Positions 1 to 61,678 of a DNA stretch of 61,678 bases are shown here, piece by piece. The notes beneath the pieces are model-generated. The model made no database searches and was not told where the DNA came from. It saw nothing but the letters and a program-made list of their open reading frames with translations. The translations under genes were made by a program, and so were the position numbers. The stretch lies in the IMG/VR virus record IMGVR_UViG_3300029713_000009; one strand, 5' to 3'. Source of the DNA: a virus. Position 1 is the first letter of the stretch. Each line of letters begins with the position of its first letter.

Positions 1-89
1 CACTTTACTAAGCAACTCCTTGATTTTCAATCGTCGGGGTACCAAGATTCGAACTTGGGACCCCCTGCTCCCAAAGCAGGATTTAAATA
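1..89. repeat. Terminal direct repeat copy 1 (att core region)
   Basis: nt 1-89 identical to nt 61590-61678. Confidence 0.95.
34..80 (-). other. 3' part of tRNA-Pro(UGG), anticodon stem to discriminator; no D-arm
   Basis: Minus strand: CCTGC-TTTGGGA-GCAGG GGGTC CCAAG-TTCGAAT-CTTGG TACCCCG-A; the preceding TATTTAAAT cannot form a D-arm. Confidence 0.75.
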
Positions 90-134
90 CACATAAAAAT
101 TTAATTCTCAAACAATTAAACACTAATACAAAAT

Positions 135-155
135 AATTTGCAACAAATTTGCAAC
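135..155 (+). promoter_or_regulatory. Two direct AATTTGCAAC repeats, candidate integrase arm-type sites
   Basis: Copies at 135-144 and 146-155 (11-nt period); same motif occurs three times next to int at 61476-61514. Confidence 0.5.
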
Positions 156-420
156 ATTGTATTATTCTCCTTGAATCATGCCTCCTTGAGAATATTGTCA
201 CAGGCGAACTATTTATTATCCTTAACTCACCGAGAACAACGCCATACCATATAAATATATTTACAGCTATTGATTACAATGTCTGGGCGCAAGATGATTG
301 ACGCAATATAAAAAAACATACAAATGCAACAGAAAGTGATATACCATGTATTCCCACATAGAAAAGAAAAAAACGATTCGTAGTATTCATTTCTTCGTAG
401 AGAAATATTTTATTTAGGCT

Positions 421-672
421 TCACTCCCCCCCCCCATTAACTTTATTTAACCTTTCAATCGTTAAGCACCTTGGCTTCCCAAAATCAACTTTTATATCTT
501 TTTCTTCTCGAAGAGAAATCAAAACACTCTTCAATTCTTCAATATCCCTGCTGTTTTTGGTACATTCTCGAACACATGTAAGCACGGTTTTCGCTAAAGC
601 CTCGACCTTAACGACTAAATCAGATATAACAATCATACGCAAAAAAATTAGTATGTCATTAAAACATCTCAT
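421..672 (-). CDS. Hypothetical protein downstream of repressor
   Basis: 83-aa ORF co-oriented with repressor; C-terminal codons lie in a G10 tract; start uncertain. Confidence 0.4.
   Translation of the reverse strand: MRCFNDILIFLRMIVISDLVVKVEALAKTVLTCVRECTKNSRDIEELKSVLISLREEKDIKVDFGKPRCLTIERLNKVNGGGE
426..435. repeat. C10/G10 homopolymer tract
   Basis: Ten consecutive C on + strand inside the last codons (GGG) of ORF 421-672. Confidence 0.95.
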
Positions 673-704
673 CTAATGACTTAGTTCTTTTTTAAAGAAT
701 GTTT

Positions 705-1106
705 TTAAGCACCTTTTGACACCTTTTTTATTTCTATCATTAATCTATAAACCTCACCTTGCAGTTTTAATATCTCCTCATCTTTCCTTTTTATGATGTC
801 CTCATAAAAATTGATCATATCTGGATCAATAGATATATCATCAACTCGCTTTGATAAAGCAACGCTATCTTTTAAGGGTTGGCCTTTTCCCGTCAATATG
901 TAATCTATATTTATCCTGTCATCGTTTTCGCATAAAGCAGACAACATGTCTGACGATATCGTCTTTTCCTTACCTCCCTTAGTTACGGGATTACTCAATT
1001 GGGAAATTTTCGACTGGGCTGATTTAACCCCAAATTTGCATTCTATCATATAAGGTGTTATACCTGCCTTATCTAATGTTTCCAAAAATCTCTCTATTAC
1101 GCTCAT
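705..1106 (-). CDS. cI-like phage repressor (HTH) with C-terminal coiled coil
   Basis: N-terminus resembles the phage CI repressor HTH domain (..SQSKISQLS..NIDYILTGKGQP); divergent from Cro-like gene. Confidence 0.7.
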   Translation of the reverse strand: MSVIERFLETLDKAGITPYMIECKFGVKSAQSKISQLSNPVTKGGKEKTISSDMLSALCENDDRINIDYILTGKGQPLKDSVALSKRVDDISIDPDMINFYEDIIKRKDEEILKLQGEVYRLMIEIKKVSKGA

Positions 1107-1159
1107 GGATTAAAATTTTAAAGTATATTTGTACCAATATTTATTATAATAAATTCATC

Positions 1160-1318
1160 ATGAGAAAAATAATCAATCTTTATAATAGGTGGAGAGAACG
1201 TAGACTTAGATGGAAAGTTATCAAAATGTTATTATCGACATCTTGTAATACTTATGATCCTGCGCAAGCCATATCTGACTCCAAGAACATTATAAAGTAT
1301 ATAAAAAACAACTCTTAG
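1160..1318 (+). CDS. Small basic hypothetical protein
   Basis: 52-aa ORF (internal ATG of 1055-1318); TATATTTG box at 1124-1131 lies 29 nt upstream. Confidence 0.25.
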   Translation: MRKIINLYNRWRERRLRWKVIKMLLSTSCNTYDPAQAISDSKNIIKYIKNNS

Positions 1319-1659
1319 TCTTTTCTCGGCAATATTATTGGTATAGAGAAGCTCATAGAGGTTGACGACGCACTGCCAACATTGTCAATACTCTTATGCC
1401 CAATCCCTATTCCATTAAACATAACACCGATTCCATTTTCTCCTTTACTATTTTGATTTTCACATAGATTTATATTAAAATGTACATCTACAACCCTGCA
1501 TTTTTCTCCAATACGTTCTGGATCTAACGCACAATCTCCACTTCTAACACCTATAGGATTTATCACGGCGTTAGTCTTATTTTCATCTTGCAATTCACTT
1601 ACAGAATCAATTATATCCGATATGGCGGATTTCAAGAACTCTTTCAAATCCATAAACAA
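1315..1659 (-). CDS. Hypothetical protein, weak trypco2-like pattern
   Basis: 114 aa: N-terminal helix, then beta strands and a Gly-rich loop (GENGIGVMFNGIGIGHKS..SASSTSMSFSIPI) reminiscent of trypsin-co-occurring domain 2. Confidence 0.55.
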   Translation of the reverse strand: MFMDLKEFLKSAISDIIDSVSELQDENKTNAVINPIGVRSGDCALDPERIGEKCRVVDVHFNINLCENQNSKGENGIGVMFNGIGIGHKSIDNVGSASSTSMSFSIPIILPRKD

Positions 1660-1701
1660 CTATATTTCAATGCTATAACTAATATATGTTTTTAAACATG
1701 T

Positions 1702-1761
1702 TATACTTTATAATTTTAAAGCCAAAATTCTTTTATGCTTTAAAATTATAAAGTATATTTG
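1702..1761 (+). promoter_or_regulatory. Switch-region operator candidate (21-bp perfect inverted repeat) overlapping a -7 box
   Basis: TATACTTTATAATTTTAAAGC (1702-1722) is the reverse complement of 1737-1757; TATATTTG at 1754-1761; related half-site and box at 1110-1131. Confidence 0.6.
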
Positions 1762-1842
1762 CACCGTAATCGAATACCAAAGTAATATCAAACATGTAAG
1801 TATTCGAGTTAATGCACAAATATAACAAAAAAATATAACGAT

Positions 1843-2019
1843 ATGAGATTTAATGAAATAATAGTACCATATGGGGCTGTAACAAAAATTTCAAAGGACA
1901 CTGGCTTTACCATTACATCAGTAAGACACGCATTGAAAGGTTTTACCAACTCAGAGAACTCTAGACTTATAAGAGAAAGGGCCAAGAAATTTTATAGAGG
2001 AATCGAAGTAAAAAAATAA
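1843..2019 (+). CDS. Cro-like small HTH protein
   Basis: 58-aa ORF below the ORF-track cutoff; ..VTKISKDTGFTITSVRHALKG..; divergent from repressor; ends 5 nt before xis. Confidence 0.45.
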   Translation: MRFNEIIVPYGAVTKISKDTGFTITSVRHALKGFTNSENSRLIRERAKKFYRGIEVKK

Positions 2020-2024
2020 AGAGT

Positions 2025-2234
2025 ATGGCACGAGAGAGAAAGACAGGAAAAGTAGAGCCTATCCAAAAAATATGGCTATCAAAAGCGGAGGCTATGGCGT
2101 ATCTGGGATGCTCAGATAAATTTTTACTGACACTCAGAGATCATGCCGAGATTATGTTCGCACGATGGAACAACACCATATGGTACGACTTGAGGAGTAT
2201 TGATCGCTTCTTAAATCGGAACAAGGTAGGATGA
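2025..2234 (+). CDS. xis: Excisionase-like DNA-binding protein
   Basis: 69 aa; ..KIWLSKAEAMAYLGCSDKFLLTLRD..YDLRSIDRFL.. resembles the excisionase/MerR-type HTH_17 family. Confidence 0.6.
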   Translation: MARERKTGKVEPIQKIWLSKAEAMAYLGCSDKFLLTLRDHAEIMFARWNNTIWYDLRSIDRFLNRNKVG

Positions 2235-2240
2235 CAACCA

Positions 2241-2313
2241 AGCCCCATAGCTCAACGGATAGAGCGTCTTCCTCCTAAGAAGAAGGTTCCGGTTTCGATT
2301 ACCGGTGGGGCTA
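2241..2313 (+). tRNA. tRNA-Arg(CCU)
   Basis: Manual cloverleaf: AGCCCCA/TGGGGCT acceptor, GCTC/GAGC D-stem, TCTTC-CTCCTAA-GAAGA anticodon arm, CCGGT-TTCGATT-ACCGG T-arm, A73; no encoded CCA. Confidence 0.9.
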
Positions 2314-2563
2314 CTAAAAAAAGAGTTCTTTGACTTAGTGAATAAATCCTTATCCCCATAAGAGGATATACGTAAGAGATATAGGTATGGTGGTAAGGTT
2401 ATGATAGGCGAAGATACCGGAAGGGATGATGATCCCCCGCTCCCGATGCAGTTCAATCGGTTCCGATGTTGGAGTCTACATATTTATATTAATGTACTAT
2501 ATAGAGGATATTCCTTGGGGTGTTATGATCCAGCATTGGTAAACCCTATCCTCTGAAAATATA

Positions 2564-2609
2564 TCCCGGACTGGAGGCGAGAGCCGCTGATCGAATCGGC
2601 TTCCGGGAA
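2564..2609 (+). other. tRNA-like minihelix (acceptor-like stem plus adjacent T-arm-like hairpin)
   Basis: TCCCGGA..AGCCG-CTGATCGAAT-CGGCT-TCCGGGA-A; only 11 nt in place of D and anticodon arms. Confidence 0.3.
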
Positions 2610-2630
2610 CGAACTAAAAAAAAGAAAGAC

Positions 2631-3053
2631 ATGGAAGATATTAAGATCAAGAGAGACATTCTAGCCCTCATCGGGCAAGAACCGGTAGGGAAAATGGAGG
2701 AACTTTTCGATTGGCTAAAGGAGAATCGAAATCATGAGGATTACATGATACGTTGCGATTGCGTAAACCGTTCCTATCCAAATCATAAGGCCGTTTACGA
2801 TTGGATAATGACAGGTGATAAAGGGAAGACTGGTAACTCCTCCATCCAAAACACCGACCTATGGTATCTAAGGGAAGGAGATTTCCTTCCGGAGCCGGTA
2901 TCGGGCATTTTCAACAATCGAGGGCCGGGCAAGACGGGTATCAAGCTGCTCAAGGAAGCGGGTAACCTCTTCCCCTCAAAGGAAGAAGCTACCATAGCCT
3001 CCGAGAAGGTCAGGGAGTTCCTTTGCTCAATAAATAATCCATGGTGTCTCTAA
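2631..3053 (+). CDS. Hypothetical protein
   Basis: 140-aa ORF; 3' end overlaps the convergent ORF 3010-3246 by 44 nt. Confidence 0.55.
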   Translation: MEDIKIKRDILALIGQEPVGKMEELFDWLKENRNHEDYMIRCDCVNRSYPNHKAVYDWIMTGDKGKTGNSSIQNTDLWYLREGDFLPEPVSGIFNNRGPGKTGIKLLKEAGNLFPSKEEATIASEKVREFLCSINNPWCL

Positions 3054-3246
3054 TCCATTCAAAGGCGATTTCCAACTCCTCGATACGTTCTTGATCCAAT
3101 CCTTTCTCGCTCATGGCCTTAATGTCTATATAATGACTATTGCGAGCACATTCTATAGCATAAGAAATAAAACGTCCACGATCCTTCGGATGAGTAGAGT
3201 CAGGGAAAGTGTCTAGAAATAAATTCAACAATTCTTTTTCGTTCAT
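3010..3246 (-). CDS. Hypothetical protein
   Basis: 78-aa ORF with a clean helical-looking sequence; the only - strand gene in the early block. Confidence 0.5.
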   Translation of the reverse strand: MNEKELLNLFLDTFPDSTHPKDRGRFISYAIECARNSHYIDIKAMSEKGLDQERIEELEIAFEWIRDTMDYLLSKGTP

Positions 3247-3285
3247 AATGCTTAATTTTTTGTTTCACATCGTAAAGTTAAGCAA

Positions 3286-3340
3286 TCCCGCCAAGAGAGC
3301 CAAAGACTCGCAGGTTCCGGAGCGAGACCGGAGGCGGGAC
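3286..3340 (+). other. tRNA-like minihelix
   Basis: TCCCGCC..TCCGG-AGCGAGA-CCGGA-GGCGGGA-C; 7-bp acceptor-like stem with adjacent 5-bp hairpin and 23-nt core. Confidence 0.3.
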
Positions 3341-3473
3341 AAAACCATTTGCACTGTTTGACATGTTTATGTGTAATAAAGCTACCAAGACCTTAATATA
3401 CCGCCGTGAGGCAGGCAATTAGGGAATATTAGTTTTTACTTAAACTGTGCCGGGGTGGGATTCCCCGGCAAAC

Positions 3474-3548
3474 GCTCCCTTAGCTCAGTTGGTCGAGAGC
3501 ATTCGCCTCATAAGCGAGAGGTCGCCGGTTCAAGCCCGGCAGGGAGCA
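3474..3548 (+). tRNA. tRNA with CAU anticodon (elongator Met or Ile2), not initiator-like
   Basis: GCTCCCT/AGGGAGC acceptor (1:72 paired), GCTC/GAGC D-stem, TTCGC-CTCATAA-GCGAG, GCCGG-TTCAAGC-CCGGC, A73. Confidence 0.88.
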
Positions 3549-3604
3549 CGCTTCACCCTAACGGGTGCTTATTCAATCAGAAAATCAGTCACAATTTACA
3601 AAGC

Positions 3605-3633
3605 AGGTCTCCGTCCGTGAGGATATGAGGCCT
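3605..3633 (+). ncRNA. Conserved hairpin motif, copy 1
   Basis: AGGTCTC-[CGTCCGTGAGGATAT]-GAGGCCT; loop identical to copy 2 while the stem sequence differs. Confidence 0.6.
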
Positions 3634-3663
3634 TTCTTCCGAATTTTAAAAACAACAATATAT

Positions 3664-3894
3664 ATGATAAAGAGAAACCAAGCATGGTTCTGGAAGATAT
3701 TCCGGGCCATAAAGAGCATTATCATCTTCTCGATAAGAATGATAGCGGCTACCGTACTAGGGCTGATATCAATAGTGTCAATATTTGAGTGGTACGAAAA
3801 ACCTCTCAATATTCACCTCTTGATCCTAGCAATCATATCAATCTTTATTGTGGTACACCAAATAGTTATAATGACTTATGAGTCTGATAAATGA
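3664..3894 (+). CDS. Small membrane protein
   Basis: Hydrophobic segments (IIIFSIRMIAATVLGLISIV.., LLILAIISIFIVV); the longer 3565 GTG start runs through the hairpin, so ATG 3664 (or 3625) is preferred. Confidence 0.5.
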   Translation: MIKRNQAWFWKIFRAIKSIIIFSIRMIAATVLGLISIVSIFEWYEKPLNIHLLILAIISIFIVVHQIVIMTYESDK

Positions 3895-4035
3895 GAGACA
3901 TCTACATCAAAGACCCCGACGGCGAACCTGAGTACGACGGGGAGGAGGAAACAGAATCCGAGGACGATCGGTATCAACGAGATTGGGAAACCAGCACTTT
4001 ATATTGGTAAAGAAAATCATTCAAAATAAATAATC

Positions 4036-4872
4036 ATGGAATCAAGCAGTTACGAGGTACTTCCAGTAGAAAGCCATGAAGTACAAATTTTACAGGTAGA
4101 TGCGGTTGAGAGAGCAAACGTGGACTCACAAGTTGCGACCGCGAAAAGATATCCTAGGGATATCAGAAGGAGTATTGATAATTCCGTGGTAATGGCCACG
4201 ATGAATCAAGACACGGCAAGGTCATGCAGTTATGCCTTGCCAAGAGGAGGGAAACCTATTACTGGGCCATCCGTACACCTCGCCAAGATAATCGTATCCA
4301 ATTGGGGTAATATCAGGACTGAGGCCAAGGTTATCCAGATAACGGACAAGCAGATCATCAGCAGGGGTACATGCTGGGATCTGGAGACAAACGTAGCGTC
4401 CGCGTTCGAGGTTCGCAGGAGCATAGTGGATAGCAAGGGGAAACGTTACTCAGACGACATGATTACCGTAACGGGAAACGCCGCCAACTCCATAGCTTAT
4501 CGCAATTCCGTATTCGCCGTTATCCCCAAGGCCATAGTGGACAGGGTCTATCAAGCCGCCCAAAAATTCATCACGGGGGATCTATCCGACGCTGACAAGA
4601 TATTAAAAACGAGAACTAATATCATCAACAAGTTCAAGAACGAATACGCCATAACGGAAGAGGAGGTCATTAAGCTATGCGGCAAACAGACCAGCAATCA
4701 GATAGGCCCCGACGAGATCGCCATGCTGATCGGGATCATACAAGCGTTAAAGGACGGGGATACCACGGTAAACGATCTAATCCTTCCAATTCGTGAGACA
4801 AAGAAAGATGTCGATCAAAAAAAGGAGGCGATGAGACAGTCTAAGGGCAAAAACAAAGAGGACATGCCATGA
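4036..4872 (+). CDS. Putative single-strand annealing / recombination protein
   Basis: 278 aa; assignment rests mainly on position, overlapping the start of the downstream PD-(D/E)XK nuclease gene; family not firmly recognised. Confidence 0.4.
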   Translation: MESSSYEVLPVESHEVQILQVDAVERANVDSQVATAKRYPRDIRRSIDNSVVMATMNQDTARSCSYALPRGGKPITGPSVHLAKIIVSNWGNIRTEAKVIQITDKQIISRGTCWDLETNVASAFEVRRSIVDSKGKRYSDDMITVTGNAANSIAYRNSVFAVIPKAIVDRVYQAAQKFITGDLSDADKILKTRTNIINKFKNEYAITEEEVIKLCGKQTSNQIGPDEIAMLIGIIQALKDGDTTVNDLILPIRETKKDVDQKKEAMRQSKGKNKEDMP

Positions 4873-6962
4873 ACAAGTACTCATCCTATACCAACGCCGA
4901 GCTGGAGGAGCATTTATCAAACTACCTTATCGACTCTTGGAGTTACAGCAAGGTAGCCTCTTTCTCCCGGAACGAGAAGGAGTTCGAGAAACGGGAGATT
5001 TACCGGGAAAGATCCAGATCATCCTCCAGCACGGTAGCGGGTAACGCCTATCATTCGGCCTTGGAGTATTTCTTCATGGAGCTACAGCGCAAGGGGCAGA
5101 TAATACCGATCACGGAAATGGAGAGGGTAGCGTTCTCACACATAGAGGAGGTACACCCGAATGATTGGAAGATACAGAAAACGACACCTACCGTAGAGGA
5201 ATGCAAGATCGAGGCCACCAAGAACGCCACGAGGCTTATCAATAACTTCTACGGGGAGAAGGATATCTATCTTTCCGGTATCAAGGAGATAATCGCCGTG
5301 GAATCAAGGTGCGAGGAATGGGTAACGATAAACGGGGTGGACATCCCCCTGCCCTGCCACGCTAGGCTAGACTTGGCGATAAGGACGGAAAGCGGTCGGA
5401 CGGTCATCATAGACCATAAGTCAAGGGCCAAGTTCACCGATGACGAGGAGCTAACGTTTACCTGCGGGAAACAGGCAATGACCTACGTCAAGTGCTATGA
5501 GTCCCGCTTCGGGGAGAATGTTGACGAGGTATGGTTCGTGGAGAACAAGATCTCGAAAAACAAGGACGGCTCCTCCCAGTTGAAGAAATTCGTAATCAAT
5601 CTCGATAACGACACGAGGAAGCTTTACGAGGCCATATTGTACGAGCCGCTAAAAAGGATGATAGAGGCCGTGTCCGATCCGGATTACGTGTACATGATCA
5701 ACGATAGCGACAACTTCGTGGACAGGGCCGAGCTTTATAATTTCTGGGCCAAGACGCTGATAGCGGAGGTCGATGATTTCAACGTGCCCGAGTCAAAGAA
5801 GGAATTGATATCGAAGAGACAGAAAAAAATACGGGACGCTTCCCTTGGATCGGTAAACCCCAAGGTAATATCCGAGTTCAAGAGGAACGCTTCCTCATTC
5901 ATTCAATACGATTTATCCAATAGTAATATGACAAACAGCGAGAAAATAGAACATATCCTACGGACATTCGGGGTGATCGTGAACGTAGCCAAGGAGATTA
6001 ACGGGTACTCGTCAGACACGTATCTGCTAGAGGTATCCGCTGGAACAAAGATCACGACAGTGATGAAATACAAGCTAGACATAGCGAACGCACTGGACGT
6101 GCCATCCATAAGGATGGGTAACGAGCTTATGGTGTATGAGGGAAAATCCTACCTCTCCATAGAATCACCGAAGAAAAGAACCAAGTCCTTGTACTGGGAC
6201 AAGAAGTATATCGACGGCATGAGGATTCCCATAGGAACGGATAACTTCGGAAGGCTCGTGGTGTGGGATCTCGATAACAACTCCACGCCTCACGCCTTGA
6301 TTTGCGGAGCTACCGGTAGCGGTAAATCCGTGTGTATCATATCCACGATAGAATACGCCCGCTTAGCCGGTATCCGGGACATCGTAATTTTCGATCCGAA
6401 ATACGAGTTCTGTAATTATTCCTCCGAGAAATACATAAAGGTCTATAATGATATAGAAGAAATAGAGGCCAAGATGAAAGAGCTCGTACAGGATATGCAG
6501 GAAAGGGCTAAATCGAGGGCATCATGGAAAACGCTGGTGGTGTTCGATGAGTTCGCCGACGCGGTAGCGTCCTCCCGATCGGGAACGGAACTTGACATAA
6601 AGGAAATGGTCGAGGTTGGCCAGCGAAAGAACGCCTTCGGGTTCCTCGAGCCTAAAATGGAACTACGCACGGTCGGTCGTGAAAAGTCATTGGAGGAGAA
6701 TCTGAAGATGTTGCTACAAAAGGGACGATCGCTTGGGTTCCGGATCATGGCGGCTACGCAAAGAGCGTCGGTTAACGTGATCACGGGAGACGCTAAGGTG
6801 AATTTCCCCGTACAGATTTGCTTCCGTGTACCCAAGGAGATTGATTCCAAGGTTGTCCTTGACGAGCCGGGAGCCGAGACGTTAGGCGGCATGGGGGACG
6901 GACTAATGAAATCTCCCGAGTATCTAGGTATCGTGAGGTTCCAAGGTTTTTATAAAAAATAA
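4869..6962 (+). CDS. PD-(D/E)XK nuclease fused to FtsK/SpoIIIE-like ATPase
   Basis: N-terminus: GNAYHSALEYFF..RLDLAI..VIIDHKS. C-terminus: Walker A GATGSGKS, Walker B VVFDEFAD, ATQRAS..VITG..ICFRV..DS..VLD..GAE.L. Confidence 0.7.
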   Translation: MNKYSSYTNAELEEHLSNYLIDSWSYSKVASFSRNEKEFEKREIYRERSRSSSSTVAGNAYHSALEYFFMELQRKGQIIPITEMERVAFSHIEEVHPNDWKIQKTTPTVEECKIEATKNATRLINNFYGEKDIYLSGIKEIIAVESRCEEWVTINGVDIPLPCHARLDLAIRTESGRTVIIDHKSRAKFTDDEELTFTCGKQAMTYVKCYESRFGENVDEVWFVENKISKNKDGSSQLKKFVINLDNDTRKLYEAILYEPLKRMIEAVSDPDYVYMINDSDNFVDRAELYNFWAKTLIAEVDDFNVPESKKELISKRQKKIRDASLGSVNPKVISEFKRNASSFIQYDLSNSNMTNSEKIEHILRTFGVIVNVAKEINGYSSDTYLLEVSAGTKITTVMKYKLDIANALDVPSIRMGNELMVYEGKSYLSIESPKKRTKSLYWDKKYIDGMRIPIGTDNFGRLVVWDLDNNSTPHALICGATGSGKSVCIISTIEYARLAGIRDIVIFDPKYEFCNYSSEKYIKVYNDIEEIEAKMKELVQDMQERAKSRASWKTLVVFDEFADAVASSRSGTELDIKEMVEVGQRKNAFGFLEPKMELRTVGREKSLEENLKMLLQKGRSLGFRIMAATQRASVNVITGDAKVNFPVQICFRVPKEIDSKVVLDEPGAETLGGMGDGLMKSPEYLGIVRFQGFYKK

Positions 6963-6967
6963 CGGCC

Positions 6968-7156
6968 ATGGTTAAAAGGTACCAGCTATCCGAGTCTTTC
7001 ATTAAAACACTGTCCCGCCATCTATCGGTTATCCTAGAACACGTGGATTCCAAGGGAAGACCAAGGATAGCCGATACCGTAAGATTGGCCAAAAAGGATC
7101 TAAAGAAACTCGAGAAAATAATCCAAGATGAAAGAACTGATATTATGCCTCAATGA
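6968..7156 (+). CDS. Hypothetical protein
   Basis: 62-aa ORF in operon context. Confidence 0.45.
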   Translation: MVKRYQLSESFIKTLSRHLSVILEHVDSKGRPRIADTVRLAKKDLKKLEKIIQDERTDIMPQ

Positions 7157-7328
7157 GGCTTGCTCTAAAAAGCATTGCCTCTGCCATCAACGGCAAAAGC
7201 ATTGGACAGCCCCGTCTAAAAAAGATGGGGAAACTGTGAGGCCGGAATCGGCCTTACTTGACGGGAATACTCCTTGCAAAGGATATATCCCACAATATGA
7301 CAGAAAAAAGTATAACATTAATTATTAA
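7128..7328 (+). CDS. Hypothetical Cys/His-rich small protein
   Basis: 66-aa ORF overlapping the previous ORF by 29 nt. Confidence 0.3.
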   Translation: MKELILCLNEACSKKHCLCHQRQKHWTAPSKKDGETVRPESALLDGNTPCKGYIPQYDRKKYNINY

Positions 7329-7333
7329 AGTAT

Positions 7334-7762
7334 ATGGAAAAATTCATCGCTCAAAACGAGCCTTTATCAAACAGGCCGCAAGTCCTAGAGGACTCATGCG
7401 ACGCCGTCGAGGAGATCTGGTACAATCATCCTTTTACCGAGGACGAGTTGAATGAGATCAAGACCAAGCTAGCGGACACGTCAATTGATATAGCCGAATT
7501 GGAACAGGAGAAAGCGGACTGGATGGAGTCGTACAAATCACGGCTAAAACCGCTTAATACGGCCAAAGCAAAATATCTTGACCAGATCAAGCGTAAATCC
7601 GAGGATATCAAGGACAAGTGCTATAAGTTCCTTGATCACGAGAACAAGGAAGCCAATTATTATAATGGTGCCGGCGAACTTGTCTATTTCCGGAGGATGC
7701 AACCCCAAGAAATGCAGAAATCAATTTTTAATATTAATCGTAAAACAGGAACAGAATCATGA
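7334..7762 (+). CDS. Hypothetical coiled-coil protein
   Basis: 142 aa; ATGA overlap with the next gene. Confidence 0.6.
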   Translation: MEKFIAQNEPLSNRPQVLEDSCDAVEEIWYNHPFTEDELNEIKTKLADTSIDIAELEQEKADWMESYKSRLKPLNTAKAKYLDQIKRKSEDIKDKCYKFLDHENKEANYYNGAGELVYFRRMQPQEMQKSIFNINRKTGTES

Positions 7763-8496
7763 GTGAGAACAAATTAAATGTGGTTGTACCGAAAGATTAT
7801 AGTGGTGCACCAATCGAAGTAGTATTGAGAGAAGGAAAAGCACCCGTAGCGCTCGACCCGAAAGAACCAACTCCCGTTGGTATTGAAGGAACGATTGACA
7901 GCCCTTTGCGTTGGCTCGAAAAACGAGTGGGGCTTATCGATCAAAAGCGGGCAAATATAACGGTAAACCGTGATGATATGGAAATATCTTTAGTGGACAA
8001 AGAGACTGATTACTATAGAAACCGTATTACTGGAGTATTACAGCCGTCCAAAGAAATGGTTGAGTTTGGTATCAATGCGGAAAAGAAGTGGGAACCTATC
8101 AAGTTATCCAAGTTCTTCAAGATGCATCGTGCCTTCTTCAAGGACAAATCAGAAAACATGACGCTGGTATCTGCCTTGAAAAACTTCAAGGCAAAGGTAA
8201 ACCAAGACATAGAGCGAAGCAAGGAAGAGAATGGCAGCAGAACCGATAACTATTCGCAGGTGGTTGATTCCAATCTCCCGGGGTCGTTCAAGTTGAACAT
8301 CCCACTTTTCAAGGGTTTTGCGTGTGAGGAAATCGAGGTTGAGATTTACGCTGATGTGGACGGAAGAGACGTTTCGCTATCCCTTGTGTCAGCTGGGGCA
8401 AATGAAGCCATTGAGGAATACAAGAATAAAGTGATTGACGAGCAACTGGATGCCATCAGAAAGATCGCTCCAGATATCGTAATAATAGAGATATAA
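7759..8496 (+). CDS. Hypothetical protein
   Basis: 245-aa ORF translationally coupled to the upstream gene. Confidence 0.65.
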   Translation: MSENKLNVVVPKDYSGAPIEVVLREGKAPVALDPKEPTPVGIEGTIDSPLRWLEKRVGLIDQKRANITVNRDDMEISLVDKETDYYRNRITGVLQPSKEMVEFGINAEKKWEPIKLSKFFKMHRAFFKDKSENMTLVSALKNFKAKVNQDIERSKEENGSRTDNYSQVVDSNLPGSFKLNIPLFKGFACEEIEVEIYADVDGRDVSLSLVSAGANEAIEEYKNKVIDEQLDAIRKIAPDIVIIEI

Positions 8497-8546
8497 TAAC
8501 GCAAGTTTCGTGTTTTTCATGGTATTAGATTTGGGTTAGAATGATT

Positions 8547-8577
8547 ATCCCCGCCGTCCGTGAGGATATGCGGGGAT
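8547..8577 (+). ncRNA. Conserved hairpin motif, copy 2
   Basis: ATCCCCGC-[CGTCCGTGAGGATAT]-GCGGGGAT; ends 3 nt before the tRNA-like element. Confidence 0.6.
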
Positions 8578-8580
8578 TTC

Positions 8581-8658
8581 GGGCGGTAAGTATTCCGGGA
8601 TGAAACGTTACGGAGTGCGCATGACGTAAAGAGGCCGGTTCGATCCCGGCACCGTCCA
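8581..8658 (+). ncRNA. Non-canonical tRNA-like element (Ala-type acceptor features, aberrant core)
   Basis: GGGCGGT/ACCGTCC acceptor with G3:U70 and A73; canonical GCCGG-TTCGATC-CCGGC T-arm; the 46-nt core gives no 5-bp/7-nt anticodon arm. Confidence 0.5.
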
Positions 8659-8678
8659 CGAATAACAAACATATAATT

Positions 8679-8828
8679 ATGGAAACAATACAGAATTTAG
8701 ATCACTTGACAATGGCCATATACCTTATCACCGCAATACTAGGACTGATCGCATTGATATTGGCCGTATTCTTACTAATAAACGATAAAGAAAGGAGGAA
8801 TTCGTGGGAAAGAAAAAACATGATTTAG
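8679..8828 (+). CDS. Small single-pass membrane protein
   Basis: 49-aa ORF (..AIYLITAILGLIALILAVFLLI..) below the track cutoff; its stop overlaps a possible GTG start of the next gene. Confidence 0.3.
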   Translation: METIQNLDHLTMAIYLITAILGLIALILAVFLLINDKERRNSWERKNMI

Positions 8829-9301
8829 TGATAGCCGTTGACCCGGACATAGATAAATCCGGTATATGCGTACTGTCTCCTTCAACGAGACAGCTAATTC
8901 TAAAGAGCCTCCCCTTCCCTGTGTTGGTCGATTTCATAAAGGAGGCAAGAGAGAGATACAAGGGGGTAGACATAGTGGTCATTGTCGAGGCCGGATGGCT
9001 TAACGAAAAAAGCAACTACCATAAGGCTAGGGGTAAATCCGGCGAGAGGATAGCCAAGTATGTAGGTCGTAACCAGCAAACCGGGATATTGCTTCTCCAG
9101 ATGTGCGAGCACATAGGGATTCCCTGCGAGGAGGTAAAGCCTTTGACCAAGCATTGGAAAGGGGACGAGGGCAAGATAACCCATGAGGAACTCTCCTACA
9201 TAGTCGGTCCCTTGCCTAAGAGAACGAACCAAGACCAACGTGACGCTACGATTCTGGCTTGGTGGTACGCCGATCTACCAATAAAAATAAAGACTTGGTG
9301 A
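8804..9301 (+). CDS. RuvC-like Holliday junction resolvase
   Basis: ..LVIAVDPDIDKSG.. and ..DQRDATILAWW.. acidic motifs; start may be GTG at 8828. Confidence 0.6.
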   Translation: MGKKKHDLVIAVDPDIDKSGICVLSPSTRQLILKSLPFPVLVDFIKEARERYKGVDIVVIVEAGWLNEKSNYHKARGKSGERIAKYVGRNQQTGILLLQMCEHIGIPCEEVKPLTKHWKGDEGKITHEELSYIVGPLPKRTNQDQRDATILAWWYADLPIKIKTW

Positions 9302-9302
9302 T

Positions 9303-9458
9303 ATGGCGAAGAAGAAAGACGAGCAAGAAAAGGTGAAATGTGGCGATTGCGCCAACGGACATCCTCACAAGGGGCTATGCGTTTGGTGCATCATACATGA
9401 TGCAGGACGGGTAGCTAACTCCACGAGATTTTGTAACACTTTTAAAAAGAGAAGATAA
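9303..9458 (+). CDS. Small Cys-rich (zinc-ribbon-like) protein
   Basis: 51 aa; CGDC..HPH..CVWC; fills the gap between neighbouring genes exactly. Confidence 0.45.
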   Translation: MAKKKDEQEKVKCGDCANGHPHKGLCVWCIIHDAGRVANSTRFCNTFKKRR

Positions 9459-9459
9459 T

Positions 9460-9780
9460 ATGGAACAAGAGAAATTTGATTTATGGTGCGTGGTCGAGTT
9501 ATTCGGCCATTCAAGGATAGCGGGAAGATGTACGGAACAGAACGTGGCCGGTACCAATATGCTTCGGGTAGACGTTCCAGATACAAGTAACCAGCCCGGT
9601 TTCACCCGCTTTCTCTCATCGGGGGCCATATACGCTATAAATCCTGTCTCCGAGGAAGTAGCAAGGCAAATGGCGGAGAACCTGCAAATACAACCTGTAA
9701 ACATATGGGATGTAAACCACCTTGTAGACCAGAAACTAAAGTCCTTGCAGAGCGGAGAGTCTCCGGATTTTGATTTTTAA
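9460..9780 (+). CDS. Conserved phage hypothetical protein
   Basis: 106 aa; ..VVELFGHSRIAGRCTEQNVAGTNMLRVDVP.. pattern that I recall from other phages, function unknown. Confidence 0.6.
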   Translation: MEQEKFDLWCVVELFGHSRIAGRCTEQNVAGTNMLRVDVPDTSNQPGFTRFLSSGAIYAINPVSEEVARQMAENLQIQPVNIWDVNHLVDQKLKSLQSGESPDFDF

Positions 9781-9783
9781 TAT

Positions 9784-10662
9784 ATGGATAAGGGTTTCAT
9801 TATGCTCTCTCGTAAGTTTTTTTCTAATGAAATGTGGGAAGCAGCCCGGACATTCTCGGAGTGCGAAGCGTGGCTTGATCTAATACAATCGGCACGATTT
9901 GAGGCAACCGACACGATTGAATGTATCGGAGGTAGAGAAATAACATATGGGAGAGGACAATATCCGGCTTCAAACCGTTTCCTCGCTGGTAAATGGAAAT
10001 GGGGAGAACAAAAAGTCAAGACATTTCTTGCCAAGTTAAAACGGAAAGGAATGATAACTACGGATAAAAGCCAAGGGATGAATGTCATAACTCTTGTTAA
10101 ATACAACGAATACAATGGTAATATCCCAACAAGCAACCCACAAAGCAACCCAGTAAACAACCTTTCAATAAACGACTTAGAGAGTTTGATAACTCAATTG
10201 ATATCCCATAGAACAACCCAGTGCCAACCCAGCGATAACCCAAATAATAATAAAGATAATACTTTAAGAGAGAGTCTTAATACGCGTGAGACGCTTTTCG
10301 AGAATTTCAAGAATGAGTTATTGGGGGACGAGGAATGGCGCAGATACGCTTGCCAGATATCGGGATTGAGCGTCGCTTTCAATGACCTCATTCCCGGCGA
10401 GCTGGATAACTTCCTAGCTTGGATGGTATCCACCGGGGAGGGCGATACGCTAAAAACGATAGATGACGTTAAGAGACGATTCACCTATTGGTGGCAAGGA
10501 ACAGGACTAAGGGCTTATAATCAAAGATATGGAGGAACAAGAAAAGAAACTTTCGGAGGCTATACAAGCCATGCGGGGGCCTACGGAAAAAGAGAGGCTC
10601 CAGCAAAAACAGGTGTTCAACCTAGTGAAGAAGCACGCAAGGACTATACAGAACGTTTCTAG
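9784..10662 (+). CDS. Replication initiator / replisome organizer (winged-helix, DnaD-like N-terminus)
   Basis: GFIMLSRKFF..W..EAWLDLI..A..GRGQ..S..LAGKWKWGEQKVKTFLAKLKRKGMI; followed by a helicase-loader-like gene. Confidence 0.55.
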   Translation: MDKGFIMLSRKFFSNEMWEAARTFSECEAWLDLIQSARFEATDTIECIGGREITYGRGQYPASNRFLAGKWKWGEQKVKTFLAKLKRKGMITTDKSQGMNVITLVKYNEYNGNIPTSNPQSNPVNNLSINDLESLITQLISHRTTQCQPSDNPNNNKDNTLRESLNTRETLFENFKNELLGDEEWRRYACQISGLSVAFNDLIPGELDNFLAWMVSTGEGDTLKTIDDVKRRFTYWWQGTGLRAYNQRYGGTRKETFGGYTSHAGAYGKREAPAKTGVQPSEEARKDYTERF

Positions 10663-11317
10663 GTACGATCTCTCGGACGATACGGAGTACATCAGCCACG
10701 CCCGGATGATAAAGGCGCTCGGTTGTAATTACCTAGGGATCGAGAGGCGGCAATTCGAGACAGACAGGGGGAATGACAAGGTTTTGAGATTCCTGTTGTA
10801 TTATTTCAACGATTGCCCGTTGGCCGAGTCCGTATTCCCGGAGGAGAACTATAAGCTGCACAAGAACCTCCTTATCGTGGGAGATCCGGGAACGGGCAAA
10901 ACGCTCATGATGCAGATATTCGCCGATTACCTGAAATTGACGGATAACCCCAAACGCTTCGTGAACCTATCCGTGACCCAGATGATGAACTATTACAAGA
11001 TCCATGGTCACATAGACAGGTTCACGTACAACGAGGAGGCAGGGAAAGGGAGCATGGAAGGGAACCCGTTCGATATCTGCCTTAACGATATCGGTCTTGA
11101 GACGGAGAACCAGAAAAGCTACGGCACCAGCCTTAACAGCGTAATAGACGAGTTCCTATACGCGAGGTACGAGATATACCAGTCCCATCAGAAGAAGTAT
11201 CATATCACTTCCAACCTATCCGTCACGGATTTCAAGAATCGGTTCGGAACTAGGCTGGTGGACAGGTTCAAGAGTTTTAACGTGATAATCCTAAACGGAG
11301 AAAGCAGGAGAAGATAA
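10529..11317 (+). CDS. DnaC/IstB-like AAA+ ATPase (helicase loader candidate)
   Basis: Walker A VGDPGTGKT; the first ATG overlaps the upstream gene by 134 nt, so the true start may be later (e.g. 10571 or 10706). Confidence 0.55.
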   Translation: MEEQEKKLSEAIQAMRGPTEKERLQQKQVFNLVKKHARTIQNVSRYDLSDDTEYISHARMIKALGCNYLGIERRQFETDRGNDKVLRFLLYYFNDCPLAESVFPEENYKLHKNLLIVGDPGTGKTLMMQIFADYLKLTDNPKRFVNLSVTQMMNYYKIHGHIDRFTYNEEAGKGSMEGNPFDICLNDIGLETENQKSYGTSLNSVIDEFLYARYEIYQSHQKKYHITSNLSVTDFKNRFGTRLVDRFKSFNVIILNGESRRR

Positions 11318-11318
11318 C

Positions 11319-11552
11319 ATGGAAATAACAGAGAGATTGAGAAACACCCCTACCGGCTTTGTTATCCAAGTCGGGACAAACAGGGTGCAAGTCAAACGCT
11401 TCGAGGCAATATACCAAGGGAAAGCGGTCGTATGCAGGGGATGCCTGTTCCGGGGCGATGGAGCTAGGGATTGCGAGTACAGCAAGGCTTGCATGGCCCA
11501 TCTGAGGCCGGACCATGAAAGCGTAGTTTTTGCTAAAACAAGAGAGACATGA
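11319..11552 (+). CDS. Hypothetical Cys-rich protein
   Basis: 77-aa ORF; ATGA overlap with the methyltransferase gene. Confidence 0.55.
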   Translation: MEITERLRNTPTGFVIQVGTNRVQVKRFEAIYQGKAVVCRGCLFRGDGARDCEYSKACMAHLRPDHESVVFAKTRET

Positions 11553-12949
11553 ATGTTTTATCCTTATTTGACGGAATGTCTTGTGGTAGGATCGCATTAA
11601 GAGAACTCGGGATTGAACCGGAGCATTATTATGCGAGCGAGATCGACAAGTTCGCCATATCCCAAACGAGGCTGAACTTCCCGGATACGATACATTTAGG
11701 GGACGTGACCAAGTGGAGGGAATGGGAGATAGATTGGGGAACGATAGATCTCATACTGGCAGGAAGTCCTTGCCAAGGATTCTCTTTCGCCGGCAAACAA
11801 CTGGCTTTCGATGATCCTCGAAGCAAGCTCTTCTTCGTATTCGTGGACATACTGAACCATGTGAAGGCATTGAACCCGGATGTGTTCTTCTTGCTTGAGA
11901 ACGTGAACATGAAGAAAGAGCACATGCGGGTAATTACTGAGTATTGCGGTGTTCATCCAGTCAACATAAACTCAAATTTGGTGTCGGCCCAGAACCGGAA
12001 CCGGTGGTATTGGACGAACATAAGGACAAGGGAGGTCGGACTGTTCGGGGAGATCCACTCCGACATACCGCAGCCAAAGGACGAGGGTATATTGTTAGGG
12101 GATATCTTGGAGGAAGAGGTTGACGAGAAATATTACCTGAGAGAGAAGGCCATTAGGTATATCTCAAACGATAAACGTATGGAGAAACGATTCACCCAGA
12201 TCGACGGGGATAAAGCGGTCTCCTTGATGGCCGTTGGCACATGCAATAACACCGGGACCTTTATCTCGGTAAACGGGAAGGCACCATGCCAAAGAAGTTC
12301 GACCGGGAGATCCATTGATTCTAGGCATAATTACCAAATCATCAATACTTTTGGTTCGTTAAGGAGAGATCAAACCAAAGCCTCATGTCTCTTAGCTGGA
12401 GGCCATGGATCAGGGAACCATTCGGATATGGACCTGATCCTGCAAAGACCTAGGGGCAATAATAAGGGTAATGTTTTCCATGGCAAGGCACCAACCTTAT
12501 CGTCAAACGCATGGGAACAGAACAATGTGCTCCATAGGATTATCCAGTTAAATGAGAGTAAGGAAAGCGGGGGTATCCAGCCATATCAACAAAACAGGGT
12601 ATATGATGCGAATGGACAATGTCCGGCCTTGTTAGCCGAGATAAGCGGAAGAAGCCATGCCATACTTAGTGTACGACAAGAAAGAAACTTGAAAGATCAA
12701 GACGGAAAATCGAACTCATTACTGGCCTCCTCATATAAAGGATCACAAGCTAATGGCATGACCCTAGTGGAGACATCATCTATCCGCAGATTGACCCCGA
12801 TCGAGTGCTCTAGGCTACAAACCGTTCCTGATTGGTACAAATGGGATTGCTCTGATACGCAGATATACCGTTTGTTGGGCAATGGATGGACTATCAAGGT
12901 TATACAACATATACTTAGTTTTCTAAAGAAAGACATTCATCATAGTTGA
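11549..12949 (+). CDS. DNA (cytosine-5) methyltransferase with very long variable region
   Basis: Motif I LFDGMSCG, IV GSPCQGFS, VI LLENV, VIII QNRNR, IX/X RRLTPIECSRLQ..LLGNGWT; about 250 aa between motifs VIII and IX. Confidence 0.9.
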   Translation: MNVLSLFDGMSCGRIALRELGIEPEHYYASEIDKFAISQTRLNFPDTIHLGDVTKWREWEIDWGTIDLILAGSPCQGFSFAGKQLAFDDPRSKLFFVFVDILNHVKALNPDVFFLLENVNMKKEHMRVITEYCGVHPVNINSNLVSAQNRNRWYWTNIRTREVGLFGEIHSDIPQPKDEGILLGDILEEEVDEKYYLREKAIRYISNDKRMEKRFTQIDGDKAVSLMAVGTCNNTGTFISVNGKAPCQRSSTGRSIDSRHNYQIINTFGSLRRDQTKASCLLAGGHGSGNHSDMDLILQRPRGNNKGNVFHGKAPTLSSNAWEQNNVLHRIIQLNESKESGGIQPYQQNRVYDANGQCPALLAEISGRSHAILSVRQERNLKDQDGKSNSLLASSYKGSQANGMTLVETSSIRRLTPIECSRLQTVPDWYKWDCSDTQIYRLLGNGWTIKVIQHILSFLKKDIHHS

Positions 12950-12992
12950 AAGATGCTTCATCTATGATGAGAGTAAATAAAAATCAAATATT

Positions 12993-13673
12993 ATGGCTAT
13001 AAGCGAAGTTTACAACGAGGATTGTATGGACTATATGACAAACATTCCTGATAAATTCTTTGATCTAGCTATCGTAGATCCACCGTATGGTATAGGAGAG
13101 GACTGGAAGAAAAGGAATAATGGGTATAAATTCAAGGATACATCCTATAAGAATAGCCCTATCAAGGATGCGTCATACTTCGATGAGTTAAAAAGAATTA
13201 GCAAGGATCAGATCATATGGGGATATAATTATTACACCCAATATCTAGGAAATACCAACTATTTGATTGTTTGGGACAAGATGAGCAACAATAACGATGT
13301 GTTTAAATACTCGAAATGTGAGATAGCCTACGTGTCAAAAAAAATCCCATGCAATCTTGTCTCCATTCCGTGGGATGGATATAGGATGGGGCATGAGACC
13401 GGAAAGAGAAAGATACATCCACACCAAAAACCGCTCTCATTGTATTTATGGATTTTGAAAAATTACGCCAAGCCCGGTGACAAAATTTATGACTCTCATT
13501 TGGGGAGCGGAAGCTGCCGTATAGCCGCCTATAAAATGGGTTTTGATTTTTACGCAACCGAGATAGACAAGGAATATTTCAATGCCCAAGATAAAAGGTT
13601 TAAGGAAGAATGCCTAGGTGAAATCATATTACCTAGTGGTAAAAAGATAATACAGACATCAATGTTTCAATAA
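12993..13673 (+). CDS. DNA N6-adenine or N4-cytosine methyltransferase
   Basis: DPPYGIG catalytic motif; HPHQKP; SAM motif YDSHLGSGS. Confidence 0.85.
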   Translation: MAISEVYNEDCMDYMTNIPDKFFDLAIVDPPYGIGEDWKKRNNGYKFKDTSYKNSPIKDASYFDELKRISKDQIIWGYNYYTQYLGNTNYLIVWDKMSNNNDVFKYSKCEIAYVSKKIPCNLVSIPWDGYRMGHETGKRKIHPHQKPLSLYLWILKNYAKPGDKIYDSHLGSGSCRIAAYKMGFDFYATEIDKEYFNAQDKRFKEECLGEIILPSGKKIIQTSMFQ

Positions 13674-13687
13674 TAAATAAAACGATC

Positions 13688-13939
13688 ATGAAAATGGAAA
13701 AAGAAACTATAAAGAACAAAGTATTTGAGATCATAAAGAGTAAACTTTTTCACAAAGATACGCCACTTACGATGGAATCCAAGCTGGAGGATGATCTATG
13801 GATGGACAGTCTTGATGAGATAGAGTTATTAATGGAATTAGAGAAAGAGTTTGGCATATCGATCCCTGATGATGATCCCGGACGATGCCTTACCGTAAAG
13901 GACGTTGTTGATTATATAATCCGGAGGATGAAAGAATGA
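13688..13939 (+). CDS. Acyl carrier protein
   Basis: LEDDLWMDSLDEIELLMELEKEFGISIPDDD..TVKDVVDYI matches the ACP DSL phosphopantetheine-site helix pattern. Confidence 0.7.
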   Translation: MKMEKETIKNKVFEIIKSKLFHKDTPLTMESKLEDDLWMDSLDEIELLMELEKEFGISIPDDDPGRCLTVKDVVDYIIRRMKE

Positions 13940-14085
13940 GAAATAAAGAACTAATCGCTCTATTACAAGAGCAAGACCCGGAAGCGGAGGTAATGATACG
14001 CACGTCCGATGGAGAGTATGAGTACGATCCGGTGGACGTGACGTATGACGAAGAGATAGAATGTATAATTATTCAGGAGGGGTAA
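13936..14085 (+). CDS. Small acidic hypothetical protein
   Basis: 49-aa ORF starting in an ATGA overlap with the ACP stop. Confidence 0.4.
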   Translation: MRNKELIALLQEQDPEAEVMIRTSDGEYEYDPVDVTYDEEIECIIIQEG

Positions 14086-14124
14086 ATATGGATAATAAGA
14101 AATATTTTAACAACGAATTATAAT

Positions 14125-14670
14125 ATGAATCAAATTTGCACGAATAAAGAACAATCATCACGCCTGTTAGAGGCCGGGGTGAGACCGGATACGGCGGACA
14201 TGTATCTTGACGAGTTCGAATGTCCGGTCGCATTTGAATATAGAAGGATTGAAGGGTACGTGGGTCAAGATATGGCATTCCCGGCTTGGTCTCTATCCAA
14301 GCTGATAGACATGATGCCTAAATCATACCAAGATGATATTGACGGGATGGTTTATTACCTATCCGGAAATTTCGTTGAGTTAATGTACGCATCGGACTGG
14401 ATCAAGGACGGGGAAGGTGACAATACTTACAATTGCGCAAAATCCTTCGACAAAGAGAACCTGATGGACAATGTGGTTGACGCTATCGAGTGGCTCATCA
14501 AGAGAGGTCACTTGAATAATAAATTCCTAACAGATAAATGCGGCGATTGCCGACTTATCGAGGATGAAGACGCTAACGGGGAAGCTTGGTGTTCATTTCA
14601 CCAAAAGCCGGTAAGGTGCGATAGTAGAGCTTGTGAGGATATTTTAGTGAAAGGAGGATCAAATGATTAA
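14125..14670 (+). CDS. Hypothetical protein
   Basis: 181-aa ORF with a Cys-rich C-terminus. Confidence 0.6.
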   Translation: MNQICTNKEQSSRLLEAGVRPDTADMYLDEFECPVAFEYRRIEGYVGQDMAFPAWSLSKLIDMMPKSYQDDIDGMVYYLSGNFVELMYASDWIKDGEGDNTYNCAKSFDKENLMDNVVDAIEWLIKRGHLNNKFLTDKCGDCRLIEDEDANGEAWCSFHQKPVRCDSRACEDILVKGGSND

Positions 14671-14935
14671 GGCAATACTACCCGCAGTCATTATGCTTTC
14701 AGTAATATTCATATTATCCTCCGGAATGACAATACAGTTTAAGCCTTTCCATATATCTTTTTCCCAACCCTTCTTCGGCCTAGGACTCATATTGATGATA
14801 ATAGGATTTATGTTATGCTTAGGTTCTTTTTATTTCAAGGGCCGTGATAGTATGGGATATAACAAGGGGTTTGAAGCAGGATGCGAATATGTGATAGGTT
14901 TAATTAAAAAAGAAAATAAATATGAGCAAGATTGA
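14663..14935 (+). CDS. Small membrane protein
   Basis: 90 aa; two hydrophobic segments. Confidence 0.55.
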   Translation: MIKAILPAVIMLSVIFILSSGMTIQFKPFHISFSQPFFGLGLILMIIGFMLCLGSFYFKGRDSMGYNKGFEAGCEYVIGLIKKENKYEQD

Positions 14936-15509
14936 TTTCAACGCACTCCGTGACCGTGCGTACAAATGCGCATGCGAGCACGGGTTCCACAATACAGAGT
15001 TAATTAACGAGCATTTCCTTTGTCTTGTTATCAGTGAGCTGATGGAAGCCGTGGAAGCGAATAGGAAAAATAGGCGCTTTGATAAAGAAAAGCATAAACT
15101 CGGTGAATATGCAGAGTGTCAAGGGTGGTTAACAACTGAAGAAAAGTTTATTAACGTATTCAACAGGTATATTAAGGATACCGTGGAGGATGAACTTTCA
15201 GATGCGGTTATCCGCTTGCTAGACCTTGCCGGATCGTTAGATATCAGCCTTGATGATATCTACGATTTCACGAATGAACCGGAATATAAAGACTGGAATT
15301 ATGTTTTAAAGGAAATGTCTTTTACTGAGAGGATGTTCTTTTTGACATCTATCCTAACCGAGGATAGAGATATAGCGGAAGTAATCAAGGCTTCGATAGT
15401 AATTATATTTCTTAATGCGGACTTGCTGAATATAGATCTCTTATGGCATATTGAACAGAAAATGAAATACAACGAATTAAGGGAGAATAAACATGGAAAG
15501 AGATATTGA
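14922..15509 (+). CDS. MazG-like all-alpha NTP pyrophosphohydrolase
   Basis: ..VISELMEAVEANRK.. and ..EDELSDAVIRLLDLAG.. acidic helix motifs. Confidence 0.55.
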   Translation: MSKIDFNALRDRAYKCACEHGFHNTELINEHFLCLVISELMEAVEANRKNRRFDKEKHKLGEYAECQGWLTTEEKFINVFNRYIKDTVEDELSDAVIRLLDLAGSLDISLDDIYDFTNEPEYKDWNYVLKEMSFTERMFFLTSILTEDRDIAEVIKASIVIIFLNADLLNIDLLWHIEQKMKYNELRENKHGKRY

Positions 15510-15768
15510 TAAGAGACAGACAGTAGAAGAAGCGGCTCATTTCTTCGCTGAAAGCAGGAGTAGCGGTAGTGCATTCCCGGCGTATTATCAGGGATTTATA
15601 GCAGGTGCCGAATGGGAAATGGCAGAAGCTATTAATGCTCACTGGAAAAGTTGTCCAAACCTCTCTAATGATCGAATGTGCAATCAAATGAATGATTGCA
15701 ATCAGAATTGCGAGTACATGAGGTCTTTTATTAGACTATTAAGAGGAATAGTATTAACCGAGCCTTAA
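15493..15768 (+). CDS. Hypothetical protein
   Basis: 91-aa ORF in the operon. Confidence 0.5.
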   Translation: MERDIDKRQTVEEAAHFFAESRSSGSAFPAYYQGFIAGAEWEMAEAINAHWKSCPNLSNDRMCNQMNDCNQNCEYMRSFIRLLRGIVLTEP

Positions 15769-15793
15769 TGGTAAGGCTCATAATTTAAAAGAT

Positions 15794-16021
15794 ATGAATA
15801 TGGCAACAAAATATAAAATAAAACAACATGTGTGGTGTACAAACGAAAGGTATAAGTCGGAAGTTGGCGTTATCGCTGAAGTCGTGGAAGAAAAGGCTTC
15901 AGTTAAAACCAAAGATGGGCCACGTGAAGAAAACCTTTATTGTGTTATGCTCCATTATCCTAACGGGAAAATGTATTTCGAGGAATTTTTTGAATCAGAG
16001 TTAGAGTTAGTAGAACATTAA
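15794..16021 (+). CDS. Hypothetical protein
   Basis: 75-aa ORF. Confidence 0.5.
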   Translation: MNMATKYKIKQHVWCTNERYKSEVGVIAEVVEEKASVKTKDGPREENLYCVMLHYPNGKMYFEEFFESELELVEH

Positions 16022-16035
16022 TAAATAATGAATTT

Positions 16036-16314
16036 ATGGTATTATCTCCAGAAACAGTCAACGCCTACAAGGAACTGTTGACAAACCCCCAAAAACATGG
16101 CTTACAATTTAAGCCACTACATGAATGTTTTGAAGAAATAGAAGAAGTAACCCCCAAACATTTATTGTTTGAAGACTTCGCAAATTACCTTCAAAAGCCT
16201 TTGCCCAAAGTGATATTTTATATCATAATGGATGAATTGTACTCTCATCTGATAGATAAGGATGAGAAAACTAACAACTTAGGATATAGATTGAAATTGA
16301 TAGCAAAACAGTAA
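16036..16314 (+). CDS. Hypothetical protein
   Basis: 92-aa ORF. Confidence 0.5.
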   Translation: MVLSPETVNAYKELLTNPQKHGLQFKPLHECFEEIEEVTPKHLLFEDFANYLQKPLPKVIFYIIMDELYSHLIDKDEKTNNLGYRLKLIAKQ

Positions 16315-16320
16315 GAAATC

Positions 16321-16581
16321 ATGAGATTAAGACAAGCCAAGAAGATAATGAAAAACTTCCGGTTATATCCCGGGATGTTATGGCTGTATGGAACCCAAAG
16401 AGTCGGCAAAGCCAACAATATAGTGCTGCATCATTATTCTAGGGTGAAACCCGGAATAAAAGCATGGAACGCCTTAACGGAGAAAGATCCGCTATTGGCA
16501 TTAAGATTACTTAATGAATTTATCAAAAAAAATAAACAGGTGACATGGAAGAAAACATCAAAGAGAAAGCTATCAAACTAG
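16321..16581 (+). CDS. Hypothetical basic protein
   Basis: 86-aa ORF. Confidence 0.5.
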   Translation: MRLRQAKKIMKNFRLYPGMLWLYGTQRVGKANNIVLHHYSRVKPGIKAWNALTEKDPLLALRLLNEFIKKNKQVTWKKTSKRKLSN

Positions 16582-16763
16582 CTATAGAGGCTATGAGGCC
16601 CTTACCGGTAAACTCTTTCGCCGGATATTGCAGCGTAAGCGATGATCGGTCTCCGGAAGAGAAGCATAAAGATGACATGAGATTCTGCAAGGAGTTAAAC
16701 AAGCTTCAATCGGATATGCTCATAACCTTGGCCAGCAAGATAGAAACATTCCTTAATGGATAA
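16545..16763 (+). CDS. Hypothetical protein
   Basis: 72-aa ORF overlapping the previous ORF by 37 nt. Confidence 0.45.
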   Translation: MEENIKEKAIKLAIEAMRPLPVNSFAGYCSVSDDRSPEEKHKDDMRFCKELNKLQSDMLITLASKIETFLNG

Positions 16764-16894
16764 AAAAGAAAGGATATCGCTTGCTTTTCCGGGAAAATTC
16801 GTAAGTTCGCGGCGTCACATTACACATAGGCGCTGCAAGAGAGTAGGCCAGCAAAGATGAGAGAAGCATAAGCGGCTCCCATAATCCGTTCATA

Positions 16895-16974
16895 TATCTT
16901 TGCGATATGTGTGGTGTGACAACTTTTGGATTATGTGGGGTCGCTATTTTTTTATTCATCTAACTGTCACACCA
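16895..16974 (+). promoter_or_regulatory. Promoter box plus leader hairpin closing on the start codon
   Basis: TATCTTTG at 16895-16902; TGGTGTGACA (16912-16921) pairs with TGTCACACCA (16965-16974), which ends 1 nt before ATG 16976. Confidence 0.45.
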
Positions 16975-16975
16975 G

Positions 16976-17554
16976 ATGAAGCAAACAATTCTTACAAAAG
17001 AAAGTAGCACAGTAGAAATCAAACGCTACTTCATGGCAGTACTCAAGCTGTCAAAATCAGATCAAGAGTTCCCCGTGAACCTTGACGAGGTATACCCTTT
17101 AGTGTACAACAAGAGATCGGATGCCGTAGATGTCTTGCAGAAAACATTCATGCAAGATATTGACTATCAAGTTTTGAGGCAAAATCCGCAAAACCCAAAA
17201 GGTGGAAGGCCAAAGTTGGAGTATCTATTATCCGTTCCTTGCATGGAATTTTTTATCGCCCGGAAAATACGCCCAGTGTTCGAGGTATACCGGAAAGTCT
17301 TTCATACGACTGTCGCTAAAAACGCATCGACTACATTGGAAGGGAAAAAGATTCAAGAACTAAAGAAGGATATATCAATGTTAGAGAACCGCCTCAAATG
17401 GACCAAGATCACCTCTCAACAAGAAACCGATCTCAAAAACTCCTGCTTCTTTTATCTTGTCGGGAAAGGCTTATACACCGAATGGCACGAGTGGAATCAA
17501 GAACGGATAACTAAAAGGATTACGGAAGAGATCAAGAGATCGTTAAACAGTTGA
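16976..17554 (+). CDS. AntA/AntB-like antirepressor-family protein, paralog 1
   Basis: ..GGRPKLEYLLSVPCMEFFIARKIRPVFEVYRKVF.. pattern; N-terminal ~110 aa shared with the next gene. Confidence 0.5.
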   Translation: MKQTILTKESSTVEIKRYFMAVLKLSKSDQEFPVNLDEVYPLVYNKRSDAVDVLQKTFMQDIDYQVLRQNPQNPKGGRPKLEYLLSVPCMEFFIARKIRPVFEVYRKVFHTTVAKNASTTLEGKKIQELKKDISMLENRLKWTKITSQQETDLKNSCFFYLVGKGLYTEWHEWNQERITKRITEEIKRSLNS

Positions 17555-17574
17555 ATTTTAAAATTTAGATTATT

Positions 17575-18342
17575 ATGGAATCAAAATTAATATTATCAAA
17601 GAATAGTAGTGAGAATGAAATAAAACGTTATTTCAAGGCCGTGTTAAAGTTGTCGCAATCTGATGACGAGTTTCCAATCAATCTTGACGAAGTTTGGCCG
17701 TTAGTCTATTCTGAAAAAGGGAAGGCCGTTAGAGCATTGACTTCAAATGAACAATTTATTGAGGGAGTTGATTACAAGACGCTTGCCCAAAATGGCAAGC
17801 AAGATGAAGCAAGTTGGGGAGGAAACAATAAGATTGACTATAAACTTACAGTTTCATGTATGGAGTTCTTTATAGCAAGAAAGGTAAGGCCCGTTTTCGA
17901 AGTGTATAGAAAGGTCTTTCATAAATCAGCGGAACAAACGCTATCACTATCCGACAAAATGAAGGCGGCTTCGTGGGCGGCTAAGTTCCTAAACTTAAAC
18001 GATAGCTCAAAATTACTCATGGCAAAGCGGATACTTGATCCATTGGGCTTGCCTACTCCGGACTACACGGGATCCAAGGATCAATTATTATCAGCCACCG
18101 AACTTCTGGGAATTAACGGATTAAAAATATCCGCACAGGCATTTAACGCAAGAATGACCGCAAAGGGATTGTTAACGACCTTGCAACGACAATCCAGCAA
18201 AGGCATGAAGAAATTCAAATCCTTGACAGCGGACGGACTTAAATATGGGGAGAATCAAGTAAACCCTAATAATCCCAAAGAAACACAACCCTTGTATTAC
18301 ACTCATCTATTCAGTGGGTTATTAAGCGATATTGGGCTATAA
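17575..18342 (+). CDS. AntA/AntB-like antirepressor-family protein, paralog 2
   Basis: Same N-terminal domain (EIKRYFKAVLKLSQSDDEFPINLDEVWPLVY..DYKLTVSCMEFFIARKVRPVFEVYRKVFH) with a different C-terminus. Confidence 0.5.
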   Translation: MESKLILSKNSSENEIKRYFKAVLKLSQSDDEFPINLDEVWPLVYSEKGKAVRALTSNEQFIEGVDYKTLAQNGKQDEASWGGNNKIDYKLTVSCMEFFIARKVRPVFEVYRKVFHKSAEQTLSLSDKMKAASWAAKFLNLNDSSKLLMAKRILDPLGLPTPDYTGSKDQLLSATELLGINGLKISAQAFNARMTAKGLLTTLQRQSSKGMKKFKSLTADGLKYGENQVNPNNPKETQPLYYTHLFSGLLSDIGL

Positions 18343-18483
18343 CAGGCACATCAAGTGCCGTATCCGGGCCATCACCTCATAGAGGTTGACAGGCTCGAAA
18401 TCCAAGGAATCCGTGAGGCGGTCTATCTCCCGTCTTGCGGATTCCTTCTTTGCGTGTCCTTTATTTTTGGTTTTCTTAGTCAT
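18337..18483 (-). CDS. Small basic hypothetical protein
   Basis: 48-aa version (internal ATG) of ORF 18337-18555; start overlaps the upstream stop by 8 nt. Confidence 0.35.
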   Translation of the reverse strand: MTKKTKNKGHAKKESARREIDRLTDSLDFEPVNLYEVMARIRHLMCLL

Positions 18484-18967
18484 CCATGGCACACATATAA
18501 ATCCAGACCTTGCCTTCCGGAGCGTCATCATCCATGAAGTAGAAATTAATAGCATCCTCGATGATCTTTTTCTCGGCGTCCGGGCCGAACCATTCCGTGA
18601 ACTTCACTTCTTTGTCGTGCCACGCTGAATTTAGCGCAACGTAAACATCCCAAATATTAGCGTTGCCCGGTACGCTCATGCCTTTAGCGACGGCGGTTAC
18701 TTGCTGGATGTTCCAGTGCTCACCCTTATCCTCCCCCGACTTGCCTTTATGGTGCATTGCCGCCACGTCCATCTTAGCGAAATGCTCATTATAATGAGGA
18801 CCGCAAAAAACCTCATGTATATCACGTATGGTCTCGTCATACGTGTCGGGATCTTTCTCTTTTAGACATTCCATCGCCTCGTCCAGCTCGCATATGGCCT
18901 CCCACATCTTTTTTTCGGATACCATCCCTTTTGAGTGGTAATCCTTCATCAGTTCTTTGTAACGCAT
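18476..18967 (-). CDS. Hypothetical protein
   Basis: 163-aa ORF; last large gene of the G+C-richer cassette. Confidence 0.6.
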   Translation of the reverse strand: MRYKELMKDYHSKGMVSEKKMWEAICELDEAMECLKEKDPDTYDETIRDIHEVFCGPHYNEHFAKMDVAAMHHKGKSGEDKGEHWNIQQVTAVAKGMSVPGNANIWDVYVALNSAWHDKEVKFTEWFGPDAEKKIIEDAINFYFMDDDAPEGKVWIYMCAMDD

Positions 18968-18993
18968 GATCTTGCATTTTAAACATTAATGAA

Positions 18994-19410
18994 TCAAGCG
19001 CCGGGAGCCGCTGGAAAGGTAGCGGAAATAGTCAATGGGGTAGCCAAACTTACACCGTAGGCACGGTTACAACACTTGACGTTCTCGGGCGTGACTTGGG
19101 TGACGAGAGGGGTAAGAGATATCGTGGGAACAGCACCAGCGGCCCCGATAAAAGCTACCTTGAATTGCTCGACCCATTGCTTGGTAACCGTCCTGCAGGA
19201 TCCCTTGGGCGTATAAGCCACAAGTACAGCGGCATTGATCGTAACCGTCGTTTGCGTATTCACCGTACTTTGCTCGGCGACGGTGAAATTGACTATGCCG
19301 GTAGGCTGTACGCCATTGTCTGCGCAATAGGCCTGACATAAATTCTCCACTACATTAGTCAAGTATTGTTGGCTGGTAGCGGCGATCGCAATTGGTGTTA
19401 ATTGAATCAT
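18994..19410 (-). CDS. Hypothetical Cys-containing protein
   Basis: 138 aa, Thr/Val/Ala-rich, CxxxC and CC motifs. Confidence 0.6.
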   Translation of the reverse strand: MIQLTPIAIAATSQQYLTNVVENLCQAYCADNGVQPTGIVNFTVAEQSTVNTQTTVTINAAVLVAYTPKGSCRTVTKQWVEQFKVAFIGAAGAVPTISLTPLVTQVTPENVKCCNRAYGVSLATPLTISATFPAAPGA

Positions 19411-19432
19411 GATCGTAATTATTATTGATTAT

Positions 19433-19903
19433 TTATTTATCCACATCATCACCTTGTGGAATAGGTTCCTCTGTCAATACCTCGTATGAGCCGGTCTTTT
19501 CCGGGACCGGAAGATTGTAACGCAACAACATCCTTAGTTCCTCCAAGTCATCGGTCTCGAACTCGACCTTTCCCTCAAACAGGGAAAGCCCGCCGTTTCT
19601 TATAGCGTCCTCCACCACCTTGTGCGCCAACTCCGGGATAGCCTCATCGGGGATGCCTTGAAGGTACCGAGCCAACATCGGCTCAATTAATGAGGATGAC
19701 AATCCGTCTAGCAATGGGGATATCTCCTTGGATATGCTCCACATGGGACTTACCCAACCCGTGGAGCGTAACTTAGCGTCTATGTTCGCTATGAAAGGAA
19801 GTTGTCCCAACCGAGTTCCCAAGAGACCTTGGATAGCGGGCTGTGCCCACTTATTGAGCACAGCCGCCAGTTTTTGAGCGTTAGAGTACATGGCCATCAT
19901 CAA
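19433..19903 (-). CDS. Hypothetical protein
   Basis: 156-aa ORF; ATGA overlap with the upstream gene. Confidence 0.6.
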   Translation of the reverse strand: MMMAMYSNAQKLAAVLNKWAQPAIQGLLGTRLGQLPFIANIDAKLRSTGWVSPMWSISKEISPLLDGLSSSLIEPMLARYLQGIPDEAIPELAHKVVEDAIRNGGLSLFEGKVEFETDDLEELRMLLRYNLPVPEKTGSYEVLTEEPIPQGDDVDK

Positions 19904-20400
19904 TTACATCCGCAACATCCCGTATCACAAACCTTACGCTGCGGGATCACCAACTCGCTCAATGCCGCTAGATCCGCGATCTGCTGTTGCATGCATTTCA
20001 ATGTAGCGGTGTTAGTCCCATTGTAAACGGCTTGGTTCATGTTAATTGAGGCTTGTTCCTCCTTGTTCCTGTTGATGATTGTCAACAAGCGGTCATAAAC
20101 ATCCGCCAACTTTTGGTCAGTGTAAGTGTTGGATTTCAACAAGGCGATCTCAGAGTCCTTAGCGGAAATCTTATCCATCATCCCAGCCTCATAGCGGGAA
20201 ATAGGCCTGTCTTCGGATGTGATTACCTCAACCGGACCGCCATATCCAGCGTTCCTTACGTTGCCACAACCACCCAAAAGATTCCCGGCGTTCAATCCCA
20301 AGAAAGAAGCGATACCTGCGGAAGCTCCCACGGTGTTGTAATTACCTTGGCCTTGCCCGGTGACACTGTACTCCTCACCATTCATTCCTTTAATTCTCAT
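19900..20400 (-). CDS. Hypothetical Gly-rich / coiled-coil protein with C-terminal CDTGCCGCN
   Basis: 166 aa; Gly-rich N-terminus, central heptad-like region, five Cys in the last nine residues. Confidence 0.6.
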   Translation of the reverse strand: MRIKGMNGEEYSVTGQGQGNYNTVGASAGIASFLGLNAGNLLGGCGNVRNAGYGGPVEVITSEDRPISRYEAGMMDKISAKDSEIALLKSNTYTDQKLADVYDRLLTIINRNKEEQASINMNQAVYNGTNTATLKCMQQQIADLAALSELVIPQRKVCDTGCCGCN

Positions 20401-20484
20401 AACCTAGATTTTTTAATGATCATATCCGGGTTATCCCGGACACCACAAAAATCCAGAGAAGTGCTCTGCTAAATAAATATCTCC

Positions 20485-20513
20485 TTGCTAGCTTGTTGCG
20501 AGGTTGTTGCTAG
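20485..20513 (-). promoter_or_regulatory. Repeat cluster upstream of the Cys-rich cassette
   Basis: + strand TTGCTAG-C-TTGTTGC-GAGG-TTGTTGC-TAG (nested direct repeats, GCTAGC palindrome), between a terminator and gene 19900-20400. Confidence 0.35.
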
Positions 20514-20536
20514 TTCTTTGCGGAAGGGGATGACAC

Positions 20537-20570
20537 AAAAAAAGCGCCGCCAATTTGTGTTGACGACGCT
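20537..20570 (-). terminator. Intrinsic terminator after the GHKL/STAS cassette
   Basis: Minus strand AGCGTCGTC-AACACAAATT-GGCGGCGCT followed by TTTTTTT. Confidence 0.7.
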
Positions 20571-20588
20571 TATTGTTGTTTAAACCTT

Positions 20589-20795
20589 TCAAACTAAAGG
20601 CATATACAACGCTTGATTTTTATGGTTGGTACTTTTTATTTCTACCGGTTCCACCTGTTTCCAATACATGCATTGTAGCGTGTTTGGACTAGATATATGT
20701 TTCACTTTATTTCTATCTGAGTATTTATCAAAACTATTCCTTTCTAGGAATTCATCATACTCCTTGGCTATTTTTGGTTCATCTAAATTTTTCAT
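20589..20795 (-). CDS. Small hypothetical protein, third gene of the GHKL/STAS cassette
   Basis: 68-aa version (MKNLDEPK..) of ORF 20589-20894; the longer form would overlap the upstream gene. Confidence 0.4.
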   Translation of the reverse strand: MKNLDEPKIAKEYDEFLERNSFDKYSDRNKVKHISSPNTLQCMYWKQVEPVEIKSTNHKNQALYMPLV

Positions 20796-20826
20796 ATCAT
20801 TCTCTTTTATATAACATGGAATAATT

Positions 20827-21186
20827 TTATATGGTAGACAGGAACTCTGACAATGAATCCATGTCCGAAAATTCTTTAACCTCACTGTCCTCATGCATAT
20901 TCCTCGGTTTATTTCTATTGCCTTTTACTATTTTCATCATCAGATCTATAGAGTCGCACTCATTTTCCATAGATACCCTCACTTTATCTAAGGCCAATGC
21001 CTCTATTGTATTGCATAACTCATCCGCAAATGATCGAGACATAAAGTATACATCCTTAAAATCAATGCGTACACATGGACTATTCAAATCCTTAGCCCTC
21101 ATATAGATTTTTTTAGCTTCTGTCCTAGAACGAAGCTCTCCCCTTATCAATTCTGATATCACAATTGTCTTTTCCATGACCTTCAT
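20827..21186 (-). CDS. STAS-like (DUF4325-type) protein
   Basis: ..RSRTEAKKIY....VRIDFKDVYFMSRSFADELCNTI.. matches the DUF4325 pattern (DF.gV..iS.SFaDE); ATGA overlap with the ATPase gene. Confidence 0.6.
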   Translation of the reverse strand: MKVMEKTIVISELIRGELRSRTEAKKIYMRAKDLNSPCVRIDFKDVYFMSRSFADELCNTIEALALDKVRVSMENECDSIDLMMKIVKGNRNKPRNMHEDSEVKEFSDMDSLSEFLSTI

Positions 21187-22118
21187 TCTAAATATTCATA
21201 AAAATTAAACATCCTTTCCTCTTTATATGGTATCCTTAATGCCACTATAGTTCCATCCCATTTTATATAATTAGGAAGTCCTATATATGATGTCTCTTCC
21301 TCAGACATAAGATGAAACGCTTGCCCAGACAGCAAAAAATATGTTCCTCCAAGTCCCTTAGACAACATTCTCTTGCAAGTACTTATACCATAACCACGAT
21401 TCTCGGTATCTGGCAAATTTTTAGTCGATATACCCTTTCCAGCGCTTTTTAAAGCCTCCACATCATTAGTTATACCTTCTTTGCCAGATTTGACATAACT
21501 TCCCAGTATACTTATACCATTATCCGCTATGCAAATGTCTATATAGTTCTTTGACGGATAATACTGAGCAAATATATAACCAAATTCACTCTCTGAATGT
21601 TCAGATATATTGTCTATCGTTTCAGTCAGCATATAAGATAAAGCCTTTCTCAACTCTCCTTCAATATTTAGTTGCCTTATCATTATATTCTCCGCAACAG
21701 ATAGTATATCGTTTTTTATACTATCCTTGCTCTTACATCCCGGGAACTTTATTATAGGAATATATTTTTTCATAGAAAAATATTCCATATAATTATGAAA
21801 ATCACCTACATCGGCTGCTACTACACCTCCCTCGAAATGAATAGAGTCAAGATAGCTTTTAACACTATCCGATATATTCCTGCAAACCACATTCTTACCG
21901 CATTTATCCCGATAAAGCATAAGAGGCAATAAGAAAAATGGAGTCACAAATGCCGTATATTGGAAGTTCCATATGAAATCATCATCATCAGAATTCTCCA
22001 TTTTCAAGATTATCCTGAATAAATGATTAAAGGCTTCTCCTATCCTAATATCATTTACCGCATGTGGCATATATATTTCCATAATGCAACTTTTCGTATA
22101 CAACAAAGCCTCTGCCAA
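21183..22118 (-). CDS. GHKL (Bergerat-fold) ATPase, anti-sigma-factor-kinase-like
   Basis: N-box ETIDNISEH, G1 ADNGISI, G2 NRGYGIST; ~150-aa N-terminal domain of unknown type; start uncertain (ATG at M13 or M17 possible). Confidence 0.65.
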   Translation of the reverse strand: MAEALLYTKSCIMEIYMPHAVNDIRIGEAFNHLFRIILKMENSDDDDFIWNFQYTAFVTPFFLLPLMLYRDKCGKNVVCRNISDSVKSYLDSIHFEGGVVAADVGDFHNYMEYFSMKKYIPIIKFPGCKSKDSIKNDILSVAENIMIRQLNIEGELRKALSYMLTETIDNISEHSESEFGYIFAQYYPSKNYIDICIADNGISILGSYVKSGKEGITNDVEALKSAGKGISTKNLPDTENRGYGISTCKRMLSKGLGGTYFLLSGQAFHLMSEEETSYIGLPNYIKWDGTIVALRIPYKEERMFNFYEYLE

Positions 22119-22235
22119 GGCTGGTTACTTGACGAGGCTATAAAAATCACCTTTTGTTCCGCAAAGGTCGCACAAAATTTTGTTATATGAAAATTTTTTC
22201 ATAGACAAATCACATGTCATATAACATAACACGCC

Positions 22236-22532
22236 TCAGACCGTACCGGATAGCTCCTCTTTAACACTCTCCACCGTCCTCCTCAAATAGTAACTCCTCC
22301 TTATCCTGTCCGGGTACAAGTTACGCATCCTGTTGACCGCCTGCCTCGTCATCCCCGTCAGATCGGATATGATATTGTCGCTCAACTTGCGATCGGCCAG
22401 TATCGTTATAGCCACTCCCCTAGCGTCAACATTGCGCTCCTTGTTGTTGCTAAACATCATTACCGGATCGGTCCCGCACTCCTTGCATACCGCCTCTATC
22501 ACTTTCTTGTAAAAAATTTCAACCTTATTCAT
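22236..22532 (-). CDS. Small HTH protein resembling the DnaA C-terminal domain
   Basis: 98 aa; ..KERNVDARGVAITILADRKLSDNIISDLTGMTRQAVNRM.. Confidence 0.45.
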   Translation of the reverse strand: MNKVEIFYKKVIEAVCKECGTDPVMMFSNNKERNVDARGVAITILADRKLSDNIISDLTGMTRQAVNRMRNLYPDRIRRSYYLRRTVESVKEELSGTV

Positions 22533-22689
22533 GAACTTTTTATTTCGTGGTTTGTTTTACTATCAAAGCCGGGCACAAAAAATGCACGGCAGAAGAAATA
22601 AGAATCTCTCCCGTCGTGCAGCGATAATTAAAACAAACTTCCGATCCGTTTTAATTCGTGGGGAGATTCTTTCTCTTTATCTCCCCGCC

Positions 22690-22708
22690 AACTCATCCTC
22701 ACGGAGTC
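22690..22708 (-). ncRNA. Conserved hairpin motif, reduced copy 3
   Basis: Minus strand GACTC-CGTGAGGAT-GAGTT; shares the TCCGTGAGGAT core with copies 1 and 2. Confidence 0.4.
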
Positions 22709-22737
22709 ATTGGATAACACTATGTATCAATATTAAA

Positions 22738-23217
22738 TCACCCTCTATTTTTAATGATCCACCATAACATGGCCGCAATCATTCCTCCTACCAACAGATA
22801 CCACCATACCCTAGGATGGATAAGCCTCGTTTCCTTATCCACGTTTATCGTTTCTCTCTCATCGGTAACTACCGTCTCATTATTTGTCCTCACCTCTGTC
22901 ATATCAGATCCGGACGAAACGATCTTCTCGCCTGATTCCTCTCGCTCCTTTCCTATGGTTATATCGGATGTCTTGACAGGATATATGTTCCCCACGCTGT
23001 CTGGAGAAGACCACTCCACGACCAAGATCCGGGCGCTCAATCTCTCGTTAGATAATATCCGCTCTATGGCCGAAAGGCTGTCTTTTTTAAAGATACTATC
23101 CGATAGACTGACACTTGTAGTGGCATGCCTCTCCGTATCCGTGGATTTCTTGGAAGTTCCACAGGCACAGAGAAGGCATAACAATATGACGAACCATATT
23201 TTCATAGTAGATTCCAC
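22738..23217 (-). CDS. Unimolecular spanin candidate (lipoprotein with C-terminal TM)
   Basis: MKIWFVILLCLLCAC lipobox-like signal (likely start at 23205) and C-terminal VWWYLLVGGMIAAMLWWII; last gene of the lysis cluster. Confidence 0.5.
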   Translation of the reverse strand: MESTMKIWFVILLCLLCACGTSKKSTDTERHATTSVSLSDSIFKKDSLSAIERILSNERLSARILVVEWSSPDSVGNIYPVKTSDITIGKEREESGEKIVSSGSDMTEVRTNNETVVTDERETINVDKETRLIHPRVWWYLLVGGMIAAMLWWIIKNRG

Positions 23218-23612
23218 CCTGCTATAACATCCGACATATCGGCCTCCCTCCCATTCTCCACCTTGCTCATCCCGGCGACAATCCGGGTCATTTGCTCACG
23301 ATCATTCAAATTGATAGGATCATCAGCCGGGATGCCGGCATAATCGGATACGGCCTTAATGTAGGCCTCCGTATCATTCTCGTTTTCCGGCGCCCAGCGA
23401 CCTATCATCTTGCGGATCGTGTCAAGTTTATAGTTTCGATAGTAGTTCGACAAGATCTTAAAGATCGCCCGATAGCCATACGTCATCATCTCGAACTGCT
23501 TAAACGATTTGTCCTTGCTCGGTCTAACCTCGCCTTGAAATAGATCGCTGTTGATCCGGATGTTTCCGGGGTTACATAGACGCAACCCTCTCGGTAATTT
23601 TTTCTCTGCCAT
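23202..23612 (-). CDS. Endolysin candidate (NPGNIR family, often annotated structural protein P5)
   Basis: ..RGLRLCNPGNIR..F..F....YGYRA....L..Y......TIRKMIGRWAPENEND.. ; sits between holin-like genes and the spanin candidate. Confidence 0.45.
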   Translation of the reverse strand: MAEKKLPRGLRLCNPGNIRINSDLFQGEVRPSKDKSFKQFEMMTYGYRAIFKILSNYYRNYKLDTIRKMIGRWAPENENDTEAYIKAVSDYAGIPADDPINLNDREQMTRIVAGMSKVENGREADMSDVIAGWNLL

Positions 23613-23705
23613 TGTTATTTGATTTTATTCGTATATTTGTGACGCTTTGTTAACCTTGCTATCCTTCCTTGTGAGAGGCGGGAAGCGAAAATTTATCCGG
23701 CTCCC

Positions 23706-24197
23706 CTATCTTCTTGGATCTGGGGAGCCTTTTTTATTCTTTGTCTTGTTATACTCATCCAAGAAATTGACCTTGCTGATAAATTTCACGGCGGCAACCC
23801 AATACAAGAAGGCTATCACCTTGTTATCCGGGAATACCTTGCCCATGTTCTTTAAGACATTGGTCCCGTAAAACCATATCATCGCCCACGTAATCCAAGA
23901 CACGAAAGCCTTGGCGTTATCCTTCGATATATCCATCATCACGCCTATCCAGAACGAGATGATTATGATCAGGAAATAGACTAGCATGTACACCCAGCTA
24001 CGGATGAACTTGCTCTTCCGGAAATCCCCGTGATCCGCAGCCAGCCCCCAGAACGTGTCTATGAAGGCCAATGATAGGATCACGACCAAGAAGTTCTCGA
24101 TTGGAGACATGAAGTCTAGCATTGTCACCACGGCGGCTATCGCCATTGTCTTTAACCAGTTGCCCGCTTCTAGCAGGTAGGGGATGTATCTATCCAT
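23706..24197 (-). CDS. Holin-like multi-pass membrane protein
   Basis: 163 aa; about four hydrophobic segments; ..AFIDTFWGLAADHGDFRKSKF.. motif. Confidence 0.45.
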   Translation of the reverse strand: MDRYIPYLLEAGNWLKTMAIAAVVTMLDFMSPIENFLVVILSLAFIDTFWGLAADHGDFRKSKFIRSWVYMLVYFLIIIISFWIGVMMDISKDNAKAFVSWITWAMIWFYGTNVLKNMGKVFPDNKVIAFLYWVAAVKFISKVNFLDEYNKTKNKKGSPDPRR

Positions 24198-24222
24198 TCT
24201 TCCGATCCTTTTTTTTATTTAG

Positions 24223-24495
24223 TTATAAAACCACTACGCTCTCATCCTCTCTCGCCGCCTCCCACTCGGCGAAATCTCTATCCACAGCGATCAACTTCTT
24301 CACTATCATGGCGAACGCCCGGCTGTCTACATCATGTGCCAAGTAATGCTTCAGAAATCCCAACACGGTATCCAGACAAATCAGTATCGTAAGGAACTTG
24401 ACAAATTCCCAGTCTCCGAACACGTAGCGTTCAAACAGCTCGGCGATCGGAGACAGGGGGATTGAGACGAAGGTTATTAGTTTGAGGTTGCGCAT
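24223..24495 (-). CDS. Holin-like small membrane protein
   Basis: 90 aa; ..WEFVKFLTILICLDTVLGFLKHYLAHDVDSRAF.. resembles phage holin families. Confidence 0.45.
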   Translation of the reverse strand: MRNLKLITFVSIPLSPIAELFERYVFGDWEFVKFLTILICLDTVLGFLKHYLAHDVDSRAFAMIVKKLIAVDRDFAEWEAAREDESVVVL

Positions 24496-24500
24496 AAATA

Positions 24501-27500
24501 TTAATAATTGATTTTTTTAGTAGTAATATCAATAAGATTAGATGTATTAGTTTTTATTAGTATATCTCCATCTAGATCAATGCCATCAGATGTAAATTTA
24601 TGCTTTCCCTCAGATATAATAAGAGGGTTAATGAATTTTCTTGTTTTATCAAGAAAGCCTGTTAAACATTCTCCATTACGGAAATATCCTGTTGTCCAAT
24701 GGCCAGCAGCTTGAGAAGAAGTAACGAATTCTTTATGAAGAATTTCCCATGTTAATCCCATGTCTTTACTAACAAGAATAGAGCAATGTTGTGGTCTTAT
24801 TGCGTCTTCTGGATAAAAATTCACAACACTATCATGATAATTTTGCCAATCTCTAACCGTATTAGCAGATTGAGTATCTTTCCAATTTTGAAGAACTTCG
24901 CTATCCGATATAGCTTCAATAGGAGGAAAATAACTCAAAGCATTAACTGAACTATCTATCTTAGTAAATGCGTATATATTATCAGTTACATCAGATTGTC
25001 TAATGGCAAATACTGTATTAGCCCATATCCTTGATACTTTCCTATGTGTTTTATCATCAGAATAAATTAAATCTATATCACAATGGAAAGGACCATCACT
25101 ACCAACAAGAATTCCATATGGCGTTGCTAACATTGCTGAGCCTTTAACTGTTAATGTTATATTCAAATCTATCCAAGTATTTCCACCATCAACAGATTTA
25201 AAAATAGTATTAACTTCTCCAACAATAACGTATAATGAGCGATTATACTTATTGAATATAATAGAGTGTATATGTCTACCATTAGATGTATATCCACTGT
25301 CATTAAAATTAATAATGTGTTTCCATGTATCTCCACCATCTGTAGACTTATATATCGAAGGATTTTCATGACTTAATGAATATACTCCTGCATATAAGTT
25401 TCCTTTATCATCTTCACAAAAAGTCCATACGGTATCTCTATTATCTTCTGATTCTGTAGGTATATCAGAATTCGGATTGTACAATTTAAGAACTTGTTTA
25501 AAAGACGAGTCTCCATATTTTAGCTTATAAACCCCTCTTTCAGAAGAAGATATGTTACTATAAGAATCGTATGGAGATATGAATACATTTAATTTCGAAT
25601 CCATATAAACTCCTCTCCAATCAGTAGCACCAGATATATTAAGAAGTTCCGTTTCACCATCGTATCCTATTTTAACAACTTTCCCCCCACTTCTTGTAGC
25701 AATAATTTCTCCATTAGGGTACATTACAGCATTCACTATATAATTATCTGAACTTTTAGTATCTCCTTGATATACTAAAACTCCTTCTTTGGCTTCATAA
25801 GCAATAGGAACACCTGTTACATTCTCTTTAAAATAAACATTAACATTAGAAGTATTATCATTGCTACTTTTAAATAAATATTTCCTACAAGTGTTTCTTA
25901 CACTATTTGTAAAACTTATAGCAATATAACAATCTTCTATAGCTGTATATGTAAATTTTCCGAAAGCACCATTCCCCGCAGCAACAGATTTATAAAATGT
26001 ACCATTTTCATCAGTAATTGATATGATAGAATGAACATTGCTTCCACCTGCATTAACTATAATCGTTTCCCCTTTTAATAATTTTATAGGAAAAGAATAA
26101 GATACATCAGAAGTGCTTGATTTATAAACATTCCCATTTATGTTAATATAATAACCTTCAGTTAGACTTAAACTTATATCTTCTATTAGATCTCCAATAC
26201 GAGATTCTGCATTGTAATTTTTCAAAAAATCATACAATAGTCCGCCTTTTAAAGAAATACCATCTCGATATAACAATATGATTTTACCGTTTTCATAGAA
26301 AGATCCATCACTGTATTTTGATTTTTGAATAGTTACTAAATTATCTGTAGTTCCTTTATACGGAGCGTCATTTAAATCAACAAAAATAGCTTCAAAATCA
26401 TTTAACGTAATTTCCAATCCATTTTCATCAGCAATATAAAAATTTTTTTCATCATTAAATATTCTAATAGTTCCAAAAGTTTTAACATAAGATTGAGTTG
26501 AACTTTCTTTGATAATATTGGCAGACTGTTGTGTTATTATATAATTATAAACAAAATCTTTAGATTGAGCATTTACTAATAAGCCATTAACAACCTTATG
26601 ATTATCTCTATAAGCTAAAACTATTTTATTTTCTAAAGAATCTAAATGTTCATAAAAGTCAATTTTAATTTCTTGCAAATTATCCATCTTTCCAGAATAA
26701 TTAGCTGGTATATCAGAAATATCCACATAAGCTATTTGAAAATCATTCAAGGTAATTCTTTTTAAGCCTTCAGAATTAATATAAAAACTTCTATTATTTC
26801 CAACGAATAATCTCACTACTCCATACATATCCACATTAGAAGAATCAATAAGATTAACAATACCAATTTTATGTTTAGTTATTAAAAAACTATTTTGGTT
26901 GAAATTTTCTTTTTGTTCTTTTAAACGAATATGATTATATATACAACCTCCAGAGACATTTGTTTTATTACGATAAAATAGTACTAATATATCTGGAGTA
27001 AATATAAAAGATCTATCTGTATAATTAGATTTTTGTATAGGTATAGGTTTATCTTGGTCATTTCTAAAATTCTTAGGATATAAAGATAAATCTATATAAA
27101 GAGCTTCAAAATCATTTAATTCGTAAGTTATATCACTATCCCCCACGATATATAAAATTCTATTTTGACTCAAAGCTATTCTGCAATGTTTGGATAATTT
27201 AATAGTCGATTTATCAATTCCATCCGTTATATGCGCATTAGAGTAAGTAACAAATACTTCTTGATAACAATTATTTATAATATTAGTCACCTCCCCCCTC
27301 AAGCTCGTCTCCCTCGCGTCCGTGTCAATCCACGGTTTCGAGGAATGGGCTTGCGTAAACTCATATATACGCCCATCCTTTCTCACGATATCTCCCGCAT
27401 TGTACACTCCTTTATCGGAGAATTCTGGGAACTCGTCTATACCGGTAGCCATGTTTGTAGAATAAGTATCCTTTATCACGTTTCCCTTGTCATCCTTCAC

Positions 27501-27710
27501 CGCTTGTATCGCCATGTCAGCTGAGGTCTTAGGAGTCTCATAATTTACTTGGGATGACTGATCTCCCAAATGGACAGCGTCACCATCCACCTCTCCTATT
27601 CCCTCTGATACATTTTTAAAATTACTGTTGATCTTATCGACCATCTGCGCCCCGTTATCCGGAGTCTGACCATTTCTATTATCTTTGATGGGTTGTATCG
27701 TTATAGCCAT
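24501..27710 (-). CDS. Tail fibre / tailspike 1 with BNR (sialidase-like) beta-propeller
   Basis: Asp-boxes STDGGDTW, SVDGGNTW, SKDMGLTW; N-terminal YEFT..H....WI.TDARETSLRGEV shared with fibre 2; three ~120-aa internal repeats. Confidence 0.65.
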   Translation of the reverse strand: MAITIQPIKDNRNGQTPDNGAQMVDKINSNFKNVSEGIGEVDGDAVHLGDQSSQVNYETPKTSADMAIQAVKDDKGNVIKDTYSTNMATGIDEFPEFSDKGVYNAGDIVRKDGRIYEFTQAHSSKPWIDTDARETSLRGEVTNIINNCYQEVFVTYSNAHITDGIDKSTIKLSKHCRIALSQNRILYIVGDSDITYELNDFEALYIDLSLYPKNFRNDQDKPIPIQKSNYTDRSFIFTPDILVLFYRNKTNVSGGCIYNHIRLKEQKENFNQNSFLITKHKIGIVNLIDSSNVDMYGVVRLFVGNNRSFYINSEGLKRITLNDFQIAYVDISDIPANYSGKMDNLQEIKIDFYEHLDSLENKIVLAYRDNHKVVNGLLVNAQSKDFVYNYIITQQSANIIKESSTQSYVKTFGTIRIFNDEKNFYIADENGLEITLNDFEAIFVDLNDAPYKGTTDNLVTIQKSKYSDGSFYENGKIILLYRDGISLKGGLLYDFLKNYNAESRIGDLIEDISLSLTEGYYININGNVYKSSTSDVSYSFPIKLLKGETIIVNAGGSNVHSIISITDENGTFYKSVAAGNGAFGKFTYTAIEDCYIAISFTNSVRNTCRKYLFKSSNDNTSNVNVYFKENVTGVPIAYEAKEGVLVYQGDTKSSDNYIVNAVMYPNGEIIATRSGGKVVKIGYDGETELLNISGATDWRGVYMDSKLNVFISPYDSYSNISSSERGVYKLKYGDSSFKQVLKLYNPNSDIPTESEDNRDTVWTFCEDDKGNLYAGVYSLSHENPSIYKSTDGGDTWKHIINFNDSGYTSNGRHIHSIIFNKYNRSLYVIVGEVNTIFKSVDGGNTWIDLNITLTVKGSAMLATPYGILVGSDGPFHCDIDLIYSDDKTHRKVSRIWANTVFAIRQSDVTDNIYAFTKIDSSVNALSYFPPIEAISDSEVLQNWKDTQSANTVRDWQNYHDSVVNFYPEDAIRPQHCSILVSKDMGLTWEILHKEFVTSSQAAGHWTTGYFRNGECLTGFLDKTRKFINPLIISEGKHKFTSDGIDLDGDILIKTNTSNLIDITTKKINY
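27288..27334. repeat. 47-nt island shared by the two fibre genes, copy 1
   Basis: 46/47 identical to 47525-47571. Confidence 0.9.
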
Positions 27711-27736
27711 ACATCTATTTTTTTTATCGTTTTTTA

Positions 27737-28216
27737 TTATTTTCCTCCGCTCTCAGGCAACATTCCTATTATCTCATCCCTTAAGCTATCCAAATCAGAT
27801 TTAGTAGCGTATCCGCTAAGATCTGAAGACGTTAGGAAACCGCTGACATCCGGAATTTCCGACCTGACATCGTTTATAGAATCGCTTAACTGGGTCTTCG
27901 TGACGAAAAGCTCTATGGACTTACTGACAGAGAAGACCTTCGTATCGCTAGGCTCATAGATCTCACCTCCCTTTACGACATCCCTCTTGTACATGAACAG
28001 GAAATCGGCTAGGTAAGAGCTGAACACATGTTCCTCATCTATATAATACCTGTCCTTATTGGACATCACGTTCCCTTTCCTAAAAAAATACTTATCCGTA
28101 GAGGCGGATGAGTATACAGTATAGTCCGATCCCATCTTGTCATCCGTAACGCTAACCGTAAGCACGTCCGGTATCCTAGGTCTTATCCCTCTTCTCGTAG
28201 AAGCGTTATTTCCCAT
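27737..28216 (-). CDS. Tail-fibre-associated protein
   Basis: 159-aa ORF directly upstream of fibre 1; C-terminal S/D/L-rich repeats. Confidence 0.5.
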   Translation of the reverse strand: MGNNASTRRGIRPRIPDVLTVSVTDDKMGSDYTVYSSASTDKYFFRKGNVMSNKDRYYIDEEHVFSSYLADFLFMYKRDVVKGGEIYEPSDTKVFSVSKSIELFVTKTQLSDSINDVRSEIPDVSGFLTSSDLSGYATKSDLDSLRDEIIGMLPESGGK

Positions 28217-28219
28217 AAA

Positions 28220-29083
28220 TCAATCCTCCCATGATAAATCTTCGTTAGTAAGCACATATCCGTTAGCGTCCACGAAATCGTCACGCAGGAACCATAGATT
28301 GGGAGAATCCGCATAGTCTTCTTCTTCGTATGGGGATCTCTCCAACTTGACCGTATAGATATATTGTGGTGAGCCCTCCAATACTACTTGTTGCTCTGGA
28401 ACGCTGGACTCGCTCCTCACGTATCTCTCCCCGTTTATCTCCACATGGCCTAGGCATAGGATATTGTTCAGCAATCTCCCCATCTCGAACGGGACTCCCC
28501 TATTATCCCCAAGGGTAAAAGTCATGTCATCGTACGGAACGCTATATAGCTCTATGAGTTTCTGGTTTTGAGTACGAAAGAACTCGTTACTCACATGCAA
28601 TGACCTACCATCCGTCTTGAAACCTCCCTCTACGGCTAAGGTAAATACTCTCTTGCGATCATCCCCCGCATCGAATATGGCCTTGAACGGAACGATATTA
28701 TCAGGATGGGTATATCTTATCAAGGAGCATTCGGCAAACTCGTCAATGTCACATTTACGGAACACGACACTCTCCAAGGATTGGTACCCCGTCATTATCA
28801 CGGCCTTGTAAATACCGTTGTCAAGATCCATCGTTATCATGAACTCATATAAATAGGAAGTATTGTTTATCTTGATCTTGGAGGGATTCACCCGTATATA
28901 TTGCCCCGTGGAGAGATCGTATATTCGCATATAGCAGCTCACGTTACCCATCAGGCATTGCACGATGATAGGATCGTTATCCCACCCAATCCTCTGGATA
29001 TACTCCACCGGTCTCTCCACGGACGGGGAACTCACGTCAAAAAGGAGAGGGCAAACCTCGCTAATGCAATCTTTCAACCTCAT
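28220..29083 (-). CDS. Tail / baseplate protein (by position)
   Basis: 287 aa from ATG 29083; the track start at 29158 is a TTG inside the leader hairpin. Confidence 0.55.
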   Translation of the reverse strand: MRLKDCISEVCPLLFDVSSPSVERPVEYIQRIGWDNDPIIVQCLMGNVSCYMRIYDLSTGQYIRVNPSKIKINNTSYLYEFMITMDLDNGIYKAVIMTGYQSLESVVFRKCDIDEFAECSLIRYTHPDNIVPFKAIFDAGDDRKRVFTLAVEGGFKTDGRSLHVSNEFFRTQNQKLIELYSVPYDDMTFTLGDNRGVPFEMGRLLNNILCLGHVEINGERYVRSESSVPEQQVVLEGSPQYIYTVKLERSPYEEEDYADSPNLWFLRDDFVDANGYVLTNEDLSWED

Positions 29084-29090
29084 ATACGCA

Positions 29091-29163
29091 TATAAATAAA
29101 AAGAGCCGCGCCCAAAGGATACGACTCCTCCGGGAACGGCTCTTAGGCTCTGAGACAAAAGTA
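29091..29163 (-). promoter_or_regulatory. Promoter-hairpin-U-tract cassette d
   Basis: Minus strand TACTTTTG-TCTC-AGAGCCTAAG-AGAGCCGTTCCC..GGGCGCGGCTCT-TTTTATTTAT, then ATG. Confidence 0.6.
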
Positions 29164-29189
29164 AGTATTATTTTTTTATAATCAAACGG

Positions 29190-31121
29190 TTATGTTATGT
29201 TTTTAAGGAGCAACTCATAATCTACCGTCTGACCTTTCCCGATACGCTCGGTTATATCGGACACGTATCCCACGTACGTCTTACCGGAAAAGGAGCATGA
29301 TATCCGTCCCTTATAGTTACCCGGGAACGGGGATAACCCAATGGTAGACACCTTTATCTTATCGGATCTCAACAACCTATCACTATCTTCTATGGTAATC
29401 CCTCCACGTTCGGATATGCCTTTTATGGATACATCGGCATTGCCCTCCGAGGACGTGAACATCAAACCGCTAGCGGACATACCGACGTATCCCTTGTTGG
29501 CCATCAGCATATTCCTTGGGGAATAGGCGGCGTTGAACATGGTATCGGGGAATAGAACGCCGGTTATGGGATATGATGGCTCAACGATCATTGTACGAGG
29601 GGTTAATCCACCACTTCCAAAGACGGCATCCACAATAAACACGTCATTGTCCGAATCAGTGTCCTTCGTCTCCTCATTCCTCTCAGTCACGAGGAACTCT
29701 ATGCCATAAGGATCGGCACGATAAGGGCTTATCAACTTCAAGACATTGTCCGTGGCCTTTATCCCCGTGCTGAATGAGTTCGTGAAATGAAACTCGTCAC
29801 GCCCGTTTATCTCGTCATATTCCTGTTTGTCGTAACCCACTTCCACGCCGCTATAGACTACCGAACTATCTATCGTATGAGTCATGGAGTTTATCTCCGT
29901 CAATGGCAACGGATCGGTCACGGAATCATAAAAATCGCCTAGAGGCTTAAATATAACCTTTCTGTTGACATCATCTATCTCCCAGTCATAGCCTAACACG
30001 GCCTTGGCGAACTCCGTGAACTTAGAGAATGACGTATGTATCTTTGCGTCCTTGATCCCACGTATGCTCTCAGCCGCCATGATATAGGGGATCGGAATAT
30101 TCCCGGTCTTTATTTCCCCGGTATAATCCTTAAGCCCCATGTTCGCTAATATCTTAGTCAACAGGGTAGAGGTTTTAACAACATCGATAGAAACCGACTC
30201 GCCTTTATCAATGTATGTGACACTGATATCTTTCACGTTAGACACCTCCGCTTTCATCGTGTCCAACGTAGCGGCATCAATAAATAATTTCAAGCGATAT
30301 CCTTGTTTTAACTCTATATCCTTGTCAATTCTAACTTCCTGTTTTTCCCCGATAAAACCTAGACCCGCTATATTCTCTTTACTGATTGTCACGTTATCCT
30401 TGTCTGTCAACCATAGATATAACCCCGGAGATACAGCATCCGGGGCTGATAACGGGGTTATATCAAAATTCAATACTAATCTAACCGTGATATTCGTTAA
30501 CGACTCCACGAATGGCAATATGCTTTCTGAGGCTTCATGGTACGTGCCGATATCATATTGTACCAATCTACCGGGAATCGGGAAATTAACGTCATTGTAA
30601 ACCATAGGGAACTCATGGTTTCCGAAATATTCGATAGGATATACACCGGTTTCTGTCTGTTCGTCCGTAGGATTGACGCTCCAAGACACCCTATTATTCA
30701 AGTACATCCTTTCATATGTCATTTTCACCTGTGGCATGTCGCTTACCGCTATGTCAAAAGTCTGCGATTTCTGGGAGTTGATAATGGAATAGGTATCATC
30801 ATCGATCGCACTCAAGGTAAGCGTATGCCCATCGTCACTATAGCTCATAAAGTCCAAAGAACAACGATACGCCTCTTTGTACGTAAGATCGTTAATTTGC
30901 CGATATATCACTATCTTTGCGGAAGATTCAATATACTTGGATAGGTATAAATCCGTCAAAAGATCGTAAGCTCCTTTTACGAACTCGAACTTCTTGGCAA
31001 ACTTACGATATATCCCACCAAAATCCTTTCGAGTAAAAGACAACTCGATATCATCCCAATTCTTTAGATCATTGGTTATATCCGTCTCCTTACTGTCTAT
31101 TATCAAAGAAATCTTTATCAT
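29190..31121 (-). CDS. Large tail protein (distal tail / baseplate, by position)
   Basis: 643-aa ORF; first structural gene after the island that follows the tape measure. Confidence 0.55.
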   Translation of the reverse strand: MIKISLIIDSKETDITNDLKNWDDIELSFTRKDFGGIYRKFAKKFEFVKGAYDLLTDLYLSKYIESSAKIVIYRQINDLTYKEAYRCSLDFMSYSDDGHTLTLSAIDDDTYSIINSQKSQTFDIAVSDMPQVKMTYERMYLNNRVSWSVNPTDEQTETGVYPIEYFGNHEFPMVYNDVNFPIPGRLVQYDIGTYHEASESILPFVESLTNITVRLVLNFDITPLSAPDAVSPGLYLWLTDKDNVTISKENIAGLGFIGEKQEVRIDKDIELKQGYRLKLFIDAATLDTMKAEVSNVKDISVTYIDKGESVSIDVVKTSTLLTKILANMGLKDYTGEIKTGNIPIPYIMAAESIRGIKDAKIHTSFSKFTEFAKAVLGYDWEIDDVNRKVIFKPLGDFYDSVTDPLPLTEINSMTHTIDSSVVYSGVEVGYDKQEYDEINGRDEFHFTNSFSTGIKATDNVLKLISPYRADPYGIEFLVTERNEETKDTDSDNDVFIVDAVFGSGGLTPRTMIVEPSYPITGVLFPDTMFNAAYSPRNMLMANKGYVGMSASGLMFTSSEGNADVSIKGISERGGITIEDSDRLLRSDKIKVSTIGLSPFPGNYKGRISCSFSGKTYVGYVSDITERIGKGQTVDYELLLKNIT

Positions 31122-31196
31122 AAGCGTATAAATAACAAGAGCCGTCCGAGGACAAATACGTCTCCGGTACGGCTCTTTGGCTCTGTCACAAAGATA
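31122..31196 (-). promoter_or_regulatory. Promoter-hairpin-U-tract cassette e
   Basis: Minus strand TATCTTTG-TGAC-AGAGCCAAAG-AGAGCCGTACCGGAGAC-GTATTT-GTCCTCGGACGGCTCT-TGTTATTTAT, then ATG 31121. Confidence 0.6.
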
Positions 31197-31218
31197 ATGA
31201 CTATTAAGATAATATCAA

Positions 31219-31521
31219 CTACTTGATCGTCTTATATTTCTCAATCACCCGCAAGAAATCCCTCACGCATGACACGGCCCTCATCTTGTCCATGATATAC
31301 CCGTCCTCGTAATTACCCTCGCAACTCAAATTGATAAGCGTATCTATCATATCGTCCATATCCTTAGAGAACAGGCAAGTGGACATACTCTTTATCTCTC
31401 TCATCATTTCCGGGGTTATGGTCAAGTTCCCTATTACCAACTCATGCGCATGATCAACCTTGATCTCGTTACCGTCGGCTTTCACGACGATGCTTTTAAT
31501 CTCATTCTCTTTCATATTCAA
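31219..31521 (-). CDS. Hypothetical protein
   Basis: 100-aa ORF. Confidence 0.5.
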   Translation of the reverse strand: MNMKENEIKSIVVKADGNEIKVDHAHELVIGNLTITPEMMREIKSMSTCLFSKDMDDMIDTLINLSCEGNYEDGYIMDKMRAVSCVRDFLRVIEKYKTIK

Positions 31522-31619
31522 TCAATCTTTTAATATTTCACAATTATTTTCAAGTCACAAAATGTTAAAGTATTGGCCGTACGCCTTTATATCGTACCTC
31601 AATAATATATGTGTATCAA

Positions 31620-32501
31620 TTAGTTTCTGTCTGATCTCTCGATCAATGGAAGAATGCCGTTTCGTTTTAGCTCCTCATATAAGAACAAGCGTCCTTTCTG
31701 AGTCCATTCGGTATTAAGGCTCACGTCCGGGCTGCCGTTGGAATGAGTGTAGTTGTGAGTGGCACTATGGACATAGCCCTTACCTAAATACTCCCCGTAC
31801 AATATCCATTGCCCGTTGACCTTTCGTTGTATGCGGAGATCACGCAACAAGGCGTTGAATCTTATGGCTGTCATTCCATAATCCTGCGCTATCTGGGTGA
31901 CAAGAACGGTCTTCTTGCTCTGGAGGATAAAACGGGCATACTCGCTTTGATGCTGTAGTTCCACGTTCTCCGCTCTCAACTCCGTTATCTCCTCATCCTT
32001 TTGCTCTAGCCTCTTCTGCTGCTCCTCTATTCGCATCTGTTGCTGTGCGGCTAACATCAGTGCTTCCCCGTAGGATTGAGGCACTGGGTATTGGTGTTGA
32101 ATGTGGTAACTTCCTGTTTTGCGAATGGTTGGTAGAACATCTTTTGTAACCCAATTTTTATAAGATTTAGCGTCTGGTCTTTTGCTTGATAGAATTAAGG
32201 CATAAAGGCCGCTTTCATTAACGTAAGTCATTGATTGCAATCCTCCTTTTGTAAGGGTGTCACGTTTCGTTACATCCTCTATATCGACATGATCTTGTAC
32301 CGCTTTTCTTCCATTTGAGTAACCGAGTTGATTACATACATCAGATGCGCAGAAAAGCGGATTCCCGTTTTCGTCTGTTATAACACGGATATCCCCAAAC
32401 AATGGAGAGTTGAATACTTGAACTTCGCTCGTTTCGTTAGCGTACGCTATTTTTACGGTACTATTATTCCCGTTCAAATAGATTTCATTTGGTTGTAGCA
32501 T
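31620..32501 (-). CDS. Bro-N / KilAC-type antirepressor-like protein
   Basis: Bro-N pattern ..[29 protein letters not shown].. and C-terminal ..[22 protein letters not shown].. Confidence 0.75.
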
Positions 32502-32777
32502 GAAATGAAATTATTTGATATTAAATGAAAAAGCAGGCAAATATCCAAGTCTGCTACAACCTACCATTGCCATTGGGCGATGATACACGGATATTGCCTG
32601 CTTATATATTTTTATATAAGTTCCCTTATGGGCATAAAAAATCCCACTGGCTTTATTAATAGTAAGTTGTAGCACCACAAAGGTGAGAACTATTTTCAAC
32701 ATATGCAAATCAAAAATCATATTTTTATCAATTTATTTAGTATTCAATTTTTTTGTAATTTTGAACGCTTCATATTC

Positions 32778-32825
32778 TTAAAAAATATCCCCGTTAGCGG
32801 CTCAGTCACTTCCGCTTTCGGGGAT
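32778..32825 (-). terminator. Intrinsic terminator
   Basis: Minus strand ATCCCCGAAAGCGG-AAGTGACTGAG-CCGCTAACGGGGAT followed by ATTTTTT. Confidence 0.7.
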
Positions 32826-32925
32826 TTACCTTGACTGATTGTAGCGGTCTGGGAATCGAACCCCGGCAAGGCCATTCTTCTAATCCCTTAACCACCTACT
32901 TCCGATCCTCTCCCCATCGTTCGAG

Positions 32926-33186
32926 TTATCCCGCAAGCCTTACGCAAGTCATGTCGCTTATCACGCTCATAAACCTATCGTAGGTCTTTTTATTCCATTC
33001 CTTGTGATCCGGCATCCAGTCATTGAATATCTCCATGTAGACCACCTCGTGAGACCTGTCTTGTACGGTGACGCATAAACCGCCCGTCTCCGGCATTACG
33101 CCTACGTTTATATGTACCGGTTTCTTTCCGATCATACACTCCAACGCAATCCTTTGTACGTTCTTCAATACCTCTATCGTTTCCAT
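32926..33186 (-). CDS. Hypothetical protein
   Basis: 86-aa ORF. Confidence 0.5.
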   Translation of the reverse strand: METIEVLKNVQRIALECMIGKKPVHINVGVMPETGGLCVTVQDRSHEVVYMEIFNDWMPDHKEWNKKTYDRFMSVISDMTCVRLAG

Positions 33187-33212
33187 ATCCTTATATTATT
33201 AATGTATAGTTA

Positions 33213-33476
33213 TCAATCACCCGAATAAACCCTGTTACCGTAAAGGCTAGCCATACCGACATGAGATAAGACAACATGCTTGCGATACTCGATGCGTCTA
33301 GCTTCTTCCTCTGCCAATCTCTTGGCCTTGGCCTCATTATTTTTTATCTCTATCTTGGCATTATCCCATGCTATAGAAAGGCACTTGCCAAAAGACCAAG
33401 AGAATTTTCGGTAAAGTCTGAATAATCTCCATGCGTCTTTCATGATCTCACTCTTGTTATATTTCTGTGTTGCCAT
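33213..33476 (-). CDS. Hypothetical protein
   Basis: 87-aa ORF; divergent from the XRE gene. Confidence 0.5.
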   Translation of the reverse strand: MATQKYNKSEIMKDAWRLFRLYRKFSWSFGKCLSIAWDNAKIEIKNNEAKAKRLAEEEARRIEYRKHVVLSHVGMASLYGNRVYSGD

Positions 33477-33502
33477 TGTACTGTTGTTTTATTTTGATGA
33501 TG

Positions 33503-33626
33503 CAAATATAATGCAATACTTTATATGCAACAATGATCAAATAAAGAATTACATTGCATTTAACACTATTTAGTAATGTTATTCTTTATACAATAGCTGC
33601 AAATAAAAAGAATCGCATTATATTTG
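33503..33626. promoter_or_regulatory. Divergent promoter pair with shared GCATTATATTTGC element
   Basis: TATATTTG on the - strand at 33503-33510 and on the + strand at 33619-33626; several ATTGCA/TGCAAT repeats between them. Confidence 0.5.
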
Positions 33627-33653
33627 CGGTGTAATCATATAAAGTATTGGCTT

Positions 33654-33920
33654 ATGGAAAATAGAATTAAAGACATTCTTTCAGAAAAAGGATTGACAGC
33701 TAAAGAATTATCATCTGTTATAGGTTTGTCAAGTGTAAGTTTGTATAATATCATCAATGGAAAACAGGAAGCATCAGCAAATACACTGAATGCGATTGCC
33801 ACAGCCTTAAACGTTCCTTTTTGGCAATTGTTTGTTTCCCCTTCCGAAGTGCAAAAAGAGATTGATGGTGGGTATAAGTGCCCTAATTGCGGACATCCAT
33901 TGAAGATAAAGGTGGAATGA
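33654..33920 (+). CDS. XRE-family HTH regulator with C-terminal zinc ribbon
   Basis: ..LTAKELSSVIGLSSVSLYNIINGKQEAS.. plus CPNCGH; ATG 33654 preferred over the track start 33624. Confidence 0.7.
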   Translation: MENRIKDILSEKGLTAKELSSVIGLSSVSLYNIINGKQEASANTLNAIATALNVPFWQLFVSPSEVQKEIDGGYKCPNCGHPLKIKVE

Positions 33921-34014
33921 TGTTATCTTCAATGATCTCAAAATAAAAATCATGAAAGTTTGTTTTCTGCATACAATGCACTACCTTTGCGATACAATAT
34001 AATACAGAAGTAAT

Positions 34015-34257
34015 ATGGAAGCAGTAATAAGAAAACAAACCTCGTTCCGTTTACGTGAAGACTTGTTGCAAGTCTTGCAGGAGCAAGCCAAGAAAGCGAA
34101 CAGGAGTTTGAATAATTTTGTAGAGAGCACCTTGATGGACGCTGTATACTCCGAGCCAAACGAGGAAACGATAGCGGCTATAAGGGAAGCACGCACGACC
34201 AAGAATAAAGAAACGTTCGACAGCGTGGATAGCTTGATGGAGGAATTAATGAAGTGA
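34015..34257 (+). CDS. RHH / RelB-DinJ-like antitoxin
   Basis: ..TSFRLREDLLQVLQEQAKKANRSLNNFVESTL..; ATGA-type overlap with the toxin gene. Confidence 0.65.
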   Translation: MEAVIRKQTSFRLREDLLQVLQEQAKKANRSLNNFVESTLMDAVYSEPNEETIAAIREARTTKNKETFDSVDSLMEELMK

Positions 34258-34532
34258 AAAAGAAATTACACCCAACAAGCCAGTTTAAGAAAGATTTCAA
34301 ACGTATTCAGAAATTCCCCAAAAAAATCGCAGCTTTTGAATATATCGCAAATCTACTTATAAATGACCATCCGATTCCACAAGAATACAAACCTCACATG
34401 TTGAAAGGTGAGTATAAAGGGTGTATGGAATGCCATATAGAAGGAGATTTTCTTCTTATTTGGATTGACGGAGAAATAATCGACTTGCTTAGAATTGGTA
34501 GTCATTCCGAGTTGTTCGGGAAAAAGAGGTAG
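34254..34532 (+). CDS. yafQ: YafQ/RelE-family mRNA interferase toxin
   Basis: ..FKKDFKR....HMLKGEYKGCMECHIEGDFLLIW..L.RIGSHSELF matches the YafQ pattern. Confidence 0.75.
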   Translation: MKKKLHPTSQFKKDFKRIQKFPKKIAAFEYIANLLINDHPIPQEYKPHMLKGEYKGCMECHIEGDFLLIWIDGEIIDLLRIGSHSELFGKKR

Positions 34533-34656
34533 ACAAGGTTTGTACTACTTAAATTAAGAAATATGTTATCGAACATGTAATTTCCCCCTATACCATTTTC
34601 TTTTGTTAACATTATTATCTACCTTTGTCACATCATTAATTAAACTAAATCAAGTC

Positions 34657-35178
34657 ATGAAGAAAATATTGTTTGCTATAATTTGTATAGCTTTAATGGT
34701 ATGCTCTTGTTCGAAGGACGATCCTTTAAATCCAATAGATACTAATTTCCCTACAGAAGGAGAATACGGTATTATCTCAGTGGTAAACAATAATCATGAA
34801 GTTCAATACGACGGTCTTGCAGGAGCGTTAATATTGGAAGATCTTATCGTGCTAATGGCAAATAAAAAAGAAGATAAGGCCATAAGGCTAGGTTTTATAG
34901 GAAAAATGTCTAATGACTCTATTATAAATAATCTCACAGGGGAATATCTTGGCAGTTTTGATAAGAATAAGAAATCCTTGATTATAAATTATATAGACTC
35001 CAAAAAAGATCTATATATCATTGAACTTAAAAAGGATTTATATAAAAAAATGAACGGGGAAAAGACTAATCAGACATGTGTCAAAATAGGATGTAAGAAT
35101 AACACAGATAAAGGCAGTTTGTTTTGCGGCAATCATCATGGCAGTTATGACTTTCAAATACAAATTCCGGGATTATAA
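34657..35178 (+). CDS. Lipoprotein, unknown function
   Basis: MKKILFAIICIALMVCSC signal/lipobox; Cys/His cluster at the C-terminus. Confidence 0.6.
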   Translation: MKKILFAIICIALMVCSCSKDDPLNPIDTNFPTEGEYGIISVVNNNHEVQYDGLAGALILEDLIVLMANKKEDKAIRLGFIGKMSNDSIINNLTGEYLGSFDKNKKSLIINYIDSKKDLYIIELKKDLYKKMNGEKTNQTCVKIGCKNNTDKGSLFCGNHHGSYDFQIQIPGL

Positions 35179-35200
35179 TTTATTAAATTTATAATATCAA

Positions 35201-35644
35201 ATGAAGAAAACGTTTTTTTTTACTTTAATTTCTATTTTAATCAGTTCTTGTACAACTGTTAAATATTCAGAATATGGATATTCGCTAGATTATTCAAGTT
35301 ATACATCACAAGGTTTTTTCTTAACTGAGGCACCTTCTGTAAGTTTTAATTATGAACCTATAGGGTCTGTGATAGGAGTCTCTATTTCGGGATATGACAA
35401 AAACAAGTCTGAAAAAGAATCATACACAAAGACTCTTTCAGATGGAAGTAAAATTTATAATCCAAATTTTGGAAAAAATCAAACAAATTATATTTCAGCA
35501 AACTATGAAGGCGCATTGTCCCAATTAGTAAATGAAAGTAAAAAAATTGGAGCAAATGGAATTATAGGATTGAAATTCAATACTTCTATTATTGAAAACG
35601 GAAGATTAGAGATTAGGGCTTATGGAATGGCAATAAAAAAATAA
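35201..35644 (+). CDS. Lipoprotein with YbjQ (UPF0145)-like C-terminal region
   Basis: MKKTFFFTLISILISSC lipobox; ..GANGIIGLKFN....IRAYGMAIKK. Confidence 0.5.
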   Translation: MKKTFFFTLISILISSCTTVKYSEYGYSLDYSSYTSQGFFLTEAPSVSFNYEPIGSVIGVSISGYDKNKSEKESYTKTLSDGSKIYNPNFGKNQTNYISANYEGALSQLVNESKKIGANGIIGLKFNTSIIENGRLEIRAYGMAIKK

Positions 35645-35651
35645 CACCATC

Positions 35652-35692
35652 AAATCCCCTCCACCCAAAAGGCTCTGGAGGGGATTTTTATG
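35652..35692 (+). terminator. Intrinsic terminator
   Basis: AAATCCCCTCCA-CCCAAAAGGCTC-TGGAGGGGATTT then TTAT. Confidence 0.7.
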
Positions 35693-36045
35693 AGATTGCC
35701 ACATTTGTTGGCTAAGCAGTGTTTTTAAACAGACCTATTAGCCTAATAAAAAAGCCATACATTATTAACAATCAAAGATTTACCATCATATTTAATATTT
35801 GTTAGTTTTTTTAGCTAAAAAAATTTTGTTTGTTATCCAGTTTATCTCATCTTTGTGTCGAAAACAACAAAGATGAATGAATATGGGCACAGTCAAAAAC
35901 AGTAAGGACATGCGGCCCAAAGATGTTAATAGCAAAATTGTGACCGCAGCTTCAGAAAAGAAGGATACCCAAGTAAAGTTCAGATCCCTTACGTCTAAAG
36001 AGTTACTTGATAGAAGAATTGACATTTATCCTTATATGATTTGAA

Positions 36046-36564
36046 ATGAGTTTTTATTACCCTTATAGGTTTGTCCAGAATTTCGAAGGAAAGTCTGGAC
36101 ATCTTTTATCTAAAAGACTATATTCATTTAAATCTACCAAATCTAATCTTACTTATTGGGTCTGGGTGGAATTATATGATTATAATGTTTATGCTATAAA
36201 ATTCCATTTAAAAAATCATAGACACAGTAAAAGAAAGTATAATATACTATCTAGCACATTTGAGCCTAGAACGATAATACATACATGTATAAACATAATG
36301 CTTGACATATACCATCAAGATGATCATGCATCCTTTGGATTTATAGGCTCTAATTTGGACGAAGAGGGAATTGATAATACCAAAAGATTCCGTTTTTATA
36401 GCAAGATTATGGCAACCAATTTTTCTGATAAATATTTTCTACATACAGAACTAAAAGATAAAAGCGCATACTTAATGGTTAATAAAATCGAATTAGAGAA
36501 CAATCCTAATTTGATAAATGACATCCAAGATGCTTTTACAGAGCAATATGAATATTTCGATTAA
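36046..36564 (+). CDS. Hypothetical protein (orphan, A+T-rich region)
   Basis: 172-aa ORF; no motif recognised. Confidence 0.5.
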   Translation: MSFYYPYRFVQNFEGKSGHLLSKRLYSFKSTKSNLTYWVWVELYDYNVYAIKFHLKNHRHSKRKYNILSSTFEPRTIIHTCINIMLDIYHQDDHASFGFIGSNLDEEGIDNTKRFRFYSKIMATNFSDKYFLHTELKDKSAYLMVNKIELENNPNLINDIQDAFTEQYEYFD

Positions 36565-36654
36565 ACATATATCCCCTTGCTGTCTCACGACATGAGGGGG
36601 CTTATGAAAACTAAATCAAATCATGTCTATATTTTGTTTGAGCAACCATAATAA

Positions 36655-37395
36655 TCAAGCAACCCCTTTCTCTCTGATCATATTGGAGATAATATTGTAG
36701 ATATACTCAATAAAACGATGCTTCTCAGCGATATCCAAATTAGACTCTCCGTTTTTCTTCTTATAGCTACGAATAGATATATGATATAGATAGTACAATT
36801 GATCGTATATCTTGCGCCAAACATCCTGTTGTTTCACATTATGGGCGGAAGAGTATCTATTAACCATCTGTCTGATCTTATCTCTTAAACTCATTTCCGG
36901 TATCTTTTCCGTTGAAACAGGAATAGCCAAAAGGAGTTTTCCATTTTCTTCTCGTTCTTGTTCTATCGCTTCTATTCGTTTTTCCACATTGGATATCCTG
37001 TTCTCATATTCCAAGTTGATGTTAGCTTGCATGGCAAACATCTGTGCGGATGAAAGAGGTTTGCTTTGCTCTTTCAACGCTTTCTCCATTTCTTCGAAAG
37101 CGTCATAAAAATCATTCTTAAACCTTAGAGCCTTAATCCCGTTATATCCCATAACAAGGATAGAGAATCCTTTTCTATTCATAATGTATACAGGATTACT
37201 TTTCCCGGTAGAATCCTCATAAGTATCTATAACAAAGGCTAAACTCATTTTTGAGTTTAGTTCTTTATCCTCTGTATTAAGTAGTTTTTCTATGTCACGA
37301 ATAACATTGGCATGTCTTTTCCCAAACTTCTCTGCCACTAGCAAGCTATTAGTAACAACTTGCCCATTATTGCCTTTAAATACTAAACTATCCAT
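36655..37395 (-). CDS. Rha-family phage regulatory protein
   Basis: ..VVTNSLLVAEKFGKRHANVIRDIEKLL.. matches the Phage_pRha pattern. Confidence 0.75.
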   Translation of the reverse strand: MDSLVFKGNNGQVVTNSLLVAEKFGKRHANVIRDIEKLLNTEDKELNSKMSLAFVIDTYEDSTGKSNPVYIMNRKGFSILVMGYNGIKALRFKNDFYDAFEEMEKALKEQSKPLSSAQMFAMQANINLEYENRISNVEKRIEAIEQEREENGKLLLAIPVSTEKIPEMSLRDKIRQMVNRYSSAHNVKQQDVWRKIYDQLYYLYHISIRSYKKKNGESNLDIAEKHRFIEYIYNIISNMIREKGVA

Positions 37396-37426
37396 ATTAT
37401 TAAGTTTTTTAGCTATTAAAAATATT

Positions 37427-37759
37427 CTATATTGCTTGATTAGAATGTTCCCCTACAATTCCCTTCTTTTCTCTCCATTCGTCAGTCATGCATAGGGTGA
37501 ATGCACATAAATCAAATCCTTTTTTAATATAAGATGAGAAATCTACAAATACAAAGTATGGCATATAAGTAATACCATTTTCCTTAGATACAAAATCCTT
37601 AAACATACTTTGCTCCAGATATTCATCTATATCTGAATCGTAATCAGAAGAACCATTAATGCTGCGCAAATAACTATTTGCATTAAAGAATCCGTCACTT
37701 GTCCGCTGGGCAACATTAAAATCACCCATTTTCCGGATCATCTCTTGATTCGTCTTCAT
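37427..37759 (-). CDS. Hypothetical protein, weak KilA-N-like N-terminus
   Basis: ..FNVAQRTSDGFFNANSYL.. Confidence 0.4.
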   Translation of the reverse strand: MKTNQEMIRKMGDFNVAQRTSDGFFNANSYLRSINGSSDYDSDIDEYLEQSMFKDFVSKENGITYMPYFVFVDFSSYIKKGFDLCAFTLCMTDEWREKKGIVGEHSNQAI

Positions 37760-37775
37760 GAGCCTATTTTATTTA

Positions 37776-38543
37776 TTAACAAGCTTCCTTATTTCCTAAG
37801 AACTTATTCACGAAGTAAACTTGCCCTTTTCCGGTGACCTTCGGCGTGATAGTAGTATGTAACACCCCGTTATTACCAGATCTTACGCCTTTCTTCAACT
37901 CGAACAAGCCTTGCTCCACGTATTGCTGGTTAGGGATATTGTATCTCTCACCATGCTTTCCGAGATATCCGTTGTCACGCATCCATGCGAACAACCTTTT
38001 CTCCCCAATAGAATATCCGTTTTGAGCGATCAGCTTGGCGAGCTCACCGATCAGGCAGGAACTGTTCGCTGATTGAACGGCCTTCGTGAAAGCCACGGCG
38101 GGAGCGGCCTCAGTTACTTTCCGCTCGGCCTCGATACGCTTTTGTTGTTCCTCTTTAAGGTTTGTGGCCAACTGGATCAAGAAATCGGGCGAGGTCAAGG
38201 CTTTCTCCAATGTGTCGTTTGTCATATACGCTCCATGTTTACGGATGGAAGGGAGAACCTCTCCGCATACCCAGTCTTGGAATGGTTCGGCTTGCGGCTT
38301 GTCGGATCGCATGATTACCTTGTAGAGATTCTTTTCATTGACAAAATTCATTTGCTGTTCTCTACCGATTGAATCGGTGACCCCAATCCGAATGGGGGCA
38401 TCCGTCAGTCTTGATTGTACAGCGTCTACACGTAATCCTAAAATTTTGCAAACATCCGCAAGGCAAAATAAAGGGTTCTCACTTGTCCCGGCTACTCTCA
38501 CTTCACCGAAACGATCGTTCTCAAAAATTTTAATTGCTTCCAT
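37776..38543 (-). CDS. Bro-N / KilAC (ANT) antirepressor-like protein
   Basis: ..FGEVRVAGTSENPLFCLADVCKILGL.. and ..IGELAKLIAQNGYSIGEKRLFAWMRDNGYL.. Confidence 0.8.
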   Translation of the reverse strand: MEAIKIFENDRFGEVRVAGTSENPLFCLADVCKILGLRVDAVQSRLTDAPIRIGVTDSIGREQQMNFVNEKNLYKVIMRSDKPQAEPFQDWVCGEVLPSIRKHGAYMTNDTLEKALTSPDFLIQLATNLKEEQQKRIEAERKVTEAAPAVAFTKAVQSANSSCLIGELAKLIAQNGYSIGEKRLFAWMRDNGYLGKHGERYNIPNQQYVEQGLFELKKGVRSGNNGVLHTTITPKVTGKGQVYFVNKFLGNKEAC

Positions 38544-38744
38544 ATCTTAAAATTTTAATTGTTCAAAATATTTTCTCCCGCAATTTTAGCCATAAGATCA
38601 AAACGACTTTGTTATTTTGATTACTTCGGCACCTCTTAATGAAAAAGCCTCCCCGACACGAGCCACAACACATCGTATCAAGGAGGCTGTTAGCGACCGC
38701 TGTCGCCCAAAATCTTCCTAGCCTGTTGTGGTAGGCTGACCAGT

Positions 38745-38833
38745 AAAAACAAAAAGAGCCATACCCCATAGACGTGACTCTATCGGGTATGGCTCTAAGG
38801 CTCTACTGTCTTCTTGTATGTCCAGCAAATATA
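38745..38833 (-). promoter_or_regulatory. Promoter-hairpin-U-tract cassette a
   Basis: Minus strand TATATTTG-21 nt-AGAGCCTTAG-AGAGCCATACCCGATAGA-GTCACG-TCTATGGGGTATGGCTCT-TTTTGTTTTT. Confidence 0.6.
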
Positions 38834-38858
38834 ATAAAAGGATTCGGTATATCAAAAA

Positions 38859-41800
38859 CTATTCCCGCATTTTTCTTCGCTTATACTCTTGAAAAGCAGC
38901 GTCATCGTTAGATCTCTTGATAGTTCTCCCTAAATCATAAATAGCGGCTTCAATCCTTTGGTTCGCTCTGATTATCCCTTCAGTGTCAAAATTATTGACG
39001 ATCTGAACCGGCTCGCCTTTCTTATTGTGTGTAAGCCAATACGTGTTATCCACGAAGCGGCTAAGGAAGGCCGGATCATTGAGATCCGGAACGACCTCGG
39101 CTCCCGCAGGCAATGACAGCAGGGTGGGCTTATCCGGGGTAATGTACGCTTTATCTCCTACCAATACCGCCTCGCTACGGCCTCCATCGCCAACGATTGC
39201 CAGACCGCCGGGGTGATTGTCGGTACCATGGGCGTATTTGGGGATGGGCTGGGCTATGATCGTGGCGAGTTGCACGGCTCCGGTAGCCGCTATCATAGCT
39301 GCAAAGATAGCTCCAGTGATAGGTCCCGTTTCTTTGTAAGCTACCATTATCGCCCGTGCCGTGGCCGCAATAGTCTGAGCTATATCTATAGACTTCTGGA
39401 ACTTGGCCTGTCTAGTCTGCAACTCAGCTTTTTTCTTCTCCAGTTCCTTGTTCTTGCGGCTGGTCTCTTCCTCCGCCGCACGCTTGCGGGCCTCGGCCTC
39501 CTCTGTCGTTATTATATCTTTCTCGGCAAGAGCGTCTATAGTCTCAACCTTAGCGTCATACTCCTCTTGGTTGGCCTCTATTTCCGCATCTACATTATCT
39601 ATTTGACGTTGGAATAATGAATTACCGATTGATATGATAGCAGAGATCGATTCTTGTATCAAGCGCTTTTTAGCCTGTTCTACTTTTTTTCGCCCCTCTT
39701 CCTCTCGTTTGGCATCCTCTATGATTTTATCGCTGGTCTCTTTAGATAACTGAACACGGAGGCGAGCGATCTCCTTCTCTTTCTCTAGCCTCTCATCGCC
39801 TTCAAACAAATAAAGATTTGATTCAAGTATACTTAATTGACTTTGTAATGACTCCATAGCATACTGATGCTCCAGATCCGATTTCTGTTTCTCATACTCT
39901 TTTTTCTTGATAATCCCTTGCTCATATTGTTTAGTCAAGGCATTAAGCTCTTCGTTTATCTCTATCTGTCTTTGAGAAAGGAGTATCTCGTTCTGAGACT
40001 GCTCCGTAGACATAAGACGTTTTCCGTAATCATTGTATAGAGTCTCTATTTGCTTTAGATACTTTTCCTCTATCAACGCCCTGTCTTGGCCTGTTTTGTC
40101 CGCCTCTCTTAATTCTTTATCCTTTTGTAGTTGCAATATATCCAAGCGAGCGTCAAGCTCTTGCAAACTTCCCTTTTCTGCAATCGCAAGACGATTTTGA
40201 GCCTCCTCATTAGCTCTTTGCTCCGAGATCTTACGATCGAATTCCGCCAACTTCTTGCTTCTCTCAGCCTCAATAGCCTCTATTTGCTCATTAACCCTTA
40301 CGCCTTTCGTCTTTACGTCATCGATACGTTTTTGGAAAGATTGCTCCAAGAGAAGACGGTCTTTCTTATACCCCTCATCCATCACATTAAGACGAGCCTC
40401 CTGAATATTCCGTTCGGCCTCCATCTCTAATTTCTCCCTACGCTTGGCCTCTCGTTCTATTTGCTCCTGCTGTCGTTTAAGTTTCTCCTCGTTAGAGGAT
40501 TCTCTTATACCTGCGCTCTCTAATTCACTCCTTGCGGCTTCCATCTGCTTTTTGTTATAGTTGAAATAAGCGAATCCTGCCTCATCAAGAGCATCAGCTT
40601 GATCATTCAAAGATTTAACATCCACTTCTATAGCCTTCGCATTCTCCTCAGCAAGTTCTTTCACTGATTTTACGCCAAATCTAGTATCTTGCATAACAGC
40701 CGTAGCCGCATATTGCCCTTTTTCTCTTGCCTCATCTGCTTTTTTTTGTAGATTTTCGGCTTCAATCCTTTTTTGTAAAGCCTCAGCATATTTTTCTTGA
40801 GCTAATTTTTGCGCAGCCGTTGCTTGCGCTCTCAAAGCCATTGCTTTAACAAAAGCATCCGTATTATCTACTAGCAGATTCTCAGCGTCATTAACATCCG
40901 TAACTGACACATCTAATTTCTTAAACTCAGAGGCGTTATCAATGATAAACTGCTTCTGCTTATTGAGATTATCTCCTAAATTATTCCATTCCGCTTGCAG
41001 GTTGCGTAATGTTACAAGATTCTCCCCATATGATGATGTCGAGTTCTTTAAAGCCTTGGCATAATCCCCGGTGGATGAATTCAAGTCTCTCTGGGCTTCC
41101 GAAGCGGCCTTAGCCGAGCTAGAGGATGACAATAAGTTTTTACCCCACTCAAAGATATCCTTACCATATACGGTAAGTAGAGTTATACCAACCGACAACA
41201 AGGTATTCCAAGACAAAGCGGACTTAGCTATCTGCTTCCACACGGGAACACCTTTCAATCCCTCCTCCCTTAAGGCGGCGTTCTCCTTCCTTATCCGAGA
41301 TATTTGGTCGACCAATATAGGGATATTGTTAGAGATAGCGAGAAAGCCGGTCTGTAGAGATACCGAGAATGCGGGAAACTCACGGGTTAATTGATTGATT
41401 GCGTTTCCCATTCCATCCCATGTGGAGACATAATTACCCACGTTTCTCTGATGCTGTCCCAGACTTTTATCAACAGATTTTACCTGAGTGTCCAAAGCCG
41501 CTATATTCTTTTGCAACTCTACTCCTAACTTGCTGTTAGCGGCTTCCGTGGAAAGCATCCGATACGCCTTTCTCAGCCTCTCCAATTGCAACGATTGCTC
41601 TTGATAACTATCGTTGGCAGAGTTGATCATTTTTGTCTCATTCGTAAGAATGTTCAACAGTTCTCTCAAGGATTCTCGATGAAGCAATTCTGCCCTTACC
41701 AGATCCTGCCTCTTTTGCACGGCATCTTTAGTTGAGATAGCCCCGCTTTTCTCCATTTTATTCAATTGGCTTTTCTCCTTGGATAGTTGGGCCAATATCG

Positions 41801-42284
41801 TCCTTTCTTGAGCGACCCTGCGTATATTCTCCTCCCTAGATCCCAATGTCTGGTCAATGAGTCCCTTCAATTCCTGACTTATGACAACCTCTTGTTGCTT
41901 GGCTTTCATGTTCTCCGAGATAGCGTTTGATTCCTTGGCCATGGAAGAGGATGATTGATCTAAACTATTTTGAACTTTCCCAGCCGCTTCCGCATATCTC
42001 TTGTTAACCTCTATCAGCTCATCAATCTTTCTCTTGTACTGGTCATTGGTCTTATTGAGAGTGTCAATCGTGCTTTTAAGCGCTGATACATTTTTCTTGT
42101 ACTCCTCGATCTTGGCGTTCAACTCTGACAAGCTTGAGGGATTTATCGTCAACCCTTTCCCTATCTCTTTTACCAACCCGATATAGACATTCTGCGTATC
42201 CGCTAATTTCCTATCCAGACGCTCCAGTTGATCAAACGCCTCTTTCCCTACTATATCAGTGATCTTAGTCTCGTTTCCCGCCAT
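38859..42284 (-). CDS. Tape measure protein
   Basis: 1141 aa, long coiled coil, hydrophobic segments and ..GGLAIVGDGGRSEAV.. C-terminal region. Confidence 0.85.
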   Translation of the reverse strand: MAGNETKITDIVGKEAFDQLERLDRKLADTQNVYIGLVKEIGKGLTINPSSLSELNAKIEEYKKNVSALKSTIDTLNKTNDQYKRKIDELIEVNKRYAEAAGKVQNSLDQSSSSMAKESNAISENMKAKQQEVVISQELKGLIDQTLGSREENIRRVAQERTILAQLSKEKSQLNKMEKSGAISTKDAVQKRQDLVRAELLHRESLRELLNILTNETKMINSANDSYQEQSLQLERLRKAYRMLSTEAANSKLGVELQKNIAALDTQVKSVDKSLGQHQRNVGNYVSTWDGMGNAINQLTREFPAFSVSLQTGFLAISNNIPILVDQISRIRKENAALREEGLKGVPVWKQIAKSALSWNTLLSVGITLLTVYGKDIFEWGKNLLSSSSSAKAASEAQRDLNSSTGDYAKALKNSTSSYGENLVTLRNLQAEWNNLGDNLNKQKQFIIDNASEFKKLDVSVTDVNDAENLLVDNTDAFVKAMALRAQATAAQKLAQEKYAEALQKRIEAENLQKKADEAREKGQYAATAVMQDTRFGVKSVKELAEENAKAIEVDVKSLNDQADALDEAGFAYFNYNKKQMEAARSELESAGIRESSNEEKLKRQQEQIEREAKRREKLEMEAERNIQEARLNVMDEGYKKDRLLLEQSFQKRIDDVKTKGVRVNEQIEAIEAERSKKLAEFDRKISEQRANEEAQNRLAIAEKGSLQELDARLDILQLQKDKELREADKTGQDRALIEEKYLKQIETLYNDYGKRLMSTEQSQNEILLSQRQIEINEELNALTKQYEQGIIKKKEYEKQKSDLEHQYAMESLQSQLSILESNLYLFEGDERLEKEKEIARLRVQLSKETSDKIIEDAKREEEGRKKVEQAKKRLIQESISAIISIGNSLFQRQIDNVDAEIEANQEEYDAKVETIDALAEKDIITTEEAEARKRAAEEETSRKNKELEKKKAELQTRQAKFQKSIDIAQTIAATARAIMVAYKETGPITGAIFAAMIAATGAVQLATIIAQPIPKYAHGTDNHPGGLAIVGDGGRSEAVLVGDKAYITPDKPTLLSLPAGAEVVPDLNDPAFLSRFVDNTYWLTHNKKGEPVQIVNNFDTEGIIRANQRIEAAIYDLGRTIKRSNDDAAFQEYKRRKMRE

Positions 42285-42861
42285 AATTCCTAATATCCTC
42301 TAATTGGTTAAACATAATCCTTATCATATTCCCGTACTCGGCCGCGGTGAACGTGTCTGGATCGATACGCATCTTGAAATAGGTGGACACGATCATCCTC
42401 TCACGGGTGAAATCTTTATCCTTGGGGTCTACCACCTTAGACTTGTTCCTATCCAGAACGCTCAGGCTATATTTCACCTGCGACATCTTGGACTGGATTC
42501 TCTTTTTAGCGACGATCAGGTCTTGCTCTCCCGGCTCCTCCGGCATGCGGATACCTACCCTGCCAAGAATATCCGAAGCATCAGCGTACATCATAGCGTC
42601 TATCAAATGATCCGCTGACTCCAACAGGATAAGCTTGATATTGCAATCCACCGCCCTTGACCGATCCTCTATCTCGATAGCGATATTCTTGTTTCCGGTT
42701 ATAACGGAATACTCGTCGATAAGCCCCATCGCCGCTTTCCTTAACTCCCCATCGGTGGGCTTGGTCCTCCCTCCTTTTATAAGGGCGTTAAGATTTCCCT
42801 TGTACATCTCTATGAACTTGCATAGAGGTATCTCATCGCATGTCGTGTAATATGATCCCAT
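42265..42861 (-). CDS. Tail assembly protein (chaperone candidate, by position)
   Basis: 198 aa from ATG 42861; the track start 42897 lies in the hairpin; overlaps the tape measure start by 20 nt. Confidence 0.45.
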   Translation of the reverse strand: MGSYYTTCDEIPLCKFIEMYKGNLNALIKGGRTKPTDGELRKAAMGLIDEYSVITGNKNIAIEIEDRSRAVDCNIKLILLESADHLIDAMMYADASDILGRVGIRMPEEPGEQDLIVAKKRIQSKMSQVKYSLSVLDRNKSKVVDPKDKDFTRERMIVSTYFKMRIDPDTFTAAEYGNMIRIMFNQLEDIRNYGGKRD

Positions 42862-42879
42862 AAAATTAGCTTTAATCAT

Positions 42880-42969
42880 AAACAAAAAGAGCCACACCCC
42901 ATAGACGTGACTCTATCGGGTATGGCTCTTAGGCTCTAAATTATCTGTTTTATATTATCCCCAAATATA
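42880..42969 (-). promoter_or_regulatory. Promoter-hairpin-U-tract cassette b
   Basis: TATATTTG-24 nt-AGAGCCTAAG-hairpin-TTTTTGTTTATG; 54/56 identical to cassette a. Confidence 0.6.
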
Positions 42970-43003
42970 GGAATAATAAACTATCATGCATCTATTTAAG
43001 GAT

Positions 43004-43035
43004 AAAAAAACGACCCGAACACAAATTCGGATCGT
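43004..43035 (-). terminator. Intrinsic terminator ending the fibre-2 module
   Basis: Minus strand ACGATCCGAA-TTTGTG-TTCGGGTCGT followed by TTTTTTT. Confidence 0.65.
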
Positions 43036-43062
43036 CTCCTTCACTAAAGACGAACAAAGAAA

Positions 43063-43233
43063 TCAATCCTTGCTCCAATTTCCGTAACAATCTTGGCTAT
43101 AACCCTCTCCTTCCAAGGTATCATGCGCCTCTTGAATGTCATTCTCCCTTATATCATCATAAGCGTAAAAAGTCCCATACTCGCCACCGTTCTCTATAAC
43201 ATCCATGGCTTCATCTACATCATAAGGTTTCAT
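43063..43233 (-). CDS. Small acidic hypothetical protein
   Basis: 56-aa ORF below the track cutoff; followed by its own terminator. Confidence 0.4.
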   Translation of the reverse strand: MKPYDVDEAMDVIENGGEYGTFYAYDDIRENDIQEAHDTLEGEGYSQDCYGNWSKD

Positions 43234-43323
43234 AAGCTTTCATTTTAAAGTTAACATCACAATGTTACGAAATCATATGACAAAACACAAGAATCCTAGG
43301 ATGTTTGACAACATTGTCATACA

Positions 43324-43431
43324 TCATACCCCTGCCGGTGACACGAAGTCCATCGCCGTGACTACGGCGGCTATGGCAATGGACTTTAACCAGTTGGCGA
43401 GGTCTGATATGTAGGAGAGGTAACGGTACAT
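43324..43431 (-). pseudogene. Truncated copy of the holin-like gene 23706-24197
   Basis: 35 codons, MYRYLSYISDLANWLKSIAIAAVVTAMDFVSPAGV*; 19/35 identical to the N-terminus of the 163-aa protein. Confidence 0.6.
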
Positions 43432-43442
43432 ATGAGAATTAA

Positions 43443-44432
43443 TTACACGACAAAATAAATCTTAAGGCCTCCATTCAACACGTCTCTCAAAGATGATGCC
43501 GCTAATTGCAGCTCGGAGTCGTCATTATATTCGCTTTCACCCATCGTAGTAGTCAAATAAACTTGATTACTAGCGTTCGATGGTTTATTACCCCATTTAG
43601 TCTTCGACAAGCTCCTAAGTGTTCTCAATAACGTATCTCTGGACATATGTACATGCTTCGTGCAATATAAGTCCAAGTTGTCGAAGAACACATCCTCGCT
43701 AAGACTACACGTAACCGGATATCCCTCGGCTATAATCTCAGCATTTACATAATTTCCTATTGAGAAAGTCCCCAACTCTTTCACTCTAGTAAAGCTTGCC
43801 ACATCTCCAGTCACCAACGGCATCTCGGAAATAAATGTTTTTATGGTTTTTCCCTCAAAGTCTCTGTAGTTCCCTGTTATATTGGACTGCATAAGCCTTA
43901 GATGCGTGAAATATTTTGACTTGATATCTTTAGGTGTTCCATATATAAGCCTATATTCAAGTCTCAGATTATTGACGGATTCTGGAATATCGTACAATTG
44001 GCCTCTTAGCTGACTCTTGCTAAAGCACACCTCGTTCAAATCTATAAATTTGTGCAGATCTGATGTTTGCATGAGGATTCCCGGCATGTCTTCTTTATCA
44101 CCAAACATATAAGAATAATAACCCAATCCATTTATGTTATGAATATTATTAACCTCTATATAAGGGTTGTTTTGATCCGTTAATTTGTAGTATAACGTAT
44201 TCCCTCCCTTTTTCAACAAATAGGACGGCCCAAGAAAATCATTGGCGAACTCATCACTATAAAAATCCCCGCCGGATATACTTAGTTCGGATACATCACC
44301 CATGATAGCGCTTATTCTGATTATACCTATATTCCCGACCGTCAGATTTGTTATAAGATTAAATCTATAAGTGCCAATTTTTTCAAAATCGCCAATGGCT
44401 TTGTCCTCTAATTTTAAAACAACCGTTTTCAT
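43443..44432 (-). CDS. Hypothetical protein downstream of fibre 2 (possible repeat-containing)
   Basis: 329-aa ORF; irregular Leu/Ile/Asn-rich repeats. Confidence 0.6.
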   Translation of the reverse strand: MKTVVLKLEDKAIGDFEKIGTYRFNLITNLTVGNIGIIRISAIMGDVSELSISGGDFYSDEFANDFLGPSYLLKKGGNTLYYKLTDQNNPYIEVNNIHNINGLGYYSYMFGDKEDMPGILMQTSDLHKFIDLNEVCFSKSQLRGQLYDIPESVNNLRLEYRLIYGTPKDIKSKYFTHLRLMQSNITGNYRDFEGKTIKTFISEMPLVTGDVASFTRVKELGTFSIGNYVNAEIIAEGYPVTCSLSEDVFFDNLDLYCTKHVHMSRDTLLRTLRSLSKTKWGNKPSNASNQVYLTTTMGESEYNDDSELQLAASSLRDVLNGGLKIYFVV

Positions 44433-44446
44433 ATTTTTACTTTTAA

Positions 44447-47400
44447 TTATAATGCATTTATCTCATCATTCCCCCCTATATTAACCCTATTGGTAGAGAA
44501 CCTGTTAGTTATACTCCTAGTATATTTATCCGTAAGGTTCCCCAACCCGAACGCCGTGGAATATCCAAGGTAATCGAGGATATCCTGCTGGCCTATGATC
44601 TCTCCACCGGCCTTATTGTATATAAAAATGTCTTCATCAAATCCATACTTGTAAGCTATATACCGGCATTCTTCCAGCTCTATAAAAAGGGTGGGGACAG
44701 GCTTCTTCCATATAGGTTCGTTATGCCATCTTGTATGCGCCCCGACACCACATCCCATCATCCTTATGCCTATGATATCATTCCTCGTGACCTTCTCCAT
44801 CCTATCACAGGCCTGCGCAAAATTTACCTTCATACCATACTTCAGATAACTTTCCCGTATTCTGAAATCTATCCCCGGTTTATTCATCGTATTATTACGG
44901 TAGGTTACCGGGGACTCGCCAAACCAGTTCCTTGGTAATTGCCAGTCATCGCATACTACGATAGCGGACTTAGGAGGTATCAGGTAATTGCCAGCCTTCC
45001 AGTCTGAAAACTCACGCATTGATAATATAGTATACCCCTTGGATTTTAGTTCTTTGGCCACATCGATCATCTTTGTTATTGCAGACCCTCCATTGTCCAA
45101 TGGATGATTAGAGCCCTGATAGGTGTCATACATATTATGGCATATAATGCCAAGGCAGAACGGGGTCCTTCCAGATACGAGGTAATAATCATCGCTCATA
45201 ACATTTGCATCGCCCAAATGTCCCTTCGTTATCTCCATATCGTAAAATTGGATATCAGAGAACGGACCACCTAGCCTTAACTGAGGACTCTTTCCTATCT
45301 CCGCCAATTTCTCTCCGTTAACATACAGCTTTATACTAGTGTCACCCACTATGTAATCAAAGACATGTTCTTGGCTATCATACTTGTCGTAAACGAAATA
45401 TGGATAGCAGTCGTAGCTATCTACCATGGGAAGATCATAGGGAGCATTAGCCGAGCCTGTAGGGTTAAGAATCAAGCACTGGGGATATTTGCCTATTAAG
45501 TAAATCTTGCCTGTTTGCAAGATCGATGAGCAATCCTTTTTATCGCTCATATCAAAGAATGTTATGTAAAAATCACTCAATGCGTCTATTGTCGCATGAG
45601 GGAAAGCCTCCTGAGGACTATTATCCTTAGGTGTAACAGGGATCATCTCCTCATAAAGTTCCCTCAATTTCTTCCAGCCACCTTTGTCATTACGTAAGGA
45701 TGTGGAAAATATAATACCCTCGTTATCTCGTCCAATGGTGAGCGTATCGTCTGATATATCTATGTACAAATCTTGGTTCATGGAGAATAAATCGCTCCTA
45801 GCTTTCAGCTCCTCGTAAGGGAGATAATTGTTGAAAGCCCTTGTCTCCGTATTATAAACAGTATAATTATCCCCATAAACATTAATGGTGCTATAACCTC
45901 CGGGTACCGGTGTGGCCGATCCTGAGGTTTCAATCATGTTCGCACCCGAGAAATCTATCGGAGAAAGCTCCAAGGAATCGTCCCAATTTACGACGATAGA
46001 TGTACGGGAGGTCGATATCCATTCCGTGTCTGGAGAGCTATTCACGGATCTCCTGCCAGACACCACCAGCCTCCTTATATTACCCGTCACGAAATACAAT
46101 CTTCGGGGAGTCAACAAGTCTATAGTGGCTACCCCATCCTTCGGATCTATTATTACCGGCATAGAGTACTCATCACCAAATTCGATGGCCTCCGGAATAT
46201 GGTAATCAGAAGCGGTCTCGTACCCGATCATGGAATAAGCCTTATTGATGACATCCAAACCCTTGAACCAAATCATCATCACCTTATCGCCGCAAAGATT
46301 GTTACGGCCTCCTTGATGACCGGAGGAAGAGCCACCATCTTTCTGAGTCCTGTCATAGATTAATTCATTACCATCGCAGACGAAACCGCTGCGTAACCTT
46401 GCGAAAGGAGCATTACAAGACTTTCCGTTGATAAATTCCGTGGCTTGAATTGGAGGAGCGTGTCTAATGGACTGCTCATGGAGCACTTTTCCGGAACTCT
46501 CAAATGTCGCAAAGGGCACGTCCTTGATTAAGTCATTAATATTGTTACGTATCCGTCCCTTCACGGAGATCCTACCCATAAAGTCCAAATCTATCAAGTA
46601 CTCCGCATCTTGTTTACCGTAATTTTTCACGCCTTTTATAGGCAAGAAACAACTCTCATTCACGAGATTGTTTTTTATTAAAGAGGTAGAGGTATCCCCA
46701 TCATTCCTCTGCTTACCTACTATATTGCCATATTTGTCTATGGCAAACAATATATTGTTATCTCTATCAGTGATGGCGTAGATATAATCGTGATCAACCA
46801 CATAGAACCTATCCTTAAAATCATCACTATTGAAATGGCATTTCCCCCACTTATCTATGGCAAACAATATATTGTTATCTTTATCAGTGATGGCGTAGAT
46901 ATAAGACCCCTCGAAGATATCATTGATAATCAAGCTTTTCCAATTAACATCTTCAGACCATTCATCGGAACTTATCGATATTTCCTCTATAATATTATCA
47001 AATCTCATCAATGAGTATTTTATCGTAAGATTTGGTACTCTCATATAACCGGGAACAGAATCCCTCGCATGCTTTTTGGAATTAAATAACATATTAGGAT
47101 ATAAGCGCCCCAGGTCTATCCAAGTATTTCCTTCCGTAATATCCATCAAATACTTTATAGTCAAGTTCCTCACGTAACAATCAAATGTGGATCGTCCTGT
47201 GCATCGAATAAACATGGCGTTATCTGGATAATCTGATTTCTTGATAATATAATCTTTATAATATCCAGAAGCAAGACCTTCAAATATACTAGATATGAAT
47301 TTTTTATCAGAATCATACCAAGCTAGCAAGGCCGCATTACCTGTCGATATATATCCAGATACCACGAGATCCTCATCCCTGTTTAATATAATAAATGGAG

Positions 47401-47890
47401 TGACAACATAATCGCTGATATCCGATTGCTCTATAACCCTTCCATCATCCTTGGATATGACGGATCTAGGAATTGTAAAGAAATTCCCGTATATCAAATT
47501 CCCCGACTTATCAATATCATCCTTCACCTCCCCCCTCAAGCTCGTCTCCCTCGCGTCCGTGCCAATCCACGCCCCCGCCTCATGATCAGCCGTGAACTCG
47601 TACAAGAGACCGCCGTAATTAACGATCTCGCCTTTTACGTAGGGCTTGGTATCGGAGAAGACAGGGTACGTGTCTAGGCCTATATTCTTGGTCATGCTTT
47701 CCTCTGCGGCAGCTATAGACTCCAACGCTTCGTCTTGTGCCTCCTTTATTTTGTCTATATCCATTCCTGCCAATTTGTAATCAAGACGCTTCCCGTCTTT
47801 ATCATAGACGGCGTTCTCAGGAGTCAAGTTAGCCACCGGATTCCCGTTAATATCCCTGTGCTGATATATAGTAACATTTTTTTTAGCCAT
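44447..47890 (-). CDS. Tail fibre / tailspike 2 with C-terminal polysaccharide-deacetylase-like (CE4/NodB) region
   Basis: N-terminal anchor shared with fibre 1; C-terminal ..VVCDDWQ.. and ..GAHTRWH.. resemble CE4 motifs 1 and 2; internal 39-aa tandem repeat. Confidence 0.55.
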   Translation of the reverse strand: MAKKNVTIYQHRDINGNPVANLTPENAVYDKDGKRLDYKLAGMDIDKIKEAQDEALESIAAAEESMTKNIGLDTYPVFSDTKPYVKGEIVNYGGLLYEFTADHEAGAWIGTDARETSLRGEVKDDIDKSGNLIYGNFFTIPRSVISKDDGRVIEQSDISDYVVTPFIILNRDEDLVVSGYISTGNAALLAWYDSDKKFISSIFEGLASGYYKDYIIKKSDYPDNAMFIRCTGRSTFDCYVRNLTIKYLMDITEGNTWIDLGRLYPNMLFNSKKHARDSVPGYMRVPNLTIKYSLMRFDNIIEEISISSDEWSEDVNWKSLIINDIFEGSYIYAITDKDNNILFAIDKWGKCHFNSDDFKDRFYVVDHDYIYAITDRDNNILFAIDKYGNIVGKQRNDGDTSTSLIKNNLVNESCFLPIKGVKNYGKQDAEYLIDLDFMGRISVKGRIRNNINDLIKDVPFATFESSGKVLHEQSIRHAPPIQATEFINGKSCNAPFARLRSGFVCDGNELIYDRTQKDGGSSSGHQGGRNNLCGDKVMMIWFKGLDVINKAYSMIGYETASDYHIPEAIEFGDEYSMPVIIDPKDGVATIDLLTPRRLYFVTGNIRRLVVSGRRSVNSSPDTEWISTSRTSIVVNWDDSLELSPIDFSGANMIETSGSATPVPGGYSTINVYGDNYTVYNTETRAFNNYLPYEELKARSDLFSMNQDLYIDISDDTLTIGRDNEGIIFSTSLRNDKGGWKKLRELYEEMIPVTPKDNSPQEAFPHATIDALSDFYITFFDMSDKKDCSSILQTGKIYLIGKYPQCLILNPTGSANAPYDLPMVDSYDCYPYFVYDKYDSQEHVFDYIVGDTSIKLYVNGEKLAEIGKSPQLRLGGPFSDIQFYDMEITKGHLGDANVMSDDYYLVSGRTPFCLGIICHNMYDTYQGSNHPLDNGGSAITKMIDVAKELKSKGYTILSMREFSDWKAGNYLIPPKSAIVVCDDWQLPRNWFGESPVTYRNNTMNKPGIDFRIRESYLKYGMKVNFAQACDRMEKVTRNDIIGIRMMGCGVGAHTRWHNEPIWKKPVPTLFIELEECRYIAYKYGFDEDIFIYNKAGGEIIGQQDILDYLGYSTAFGLGNLTDKYTRSITNRFSTNRVNIGGNDEINAL
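46737..46904. repeat. Tandem repeat inside fibre 2
   Basis: 51-nt blocks at 46737-46787 and 46854-46904 are 50/51 identical (period 117 nt); they encode YIYAITD(K/R)DNNILFAIDK(W/Y)G. Confidence 0.9.
47525..47571. repeat. 47-nt island shared by the two fibre genes, copy 2
   Basis: 46/47 identical to 27288-27334. Confidence 0.9.
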
Positions 47891-47913
47891 ATCTTATTGT
47901 CTTTAATAATATC

Positions 47914-48114
47914 TCATAGATAATGAATATACTCAACGATCTTTCCCTTTGATTCTATAGCGTTCATAGGCTCGAAGGCAAACGTGCCATCCATTTTACG
48001 GATAAGCACGTAAATGCGTTTATCGGAAGCGGCCATCTTGATAGCCAGCCTCCTTATGTTCTCGTATGTGGCCATCGCCCTGTTCTGCGAGGCGCAATTG
48101 CACGGCTTTATCAT
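47914..48114 (-). CDS. Hypothetical protein
   Basis: 66-aa ORF; ATGA overlap with the upstream gene. Confidence 0.5.
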   Translation of the reverse strand: MIKPCNCASQNRAMATYENIRRLAIKMAASDKRIYVLIRKMDGTFAFEPMNAIESKGKIVEYIHYL

Positions 48115-48659
48115 TTGAACCCGTATTTCTTGAATAACTTATCCAACGCGGGAACAACCCGCTCCTCAATCAAATAAGCCCTAGCCTCCGGGGTCAAACC
48201 CAGATGACCGGGGCCGTATTTCTTCTCTAAAGCGTCGTCACCGGCATAGAAACCGATGGATCTCGTGACTATCTTGCCACCATCCTTGCCGCCTTGCACG
48301 ATCGGCGTTATACTGGCGTGGTAATCGCCTCGTATGATAAGGTTTGGGGTGTTAGGGTCCCGTGGCGGTAGATGGAGTATGTCGGAGGACCTAGGCGGGG
48401 TTATGCTTTCCTTCATCGCCTTGTACCATCTGGCCTTGGCCCTCGCCGCCTTCGGGGTCTTCGTGGTCTCCACGAAATACGGGTCATCCAGATAAGTAGG
48501 CTTCAAAGGCTCCTTGTTCTCGTCTAGCCCGGACATGAGTTGATCAGTGATCAAGTCATGGATCAATCCCTCGCTCTCCCTCAAGCTGTTCGTAACCTCC
48601 GGCCAGAAGTTCTTCTCCAGCGTCCTCACGGCGTTCGCCACTCCCGCTATCGTCCCCAT
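48111..48659 (-). CDS. Virion-associated hypothetical protein
   Basis: 182-aa ORF in the head-tail region. Confidence 0.6.
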   Translation of the reverse strand: MGTIAGVANAVRTLEKNFWPEVTNSLRESEGLIHDLITDQLMSGLDENKEPLKPTYLDDPYFVETTKTPKAARAKARWYKAMKESITPPRSSDILHLPPRDPNTPNLIIRGDYHASITPIVQGGKDGGKIVTRSIGFYAGDDALEKKYGPGHLGLTPEARAYLIEERVVPALDKLFKKYGFK

Positions 48660-48816
48660 GGTTCCTCTCCATTATATCATAAGCGTCACATAGTATCCTC
48701 CTTCGATCCGCCATTCCCCGGTCAAGGAAGAAAGATCCCTCGTGAGCCTTCACGAAAGCCTTCCTTCCCATCCCGAGGCAAGCCTCATCATTGAACGATA
48801 CCCCGTTTATGACCAT
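48556..48816 (-). CDS. Small hypothetical protein
   Basis: 86-aa ORF; its last ~35 codons overlap the next gene out of frame and look like low-complexity read-through. Confidence 0.3.
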   Translation of the reverse strand: MVINGVSFNDEACLGMGRKAFVKAHEGSFFLDRGMADRRRILCDAYDIMERNHGDDSGSGERREDAGEELLAGGYEQLEGERGIDP

Positions 48817-49655
48817 TGCTCTATACCTTTAACGTCCTCGGCGTATAGCTCGGATGGCCTCTTGAGCGCGGGAGTACCGGAGGACGGGGTAAGAGACAAC
48901 GTGCCGTCATCGGGATTATACGTGGCGGCTGTCACGTTATTCCACACGGAGGAGGAACCTAATAGCGTACCGTACATCTCTGTCAAGTCAAAACCTCCAT
49001 AATGCTCCACGACCTTGTACTTATTCTCGCCTGTAGCCAATTTCTTGACATCCACCCAGACCAACCCCTTCGCCTCGTCCAAGATATCGATATCGCTGGT
49101 GAAAGATATGGCGTTCATCCAAGCTTTCTCAACGTCCTTGTAAACAAGGTTGATCGTAAGCGAGGCGTTCTCTCCGGAACTCTTGAACCTCTGCCCGCCC
49201 GGATAAACGGCACCGAGCTCATATCCCCTGAAATCACCTTCCGTATCGGTCTTCTCGCCATATACGACATTATTCTTGTCGATGAAGATCACCCTCATGC
49301 TCTCGTTCTTGAGCTTCATGAGATTGGTTCGCAAGCCCTCGTCATAATCGTTCATCGTGTAAGTCTCGACAAGCTCGCTATAACCCGTGATCTTGGACGA
49401 GCCATAACCGGTAGCGGATGTCTGGGCCTCGCCTCCGGAAGTGGCGTACTCAGCGATCGTCGAGATCGGATAGACACGGTTCGGACGGTCGGCGTGGGCG
49501 TACTCTCCCAGCTTCGTGTCAAAATCGGATATCTTGAACGTCATACCTACCGGAGTGAGTATGATCGCCTTGATATAGTCGGGAACGAACGGACACTTGC
49601 TCGTGCCGGTATTGAAAATCTCGGAACCGCAGTCCCTGAACATTTTTACTGCCAT
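48807..49655 (-). CDS. Major tail protein (by position and size)
   Basis: 282-aa ORF following the connector genes. Confidence 0.45.
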   Translation of the reverse strand: MAVKMFRDCGSEIFNTGTSKCPFVPDYIKAIILTPVGMTFKISDFDTKLGEYAHADRPNRVYPISTIAEYATSGGEAQTSATGYGSSKITGYSELVETYTMNDYDEGLRTNLMKLKNESMRVIFIDKNNVVYGEKTDTEGDFRGYELGAVYPGGQRFKSSGENASLTINLVYKDVEKAWMNAISFTSDIDILDEAKGLVWVDVKKLATGENKYKVVEHYGGFDLTEMYGTLLGSSSVWNNVTAATYNPDDGTLSLTPSSGTPALKRPSELYAEDVKGIEQWS

Positions 49656-49657
49656 AA

Positions 49658-50170
49658 TTATCTACATGTTATATTTTTTACATTTAATCTTAAATCCTTA
49701 ATATCAATAGCGTCTATGCGATCGTCGAACTCGCTTTTCCCCTCGCCATACACGCCAGCCCTTCCATACCTGAAATTATCGGTCTTCACATGGGATACTA
49801 TCGCCCCGGGGCCTATATCAAACTTGCGATCGTTGGATATCCTCCTTATAAGGCTGTCATAAACCGGATACAACGTAGCCTTGAAGGACTTCTCCAATCG
49901 CTCCTCATTGGTATAATTCCCCAACGTATTCACGGCTATTATCAAGGAAAGGCTCACGGACGTTAAGGAAGGGTTGGACTTGTCCTCGTCGAACGGGGAA
50001 TATAACCCTATCATAGGATATTTCCTTCCCGCCGTTACGGGTGCCTTCCCCATGGCGGAAAGCGTCTTGGCCATATATTGCCAATCACCGAATTGGTAAT
50101 TGACCATATACCCAACGTCTTTTGAAACGCCAGCGACGATATCCCTGAATATATCCACCAAGACATTCAT
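49658..50170 (-). CDS. Head-tail joining / tail completion protein (by position)
   Basis: 170-aa ORF. Confidence 0.4.
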   Translation of the reverse strand: MNVLVDIFRDIVAGVSKDVGYMVNYQFGDWQYMAKTLSAMGKAPVTAGRKYPMIGLYSPFDEDKSNPSLTSVSLSLIIAVNTLGNYTNEERLEKSFKATLYPVYDSLIRRISNDRKFDIGPGAIVSHVKTDNFRYGRAGVYGEGKSEFDDRIDAIDIKDLRLNVKNITCR

Positions 50171-50667
50171 ATATTCATCTCATTTATATGGGTCAATATA
50201 TTCCTGTCAATATCCATGTCCTCCTTGAAAGACTCCCTTATGCGATCCGATATCCCGATGTTGATATCCACCATATTATTCCAAGCTTGGGTCATCATCC
50301 TTGAGGTATGCGCCAATATCCGCCTCACGTCCACGTCATCGGACGTGGAGGATACGGATATTAGCGTCTCGTTTCTCTGGTAATGAAAATAGACATACAT
50401 AGCCATGGGAGACCTATCCGATCTCAATATCCCTAGGATATAATCAAACATGTCGTTTCCCTTCCTGCCATTATCGGCGTAATCGACGAATGAGTCATAA
50501 TATCCTCCCATGAGCGAGACGAGGTACTCGTCCCCGTAGGTCTCGATATACCATACCACGTTCTCCGATATGGCATTGGAAGCCTCATTGGAGAATCCCC
50601 CGTCCTCCGGTATCACGAGTCCCTGTATCCTAAGGTCTCCCTTGAAGTACGCATTGTCTATTATCAT
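50167..50667 (-). CDS. Head-tail connector protein (by position)
   Basis: 166-aa ORF. Confidence 0.4.
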   Translation of the reverse strand: MIIDNAYFKGDLRIQGLVIPEDGGFSNEASNAISENVVWYIETYGDEYLVSLMGGYYDSFVDYADNGRKGNDMFDYILGILRSDRSPMAMYVYFHYQRNETLISVSSTSDDVDVRRILAHTSRMMTQAWNNMVDINIGISDRIRESFKEDMDIDRNILTHINEMNI

Positions 50668-50669
50668 CG

Positions 50670-50867
50670 CTATTTATCTTTATCAAGTGACATTTTCGAG
50701 TCCCCGAAGACGGATGTCTTAGTATCCGTGTCCGGGATTCTCTTTCTTGTCCCAACCGGGGTCTTTGAGGATATATCGATCATGCCAAGCTCCTTTCGTA
50801 TGGAATTCTCCTGAATGACCTTGTCGACCTCCATCTCCTCACCCGTTATAATTATAGAAACCCTCAT
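50670..50867 (-). CDS. Small hypothetical protein after the capsid gene
   Basis: 65-aa version (MRVSIIITGEEM..) of ORF 50670-50939, starting after the capsid stop. Confidence 0.4.
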   Translation of the reverse strand: MRVSIIITGEEMEVDKVIQENSIRKELGMIDISSKTPVGTRKRIPDTDTKTSVFGDSKMSLDKDK

Positions 50868-50878
50868 GTCATTATGTA

Positions 50879-52549
50879 TTAAGAGGATTTCTTGATAGCG
50901 GTCAATACGTCGGATAACTTGCCATAGGCGAACGCCCACGGGTTGTATACCGGCATGATAACCTCCTCGTCCACGATCACCGCCGTCTGGTTTTTCAATC
51001 GGCTCTCGATATCATCGGCGAACTCGATATTGATAGAGGTATAATCCACCAATGAGGCCCCGTTAACCATATCCCCGACGAAATAATACCCCGGCATGAT
51101 ACAAGTGGTCTCGACAACGGGTCTTCCGGCCACGTACTTCACGCCGTTCACCAACGTCACGAGATTCAAGTCCCGCCCCGACGTGTCCTTCAAGGTCTCG
51201 ATCTCAAACAAGGTGGATGGGTTCATGGCGATCATATTCGGGGTATACTCAGCGTACGTCATGACACCGAAGATAGCCTTGACAGCGTCCCCTAGGTTCG
51301 GGGATGCGACGGTGTTGAAGAAATTATTCTTAACCTCGAAGGTAGCGGCGGTGAATACGCCGGAAGCCGTGAAAGCCACCTCTACCATGATCTCCCGATC
51401 GTTCATCTTATGGATATCGAAAGTTCCGTTCAGGTCCGTGAATGTGGTTACGCCCTCGATCTTGATCTTCTGGCCGTCAACGATCTTGTCCTGCGGGTTG
51501 GTAAACTCCACGATAGTGGCTTTTCCGCCATTGTAGCCTCTCGCTCCCTTGATAGATCCGGCCTCTCCGCTGACAACCGCGTCGGTTATGATATCGGATA
51601 CGCATTTAACGCCATCGTATTTGGTGATACCCTTCAGGTTATCCCCCGTTCCATCGCCGAACATGATCTGGAAATCCTCGGCCATCCTCACCCAAGAGGA
51701 TAAGCGATTGATCAACCATGAGCGGACATATACCCTAGACTTGAGCAATCTCTTGGACAAATAAAGGAAGGTACCGACACGCTTAACCTCCGAGCTCTCC
51801 TCCTTTAACTTGAAGGATGATTGGGATAACCGCCCGTTCTCGGACACGAAAGTGGCGTTACGATCCAAGTCGTAGATCAACTGCCATGTCAACATCGGGA
51901 AGGCGGGATCACCCTGATCGACGCTCATGAGATTACGGAAATTGATCTTTTTCTCGCTTACCTGCGTAACGACCCTGTTTTGCTGCTGACTGATCAAGAT
52001 ATTGCCCGTATAACTATCCGTCATACTGACCACGTCCTTCAAATCCAAATGGAAATTCCCGGAGGACTTCGTCTTACCATCTACATATTGCTTGAATTTC
52101 TCAGAGTCAAGGAACTCATTGATACTTTTCTCAAGAGGGCTATCCACCCCCAAGGTGATGCCACGCCCCTTCATTTGCTCAATCTCCTTGCCCATGGACT
52201 TGATGATATCACGAATCTCCGTGACTTCCTTATTGTTATTACCGGAACCTAGGGATTTAAGCTTCTCGCTAATCTCGGACATCGTCTCCTCGTACTCCTT
52301 CCTGTCTATGACATTAGATCCGTAATCCTCCAGACACTTGTTGACCATCTTCTCGATAGTCCCAAGCGTTTGTTTCTCCTCGTCACTCAACTCACTCTCC
52401 TTCTTGGCGAAACCGGAGAAGGACAATACCGGCGCAACCGCCAAGGCATAGGCCGGATCGCCTACGCATGCGATAACGGCAAAAACCACCAAGGTCAACG
52501 CCATGATAGCGAGACCTCCTAAATTCTCATAAAAACCTTTCTTCAACAT
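50879..52549 (-). CDS. Major capsid protein, HK97 fold, with N-terminal delta-like region and an inserted domain
   Basis: Position after the prohead protease; ..FRNLMSVDQGD...W......A.FVSENG.. capsid-like core; coiled-coil N-terminus. Confidence 0.7.
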   Translation of the reverse strand: MLKKGFYENLGGLAIMALTLVVFAVIACVGDPAYALAVAPVLSFSGFAKKESELSDEEKQTLGTIEKMVNKCLEDYGSNVIDRKEYEETMSEISEKLKSLGSGNNNKEVTEIRDIIKSMGKEIEQMKGRGITLGVDSPLEKSINEFLDSEKFKQYVDGKTKSSGNFHLDLKDVVSMTDSYTGNILISQQQNRVVTQVSEKKINFRNLMSVDQGDPAFPMLTWQLIYDLDRNATFVSENGRLSQSSFKLKEESSEVKRVGTFLYLSKRLLKSRVYVRSWLINRLSSWVRMAEDFQIMFGDGTGDNLKGITKYDGVKCVSDIITDAVVSGEAGSIKGARGYNGGKATIVEFTNPQDKIVDGQKIKIEGVTTFTDLNGTFDIHKMNDREIMVEVAFTASGVFTAATFEVKNNFFNTVASPNLGDAVKAIFGVMTYAEYTPNMIAMNPSTLFEIETLKDTSGRDLNLVTLVNGVKYVAGRPVVETTCIMPGYYFVGDMVNGASLVDYTSINIEFADDIESRLKNQTAVIVDEEVIMPVYNPWAFAYGKLSDVLTAIKKSS

Positions 52550-52560
52550 AAATAAATTAA

Positions 52561-53517
52561 TTAATTGTTATTAATAAGATCACCTAGAGACCCTAAAGTG
52601 CATCTAGCGGCTTTATGTTTCTCTATCTGAGTGGAGTCTTCCGGCTCAGATATAAGGGTGTTGCTTCTATATATTCTGGAATAACATTTAGGGCAGCGGA
52701 CATAAGAGGCGAAATCATCAACGGATTTCTTGGAGTTGATTATCTCCAAGATACGGTCTTGTAACTCCGGCTTGATCTTTTCCATCTCCTGATATACCAC
52801 ATCCTCCGTTATCCATCGTGAATAGTCACCGACGGCATCGATCACTTGGCTCTCCAACGTGTGTTCCGGTACTGACCCATAATCGAAAGCCAGCCCGCAA
52901 TGAGGGCACTGTACTATATTAGATCCGATCAACGCTTTCTCTATGATAGATATGTTAGCCTCAAGAGCCTTGAGCTTATCTCCGCTATATCTCTTATTTA
53001 AAGCGTCACGCATCATATTTATATGATCTCTCAAGTCACTACCCCTCAATTCCTTTATATCCATCAAGAATGTCTGAGGATTAGCCCCCCAATGGGTCAG
53101 CGTGCTATACTCGCCCAAGAACCACTCCTTAACGATAGCCGGGTTATTGGAATCCCGCTTCACGGCCCTGACGCCCACGGAATGCTCCAAGGTCTTGCCA
53201 TGATCCCTGTATAGCTTGTAATCCTCCAGCGTCTCTACGCCTATCTGCTTCTTTAGATTGATCTGCCCGGTCATGACCAGATTGCCATCCTCCTCCACTC
53301 CCTCTATAGGGCAGCCAAGAAGCTTGGTCTTGTCATGGTTGAGAAACCACTTGCACCTGTTGAAATTCTCTTGGAGCGTCTTGGAGAAAGAACCGGGAGA
53401 CGATATATCGCCGTCGCTGTCCTTTATCCCGATACCATTAACGGCCACCTTGACTATTCCTTTCTCATCCACGTCTGTGGACTTGGTCTTAAATAATATG
53501 CTTCTATACGGTTCCAT
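52561..53517 (-). CDS. HK97-family prohead protease with C-terminal double zinc ribbon
   Basis: ..VNGIGIKDSDGDISSPGSFSKTL....WFLNHD..KLLG.. ; CPHC..(x63)..CPKC; the track start 53541 lies in the hairpin. Confidence 0.7.
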   Translation of the reverse strand: MEPYRSILFKTKSTDVDEKGIVKVAVNGIGIKDSDGDISSPGSFSKTLQENFNRCKWFLNHDKTKLLGCPIEGVEEDGNLVMTGQINLKKQIGVETLEDYKLYRDHGKTLEHSVGVRAVKRDSNNPAIVKEWFLGEYSTLTHWGANPQTFLMDIKELRGSDLRDHINMMRDALNKRYSGDKLKALEANISIIEKALIGSNIVQCPHCGLAFDYGSVPEHTLESQVIDAVGDYSRWITEDVVYQEMEKIKPELQDRILEIINSKKSVDDFASYVRCPKCYSRIYRSNTLISEPEDSTQIEKHKAARCTLGSLGDLINNN

Positions 53518-53523
53518 GTCGGT

Positions 53524-53616
53524 ATAAATAAAAAGAGCCATACCCCGCAGGATATGACTCCCGCCGGGTATGGCTCTTAGGCTCTAATTTCTTTTTTGTT
53601 ATGTCCTACAAATATA
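53524..53616 (-). promoter_or_regulatory. Promoter-hairpin-U-tract cassette c
   Basis: TATATTTG-24 nt-AGAGCCTAAG-AGAGCCATACCCGGCGGGA-GTCATA-TCCTGCGGGGTATGGCTCT-TTTTATTTAT. Confidence 0.6.
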
Positions 53617-53648
53617 GGGTTAATATATTAAAAAGCAAAACTATAGAA

Positions 53649-55100
53649 TCATTTTTTATCATCATCAACATCACCCCTATCGTCATCGCCCTCGTCGGAC
53701 GGTTTTTTATTACCAGAAGTCCCTCCAGAAGAGGATGAGACGCTCCTTGATGGACCGCCAGACCTAGCTAAGGATATGATCTCCTTGACCAAGGCCAATT
53801 CCTCGGTAGACATATCGTAAACCAACTTGTCATACAAGGGGTTCCCTACCTTGCTCTCCCCTATCTGCGCTCTCCAGTCATTCAACGTCAATACGCCTCC
53901 CATGAATTCCTTCTGGCATTTCTCCGATACGATACGCCTCTTCTCTACCATATCCTTATCACGTACTTGCAATACGCTTACGCCACTAAAATCCACGTCT
54001 ATATACATGCCGGACTTATCAAGGCCAAGAAAGGAAGTTATCGATCGGCAGAATTTCCGGGCCTCAGGAATAACGATATTGGAATAAACGGATATCTCGG
54101 CGATATCCTGATTGTCGTATTTGGCCATATCCTTGCGTGGAATCAGCACTGAAGGTATACCATATATACCGGCTATCTGTATAGCGTCCGCCAAAGTCTC
54201 CTCGAAAGGCATAAGTTCTTGGATGGACATGTTTATCCTCACGAACTCCGTAGGGACATCCACTATGCTCATCTGGGACCTGTCATTAGTCAACCCATAA
54301 TTGTCATTCCACTCCTTCCTTATGTTTCTCTTCTCCTTGTCGGTGAGTGGAAGGGAACCATCAGCGTCATATTTCTTGCTTATCAGCAATCCCAAGGCCC
54401 CCCTTTTAACGTATATGACATTCCTTGCCTCGTACACGGCGACCAAGTTGGCGATAGGATAACGTTGGGTCTCCAACCTGCTACGTCCCTTTAGGTATGA
54501 GCTATTCAATCGCATATTTATATCCTTGTAGTGGATGACCAGAGACGGGTCTATATCCATAAGCCCCGAGTTGGTGGAAATACGATAGCTGTTGATTATA
54601 TCCTCCTTTGTTGACGGCTGGAACAAGGGAATGGACATCGGGCTGTTTATCACGACCTGATCACTTGGCAAGACCCAATAGGTATCGCACCATTTCCATA
54701 GCTCCTTAGGCTTTATCCCACCTACAGACGGGGAGGCCTGCCAGAATCCATTACCTGTCACATACTTATAGACAAAAAACATCTTAACCAAATCCTCGAA
54801 CGAGAATAAAGGGTTAGGATTGCTAAAAAAACGGTTCATCTCCTCGTTATTGAACACCACGGAATCATCCTTCGCCAATTTTAATTGATAATTGCCGCCC
54901 GCTATCCTGCTAGCCAAGAAATCCACGGGGAAAAAGACCTCTCCCATGGTCTCGAAAGCCTCGATAAAATTCCCGGAACAGGTATAGGGGCTGAACACCC
55001 CCAGATAACCGGACAAATCCACGAGTCCTCTCGACCTTGGAGGACGATCGGGCACATTCGCCACCTTATCCTCTTTCCTGAAAAAATCAAACAAACCCAT
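53649..55100 (-). CDS. Portal protein
   Basis: 483 aa between the terminase and the protease; acidic/Ser-rich C-terminal tail. Confidence 0.75.
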   Translation of the reverse strand: MGLFDFFRKEDKVANVPDRPPRSRGLVDLSGYLGVFSPYTCSGNFIEAFETMGEVFFPVDFLASRIAGGNYQLKLAKDDSVVFNNEEMNRFFSNPNPLFSFEDLVKMFFVYKYVTGNGFWQASPSVGGIKPKELWKWCDTYWVLPSDQVVINSPMSIPLFQPSTKEDIINSYRISTNSGLMDIDPSLVIHYKDINMRLNSSYLKGRSRLETQRYPIANLVAVYEARNVIYVKRGALGLLISKKYDADGSLPLTDKEKRNIRKEWNDNYGLTNDRSQMSIVDVPTEFVRINMSIQELMPFEETLADAIQIAGIYGIPSVLIPRKDMAKYDNQDIAEISVYSNIVIPEARKFCRSITSFLGLDKSGMYIDVDFSGVSVLQVRDKDMVEKRRIVSEKCQKEFMGGVLTLNDWRAQIGESKVGNPLYDKLVYDMSTEELALVKEIISLARSGGPSRSVSSSSGGTSGNKKPSDEGDDDRGDVDDDKK

Positions 55101-55112
55101 AATATATTCGTT

Positions 55113-57152
55113 TTAAATATTGTTTCGTACCAAAATCTCCGCTATAGCGGATAGGCAACACAGCGACTCCCCTCCATCCTTGCCCCCATAATCTAGCATA
55201 TTCTCGACAAACGACAGATAATCATCCTTCTCCTCGTAATTGTCGAGAAAATAAAATCGATCTCTCACGGTCTCCGAATGGGCGGATATCCTCAATCTTG
55301 CATCGGAAGCCCTCTTCCTTATCCTTATATCGCACTCCCCGGTCTCCCTTATCTCCCTAGCTACAGGGAAATAAGCCTTGTCGCTCTCAAACACGACATC
55401 ACTCCATCCTATAGGACGCAAGAAATCCTTTAGAACTCCAGCCTCCGTGATATCCCTCAACGAGGCATCCAGAACGTACGCCTTCCCGTTCATCAACGCC
55501 ACCTTTGCCATACCCGCAAGCCCGTCAGGATTGACTGCCACATAGACCATCCTCATGGCGTTCGATATATCCAATTTTACGTGATCGTAATATCTCATAT
55601 CCTCCTCCTTATTTTTATTGTGCCTTCTCCTTAGCGAGAAAGACGTATACCTATCCTTTAATATCTCCGTGACAAAATAACGTTTTGCATCGCTAAGGTG
55701 ACCTGCCTTCTCGTAGGACTGACCCGTAATCTTGTCCTTTACCCTCTGCTTGAGCATCGCCCCGTTGACATCCTTTTTTACGGTGATATAATCGTTTATC
55801 GACGTATCGCAACTCTCGTCAATCATGATGGACACGTCTTTTATATCTCCAGAATATATCGCGTTGATAAACTCCCCGGTCATGGATACGGAAGGGTTCG
55901 ACCTAGGCAACCTGTCCTCGCTGCGGAATCTCTTGTCTATACCCTCCTTGAACTTATCGAAAAAAGACCTCTTATCGTCATCTATCGTATTCCCGGCCTT
56001 GGTCGATACATCCCCATAAAGATAGACCATATCATCATGCCCTATCCCCTCCAGATATTCAACGGCGATCTCGGCGGCCTTGGTGACCGTGTTGAACGGA
56101 TCGGACGGGGTTTCCTCGTGAATCTGCCTTATCCTCGTTATATCCCCGGTCTCAACCTGCCAAAAAGAGATGGAGATATAAGGCAGGACGTTGTTATCTA
56201 TCGATATATGCACGGGAGCCTTGACATATGGGCACTTGCCCTTATGCTTGGCGGGGTCGAAGGCGTGGAAGAACTCGCCCCCCGTCCTTATCGTCCCCCA
56301 CTCGCCCAAGGCGTATATCAGATAATAAGCGTAATCCCTTTCCTTGTCCCTCTCGAAATCCGCTATCGTCTGAGCGTCATAAAAGCCATACGTGCCATCA
56401 GGAGACCCTACGACCCAGAAATTATTAAGATAGGTGGACTTGATGATAACCATATCCGGGCGGTGCGTCTCGTAAGTCTTTTTTCTTGGGTTGTATATGG
56501 TCCGCTCGGAATTGACCCATTTCCTCCCTACCTCGGAATATTCCTTTGGCAGTATCTTACCCGTTACGCTATCCTTGAGCTTCCCGTACAGATGATTGTC
56601 CACCTCGGTCAATGTCTCGGTATCAAATATCTTTTTCTTGATCCAATGATCCTCCGATATCGGGTTAAATAGAGCTACGATCTTCTGTCCCTTGCGACCA
56701 CGGAGACGCTTCCTTATCTGTTTCAAGTCGGATTCATCGAACTCGGATATCTCCTCGCAAAACACGTACTGATAAGATTCGAGACCCTTGATCTTCTCCG
56801 GATCGTCCAGCCCTTTGAACCGGATATAGGAACCGTTGAAACACCTTATAAGGTTTTCTTGGAATTTGAAAAAAGTATCTATATGCAATGATTTAGCCGC
56901 CTCTTGGAACGTCTTGTAGATACTGTCCGCTATGGTTGCTCCGGTCTTCCTAAAGACAATCGTGTTATAGCCCTTGGATATACATTCCAACAGGAAGGCT
57001 TGGGCCGCTGAGAAAGACTTGGCGGAAGACGATCCCCCGTACATGAAGATGAACCTTATATCGTCATTCCCCAACGCCAGCTTCAAATGGTGAAAGTTCG
57101 GATTGAACCTCTTGTAGCTTATTATCCTCCTGTTATCCGTCTCAGCTCCCAA
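55113..57152 (-). CDS. terL: Terminase large subunit
   Basis: ..FIFMYGGSSSAKSFS.. Walker A-like motif, ..VFCEEISEF.. Walker B-like motif; the only in-frame start before Walker A is TTG at 57152. Confidence 0.8.
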   Translation of the reverse strand: MGAETDNRRIISYKRFNPNFHHLKLALGNDDIRFIFMYGGSSSAKSFSAAQAFLLECISKGYNTIVFRKTGATIADSIYKTFQEAAKSLHIDTFFKFQENLIRCFNGSYIRFKGLDDPEKIKGLESYQYVFCEEISEFDESDLKQIRKRLRGRKGQKIVALFNPISEDHWIKKKIFDTETLTEVDNHLYGKLKDSVTGKILPKEYSEVGRKWVNSERTIYNPRKKTYETHRPDMVIIKSTYLNNFWVVGSPDGTYGFYDAQTIADFERDKERDYAYYLIYALGEWGTIRTGGEFFHAFDPAKHKGKCPYVKAPVHISIDNNVLPYISISFWQVETGDITRIRQIHEETPSDPFNTVTKAAEIAVEYLEGIGHDDMVYLYGDVSTKAGNTIDDDKRSFFDKFKEGIDKRFRSEDRLPRSNPSVSMTGEFINAIYSGDIKDVSIMIDESCDTSINDYITVKKDVNGAMLKQRVKDKITGQSYEKAGHLSDAKRYFVTEILKDRYTSFSLRRRHNKNKEEDMRYYDHVKLDISNAMRMVYVAVNPDGLAGMAKVALMNGKAYVLDASLRDITEAGVLKDFLRPIGWSDVVFESDKAYFPVAREIRETGECDIRIRKRASDARLRISAHSETVRDRFYFLDNYEEKDDYLSFVENMLDYGGKDGGESLCCLSAIAEILVRNNI

Positions 57153-57234
57153 AATATTAAATATAGAACAATTATAAAATTATAGACCTCGTATTTTTTC
57201 TAACAAACATAGCCATTTATTTAAAAATAGAACA

Positions 57235-57771
57235 CTAATCATCTATTCCGGTATCTATTCCGATCAGCGATTTGCCAAGGTCTACAACGGTTGGAGCGTC
57301 AAAGCCAAGCATCTTGCAGATACGTTCTATGGCTTTCAGCTTATCGTGCATCTCTATCTTGACATATTCCACGTCAATGATCTCCGGGTCATCGCTCGTC
57401 CCTATATTTTTCTTCAGGATTTTAGTAGATATGCTCTTGATAGCCGACTTCTCCTTGTCCGTAAGATTCTCGAACTCCTTGCGTTCTATCCATGTATTAT
57501 GAAGGTGGGCTATGGACGAGAACGCTATGTTACCTAACTCGCCCAGTAATTTCTCCTTGGTTATATCAGATTTAACTTTCTGCTCCTCTTGCAGTTCCCT
57601 TACCCTTGACTGAACCTTGACATCATCCAATAAAGCCGAAGCCTTCTCCCATACGGACTTATCCTTCCATTTATCGCAAGAGTAGGCACGCCTGTACGCC
57701 TCGGAAGCGTTCCCGCCGCACTCGATATAATAATTACAGAAATTCTCTTGTTTTTGTGTCAACCTCTTCAT
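57235..57771 (-). CDS. terS: Terminase small subunit
   Basis: ..LTQKQENFCNYYIECGGNASEAYRRAYS.. Terminase_2 pattern; ATG 57771 overlaps the upstream small-ORF stop (ATGA). Confidence 0.8.
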   Translation of the reverse strand: MKRLTQKQENFCNYYIECGGNASEAYRRAYSCDKWKDKSVWEKASALLDDVKVQSRVRELQEEQKVKSDITKEKLLGELGNIAFSSIAHLHNTWIERKEFENLTDKEKSAIKSISTKILKKNIGTSDDPEIIDVEYVKIEMHDKLKAIERICKMLGFDAPTVVDLGKSLIGIDTGIDD

Positions 57772-57926
57772 TTTCCCATAACGATTTTGATTTCTTTCTT
57801 GCATTTCTTGCACCAGCAATAATAGACCCCCTTGGAGCCATAATCATAGTGGCCAATCCAATTATGATGGACAGGACAGTAAACGTCCACTTGTTGCCTT
57901 TGAGATGAGTTGTTATAAAAATCCAT
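57768..57926 (-). CDS. Small zinc-ribbon-like protein, first ORF of the late operon
   Basis: 52 aa; CPVH...CWCKKC; translationally coupled to terS. Confidence 0.45.
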   Translation of the reverse strand: MDFYNNSSQRQQVDVYCPVHHNWIGHYDYGSKGVYYCWCKKCKKEIKIVMGK

Positions 57927-57990
57927 AAGTGACCTATATTATATTGTTAAACATAATATCCAATCAATAATACAAGTCACAAACTTGAAG

Positions 57991-57998
57991 CAAATATA
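57991..57998 (-). promoter_or_regulatory. -7 box (TATATTTG) upstream of the packaging genes
   Basis: + strand CAAATATA at 57991-57998; 65 nt upstream of the small-ORF ATG. Confidence 0.45.
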
Positions 57999-58068
57999 GA
58001 CAAAATTATTTATATCCTAAAATCGCAAGGTTAAATTGGGTATATTCGCGGGGTTAATCATTTATATC

Positions 58069-58299
58069 ATGAACGAGGAACTAAAAAAACTGCTTGCGTG
58101 GTTTGATAACTACGAGATTACATTTAATGAAATCAGGCTAAGCCCGTGTCAATACATATTTGACCTACGGAAATTTATATCGGTTCAGACGAACTCTGTC
58201 CGGAAAAATTGGGACAATCCTACGTTTGAATACGATATAATAAGCCTCTATCAGCTTAAAAAGGTACTGGAGGAGAAAAAGAAAGAAAATATGCCATAG
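58069..58299 (+). CDS. Hypothetical protein
   Basis: 76 aa from ATG 58069 (track start 58036). Confidence 0.5.
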   Translation: MNEELKKLLAWFDNYEITFNEIRLSPCQYIFDLRKFISVQTNSVRKNWDNPTFEYDIISLYQLKKVLEEKKKENMP

Positions 58300-58330
58300 A
58301 GCATAAAAAAATAATCATTGAAAAACTTGC

Positions 58331-58357
58331 ATACTATCAAATTTGATAGTATATTTG
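58331..58357 (+). promoter_or_regulatory. 22-bp perfect palindrome overlapping a -7 box
   Basis: ATACTATCAAATTTGATAGTAT at 58331-58352; TATATTTG at 58350-58357. Confidence 0.55.
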
Positions 58358-58380
58358 CAATATCAAAATAACAATAGAAC

Positions 58381-58410
58381 CGGCGGCAACGGATAAGCGG
58401 CATTAAGAAA
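58381..58410 (+). promoter_or_regulatory. Conserved leader motif, copy 1
   Basis: CGGCGGCAACGGATAAGCGGCATTAAGAAA immediately before ATG 58411. Confidence 0.5.
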
Positions 58411-58797
58411 ATGAGAGAAATTACGATAAGCGATTATAAAAGAGCCTATGAATTAGGTAAAAAACACGCCGAAGAATGTGATCTTTGTGGATGGTACACT
58501 CCTTTTTTGCAAGCATCTTATGATTTAGGATATGAAGGTATAGAAGTTGATTTCAGCAAGGTAGTCAAAGCTGAAAGATATGGTGATTTACCTAATGGGT
58601 GCTCCTACAATTATGCTGACAATAAAAAAGAAATGGGTGTGTCAGCGTCTAATTTGGTCGGGGAAAAAGAAATAGGGTCTTCTTTATGGTTTACGGATAG
58701 AGAGAAGATTGTATTTGAAGGTATATTGCTTCCGGTAAAAGGTAGCGATGGCGAGCCTCTTTTACTCCCTTTGGGTGTCGAGCAGTATGATTTTTAA
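58411..58797 (+). CDS. Hypothetical protein
   Basis: 128-aa ORF. Confidence 0.6.
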   Translation: MREITISDYKRAYELGKKHAEECDLCGWYTPFLQASYDLGYEGIEVDFSKVVKAERYGDLPNGCSYNYADNKKEMGVSASNLVGEKEIGSSLWFTDREKIVFEGILLPVKGSDGEPLLLPLGVEQYDF

Positions 58798-58807
58798 ATT
58801 AATATCT

Positions 58808-58981
58808 ATGAAAACATATCTTAAAAATAATTTCAACGGCGAAGAGATTGAAGTAACATCCACTACCAATCATCCAGATAGCAGCTATGGTAAGGCTGTT
58901 TGGGTAGACAAGGAAGGCAACGCCTACTGTCAAGTAGGGATGGAGGCTCCATTTTACACAGTAATAACAGTAAATAATTGA
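58808..58981 (+). CDS. Hypothetical protein
   Basis: 57 aa from ATG 58808 (track start 58748). Confidence 0.45.
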   Translation: MKTYLKNNFNGEEIEVTSTTNHPDSSYGKAVWVDKEGNAYCQVGMEAPFYTVITVNN

Positions 58982-58996
58982 TCTAAATAAGGAAAG

Positions 58997-59024
58997 GGCG
59001 GCAACCTATAAGCGGCGTAAGGAA
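58997..59024 (+). promoter_or_regulatory. Conserved leader motif, copy 2
   Basis: GGGCGGCAACCTATAAGCGGCGTAAGGAA immediately before ATG 59025. Confidence 0.5.
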
Positions 59025-59396
59025 ATGACAAATAGAAAACTATTCGAACTTTTCGTCAAGAACAACACAAAAGGAAGAGACGGCATTACCCCTAATGCTA
59101 ATTTCAAAAGGACATACGGCGAAATTTCATTTGAGGAAGCTTTCGAAAGCTATCTTACAAATGTCAACGATTATCTTTCCTTAAAAAGGAAAATAGACGA
59201 GTTTGAATCCTTCTTGCTAAAAGAAGGTTGCCAAAGGATCCAGAGCAATATCTCGGAAAGTAGATATTACTACTACGGAGGAATTAAATATCGCTTCAGT
59301 AGCCACGTATATCCTACGGGATCAATGACAGATAAGATAATGGGAGTGGTTGATTTAGCGGCTGATCCAGAACTCATAAATGATGTTATTTATTAA
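59025..59396 (+). CDS. Hypothetical protein
   Basis: 123-aa ORF. Confidence 0.6.
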   Translation: MTNRKLFELFVKNNTKGRDGITPNANFKRTYGEISFEEAFESYLTNVNDYLSLKRKIDEFESFLLKEGCQRIQSNISESRYYYYGGIKYRFSSHVYPTGSMTDKIMGVVDLAADPELINDVIY

Positions 59397-59397
59397 T

Positions 59398-59745
59398 ATG
59401 AGAAATATATCCTTGCCCCTTCCAGAGTTCGCCTTCGTCGAAGGTTCCGGCCACGAAAAAGGCGGAGATCCCTTATATGGGAGAAATGTCATCTTGCATA
59501 CTCGGTCCGCAAGCGTGATGGAGGTCTTCCTAAAAGAAGATGCCGTATTAAAAGAAGATGTACTATCGTTAAATTTCTCAAATACCAACAAATTTGGGGT
59601 AAAAGAACGAATGACTATAGCGTTGCATTATTTGGCGACGCTTGACAAAATAAAAGATAGAGATATGATAATAGAGGAAATTCTAAAACCAGCAGCGATC
59701 TGGTACTGCGAATATTGTGATTGGGAGGATGAACAAGATGAATGA
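59398..59745 (+). CDS. Hypothetical protein
   Basis: 115 aa from ATG 59398 (track start 59380). Confidence 0.55.
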   Translation: MRNISLPLPEFAFVEGSGHEKGGDPLYGRNVILHTRSASVMEVFLKEDAVLKEDVLSLNFSNTNKFGVKERMTIALHYLATLDKIKDRDMIIEEILKPAAIWYCEYCDWEDEQDE

Positions 59746-59941
59746 TAGAGAAAGAATCGGCAAAAGAATAGCCCAGCTCCGCATGGAGGCCGGGATATCA
59801 CAATACAAACTAGCTGAACTTACAGGCCTGGCCCCGGGAAACATCGCCCGGATAGAGACCGGGAAGTACAGCACAGGTGTCGACCTATTGTCCAAAATAG
59901 GCGATGCCCTAGGCTATAAGCTTGATTTCACAAATAAATAA
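59738..59941 (+). CDS. XRE-family HTH regulator
   Basis: ..IGKRIAQLRMEAGISQYKLAELTGLAPGNIARIETGK.. Confidence 0.75.
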   Translation: MNDRERIGKRIAQLRMEAGISQYKLAELTGLAPGNIARIETGKYSTGVDLLSKIGDALGYKLDFTNK

Positions 59942-59958
59942 CATTAAAAAATAATATC

Positions 59959-60174
59959 ATGGCAAGAACTATCAATTATGAGCTAAAGGCTCAAAAGATC
60001 AAGGGTCAAATAGACGAGTTAGTAACCGCTCTTTTGGAGGAGAGGAAAAATTCCCTTGACGAGAGCAATAAGAAAATAAAGATTGCAAATGTAGATCTGG
60101 AAGAGTTGAGCAATCTTGAGTTGCAGCAGTTACAAGTACGTGTATCTAAACTCTTACTAGAAAGGACCAAATAG
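59959..60174 (+). CDS. Hypothetical coiled-coil protein
   Basis: 71-aa ORF. Confidence 0.5.
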   Translation: MARTINYELKAQKIKGQIDELVTALLEERKNSLDESNKKIKIANVDLEELSNLELQQLQVRVSKLLLERTK

Positions 60175-60199
60175 TTCTATTTGCGCATCCAAAAAGTAT

Positions 60200-60236
60200 A
60201 ACGCCCGTGTTTTTTTCTGACATGGGCGTTTTTTAT
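60200..60236. terminator. Bidirectional intrinsic terminator between convergent genes
   Basis: ACGCCCGTG-TTTTTTTCTGA-CATGGGCGT followed by TTTTTT on the + strand; T-rich also on the - strand. Confidence 0.7.
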
Positions 60237-60245
60237 TGGTCTATT

Positions 60246-61460
60246 TTACTTTTCATCCCTGTTTTTCCGGTAGCCATTGACGTAATCTATAACCTTTCGG
60301 TTGGCTTCATCCACTTTTTTTTGGTCATAACGTATATATATGGAAGTAATGGAAGATCCTATCTCATGTCCTAAAGCGGCGGATATCGTCTCTTTGGGAA
60401 TATCAAGCTCAGCGGCTATGGTAGCCCACGTATGGCGGGCCCAGTATGAGGACAAATCCGGGAATAAAGCTTTGATATACTTCTTTCCACCACGCCCTTT
60501 TCGCTCACATTCACCTATTTTTTTCAAGCCTAAGCCCATCCTGTGCATAAAATCCTTATAATAAGCGTATTCATTCAATACATCTATGAGATATCCATCA
60601 CCCTTATACCTATTTATTATTTCCAACGCCTCAGGCTCTACTTTAACCGAATATAATTTATCAGTCTTTGCCCTCCTGTACTCTAGCCTATCCCCATTTA
60701 ACTTCTTTGCAGAAAACAAATCTATACCATTAATACCTATGAGATAAAACATTAGCATGAATATATCCCTGTATTTTGTTTGATAACCCTCGCAAGGATA
60801 ATCACGTAACATTATCAACTGCTCCACGGTCAAAGACCTTTTACGGGTTTCCTCTGTTTTAATAGAGAACTTCCTGAAAGGATAATTCTCTGTCACACCC
60901 TCATCTATGGCATAATTAAATACCGCTCGCATGTTTCTCATATGTATCGAACGTGTATTAGTGCTAAGACCTGCCTTTATCATATAGCTATCAAAATCCA
61001 TTAACCATTTCTTATCTATACTTCCAAACGAAGGGTCACCACCGAAATCCACGATCTTGGCCTTACTTCCTTCATATGTCTCAATAGTACTTCTTTTTTG
61101 CTTGGTAGCTATAAACTCATCGAAGCAGGTCAACAATGTCCTCTCAGCCCTAGCCTTGCTTGATATGGCCTCCTCTATCATTTCTTTTAGAATAGAATCC
61201 GTGACGCTTTTTAGCTTATCCTCCCTTTCAAGCTTATATATAACATCCTCGGCCTTGTTCATCAACGAGCGTATCGTCATATTTTTGGTCTTATAGTTAG
61301 GCTCGCTCTTAGAGTATTGGTTCACATCCCAGTTCTCCTCTTTAGCGGTGAACTGGGTGGAGATATAAAATCTCTTGTTATGGCTAACATATAGCTTAAC
61401 AGGAAAAGAGCCATCTTTCTTCGCTCTTCTCTTATCTAGGTAAAATGATATATTTCCCAT
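60246..61460 (-). CDS. int: Tyrosine recombinase / phage integrase
   Basis: C-terminal ..WARHTWATIAAE..ISAALGHE..SITSIYIRY (R, H-x-x-R, H, Y); ATG 61460 preferred, since the track start 61502 lies in the arm repeats. Confidence 0.85.
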   Translation of the reverse strand: MGNISFYLDKRRAKKDGSFPVKLYVSHNKRFYISTQFTAKEENWDVNQYSKSEPNYKTKNMTIRSLMNKAEDVIYKLEREDKLKSVTDSILKEMIEEAISSKARAERTLLTCFDEFIATKQKRSTIETYEGSKAKIVDFGGDPSFGSIDKKWLMDFDSYMIKAGLSTNTRSIHMRNMRAVFNYAIDEGVTENYPFRKFSIKTEETRKRSLTVEQLIMLRDYPCEGYQTKYRDIFMLMFYLIGINGIDLFSAKKLNGDRLEYRRAKTDKLYSVKVEPEALEIINRYKGDGYLIDVLNEYAYYKDFMHRMGLGLKKIGECERKGRGGKKYIKALFPDLSSYWARHTWATIAAELDIPKETISAALGHEIGSSITSIYIRYDQKKVDEANRKVIDYVNGYRKNRDEK

Positions 61461-61475
61461 GTCCGGTTTTATTGT

Positions 61476-61514
61476 GTTGCAAATTCCGGGTAAAATTTGC
61501 AACAGATTTGCAAC
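61476..61514. promoter_or_regulatory. Three (A/G)ATTTGCAAC repeats, candidate arm-type integrase sites
   Basis: Inverted copy at 61476-61485; direct copies at 61494-61503 and 61505-61514 (11-nt period). Confidence 0.5.
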
Positions 61515-61589
61515 ACAAAGCTAACAATTAGGGGTATTTAAGGGCATATAAGGGTAGTTAAATATACAAAAAGGCATAAAAAAAGGAGC

Positions 61590-61678
61590 CACTTTACTAA
61601 GCAACTCCTTGATTTTCAATCGTCGGGGTACCAAGATTCGAACTTGGGACCCCCTGCTCCCAAAGCAGGATTTAAATA
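61590..61678. repeat. Terminal direct repeat copy 2 (att core region)
   Basis: Identical to nt 1-89; contains the tRNA-Pro(UGG) 3' part at 61623-61669 (- strand). Confidence 0.95.

What the first reader, a model, noticed from the sequence alone, without database searches (positions are those of the whole stretch)
20589..22118. Self-contained GHKL-ATPase + STAS-like (DUF4325) + small-ORF cassette: candidate partner-switching or defence module carried as phage cargo
Three co-oriented genes lie between the lysis genes and an intrinsic terminator (20537-20570), and the first two overlap. The region looks more A+T-rich than its neighbours.
- The 311-aa protein has clear Bergerat-fold motifs (N-box ETIDNISEH, G1 ADNGISI, G2 NRGYGIST), as in SpoIIAB/RsbW-type anti-sigma kinases. 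They follow a ~150-aa N-terminal domain I cannot assign.
- The 119-aa protein matches the STAS-like DUF4325 pattern (VRIDFKDVYFMSRSFADE).

A kinase/ATPase paired with a STAS partner is the logic of partner-switching modules. In a prophage cargo position with its own terminator, it looks like a lysogenic-conversion or superinfection-defence system. I am not aware of an assigned function for this pairing.
Basis: partly seen in the sequence, partly recalled or inferred. Interest (0 to 1): 0.72.

Follow-up and report, generated by a model that had tools for sequence, protein, structure and literature searches.

The report
Phage-carried kinase–STAS phospho-switch pair
Two overlapping genes in a temperate Bacteroides phage encode a sensor-type protein kinase and its small STAS-domain substrate, a stripped-down relative of the DNA-damage-sensing CapK/CapS and VapK/VapS immune switches described in 2026, and they sit in a phage cargo slot that in sister phages holds toxin–antitoxin pairs.

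Summary
The two main genes are real. K (22082–21183, minus strand, 299 aa) has a STAS-like domain followed by a SpoIIAB-like GHKL kinase domain. S (21186–20827, 119 aa) is a DUF4325 STAS protein. The genes overlap by 4 bp (ATGA), are A+T-rich (GC 0.347 against 0.418 for the window), and end at a strong terminator (20571–20542). The third ORF is unstable and specific to this phage lineage, so it is not part of the module.

S follows K in 79 of 79 testable loci, and no third gene is conserved. Profile comparisons link K to VapK and S to VapS (Chambers et al., EMBO J 2026). The catalytic motifs are invariant, and the aligned phospho-acceptor Ser50 is Ser or Thr in 72 of 72 sequences. This form lacks the VapC toxin, the wHTH on S and the HTH on K, so I call it a "K–S-only" variant.

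The same pair is cargo in temperate phages of Streptococcus, Burkholderia, Marinitoga and an archaeon. In sister phages of the window, the same slot holds Panacea-type toxin–antitoxin pairs instead.

Best reading: a kinase–substrate phospho-switch acting as a TA-like or defence moron, with unknown output. This is a new variant of a known kind, of moderate interest.

The parts
21183..22082 (-). K gene: 299-aa STAS-like + GHKL (SpoIIAB/VapK-type) kinase. The ORF formally extends to a TTG at 22118, but the ATG at 22082 fits the homologues.
   Evidence: ORF. 331 homologues of 295–302 aa. Alignment. AF2 model with pLDDT 88.5. hhalign to VapK gives E 8.6e-6 over 264 columns. The K-family HMM hits VapK at E 1.4e-10. 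Variable sites fall 7/5/33 by codon position.
21738..22082 (-). K residues ~1–115: a degenerate STAS-like domain, paralogous to S. It contains F45 (21948–21950), which aligns to the ssDNA-stacking VapK F54.
   Evidence: The S-family HMM hits K residues ~20–80 in most loci, best i-E 2e-7. Foldseek matches RsbS with probability 1.00. Pfam STAS is above cut-off in the K of phages vB_E188 and MPV1. F45 is Phe in 71 of 82 sequences. The acceptor-equivalent position 47 is T/H/S/N, so it is not conserved.
21186..21734 (-). K residues ~117–299: the GHKL (Bergerat-fold) kinase domain. N-box E154…N158…H162 lies at 21597–21623, G1 (D187-x-G189) at 21501–21530, and the ATP-lid/G2 (S219-T-K-N…E-N-R-G-Y-G-I233) at 21384–21428.
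   Evidence: Foldseek matches SpoIIAB with probability 0.98–1.00 and TM 0.68–0.73 normalised to the target, and also matches GyrB and Hsp90. The motif residues are invariant in 82 unique sequences.
20827..21186 (-). S gene: a 119-aa DUF4325 STAS-like protein. It has a STAS core (residues 6–90), a flexible basic linker and a C-terminal helix (109–118).
   Evidence: AF2 model with pLDDT 90.3. Foldseek matches RsbS, RsbV and SpoIIAA. hhalign to VapS gives E 1.3e-5. Family members pass the DUF4325 cut-off. S lies directly downstream of K in 79 of 79 testable loci. Variable sites fall 2/1/11 by codon position.
21019..21039 (-). S motif S50-R51-S52-F53-A54-D55-E56: the predicted phospho-acceptor site. 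S50 aligns to VapS S48. The invariant S52 is the alternative acceptor.
   Evidence: Position 50 is Ser or Thr in 72 of 72 sequences. R51, S52, F53, D55 and E56 are invariant. S50 is the N-cap of helix 51–66 in the model.
21183..21186 (-). ATGA overlap of the K stop codon and the S start codon, implying translational coupling.
   Evidence: Read from the sequence. In other loci the K–S gap ranges from -8 to +28 nt in nearly all cases.
20542..20571 (-). Intrinsic terminator that closes the cassette.
   Evidence: 12-bp stem with 6 G-C pairs, followed by TTTTTTTG.
20589..20795 (-). Doubtful small ORF, 68 aa here. It is not part of the conserved module.
   Evidence: Found only in the BF1-TP2/IMG-VR lineage. 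Its length varies and it is frameshifted in many near-identical phages. It shows no codon-position bias. It has no Pfam, PHROG or PADLOC hit.
22236..22532 (-). Context: a 98-aa HTH (DnaA_C-like) gene that forms the fixed upstream border of the cargo slot.
   Evidence: It is 97–100% identical in 80 IMG/VR contigs, of which 49 carry K–S and 31 carry other two-gene cassettes. Its GC of 0.488 resembles the phage backbone. Pfam gives only weak HTH hits.

Best explanation
K and S form a kinase–substrate phospho-switch of the CapK/CapS–VapK/VapS family, in a minimal 'K–S-only' form carried as accessory cargo (a moron) by a temperate Bacteroides phage.

Shown here:
- K is a STAS-like domain fused to a SpoIIAB-type GHKL kinase domain with an intact ATP site.
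- S is a DUF4325 STAS protein with an invariant Ser/Thr at the position that is phosphorylated in VapS, CapS and SpoIIAA.
- The two genes are translationally coupled and always adjacent.
- No third gene is conserved.
- The cassette is A+T-rich, ends at a terminator, and is polymorphic for presence or absence. It sits in a slot that sister phages fill with Panacea-type toxin–antitoxin pairs.

Inferred from the published homologues:
- K is activated by a nucleic-acid danger signal. This is most likely single-stranded DNA from DNA damage or phage replication, bound between its STAS and GHKL domains near F45.
- K then phosphorylates S at S50 (or S52).
- Phosphorylation makes S let go of whatever it holds.

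Inferred from context:
- The output is a TA-like, abortive-infection or superinfection-exclusion function that benefits the lysogen.
- Because no effector gene travels with the pair, and the conserved surface of S is confined to the phospho-site region, the released or activated component is most likely K itself. K could act as a toxic kinase or as a sequestering, anti-sigma-like factor. The alternative is a host-encoded target of S.
For: **Family membership**
- hhalign of the K family against VapK: E 8.6e-6, 264 collinear columns.
- K-family HMM against VapK: E 1.4e-10 across the full length.
- hhalign of the S family against VapS: E 1.3e-5.
- VapS is itself DUF4325 (E 2.7e-17), and members of the window's S family pass that cut-off.
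- The window's K and VapK both retrieve the Streptococcus prophage and Burkholderia phage genes by tblastn.

**Fold**
- K model, pLDDT 88.5: SpoIIAB probability up to 1.00, and RsbS for the N-terminal domain.
- S model, pLDDT 90.3: STAS fold, with S50 at the N-cap of helix 2.

**Catalytic and acceptor residues**
- Catalytic motifs are invariant in 82 sequences, and F45 is Phe in 71 of 82.
- The acceptor position is Ser or Thr in 72 of 72 sequences.

**Linkage**
- S follows K in 79 of 79 testable loci.
- Only K and S are conserved in the neighbourhoods.
- Downstream genes are co-oriented in 32 loci and opposed in 28.

**Cargo status**
- GC is 0.347 against flanks of 0.46–0.49, and the cassette ends at a terminator.
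- Of 80 contigs of the same phage lineage, 49 carry K–S and 31 carry other two-gene cassettes in the same slot. Of those 31, 19 begin with a SocA/Panacea antitoxin.
- The same K–S-only pair lies beside lysis or integrase genes in Streptococcus phage Javan39, Burkholderia vB_E188, Marinitoga MPV1, Methanothermobacter psiM100 (insert IFa) and Francisella KIRK.
- Bacteroidales relatives lie in prophage accessory regions with HicA, in an integrase + WYL island, beside an SNF2 helicase, and near HipBA.
- Direct neighbours include AbiH ×2, GajB, AriA, a DRT-associated protein and PDC candidates.

**Published mechanism for the homologues**
- ssDNA activates CapK, which phosphorylates CapS S54. VapKSC protects against phage Bas42 and needs VapS S48 and VapK F54 (PMC13373217).
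Against: - No biochemical or genetic data exist for this subfamily.
- Similarity to VapK and VapS is remote. hhalign probabilities are 81–83%, and pairwise identity is about 19–23%.
- The acceptor register is uncertain by two residues (S50 or S52).
- F45 is not invariant, and the lysines predicted to bind ssDNA in CapK are not evidently conserved. ssDNA sensing is therefore extrapolated.
- No effector is identified, so 'defence or TA-like' rests on guilt by location.
- PADLOC 2.0 does not recognise the pair. Its only hit is a partial match to a DrmA model through the GHKL region.
- Many chromosomal neighbours are ordinary metabolic genes.
- Orphan S genes without K exist. S may therefore have a K-independent role.
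- I could not run a complex prediction.
Confidence: 0.6

Rival explanations
1. Classical partner-switching anti-sigma module. K would be an anti-sigma factor that sequesters a host or phage sigma factor. Unphosphorylated S would be the antagonist that frees it. The phage would use the pair to reprogramme host transcription.
For: - The GHKL domain of K is structurally closest to SpoIIAB (probability 1.00).
- S resembles RsbS, RsbV and SpoIIAA.
- No separate effector gene exists.
- The conserved residues of S cluster at the kinase-facing phospho-site. That fits a protein whose only conserved partner is K.
Against: - No sigma factor or PP2C (SpoIIE/RsbU-type) phosphatase gene is linked in the 84 loci or in the Pfam-labelled contexts.
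- K carries the extra STAS domain typical of CapK and VapK. The demonstrated role of those proteins is signal-activated phosphorylation, not sigma binding.
- The pair also occurs in an archaeal virus whose host has no sigma factors.
Confidence: 0.15
2. CapKS-like transcriptional control with the DNA-binding part supplied in trans. S would bind the adjacent 98-aa HTH protein (22236–22532) or another repressor. K-dependent phosphorylation would release it. This would couple DNA damage to phage late-gene or lysis expression, or to prophage induction.
For: - HTH98 lies directly upstream and is co-conserved at 97–100% in this phage lineage.
- CapS is a STAS domain fused to a wHTH, and CapK carries an HTH.
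- The cassette lies at the end of the late/lysis operon of a temperate phage with an integrase and Rha/Ant regulators.
Against: - HTH98 is equally present in the 31 sister phages that lack K–S.
- HTH98 has backbone-like GC (0.488), unlike K–S.
- HTH98 is absent next to K–S in all other lineages.
- S has no DNA-binding domain.
Confidence: 0.08
3. Counter-defence. The phage-encoded S, with or without K, would mimic host VapS or CapS to keep a host VapC-type toxin inhibited or a host immune operon repressed during infection.
For: - vapKSC operons occur in Bacteroidota, for example Prevotella communis (Dataset EV3).
- Phages are known to carry antitoxin mimics (general knowledge).
- Orphan S genes exist.
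Against: - The same K–S pairs are common in chromosomal islands outside phages.
- A decoy would not need a fully conserved active kinase.
- The slot is shared with TA modules, not with known anti-defence genes.
Confidence: 0.05
4. The ATPase is a conventional two-component histidine-kinase fragment or a generic ATPase, and its adjacency to a DUF4325 gene is incidental.
For: Weak Pfam HATPase_c_2 hit (E 0.084). JGI auto-annotation reads 'anti-sigma regulatory factor (Ser/Thr protein kinase)'.
Against: - There is no HisKA/DHp, sensor or receiver domain.
- Co-occurrence with S is 79 of 79.
- Both genes are under purifying selection.
- The homology to VapK is collinear over both domains.
Confidence: 0.02

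Closest known systems
VapKSC toxin–antitoxin/defence system (Chambers et al., EMBO J 2026, PMC13373217)
   Same: - K has the VapK architecture: STAS + GHKL, about 300 aa, no HTH.
- S has the VapS architecture: a DUF4325 STAS core plus a short C-terminal helix, about 116–119 aa.
- The gene order is K then S, adjacent or overlapping.
- A conserved Ser/Thr lies at the aligned acceptor position, and an aromatic residue lies at the aligned ssDNA-stacking position.
- Profile-level homology holds for both proteins.
   Different: - No VapC/PIN toxin follows S here or in any of the 84 related loci, the Pfam-labelled contexts or the other phages examined.
- The S motif is [S/T]RSFxDE rather than ASPFF.
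- Sequence identity is only about 20%.
- The output is unknown.
CapK + CapS regulators of immune operons (same paper)
   Same: The same kinase–STAS-substrate logic and the same superfamily. In that system, ssDNA-activated CapK phosphorylates a conserved Ser on helix 2 of the CapS STAS domain.
   Different: - K lacks the N-terminal HTH.
- S lacks the C-terminal wHTH, so it cannot act as the repressor.
- No conserved immune operon lies downstream.
SpoIIAB–SpoIIAA and RsbW–RsbV partner-switching modules
   Same: The GHKL Ser-kinase fold and N-box/G1/G2 motifs are shared. So is the STAS substrate with its acceptor at the N-terminus of helix 2. These are the best structural matches.
   Different: - K has an extra N-terminal STAS-like domain.
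- No sigma factor or PP2C phosphatase gene is linked.
- The pair is mobile-element cargo rather than a developmental or stress operon.
- Relatives occur in archaea.
Panacea (SocA/PanA) toxin–antitoxin pairs
   Same: They occupy exactly the same slot, directly after HTH98, in sister phages as alternative two-gene cassettes. They are a positional and probably functional analogue.
   Different: There is no sequence or fold relationship to K or S.

Membership tests
CapK/VapK–CapS/VapS kinase–STAS pairs | The kinase has a STAS domain followed by a GHKL kinase domain. | tested here: met
   S-family HMM on K residues 20–80. Foldseek RsbS + SpoIIAB. Pfam STAS + HATPase_c in phage relatives. Collinear hhalign/HMM match to VapK.
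CapK/VapK–CapS/VapS kinase–STAS pairs | Intact GHKL active site, including the Asn equivalent to CapK N218. | tested here: met
   E154, N158, H162, D187, G189, G230 and G232 are invariant in 82 unique sequences.
CapK/VapK–CapS/VapS kinase–STAS pairs | The partner is a STAS (DUF4325) protein with an absolutely conserved Ser/Thr on helix 2. | tested here: met
   Position 50 is Ser or Thr in 72 of 72 sequences, and S52 is invariant. S50 is the N-cap of helix 51–66. It aligns to VapS S48. The register is uncertain by 2 residues.
CapK/VapK–CapS/VapS kinase–STAS pairs | The kinase gene is immediately followed by the STAS gene. | tested here: met
   79 of 79 testable loci. There is a 4-nt overlap in the window.
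CapK/VapK–CapS/VapS kinase–STAS pairs | A conserved aromatic residue for ssDNA stacking (CapK W68, VapK F54). | tested here: inconclusive
   F45 aligns to VapK F54. It is Phe in 71 of 82 sequences and L, T or I in the rest. No ssDNA docking could be run.
CapK/VapK–CapS/VapS kinase–STAS pairs | ssDNA-stimulated phosphorylation of the STAS protein. | not testable with these tools
   This needs biochemistry.
VapKSC | A VapC-like PIN toxin gene immediately downstream of S. | tested here: not met
   - No third conserved gene.
- Downstream genes have random orientation.
- No PIN among the recurrent neighbour families, in the Pfam-labelled contexts, or in 4 other phages.
- The window's small ORF has no family hit.
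- Limit: singleton neighbour families beyond the 25 listed were not shown. A rare PIN neighbour is therefore not excluded.
VapKSC | An S C-terminal segment that reaches into and inhibits the toxin. | tested here: inconclusive
   S has a linker and a C-terminal helix (109–118) with a conserved hydrophobic pattern. No toxin is known. The Javan39 and vB_E188 partners (98–99 aa) lack it.
CapKS | An N-terminal HTH on K and a C-terminal wHTH on S. | tested here: not met
   K begins directly with the STAS-like domain. S is a STAS core plus one helix.
CapKS | A downstream immune operon under its control. | tested here: not met
   A terminator follows the cassette. Downstream genes in other loci are unrelated and are opposed as often as co-oriented.
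SpoIIAB/RsbW partner-switching modules | A cognate sigma factor and a PP2C phosphatase in the operon. | tested here: not met
   Neither is found adjacent in the window. Neither recurs among neighbours in 84 loci.
Two-component histidine kinases | A HisKA/DHp dimerisation-phosphotransfer domain with the phospho-His. | tested here: not met
   No such Pfam hit. The model shows STAS followed by the GHKL domain, with no DHp hairpin.
DISARM DrmA (PADLOC hit) | A large helicase protein with partner DrmB/DrmC genes. | tested here: not met
   The hit covers only model positions 110–249 of 1750, through the GHKL region. The window has no helicase here. A natural helicase–K fusion (P0255) exists elsewhere.

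The most novel reading that the evidence does not exclude
The K–S pair may be a complete, effector-less danger sensor in which the kinase is both sensor and executor. Once ssDNA or another infection cue makes K phosphorylate and shed its STAS 'antitoxin' S, K would itself arrest the cell or the incoming phage, by phosphorylating or sequestering an essential factor. This minimal two-protein switch would be shared as prophage cargo from Bacteroides, Streptococcus and Burkholderia phages to an archaeal virus. Temperate phages might also use it as a RecA-independent read-out of DNA damage.
Probability: 0.3. Interest if true: 0.75.

Novelty: new variant of a known kind. Interest (0 to 1): 0.55.

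Why it matters
The CapK/CapS and VapK/VapS switches were described only in 2026, and only where an obvious output is attached: a wHTH repressor domain or a PIN toxin.

This window shows a large third branch of that family. There are 346 representatives at 50% identity with E ≤ 1e-30, and 1,355 with E ≤ 1e-10. In this branch the sensor kinase and its STAS substrate travel alone. The pair is recurrent cargo of temperate phages in distant bacterial phyla and in an archaeal virus. In one abundant human-gut Bacteroides phage lineage it alternates with toxin–antitoxin pairs at a single hotspot.

That raises a question that can be tested directly: what does the switch control when no effector is encoded with it? 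The answer would show whether the kinase itself is an effector, and whether prophages use ssDNA-sensing kinases for superinfection immunity or for induction decisions. The natural presence/absence polymorphism among near-identical phages offers ready-made isogenic comparisons.

Tried and rejected
- **Three-gene cassette:** rejected. The small ORF is unstable and restricted to one lineage.
- **TTG start at 22118:** rejected in favour of the ATG at 22082.
- **Histidine-kinase fragment:** rejected.
- **PADLOC 'DrmA' hit (E 2e-9):** covers only the GHKL region of a 1750-position model, so it is not evidence for DISARM. The Pfam Med31 and PADLOC MTase_II hits are noise.
- **Variable downstream effector under K–S control (CapKS-like):** rejected. 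Downstream genes are opposed as often as co-oriented and are unrelated.
- **HTH98 as a module component:** rejected. It is present with or without K–S, and its composition differs.
- **Own promoter:** there is no exact Bacteroides -7 box (TAnnTTTG) in the 153-nt region upstream of K. Sigma-70-type matches are at chance level. Independent transcription is therefore unproven.
- **Solved structures:** the K profile found nothing by sequence. The S profile gave only a marginal hit to VapS 9z7o (E 0.15). That hit led to the key paper.
- **Literature:** a whole-word search for 'VapS' returned only unrelated acronyms. No paper mentions BF1-TP2. No follow-up describes a K–S-only form.
- **VapC search:** I did not retrieve a VapC sequence, so I ran no direct tblastn for PIN genes across the loci. 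Absence rests on Pfam labels, clustering and record annotations.
Full report

All three ORFs are on the minus strand at the stated coordinates. K and S overlap by the 4-nt ATGA at 21183–21186. An endolysin (23202–23612; PHROG 873, E 1e-45) and other lysis-region genes lie upstream. A strong intrinsic terminator (12-bp stem, T-run) lies at 20571–20542.

K+S has GC 0.347. The whole window has 0.418, and the flanking gene blocks have 0.46–0.49.

E154, N158, H162, D187, G189 and E227-N-R-G230-x-G232 are invariant in 82 unique homologues.

Three corrections are needed:
- **Start of K.** Homologues are 295–302 aa, so K starts at the ATG at 22082 (299 aa) and not at the TTG at 22118.
- **Third ORF.** It is not a module gene. 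It has homologues only in the closest phage lineage. Among 43 unique near-identical sequences its length is 53–56 aa, or it is frameshifted to 31–43 aa. The window's 68-aa form results from a 1-nt deletion in an A-run. Its variable sites show no codon-position bias (7/5/7), against 7/5/33 for K and 2/1/11 for S.
- **N-terminal domain of K.** It can be assigned (see section 2).

**2. What the two proteins are**

Direct Pfam support for the window proteins is weak: HATPase_c_2 at E 0.084 and DUF4325 at E 0.0068, both below cut-off. The families behind them are large and well defined.

K:
- It has 331 close relatives in the 90%-identity collection.
- A profile search of 1.84 billion representatives found 346 at E ≤ 1e-30, 1,355 at E ≤ 1e-10 and 4,077 at E ≤ 1e-3.
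- The AlphaFold2 model is confident (pLDDT 88.5, pTM 0.89).
- Foldseek matches its C-terminal half to SpoIIAB (probability 0.98–1.00, TM 0.68–0.73 normalised to the target) and to other GHKL ATPases. It matches about 85 residues to the STAS protein RsbS (probability 1.00).
- An HMM built from the S partners hits residues ~20–80 of K in most loci (best i-E 2e-7).
- In the related phage proteins of Burkholderia vB_E188 and Marinitoga MPV1, Pfam STAS scores above its cut-off at the N-terminus, followed by HATPase_c below its cut-off.

So K is a degenerate STAS-like domain followed by a SpoIIAB-type GHKL kinase domain. The acceptor-equivalent position in K's own STAS domain is T, H, S or N, and so is not conserved.

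S:
- Its model (pLDDT 90.3) has a STAS core (residues 6–90), a flexible basic linker and a C-terminal helix (109–118).
- Its best structural matches are RsbS, RsbV, SpoIIAA and RsfB.
- Two members of the S family (P0294 and the L068 partner) pass the DUF4325 cut-off.

**3. Linkage**

I examined 84 loci: 80 species-representative genomes (nearly all Bacteroidales), phage BF1-TP2, and three Butyricimonas contigs. In 79 of them a homologue of S lies directly downstream of K on the same strand. The other five contigs end within 193 bases of the K stop.

Clustering of all neighbouring ORFs found no third conserved gene. After K (83 loci) and S (69 loci), the next most widespread cluster is present in 6 loci. 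Genes downstream of S are co-oriented in 32 loci and opposed in 28, usually with gaps above 60 nt.

The unit is therefore a self-contained two-gene operon.

**4. The known family it belongs to**

The best sequence match of the S profile among solved structures was marginal: 'Escherichia VapS', 9z7o, at E 0.15. A literature search then found Chambers et al., EMBO J 2026 (PMC13373217). They describe two systems:
- **CapK + CapS.** CapK is HTH-STAS-GHKL and CapS is STAS-wHTH. ssDNA-activated CapK phosphorylates CapS Ser54 on helix 2 of its STAS domain. This breaks the repressor dimer and de-represses a downstream immune operon.
- **VapKSC.** VapK is STAS-GHKL (302 aa). VapS is a STAS core plus a short C-terminal region (116 aa). 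VapC is a PIN toxin. VapS is the antitoxin. Phosphomimetic S48E releases VapC. The operon gives about 2-log protection against phage Bas42, and this needs VapS S48 and VapK F54.

I took the VapK and VapS sequences from the authors' AlphaFold 3 model file. The comparisons gave:
- hhalign of the K family against VapK: E 8.6e-6, 264 collinear columns spanning both domains.
- An 85-sequence K HMM against VapK: E 1.4e-10 over model positions 20–284.
- hhalign of the S family against VapS: E 1.3e-5 over the STAS core.
- VapS is a strong DUF4325 member (E 2.7e-17).

The alignments equate VapS S48 with S50, VapK F54 with K F45, and the catalytic Asn with N158. Position 50 of S is Ser or Thr in 72 of 72 unique sequences. 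It sits in an invariant [S/T]-R-S-F-x-D-E motif and is the N-cap of helix 51–66. The register could be off by two residues, in which case the invariant S52 would be the acceptor. F45 is Phe in 71 of 82 sequences.

As an independent bridge, tblastn with the window's K and with VapK retrieves an overlapping set of phage genes: the Streptococcus prophages and Burkholderia vB_E188.

**5. How it differs**

The defining output parts of both published systems are missing.
- No PIN gene follows S in the window, in the 84 loci, in seven Pfam-labelled neighbourhoods, or in four other phages.
- S has no wHTH and K has no HTH.
- A terminator follows the cassette, rather than an immune operon.

I therefore file it in the CapK/VapK–CapS/VapS superfamily as a 'K–S-only' variant. 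It is not a VapKSC or a CapKS system.

**6. Cargo status and context**

The window is a temperate phage. It has a tyrosine integrase (60246–61502), Rha and Ant/Bro regulators, a small terminase subunit and structural genes. It is related to the isolated B. fragilis phage BF1-TP2, which carries the same pair as gp43/gp42.

About 60 IMG/VR contigs carry K at roughly 98% identity. Their flanks are mosaic.

Searching with the upstream 98-aa HTH gene recovered 80 contigs of the same lineage (97–100% identity). Their content in the slot directly after HTH98 is:

| Cassette after HTH98 | Contigs |
|---|---|
| K–S | 49 |
| 422-aa + 71-aa pair of unknown family | 12 |
| SocA/Panacea antitoxin (E 3e-10 to 3.6e-23) + an unknown second gene | 19, in three variants |

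PADLOC does not recognise any of these alternative cassettes. The slot is thus a hotspot for exchangeable two-gene modules, most of them toxin–antitoxin pairs.

The same K–S-only arrangement appears at classic moron positions in unrelated temperate phages:

| Phage | Position of the pair |
|---|---|
| Streptococcus Javan39 | after holin–lysin, near paratox |
| Burkholderia vB_E188 | next to the integrase, near BrnTA |
| Marinitoga MPV1 | next to a serine integrase |
| Methanothermobacter psiM100 | in the inserted fragment IFa; ORFC carries FMSRSF and hits the S HMM at E 3.9e-19 |
| Francisella KIRK | 293-aa + 112-aa DUF4325 pair between the repressor and the integrase |

All four tested partners are DUF4325 above cut-off.

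In Bacteroidales chromosomes the pair lies in several kinds of context:
- prophage accessory regions with HicA toxins;
- directly after an integrase and beside a WYL regulator, in an island inserted at two different sites;
- next to an SNF2 helicase;
- near HipBA.

A census of 133 immediately flanking genes shows no recurrent family beyond integrases. It includes AbiH ×2, GajB, AriA, a DRT-associated DUF1848 protein, NsnB, Vsr, WYL and several PDC candidates, along with many ordinary metabolic genes.

**7. Mechanism**

Shown here:
- the architecture of both proteins;
- intact catalytic and acceptor residues;
- strict linkage, and purifying selection on both genes;
- mobility and hotspot sharing.

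Inferred from the characterised homologues: K is a signal-activated Ser/Thr kinase, the signal most likely being ssDNA. It phosphorylates S at S50 or S52, and phosphorylation makes S release its partner.

Inferred from context: the pair is a TA-like, abortive-infection or superinfection-exclusion moron.

Two points suggest that the only conserved partner of S is K. No effector gene co-travels with the pair. The invariant residues of S (R21, D42, F43, F48, [S/T]50, R51, S52, F53, D55, E56) cluster around the phospho-site. I therefore slightly favour a model in which K itself is the executor, either as a toxic kinase or as a SpoIIAB-like sequestering factor, held in check by unphosphorylated S. 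A host-encoded target of S is the main alternative. Orphan S genes inside a Barnesiella defence island argue that S can act without a cis-encoded K.

My confidence in family membership is about 0.9, in the phospho-switch about 0.75, and in a defence or TA-like role about 0.55. The identity of the output is open.

**8. Rivals**

- **Classical anti-sigma partner switching (0.15).** It fits the folds. It lacks any linked sigma factor or PP2C gene, and it cannot hold for the archaeal relatives.
- **Trans-HTH, CapKS-like regulation through HTH98 (0.08).** HTH98 is also present in phages without K–S, and its composition matches the phage backbone.
- **Counter-defence decoy (0.05).** This does not explain a fully conserved kinase, or the many chromosomal copies.
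- **Histidine-kinase fragment (0.02).** Effectively refuted.

**9. Verdict**

The finding is real and is well explained as a member of a family described in 2026, in a previously undescribed minimal configuration. Novelty: a new variant of a known kind. Interest is moderate (0.55).

A specialist who knows CapKS and VapKSC would not be astonished. The breadth of the K–S-only branch, its recurrence as prophage cargo across domains of life, and the missing output together make a sharp, testable question.

Noticed in passing
L178–L180 (S at 8001–8354 in each locus): An S-family protein (P0294, Barnesiella, 117 aa, seen on 70 contigs) occurs with no K gene within ±8 kb. It sits inside a clear defence island with a TIR protein, an HsdM/Eco57I methylase, a DUF6361 + helicase pair, an OLD/TOPRIM ATPase and Fic. 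It is followed by conserved 51-aa, 180-aa, Metallophos (a possible phosphatase) and DUF6922 genes.
   Followed up: partly
L185–L263, slot starting ~160–190 nt after the HTH98 homologue (e.g. L221:4486–5751, L197:4460–5050, L252:4389–4949): The slot after HTH98 is a cargo hotspot with at least five exchangeable two-gene cassettes. Three of them start with SocA/Panacea antitoxins. One is a 422-aa protein plus a 71-aa protein with no Pfam or PADLOC hit. Its N-terminus (MTAIVGV…AIAADS) looks to me like an Ntn/proteasome-type hydrolase, but I did not test that.
   Followed up: partly
P0255 (1266 aa); L174:9426–11876: A natural fusion joins a DEAD/ResIII helicase to a C-terminal K module. Separately, a K–S pair is followed by a co-oriented SNF2/ResIII helicase + UPF0158. 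Together these suggest a functional link between K-type sensors and helicases. They also explain the partial PADLOC 'DrmA' hit.
   Followed up: partly
L181:2066–2962, L182:2501–3418, L184:2411–3376: The K proteins of Streptococcus phage Javan39, Burkholderia vB_E188 and Marinitoga MPV1 all end in an acidic tail closing with Trp (…EEEEEFEW, …DEEFSW, …DFDEEW). This is reminiscent of SSB-type C-terminal tips. The tail is absent from the Bacteroidales K proteins and from VapK.
   Followed up: no
L183:2183–3314 (NC_002628.3 7090–8221): ORFB and ORFC in the 'inserted fragment IFa' of the archaeal prophage psiM100 are a K–S pair close to the Bacteroides family (K HMM E 2e-34, S HMM E 3.9e-19, same FMSRSF motif). 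They are followed by a 492-aa ORFD with no Pfam hit.
   Followed up: partly
window 22236–22532 (-): The 98-aa HTH (DnaA_C-like) gene is 97–100% identical across 80 phage contigs, while the genes on both sides are mosaic. It marks a fixed recombination boundary and may be a late-gene regulator.
   Followed up: partly
window 22738–23217 (-): A 159-aa predicted lipoprotein with a C-terminal hydrophobic segment overlaps the endolysin stop. It could be a spanin-like lysis component. It is present in only 7 of 61 close relatives, so this too is a variable position.
   Followed up: no
window 21183–22082 compared with IMG/VR relatives: The K reading frame is broken in 4 of 43 unique near-identical phage sequences, while S is intact in all 43. 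This could reflect assembly errors or occasional loss of the kinase.
   Followed up: no
window 24501–27710 (-); 2241–2314 and 3474–3549 (+); 4869–6962 (+): Other features of the phage: a very A+T-rich (GC 0.306) 1069-aa tail-fibre-like gene that is poorly conserved among relatives; tRNA-Arg(CCT) and tRNA-Met genes; and a 697-aa protein combining PD-(D/E)XK nuclease and FtsK/HerA-type ATPase domains.
   Followed up: no
window 22107–22122 (-): A weak terminator-like hairpin lies immediately upstream of the K start. No exact Bacteroides -7 promoter box was found in the 153-nt HTH98–K spacer. Whether the cassette is transcribed on its own in lysogens is unresolved.
   Followed up: partly

Follow-up and report, generated by a model that had tools for sequence, protein, structure and literature searches.

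The closest described counterparts of the element reported here are found among leader-RNA antiterminators, regulators of phage late genes and proteins of mobile elements. In the RAT/ANTAR/HutP-type systems (BglG/SacY/LicT with RAT, HutP, AmiR/EutV), the site in the leader RNA overlaps the 5′ half of the terminator, each controlled terminator has its own site, and in HutP, as in TRAP, short repeats are the binding units. The lambda PR′-tR′/Q system (6S RNA; StxS) places a constitutive-looking promoter, a short leader and a terminator before the late genes, yields short terminated RNAs as a by-product and receives its regulator from an upstream unit; Q binds a DNA element between the promoter hexamers and is loaded once, acting processively. 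Ogr of P2 and Delta of P4 are small zinc fingers that activate several late operons by binding DNA at a short conserved site upstream of each promoter. Com of phage Mu, a small zinc finger of the Cys4 type, is an RNA-binding protein that binds beside an inhibitory hairpin and remodels it, opening the hairpin (PMC6483171) and unmasking a ribosome-binding site; in com-mom, the com gene is either directly 5′ of its RNA target or overlapping with it. Finally, Tn916 orf6 encodes a small zinc ribbon of the Cys_rich_KTR family (PF14205), the function of which is undescribed in the literature that we found (PMC7288454); canT is a different antiterminator (PMC11658703).

The locus considered here is a 61,678-nt stretch of a Bacteroidales prophage (IMGVR_UViG_3300029713_000009; hereinafter the window), in which five near-identical units, each with a predicted promoter, GAGCC repeats and a terminator hairpin, precede blocks of late genes, all on the minus strand. 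The order within each cassette is a −33/−7 promoter of the Bacteroides type, AGAGCC-WW-AGAGCC, a covarying hairpin of 13-18 bp closed by GGCUCU, and a U-tract:

53524..53639, minus strand: cassette separating the portal and prohead protease genes; −33 TTTG 53639-53636; −7 box TATATTTG 53616-53609; AGAGCC-TA-AGAGCC 53585-53572; hairpin 53577-53534; U-tract 53533-53524; likely protease ATG 53520; fold −38.7 kcal/mol, z −7.6; covariance model 74.8 bits
43004..43035, minus strand: ordinary intrinsic terminator lacking GAGCC repeats, at the end of the head module and just 5′ of the next cassette
42880..42969, minus strand: cassette preceding a 204-aa gene and the tape-measure gene; −7 box TATATTTG 42969-42962; repeats 42937-42924; hairpin 42929-42888; U-tract 42887-42880; ATG 42879; covariance model 71.1 bits
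38745..38833, minus strand: cassette 3′ of the tape-measure gene and about 200 nt upstream of a Bro-N/ANT gene; −7 box TATATTTG 38833-38826; AGAGCC-TT-AGAGCC 38804-38791; hairpin 38796-38755; U-tract 38754-38745; covariance model 69.3 bits
31122..31218, minus strand: cassette preceding a 643-aa tail gene; −33 TTG at about 31213-31211; −7 box TATCTTTG 31196-31189, 4 nt before the repeats; AGAGCC-AA-AGAGCC 31184-31171; hairpin 31176-31138; U-tract (weaker) 31137-31125; ATG 31121; covariance model 62 bits
29084..29163, minus strand: cassette preceding a 287-aa tail gene; −7 box TACTTTTG 29163-29156, 4 nt before the repeats; AGAGCC-TA-AGAGCC 29151-29138; hairpin 29143-29102; U-tract 29101-29091; ATG 29083; covariance model 63.9 bits

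A preliminary description of this DNA had already placed five intergenic minus-strand sites with a shared layout at these positions, each headed by a −7 box, and had recognized the 6-nt loops, the single internal mismatch (a mismatch or bulge in every stem) and the near identity of two copies; all of this is borne out. It had also given the repeat as AGAGCC-WWAG-AGAGCC; the two hexamers per copy stand, whereas the spacer is only WW. AGAGCCWWAGAGCC occurs exactly five times in the window, on the minus strand only, at 29138-29151, 31171-31184, 38791-38804, 42924-42937 and 53572-53585. With up to two mismatches there are six matches, a number reached by none of 100 shuffles, and the full cassette pattern including GGCTCTT has a chance expectation of 0.02. 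TAnnTTTG, expected by chance about once per 1.5 kb on the minus strand, stands upstream of all five copies (TATATTTG three times, TATCTTTG and TACTTTTG), 4 nt from the first AGAGCC in two of them and 21-24 nt in three. Together with TTTG or TTG at −33 spacing in four copies (GATG in 42880-42969), this corresponds in sequence to the Bacteroides sigma-A promoter, defined by a −7 TAnnTTTG and a −33 TTTG about 19-21 nt upstream. The predicted RNA folds range from −26.6 to −38.7 kcal/mol (z = −4.5 to −7.6). The cores of 42880-42969 and 38745-38833 differ at two positions, and the remaining cassettes retain the stem through compensatory changes. A hairpin with a G+C-rich base followed on the transcribed strand by a U-tract, if a weaker one in 31122-31196, has the sequence of an intrinsic terminator. 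The start codon lies 9-18 nt 3′ of the stem in four of the five cassettes (53520, 42879, 31121 and 29083), the exception being the copy about 200 nt before the Bro-N/ANT gene, in line with the earlier account. A covariance model retrieves only these five cassettes from the window (62-75 bits on the minus strand versus 16-25 bits on the plus strand).

The element is not restricted to Bacteroidales phages. IMG/VR stretches with a strict pattern number at least 117, and there are 72 such species-representative genome stretches; of the latter, an estimated 30 or so would be expected by chance. The carriers include both Bacteroidales and Clostridia. In all classes the common core is a tandem array of 2-6 GAGCC repeats, and the final repeat supplies the 5′ base of an intrinsic-terminator hairpin. 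Since the strict pattern fixed the hexamers, part of their invariance follows from the search itself; relaxed matches retain GAGCC. The U-tract was not demanded by the search, and 118 of 155 unique copies have five or more T among the 8 nt that follow the stem, against about 2.3 expected. Searches of Rfam with the window and 14 diverse loci gave no match at the gathering score other than tRNAs, the best sub-threshold matches being generic hairpins.

The stems vary freely in sequence (143 distinct inner stems) while keeping their pairing. Among 51 diverse copies, double changes are seen in 10 of 10 variable pairs, and 87.7% of cells are paired (shuffles, 69%; slid controls, 33-50%); this covariation shows that the hairpin is under structural selection and that what is selected is a single-stranded fold. 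The basal AGAGCC(G) helix is often set off from the upper stem by a mismatch or bulge, which is compatible with independent melting of the stem base. In 145 of 162 contexts the motif runs in the same direction as the coding sequence. A mobile repeat of the REP/MITE kind, for which orientation independent of transcription and terminal inverted repeats with target duplications were taken as diagnostic, does not agree with this orientation, with the fact that only the stem is inverted or with the freedom of the stem sequence. In 48 distinct Bacteroidota contexts TAnnTTTG lies 3-25 nt upstream, with TTG at −33 spacing in 46, and the distance between promoter and repeat falls into two classes, 3-9 nt and 18-25 nt; in Clostridia the repeats come after an ORF, without a promoter. 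In four lineages tRNA genes begin 8-25 nt past the motif; genes for terminase, portal, scaffold and tail proteins also sit behind it. With tRNA and essential late genes directly behind the motif, read-through must occur. Leader types are swapped between positions in related phages.

RNase III-type processing sites, like those of the T7 early and late mRNAs, might be considered at this point, with a long late transcript being cut between modules and left with stabilizing hairpins at its ends. Stems of 13-23 bp with an internal mismatch, paralogous and intergenic, would suit such sites. Nevertheless, the U-tract, the upstream promoters and the single-stranded repeats would be without a role there, and the gene linkage described next would go unexplained, so that we consider this reading very improbable.

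The motif and a small zinc-ribbon gene, Cys_rich_KTR (PF14205, the family of Tn916 orf6), are tightly linked. This gene is found in gut phages and conjugative transposons and usually either overlaps the motif or ends within 70 nt on its 5′ side. Starting from the motif, PF14205 proteins are encoded directly upstream in independent phage lineages, the classical members at these loci scoring 46-56 bits against a Pfam cut-off of 25.5. In an independent genome scan, a KTR-like ORF accompanies 30 of 73 motif matches on the same strand and none on the opposite strand; 25 of these 30 end between 40 nt inside and 69 nt before the motif. Starting from the protein, the motif is carried by phage Cormatin, Tn916 orf6, the phi-m46.1 tet(O) element and MT835490, and further by L118, L119, P0013, P0014 and the P0003 prophage family, an obvious GAGCC repeat being absent in 3 of about 13 protein-first loci. 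At many Clostridia loci the zinc-ribbon ORF extends into the repeats and the 5′ arm, where ribosome occupancy could contribute.

Such linkage bears on another explanation of the cassettes, namely plain terminators beside plain promoters, with repeats that stem from common descent or from gene conversion of a duplicated intergenic module and no factor involved. A hairpin with a U-tract is indeed a textbook terminator, two copies in the window are almost identical, and the leader swapping in related phages suggests recombination. However, a tight, strand-specific association with a single protein family is not anticipated by this explanation, nor is the retention of the repeats across two phyla while the stems have diverged wholly. 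Moreover, the ordinary terminators inside the late region of the same phage, such as that at 43004-43035, which the preliminary description had correctly placed before 42880-42969, lack the repeats, and the promoter lies upstream of the terminator, so that its transcripts would die after 55-85 nt. Given the ordinary terminator directly upstream of it, the predicted promoter of cassette 42880-42969 should be needed. We therefore regard plain terminators as improbable.

The window itself encodes a candidate for the trans-acting factor, which had been among the candidate regulators proposed from this DNA and belongs to the protein family linked to the motif across two phyla:

57768..57926, minus strand: 52-aa zinc-ribbon ORF (CPxHH ... 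CxxC) heading the late operon and overlapping, by its stop codon, the start of the gene for the small terminase subunit (ATGA)
57991..58008, minus strand: two overlapping −7-type boxes (TAATTTTG, TATATTTG) preceding the zinc-ribbon gene; putative operon-head promoter in a region shared with a divergent DUF6965 gene

This ORF adjoins no cassette, the nearest being 4.2 kb downstream, and has no Pfam match above the gathering threshold; a structure model of mediocre quality (pLDDT 71) gave no informative structural match. In profile comparison with hhalign, its type matches classical KTR at 97.5% (E 8.6e-12), with a shared architecture of CPxC/H, about 20 aa, CKxCK+E and a beta strand, and the bridging sequences L105 and L049 match both groups. 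By these profile comparisons and bridging sequences it is a divergent Cys_rich_KTR/Tn916-ORF6/Com-like protein. Mu Com itself matches the KTR profile at 92.4% with a score of 33.1, which none of 150 Com shuffles with fixed Cys reached (13.9 ± 3.3, maximum 23.4); other zinc ribbons score 15-21, and the match of Com to the Bacteroidota subgroup profile is only 54%. Ogr is noise-like against the KTR profile (4.4%).

The last comparison is relevant to a possible role of the cassettes as DNA, in which the zinc ribbon would bind duplex GAGCC/GGCTC just 3′ of the start site and act there either as an activator or, by roadblock, as a repressor; alternatively, the cassettes would be recombination sites between modules. 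On DNA the hexamers form two direct copies and an inverted one, the cassettes lie at module boundaries with leaders swapped among relatives, and Ogr and Delta are DNA-binding activators that likewise serve several late operons. Unlike the sites of Ogr, which are upstream of promoters, those described here are downstream of the promoter, at varying positions relative to it, and fold as RNA; the stem covariation and the co-directional orientation point the same way, as does the similarity of the KTR profile to the RNA binder Com and not to Ogr. This reading appears quite improbable.

A role closer to that of Com would leave termination unchanged: the hairpins would be constitutive terminators, insulators or end protectors, and the protein bound to GAGCC would activate translation or, in variants, repress it or stabilize the mRNA. 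The remote similarity to Com is joined here by matches to the PHROG 'translational regulator' (E 4e-5 to 2e-4; phrog_6417, E 4e-5 to 0.03) and by the annotation of the Cormatin homologue as 'translational regulator'; the regulator gene is directly upstream of its target, as in com-mom, with similar protein length and spacing, and the start codons are so near the stem that a 30S footprint would cover the 3′ arm. Yet a sequestering hairpin of the Mu Com type was rejected, as the start codons lie 9-18 nt past the stem and the Shine-Dalgarno sequences in Clostridia are downstream of the U-tract, all of them outside the hairpin and unsequestered. Furthermore, a conserved U-tract right after the stem is a feature of termination and not of translation, four lineages have tRNA genes behind the motif, and no gene lies within 200 nt of copy 38745-38833. 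The target sequence is also unrelated to that of Com, and targets here are multi-copy. Such control seems unlikely.

Taken together, we favor, at a probability of about one half, a mechanism in which the zinc-ribbon protein recognizes the GAGCC repeats of the nascent transcript and holds the base of the terminator open, so that transcription enters each late module. The cassette would be a self-contained, factor-dependent transcription unit. A promoter of the sigma-A type (−33 TTTG, −7 TAnnTTTG) would start an RNA with two AGAGCC within its first 10-35 nt, the second being the 5′ base of a strong, GGCUCU-closed hairpin that, with the following U-tract, is predicted to be an intrinsic terminator. 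When the factor is absent, both local transcripts and those arriving from upstream would stop, leaving short RNAs of about 55-85 nt. The 52-aa protein would bind the tandem GAGCC in the nascent RNA, being recruited by the exposed upstream repeat; with the second repeat occupied, the basal 6-7 bp of the stem could not close. With the basal stem kept open, the hairpin would fall short of the U-tract, allowing RNA polymerase to continue into the late module. The opposite regulatory direction, or action on translation or stability, could also apply.

With a recognition site at every terminator, control would be site-specific and not processive. Processive antitermination would have the zinc ribbon load onto RNA polymerase at GAGCC, on RNA as lambda N does at nut or on promoter-near DNA as Q and AlpA do, and pass several terminators. 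Zinc ribbons are common RNA-polymerase-binding modules, and the proteins have weak, sub-threshold Pfam matches to Elf1 and TFIIB ribbons; the cassettes adjoin promoters in Bacteroidota, and the repeat-free ordinary terminators in the late region would be passed too. Against this, repeats overlapping the 5′ arm at each cassette would be superfluous for a processive system, while two promoter-repeat distance classes and promoterless Clostridia repeats speak against promoter-coupled loading. Among about 50 window ORFs scanned (38 with Pfam, the rest with PHROGs), no Q-like, N, NusG-like, AlpA-type, sigma, ANTAR, CAT or HutP homologue was found. We judge processive loading unlikely. The preliminary description had likened the cassettes to lambda PR′-tR′/Q; the promoter followed by a terminator-like leader that would need a phage factor gains comparative support, and an expected short RNA and an upstream-encoded regulator are further points of resemblance, but the Q-type mechanism itself finds no support. 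In contrast to Q, for which one processive loading suffices, the element is repeated per module, sits 3′ of the −7 box at either of two distances, has no DNA Q-binding element between the promoter hexamers, and has its recognition element in the transcript, overlapping the terminator. A repeated element with variable promoter distance and 5′-arm overlap is the layout of a site-specific RNA-binding antiterminator and not of a processive DNA-loaded factor.

The site-specific mechanism accordingly shares with the RAT/ANTAR/HutP-type systems the overlap with the 5′ terminator half, one site per controlled terminator and, putatively, short repeats as binding units. It differs from BglG, HutP and ANTAR in its candidate protein, a non-homologous zinc ribbon of 45-55 aa without a sensing domain that is encoded on mobile elements, and in its targets, up to five per phage and each with its own promoter in Bacteroidota. 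The element is widespread, undescribed and, from comparative sequence analysis, most likely a protein-controlled stop/go switch of transcription. Somewhat more tentatively, the KTR/Tn916-ORF6 zinc ribbon and the GAGCC-repeat terminator hairpin may be a previously unrecognized two-component antitermination system. If so, Bacteroidota and Bacillota gut phages and Tn916-family conjugative transposons would share a Com-like RNA-binding protein together with the cis site on which it acts, five separate late transcription units would be gated in the prophage, and read-through in Tn916 from tet(M) into the antisense-orf9/orf7-orf8 regulatory region would be under control. The Tn916 copy has the same motif (AGAGCC-AGACGC-AA-AGACGC-AGAGCC, stem, GGCTCTT); in contrast to those of the window, it is single, lacks a promoter of its own and lies at a convergent gene junction, with the hairpin between orf6 and orf9.

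The five intergenic sites that the preliminary description had singled out as paralogous cassettes are borne out, and all of them lie on the minus strand, each with genes of a late or accessory module behind it:

53524-53616, minus strand, cassette followed by the prohead protease gene
42880-42969, minus strand, cassette followed by a 204-aa gene and then the tape measure gene
38745-38833, minus strand, cassette followed, about 200 nt away, by a Bro-N/ANT gene
31122-31196, minus strand, cassette followed by the gene for the 643-aa tail protein
29091-29163, minus strand, cassette followed by the gene for the 287-aa tail protein

The string AGAGCC-WW-AGAGCC occurs exactly five times in the window, a count reached in 0 of 100 shuffles, and only 0.02 chance occurrences are expected for the repeats with GGCTCTT after a spacer of 20-50 nt. 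In each cassette the second hexamer forms the 5' base of a hairpin, GGCUCU forms the 3' base, and a U-rich run comes next; the predicted RNA folds (-26.6 to -38.7 kcal/mol) are far more stable than those of shuffled sequences (z = -4.5 to -7.6). A covariance model derived from diverse family members matches the five cassettes only, with strongly strand-specific scores (62-75 bits on the minus strand vs 16-25 bits on the plus strand).

The promoter consensus of Bacteroides consists of a -33 TTTG and a -7 TAnnTTTG element, and the cassette boxes match it: in the alignment the -7 box TAnnTTTG is invariant in all five, and (T)TTG is found 19-20 nt upstream of it in four, with GATG at this place in the 42880-42969 copy. 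The gap between the -7 box and the first repeat is 4 nt (boxes at 31196 and 29163) or 21-24 nt (boxes at 53616, 42969, and 38833). The ordinary terminator previously noted at 43004-43035 was likewise found, and since it closes the head module just 5' of cassette 42880-42969, the promoter of that cassette would be necessary. The mechanically called start of the prohead protease ORF, ATG 53541, is part of the 3' stem arm, and the plausible start is ATG 53520, in the same frame and 3' of the U-tract.

The motif is a large family, not a repeat private to this phage. A strict pattern detected it in at least 117 IMG/VR stretches and in 72 stretches of GTDB contigs (one genome per species), where we estimate that about 30 would match by chance, given that amount of DNA; the GTDB matches in odd taxa have poor folds or no U-tract, and the real ones come from Bacteroidales (Bacteroides, Parabacteroides, Muribaculaceae) and Clostridia (Lachnospiraceae, Oscillospiraceae, Roseburia, and others). 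The core common to the sequence classes consists of 2-6 tandem (A)GAGCC units spaced 6-8 nt, the last of which provides the 5' base of a hairpin; GGCUC(U) closes this hairpin, and the U-tract comes next. AGAGCC, AGACGC, and CCUGAGCC are variants of the repeat. The inner stem varies freely (143 different stems) yet remains paired: among 51 diverse copies, double substitutions occur at 10/10 variable stem pairs, and 87.7% of cells are paired vs 69% after shuffling and 33-50% with the partner slid. At least five T in the 8 nt 3' of the stem are present in 118/155 unique copies, collected with a relaxed pattern that required no T after the stem; the motif is co-oriented with the surrounding genes in 145/162 contexts, and the basal AGAGCC(G) helix is often split from the upper stem by a mismatch or bulge. 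Together, these features argue for a functional, transcribed structure, and the motif is a real, conserved composite element. Binding of a protein to the repeats at the DNA level is a quite improbable explanation of such a structure, and RNase III sites are the least probable of those considered here. Searches of Rfam with the window and diverse loci, at gathering or permissive thresholds, returned no family for the motif, which thus defines an RNA element that Rfam lacks, strongly covarying and present in hundreds of copies. Both repeat number and cassette number vary: locus L098 (6802-6936 and 9494-9555) has two tandem cassettes before a 1747-aa gene and a third 2.6 kb upstream, and L116 has six GAGCC repeats 3' of a zinc-ribbon gene (3300-3407).

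In Bacteroidota, the motif is almost always accompanied by a promoter. TAnnTTTG lies 3-25 nt 5' of the first repeat in 48 distinct contexts, with TTG at the -33 spacing in 46 of them. On the minus strand of the window, the -7 box has a chance rate of about one per 1.5 kb. The distances from box to repeat form a short class (3-9 nt) and a long class (18-25 nt), and in the former, judging from the sequence, the RNA would start at or just 5' of the first repeat. No such promoter was found at the Clostridia motif loci, where the motif comes after an ORF. Essential genes, namely those for the large terminase subunit, portal, scaffold, major tail protein, and holin, begin at distances from a few nt up to a few tens of nt 3' of the U-tract; given that they are too close for another promoter, the hairpin must be passed in some condition. 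Plain terminators, which a stem with a U-tract would otherwise bring to mind, are an improbable reading. A tRNA gene begins 8-25 nt 3' of the U-tract or stem of the motif in each of four lineages:

L020, 1887-1957, motif followed by a tRNA gene
L069, 5557-5628, motif followed by a tRNA gene
L118, about 3240-3320, motif followed by a tRNA gene
L119, about 3260-3340, motif followed by a tRNA gene

A second motif is located 3' of the tRNA gene in L118/L105, and the motif may also influence tRNA expression or processing.

In the Clostridia loci, the ORF directly 5' of the motif encodes a 45-70 aa zinc ribbon of the Pfam family Cys_rich_KTR (PF14205, hereafter KTR; E down to 3e-15). An independent genome scan found a same-strand KTR-like ORF at 30/73 motif matches and none on the opposite strand, and the 3' ends of 25 of these 30 ORFs range from 69 nt upstream of the motif to 40 nt within it. 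Conversely, starting from the protein, the motif is present at the KTR loci of Cormatin, Tn916-type orf6, the tet(O) element phi-m46.1, MT835490, L118, L119, P0013, and P0014, the last two being those used for this reverse check out of the 11 matches from a HMMER search of 1.84 billion representatives, a small number given that the protein is very short. In Flavonifractor phage Cormatin, the KTR gene, annotated as 'translational regulator', separates the replication genes from the packaging genes, and GCGCCUGAGCC occurs twice, the second copy being the terminator base; in L198 (MT835598, about 450-520), the repeats are AGACGC-AA-AGACGC, again with the second copy as the terminator base. The repeat sequence and the protein may vary together in specificity. 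Three of about 13 protein-first loci have no obvious repeat. We rejected conservation of the repeats as the coding sequence of the KTR 'EP' tail, since in all five window copies and many further ones they do not encode protein. Literature searches found no functional paper on Cys_rich_KTR and no paper containing the motif string. We regard KTR and the motif as a newly recognized candidate protein-RNA pair, which occurs in two phyla and also in Tn916.

Tn916 is one of the best-studied conjugative transposons, and in the accepted model of how its transfer is induced, read-through 3' of tet(M) plays a central part. Its orf6, 3' of tet(M), encodes a Cys_rich_KTR protein (L122 1640-1720, Tn916 in phage IPP61; also L197, L202, and L123), so that the same KTR-motif pair is found in Tn916 and gut phages. 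The 3' end of orf6 overlaps AGAGCC-AGACGC-AA-AGACGC-AGAGCC, followed by a stem and GGCTCTT, at the convergent junction with orf9. This arrangement suggests a role of orf6 in read-through into the regulatory region; no function for orf6 was given in the papers found. The antiterminator already published for Tn916, canT, is distinct from this motif, being a cis-acting RNA near orf5 (PMC11658703).

When the six-frame translation of the window was searched with an ad hoc KTR profile, the best match was the ORF 57768-57926 (minus strand), which encodes the 52-aa protein MDFYNNSSQRQQVDVYCPVHHNWIGHYDYGSKGVYYCWCKKCKKEIKIVMGK. This ORF has -7 boxes on its 5' side; at its 3' end, the stop codon shares nucleotides with the start of the gene for the small terminase subunit. 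Related prophages encode close homologues at this position, and in those of the P0003 family, the large terminase subunit gene is separated from the portal gene by a cassette in 10/10 places examined. Bacteroidota sequences, e.g., in L105, L049, and L153, bridge this protein to the classical KTRs, and a profile-profile comparison of the two groups gives 97.5% (E 8.6e-12). The 52-aa protein itself had no match in Pfam or, by tblastn, in INPHARED, and a related-locus search with a 48-aa query yielded two close relatives only. The operon of the zinc ribbon and terminase is divergent from a DUF6965 gene at 58036-58299 (plus strand). Given that this pairing is kept in P0003-family prophages (L203-L212), the intergenic region may contain the late-operon switch. 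Another regulator candidate, the 51-aa early-region ORF at 9303-9458 (plus strand; CxxC-x9-CxxC), was rejected for want of a family link.

With respect to the nature of the protein, a PDB search with the family profile retrieved generic zinc ribbons only (DpnI, E 0.0095) and no solved homologue. AlphaFold predicts a four-stranded ribbon with moderate confidence (pLDDT 71), for which Foldseek found no informative structural match in the PDB (nothing below E = 3). Weak PHROGs matches to a 'translational regulator' family led us to compare Mu Com (query 100% identical to the Mu record) with the KTR profile: it scored 33.1 (92.4%), a value reached by 0/150 Com shuffles with fixed cysteines (13.9 +/- 3.3, maximum 23.4), and Ogr, YacG, and L31 scored 15-21. 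Com, a 62-aa Cys4 zinc finger, binds an RNA hairpin beside an inhibitory structure and opens the latter (PMC6483171). Like KTR, it is encoded directly 5' of its target, whereas the RNA targets are unrelated. Com-like translational or stability control, which the remote similarity of the proteins would favor, is rather unlikely.

From the anatomy of the element and its co-occurrence with KTR, the most likely mechanism, to which we assign a probability of about one half, is site-specific antitermination. The zinc-ribbon protein would bind nascent RNA at its tandem GAGCC units, recruited by the upstream unit, which would always be single-stranded; on the stem-base unit, it would keep the last 6-7 bp open, such that the hairpin would no longer abut the U-tract. 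Transcription of the operon head, which comprises the genes for the zinc ribbon, both terminase subunits (small and large), and the portal, would pass no cassette, and each later module would be gated by one cassette and boosted by the promoter of that cassette. Antitermination of a processive kind, rather than confined to each site, appears unlikely. We rejected a switch made of RNA only, in which the upstream repeat would compete for GGCUCU, as a helix stands beside the U-tract under either pairing. The layout does resemble lambda PR'-tR', one of those named in the preliminary description, but did not pass the Q-type tests that could be applied; no Q-like, NusG-like, sigma, ANTAR, or CAT domains were detected with Pfam or PHROGs in the about 50 window ORFs scanned. 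RAT/ANTAR/HutP-type antiterminators share with the cassette a site that overlaps the 5' arm, whereas their proteins are unrelated to the zinc ribbon. If antitermination by the zinc ribbon is true, the few sequence-specific RNA-binding antiterminators would gain a new protein family, with an evolutionary link to Mu Com. To our knowledge, late-gene control in temperate phages of Bacteroidales has hardly been described, and one 52-aa protein with five cis sites would make a concrete, testable late-gene switch. Combining promoter, operator-like RNA, and terminator in about 90 nt, the cassette is also a potential orthogonal switch for Bacteroides engineering.

In the P0003 lineage, the large terminase subunit and portal genes flank the first cassette, which in the window is flanked by the portal and protease genes. 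Comparison of window cassettes 53524-53616 and 29091-29163 with seven loci of related phages (L013, L023, L028, L039, L063, L102, and L104) revealed that in the latter a long portal/protease-type leader and stem precedes the homologue of the 287-aa tail gene, which implies that cassette types have been exchanged between positions. The cassettes may serve as recombination joints between modules.

Two cassettes flank a 7.6-kb accessory block (31219-38833) between the tape measure and tail genes, which encodes, partly on the plus strand, two Bro-N/ANT proteins, Rha, an HTH_3 repressor-like protein, and a YbjQ-like protein. The sole megablast match of the late region in INPHARED, the Rha/Ant block of Bacteroides phage BF1-TP2 (about 95.7% identity), falls inside it. 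Within the gap at 32721-32925, the segment 32840-32895 (minus strand; GGGGTTCGATTCCCAGACCGCTAC) resembles the 3' half of a tRNA, with no call from ARAGORN or Rfam, and may be an att-site remnant or tRNA fragment within the block. The early region includes the following genes:

4869-6962, plus strand, early-region gene
11549-12949, plus strand, early-region gene
12993-13673, plus strand, early-region gene
13688-13939, plus strand, early-region gene

It encodes a fused PD-(D/E)XK nuclease/FtsK-like ATPase, a C5 cytosine methylase, and an N6/N4 methylase, along with an acyl-carrier-like (PP-binding) protein, which is unusual in a phage.
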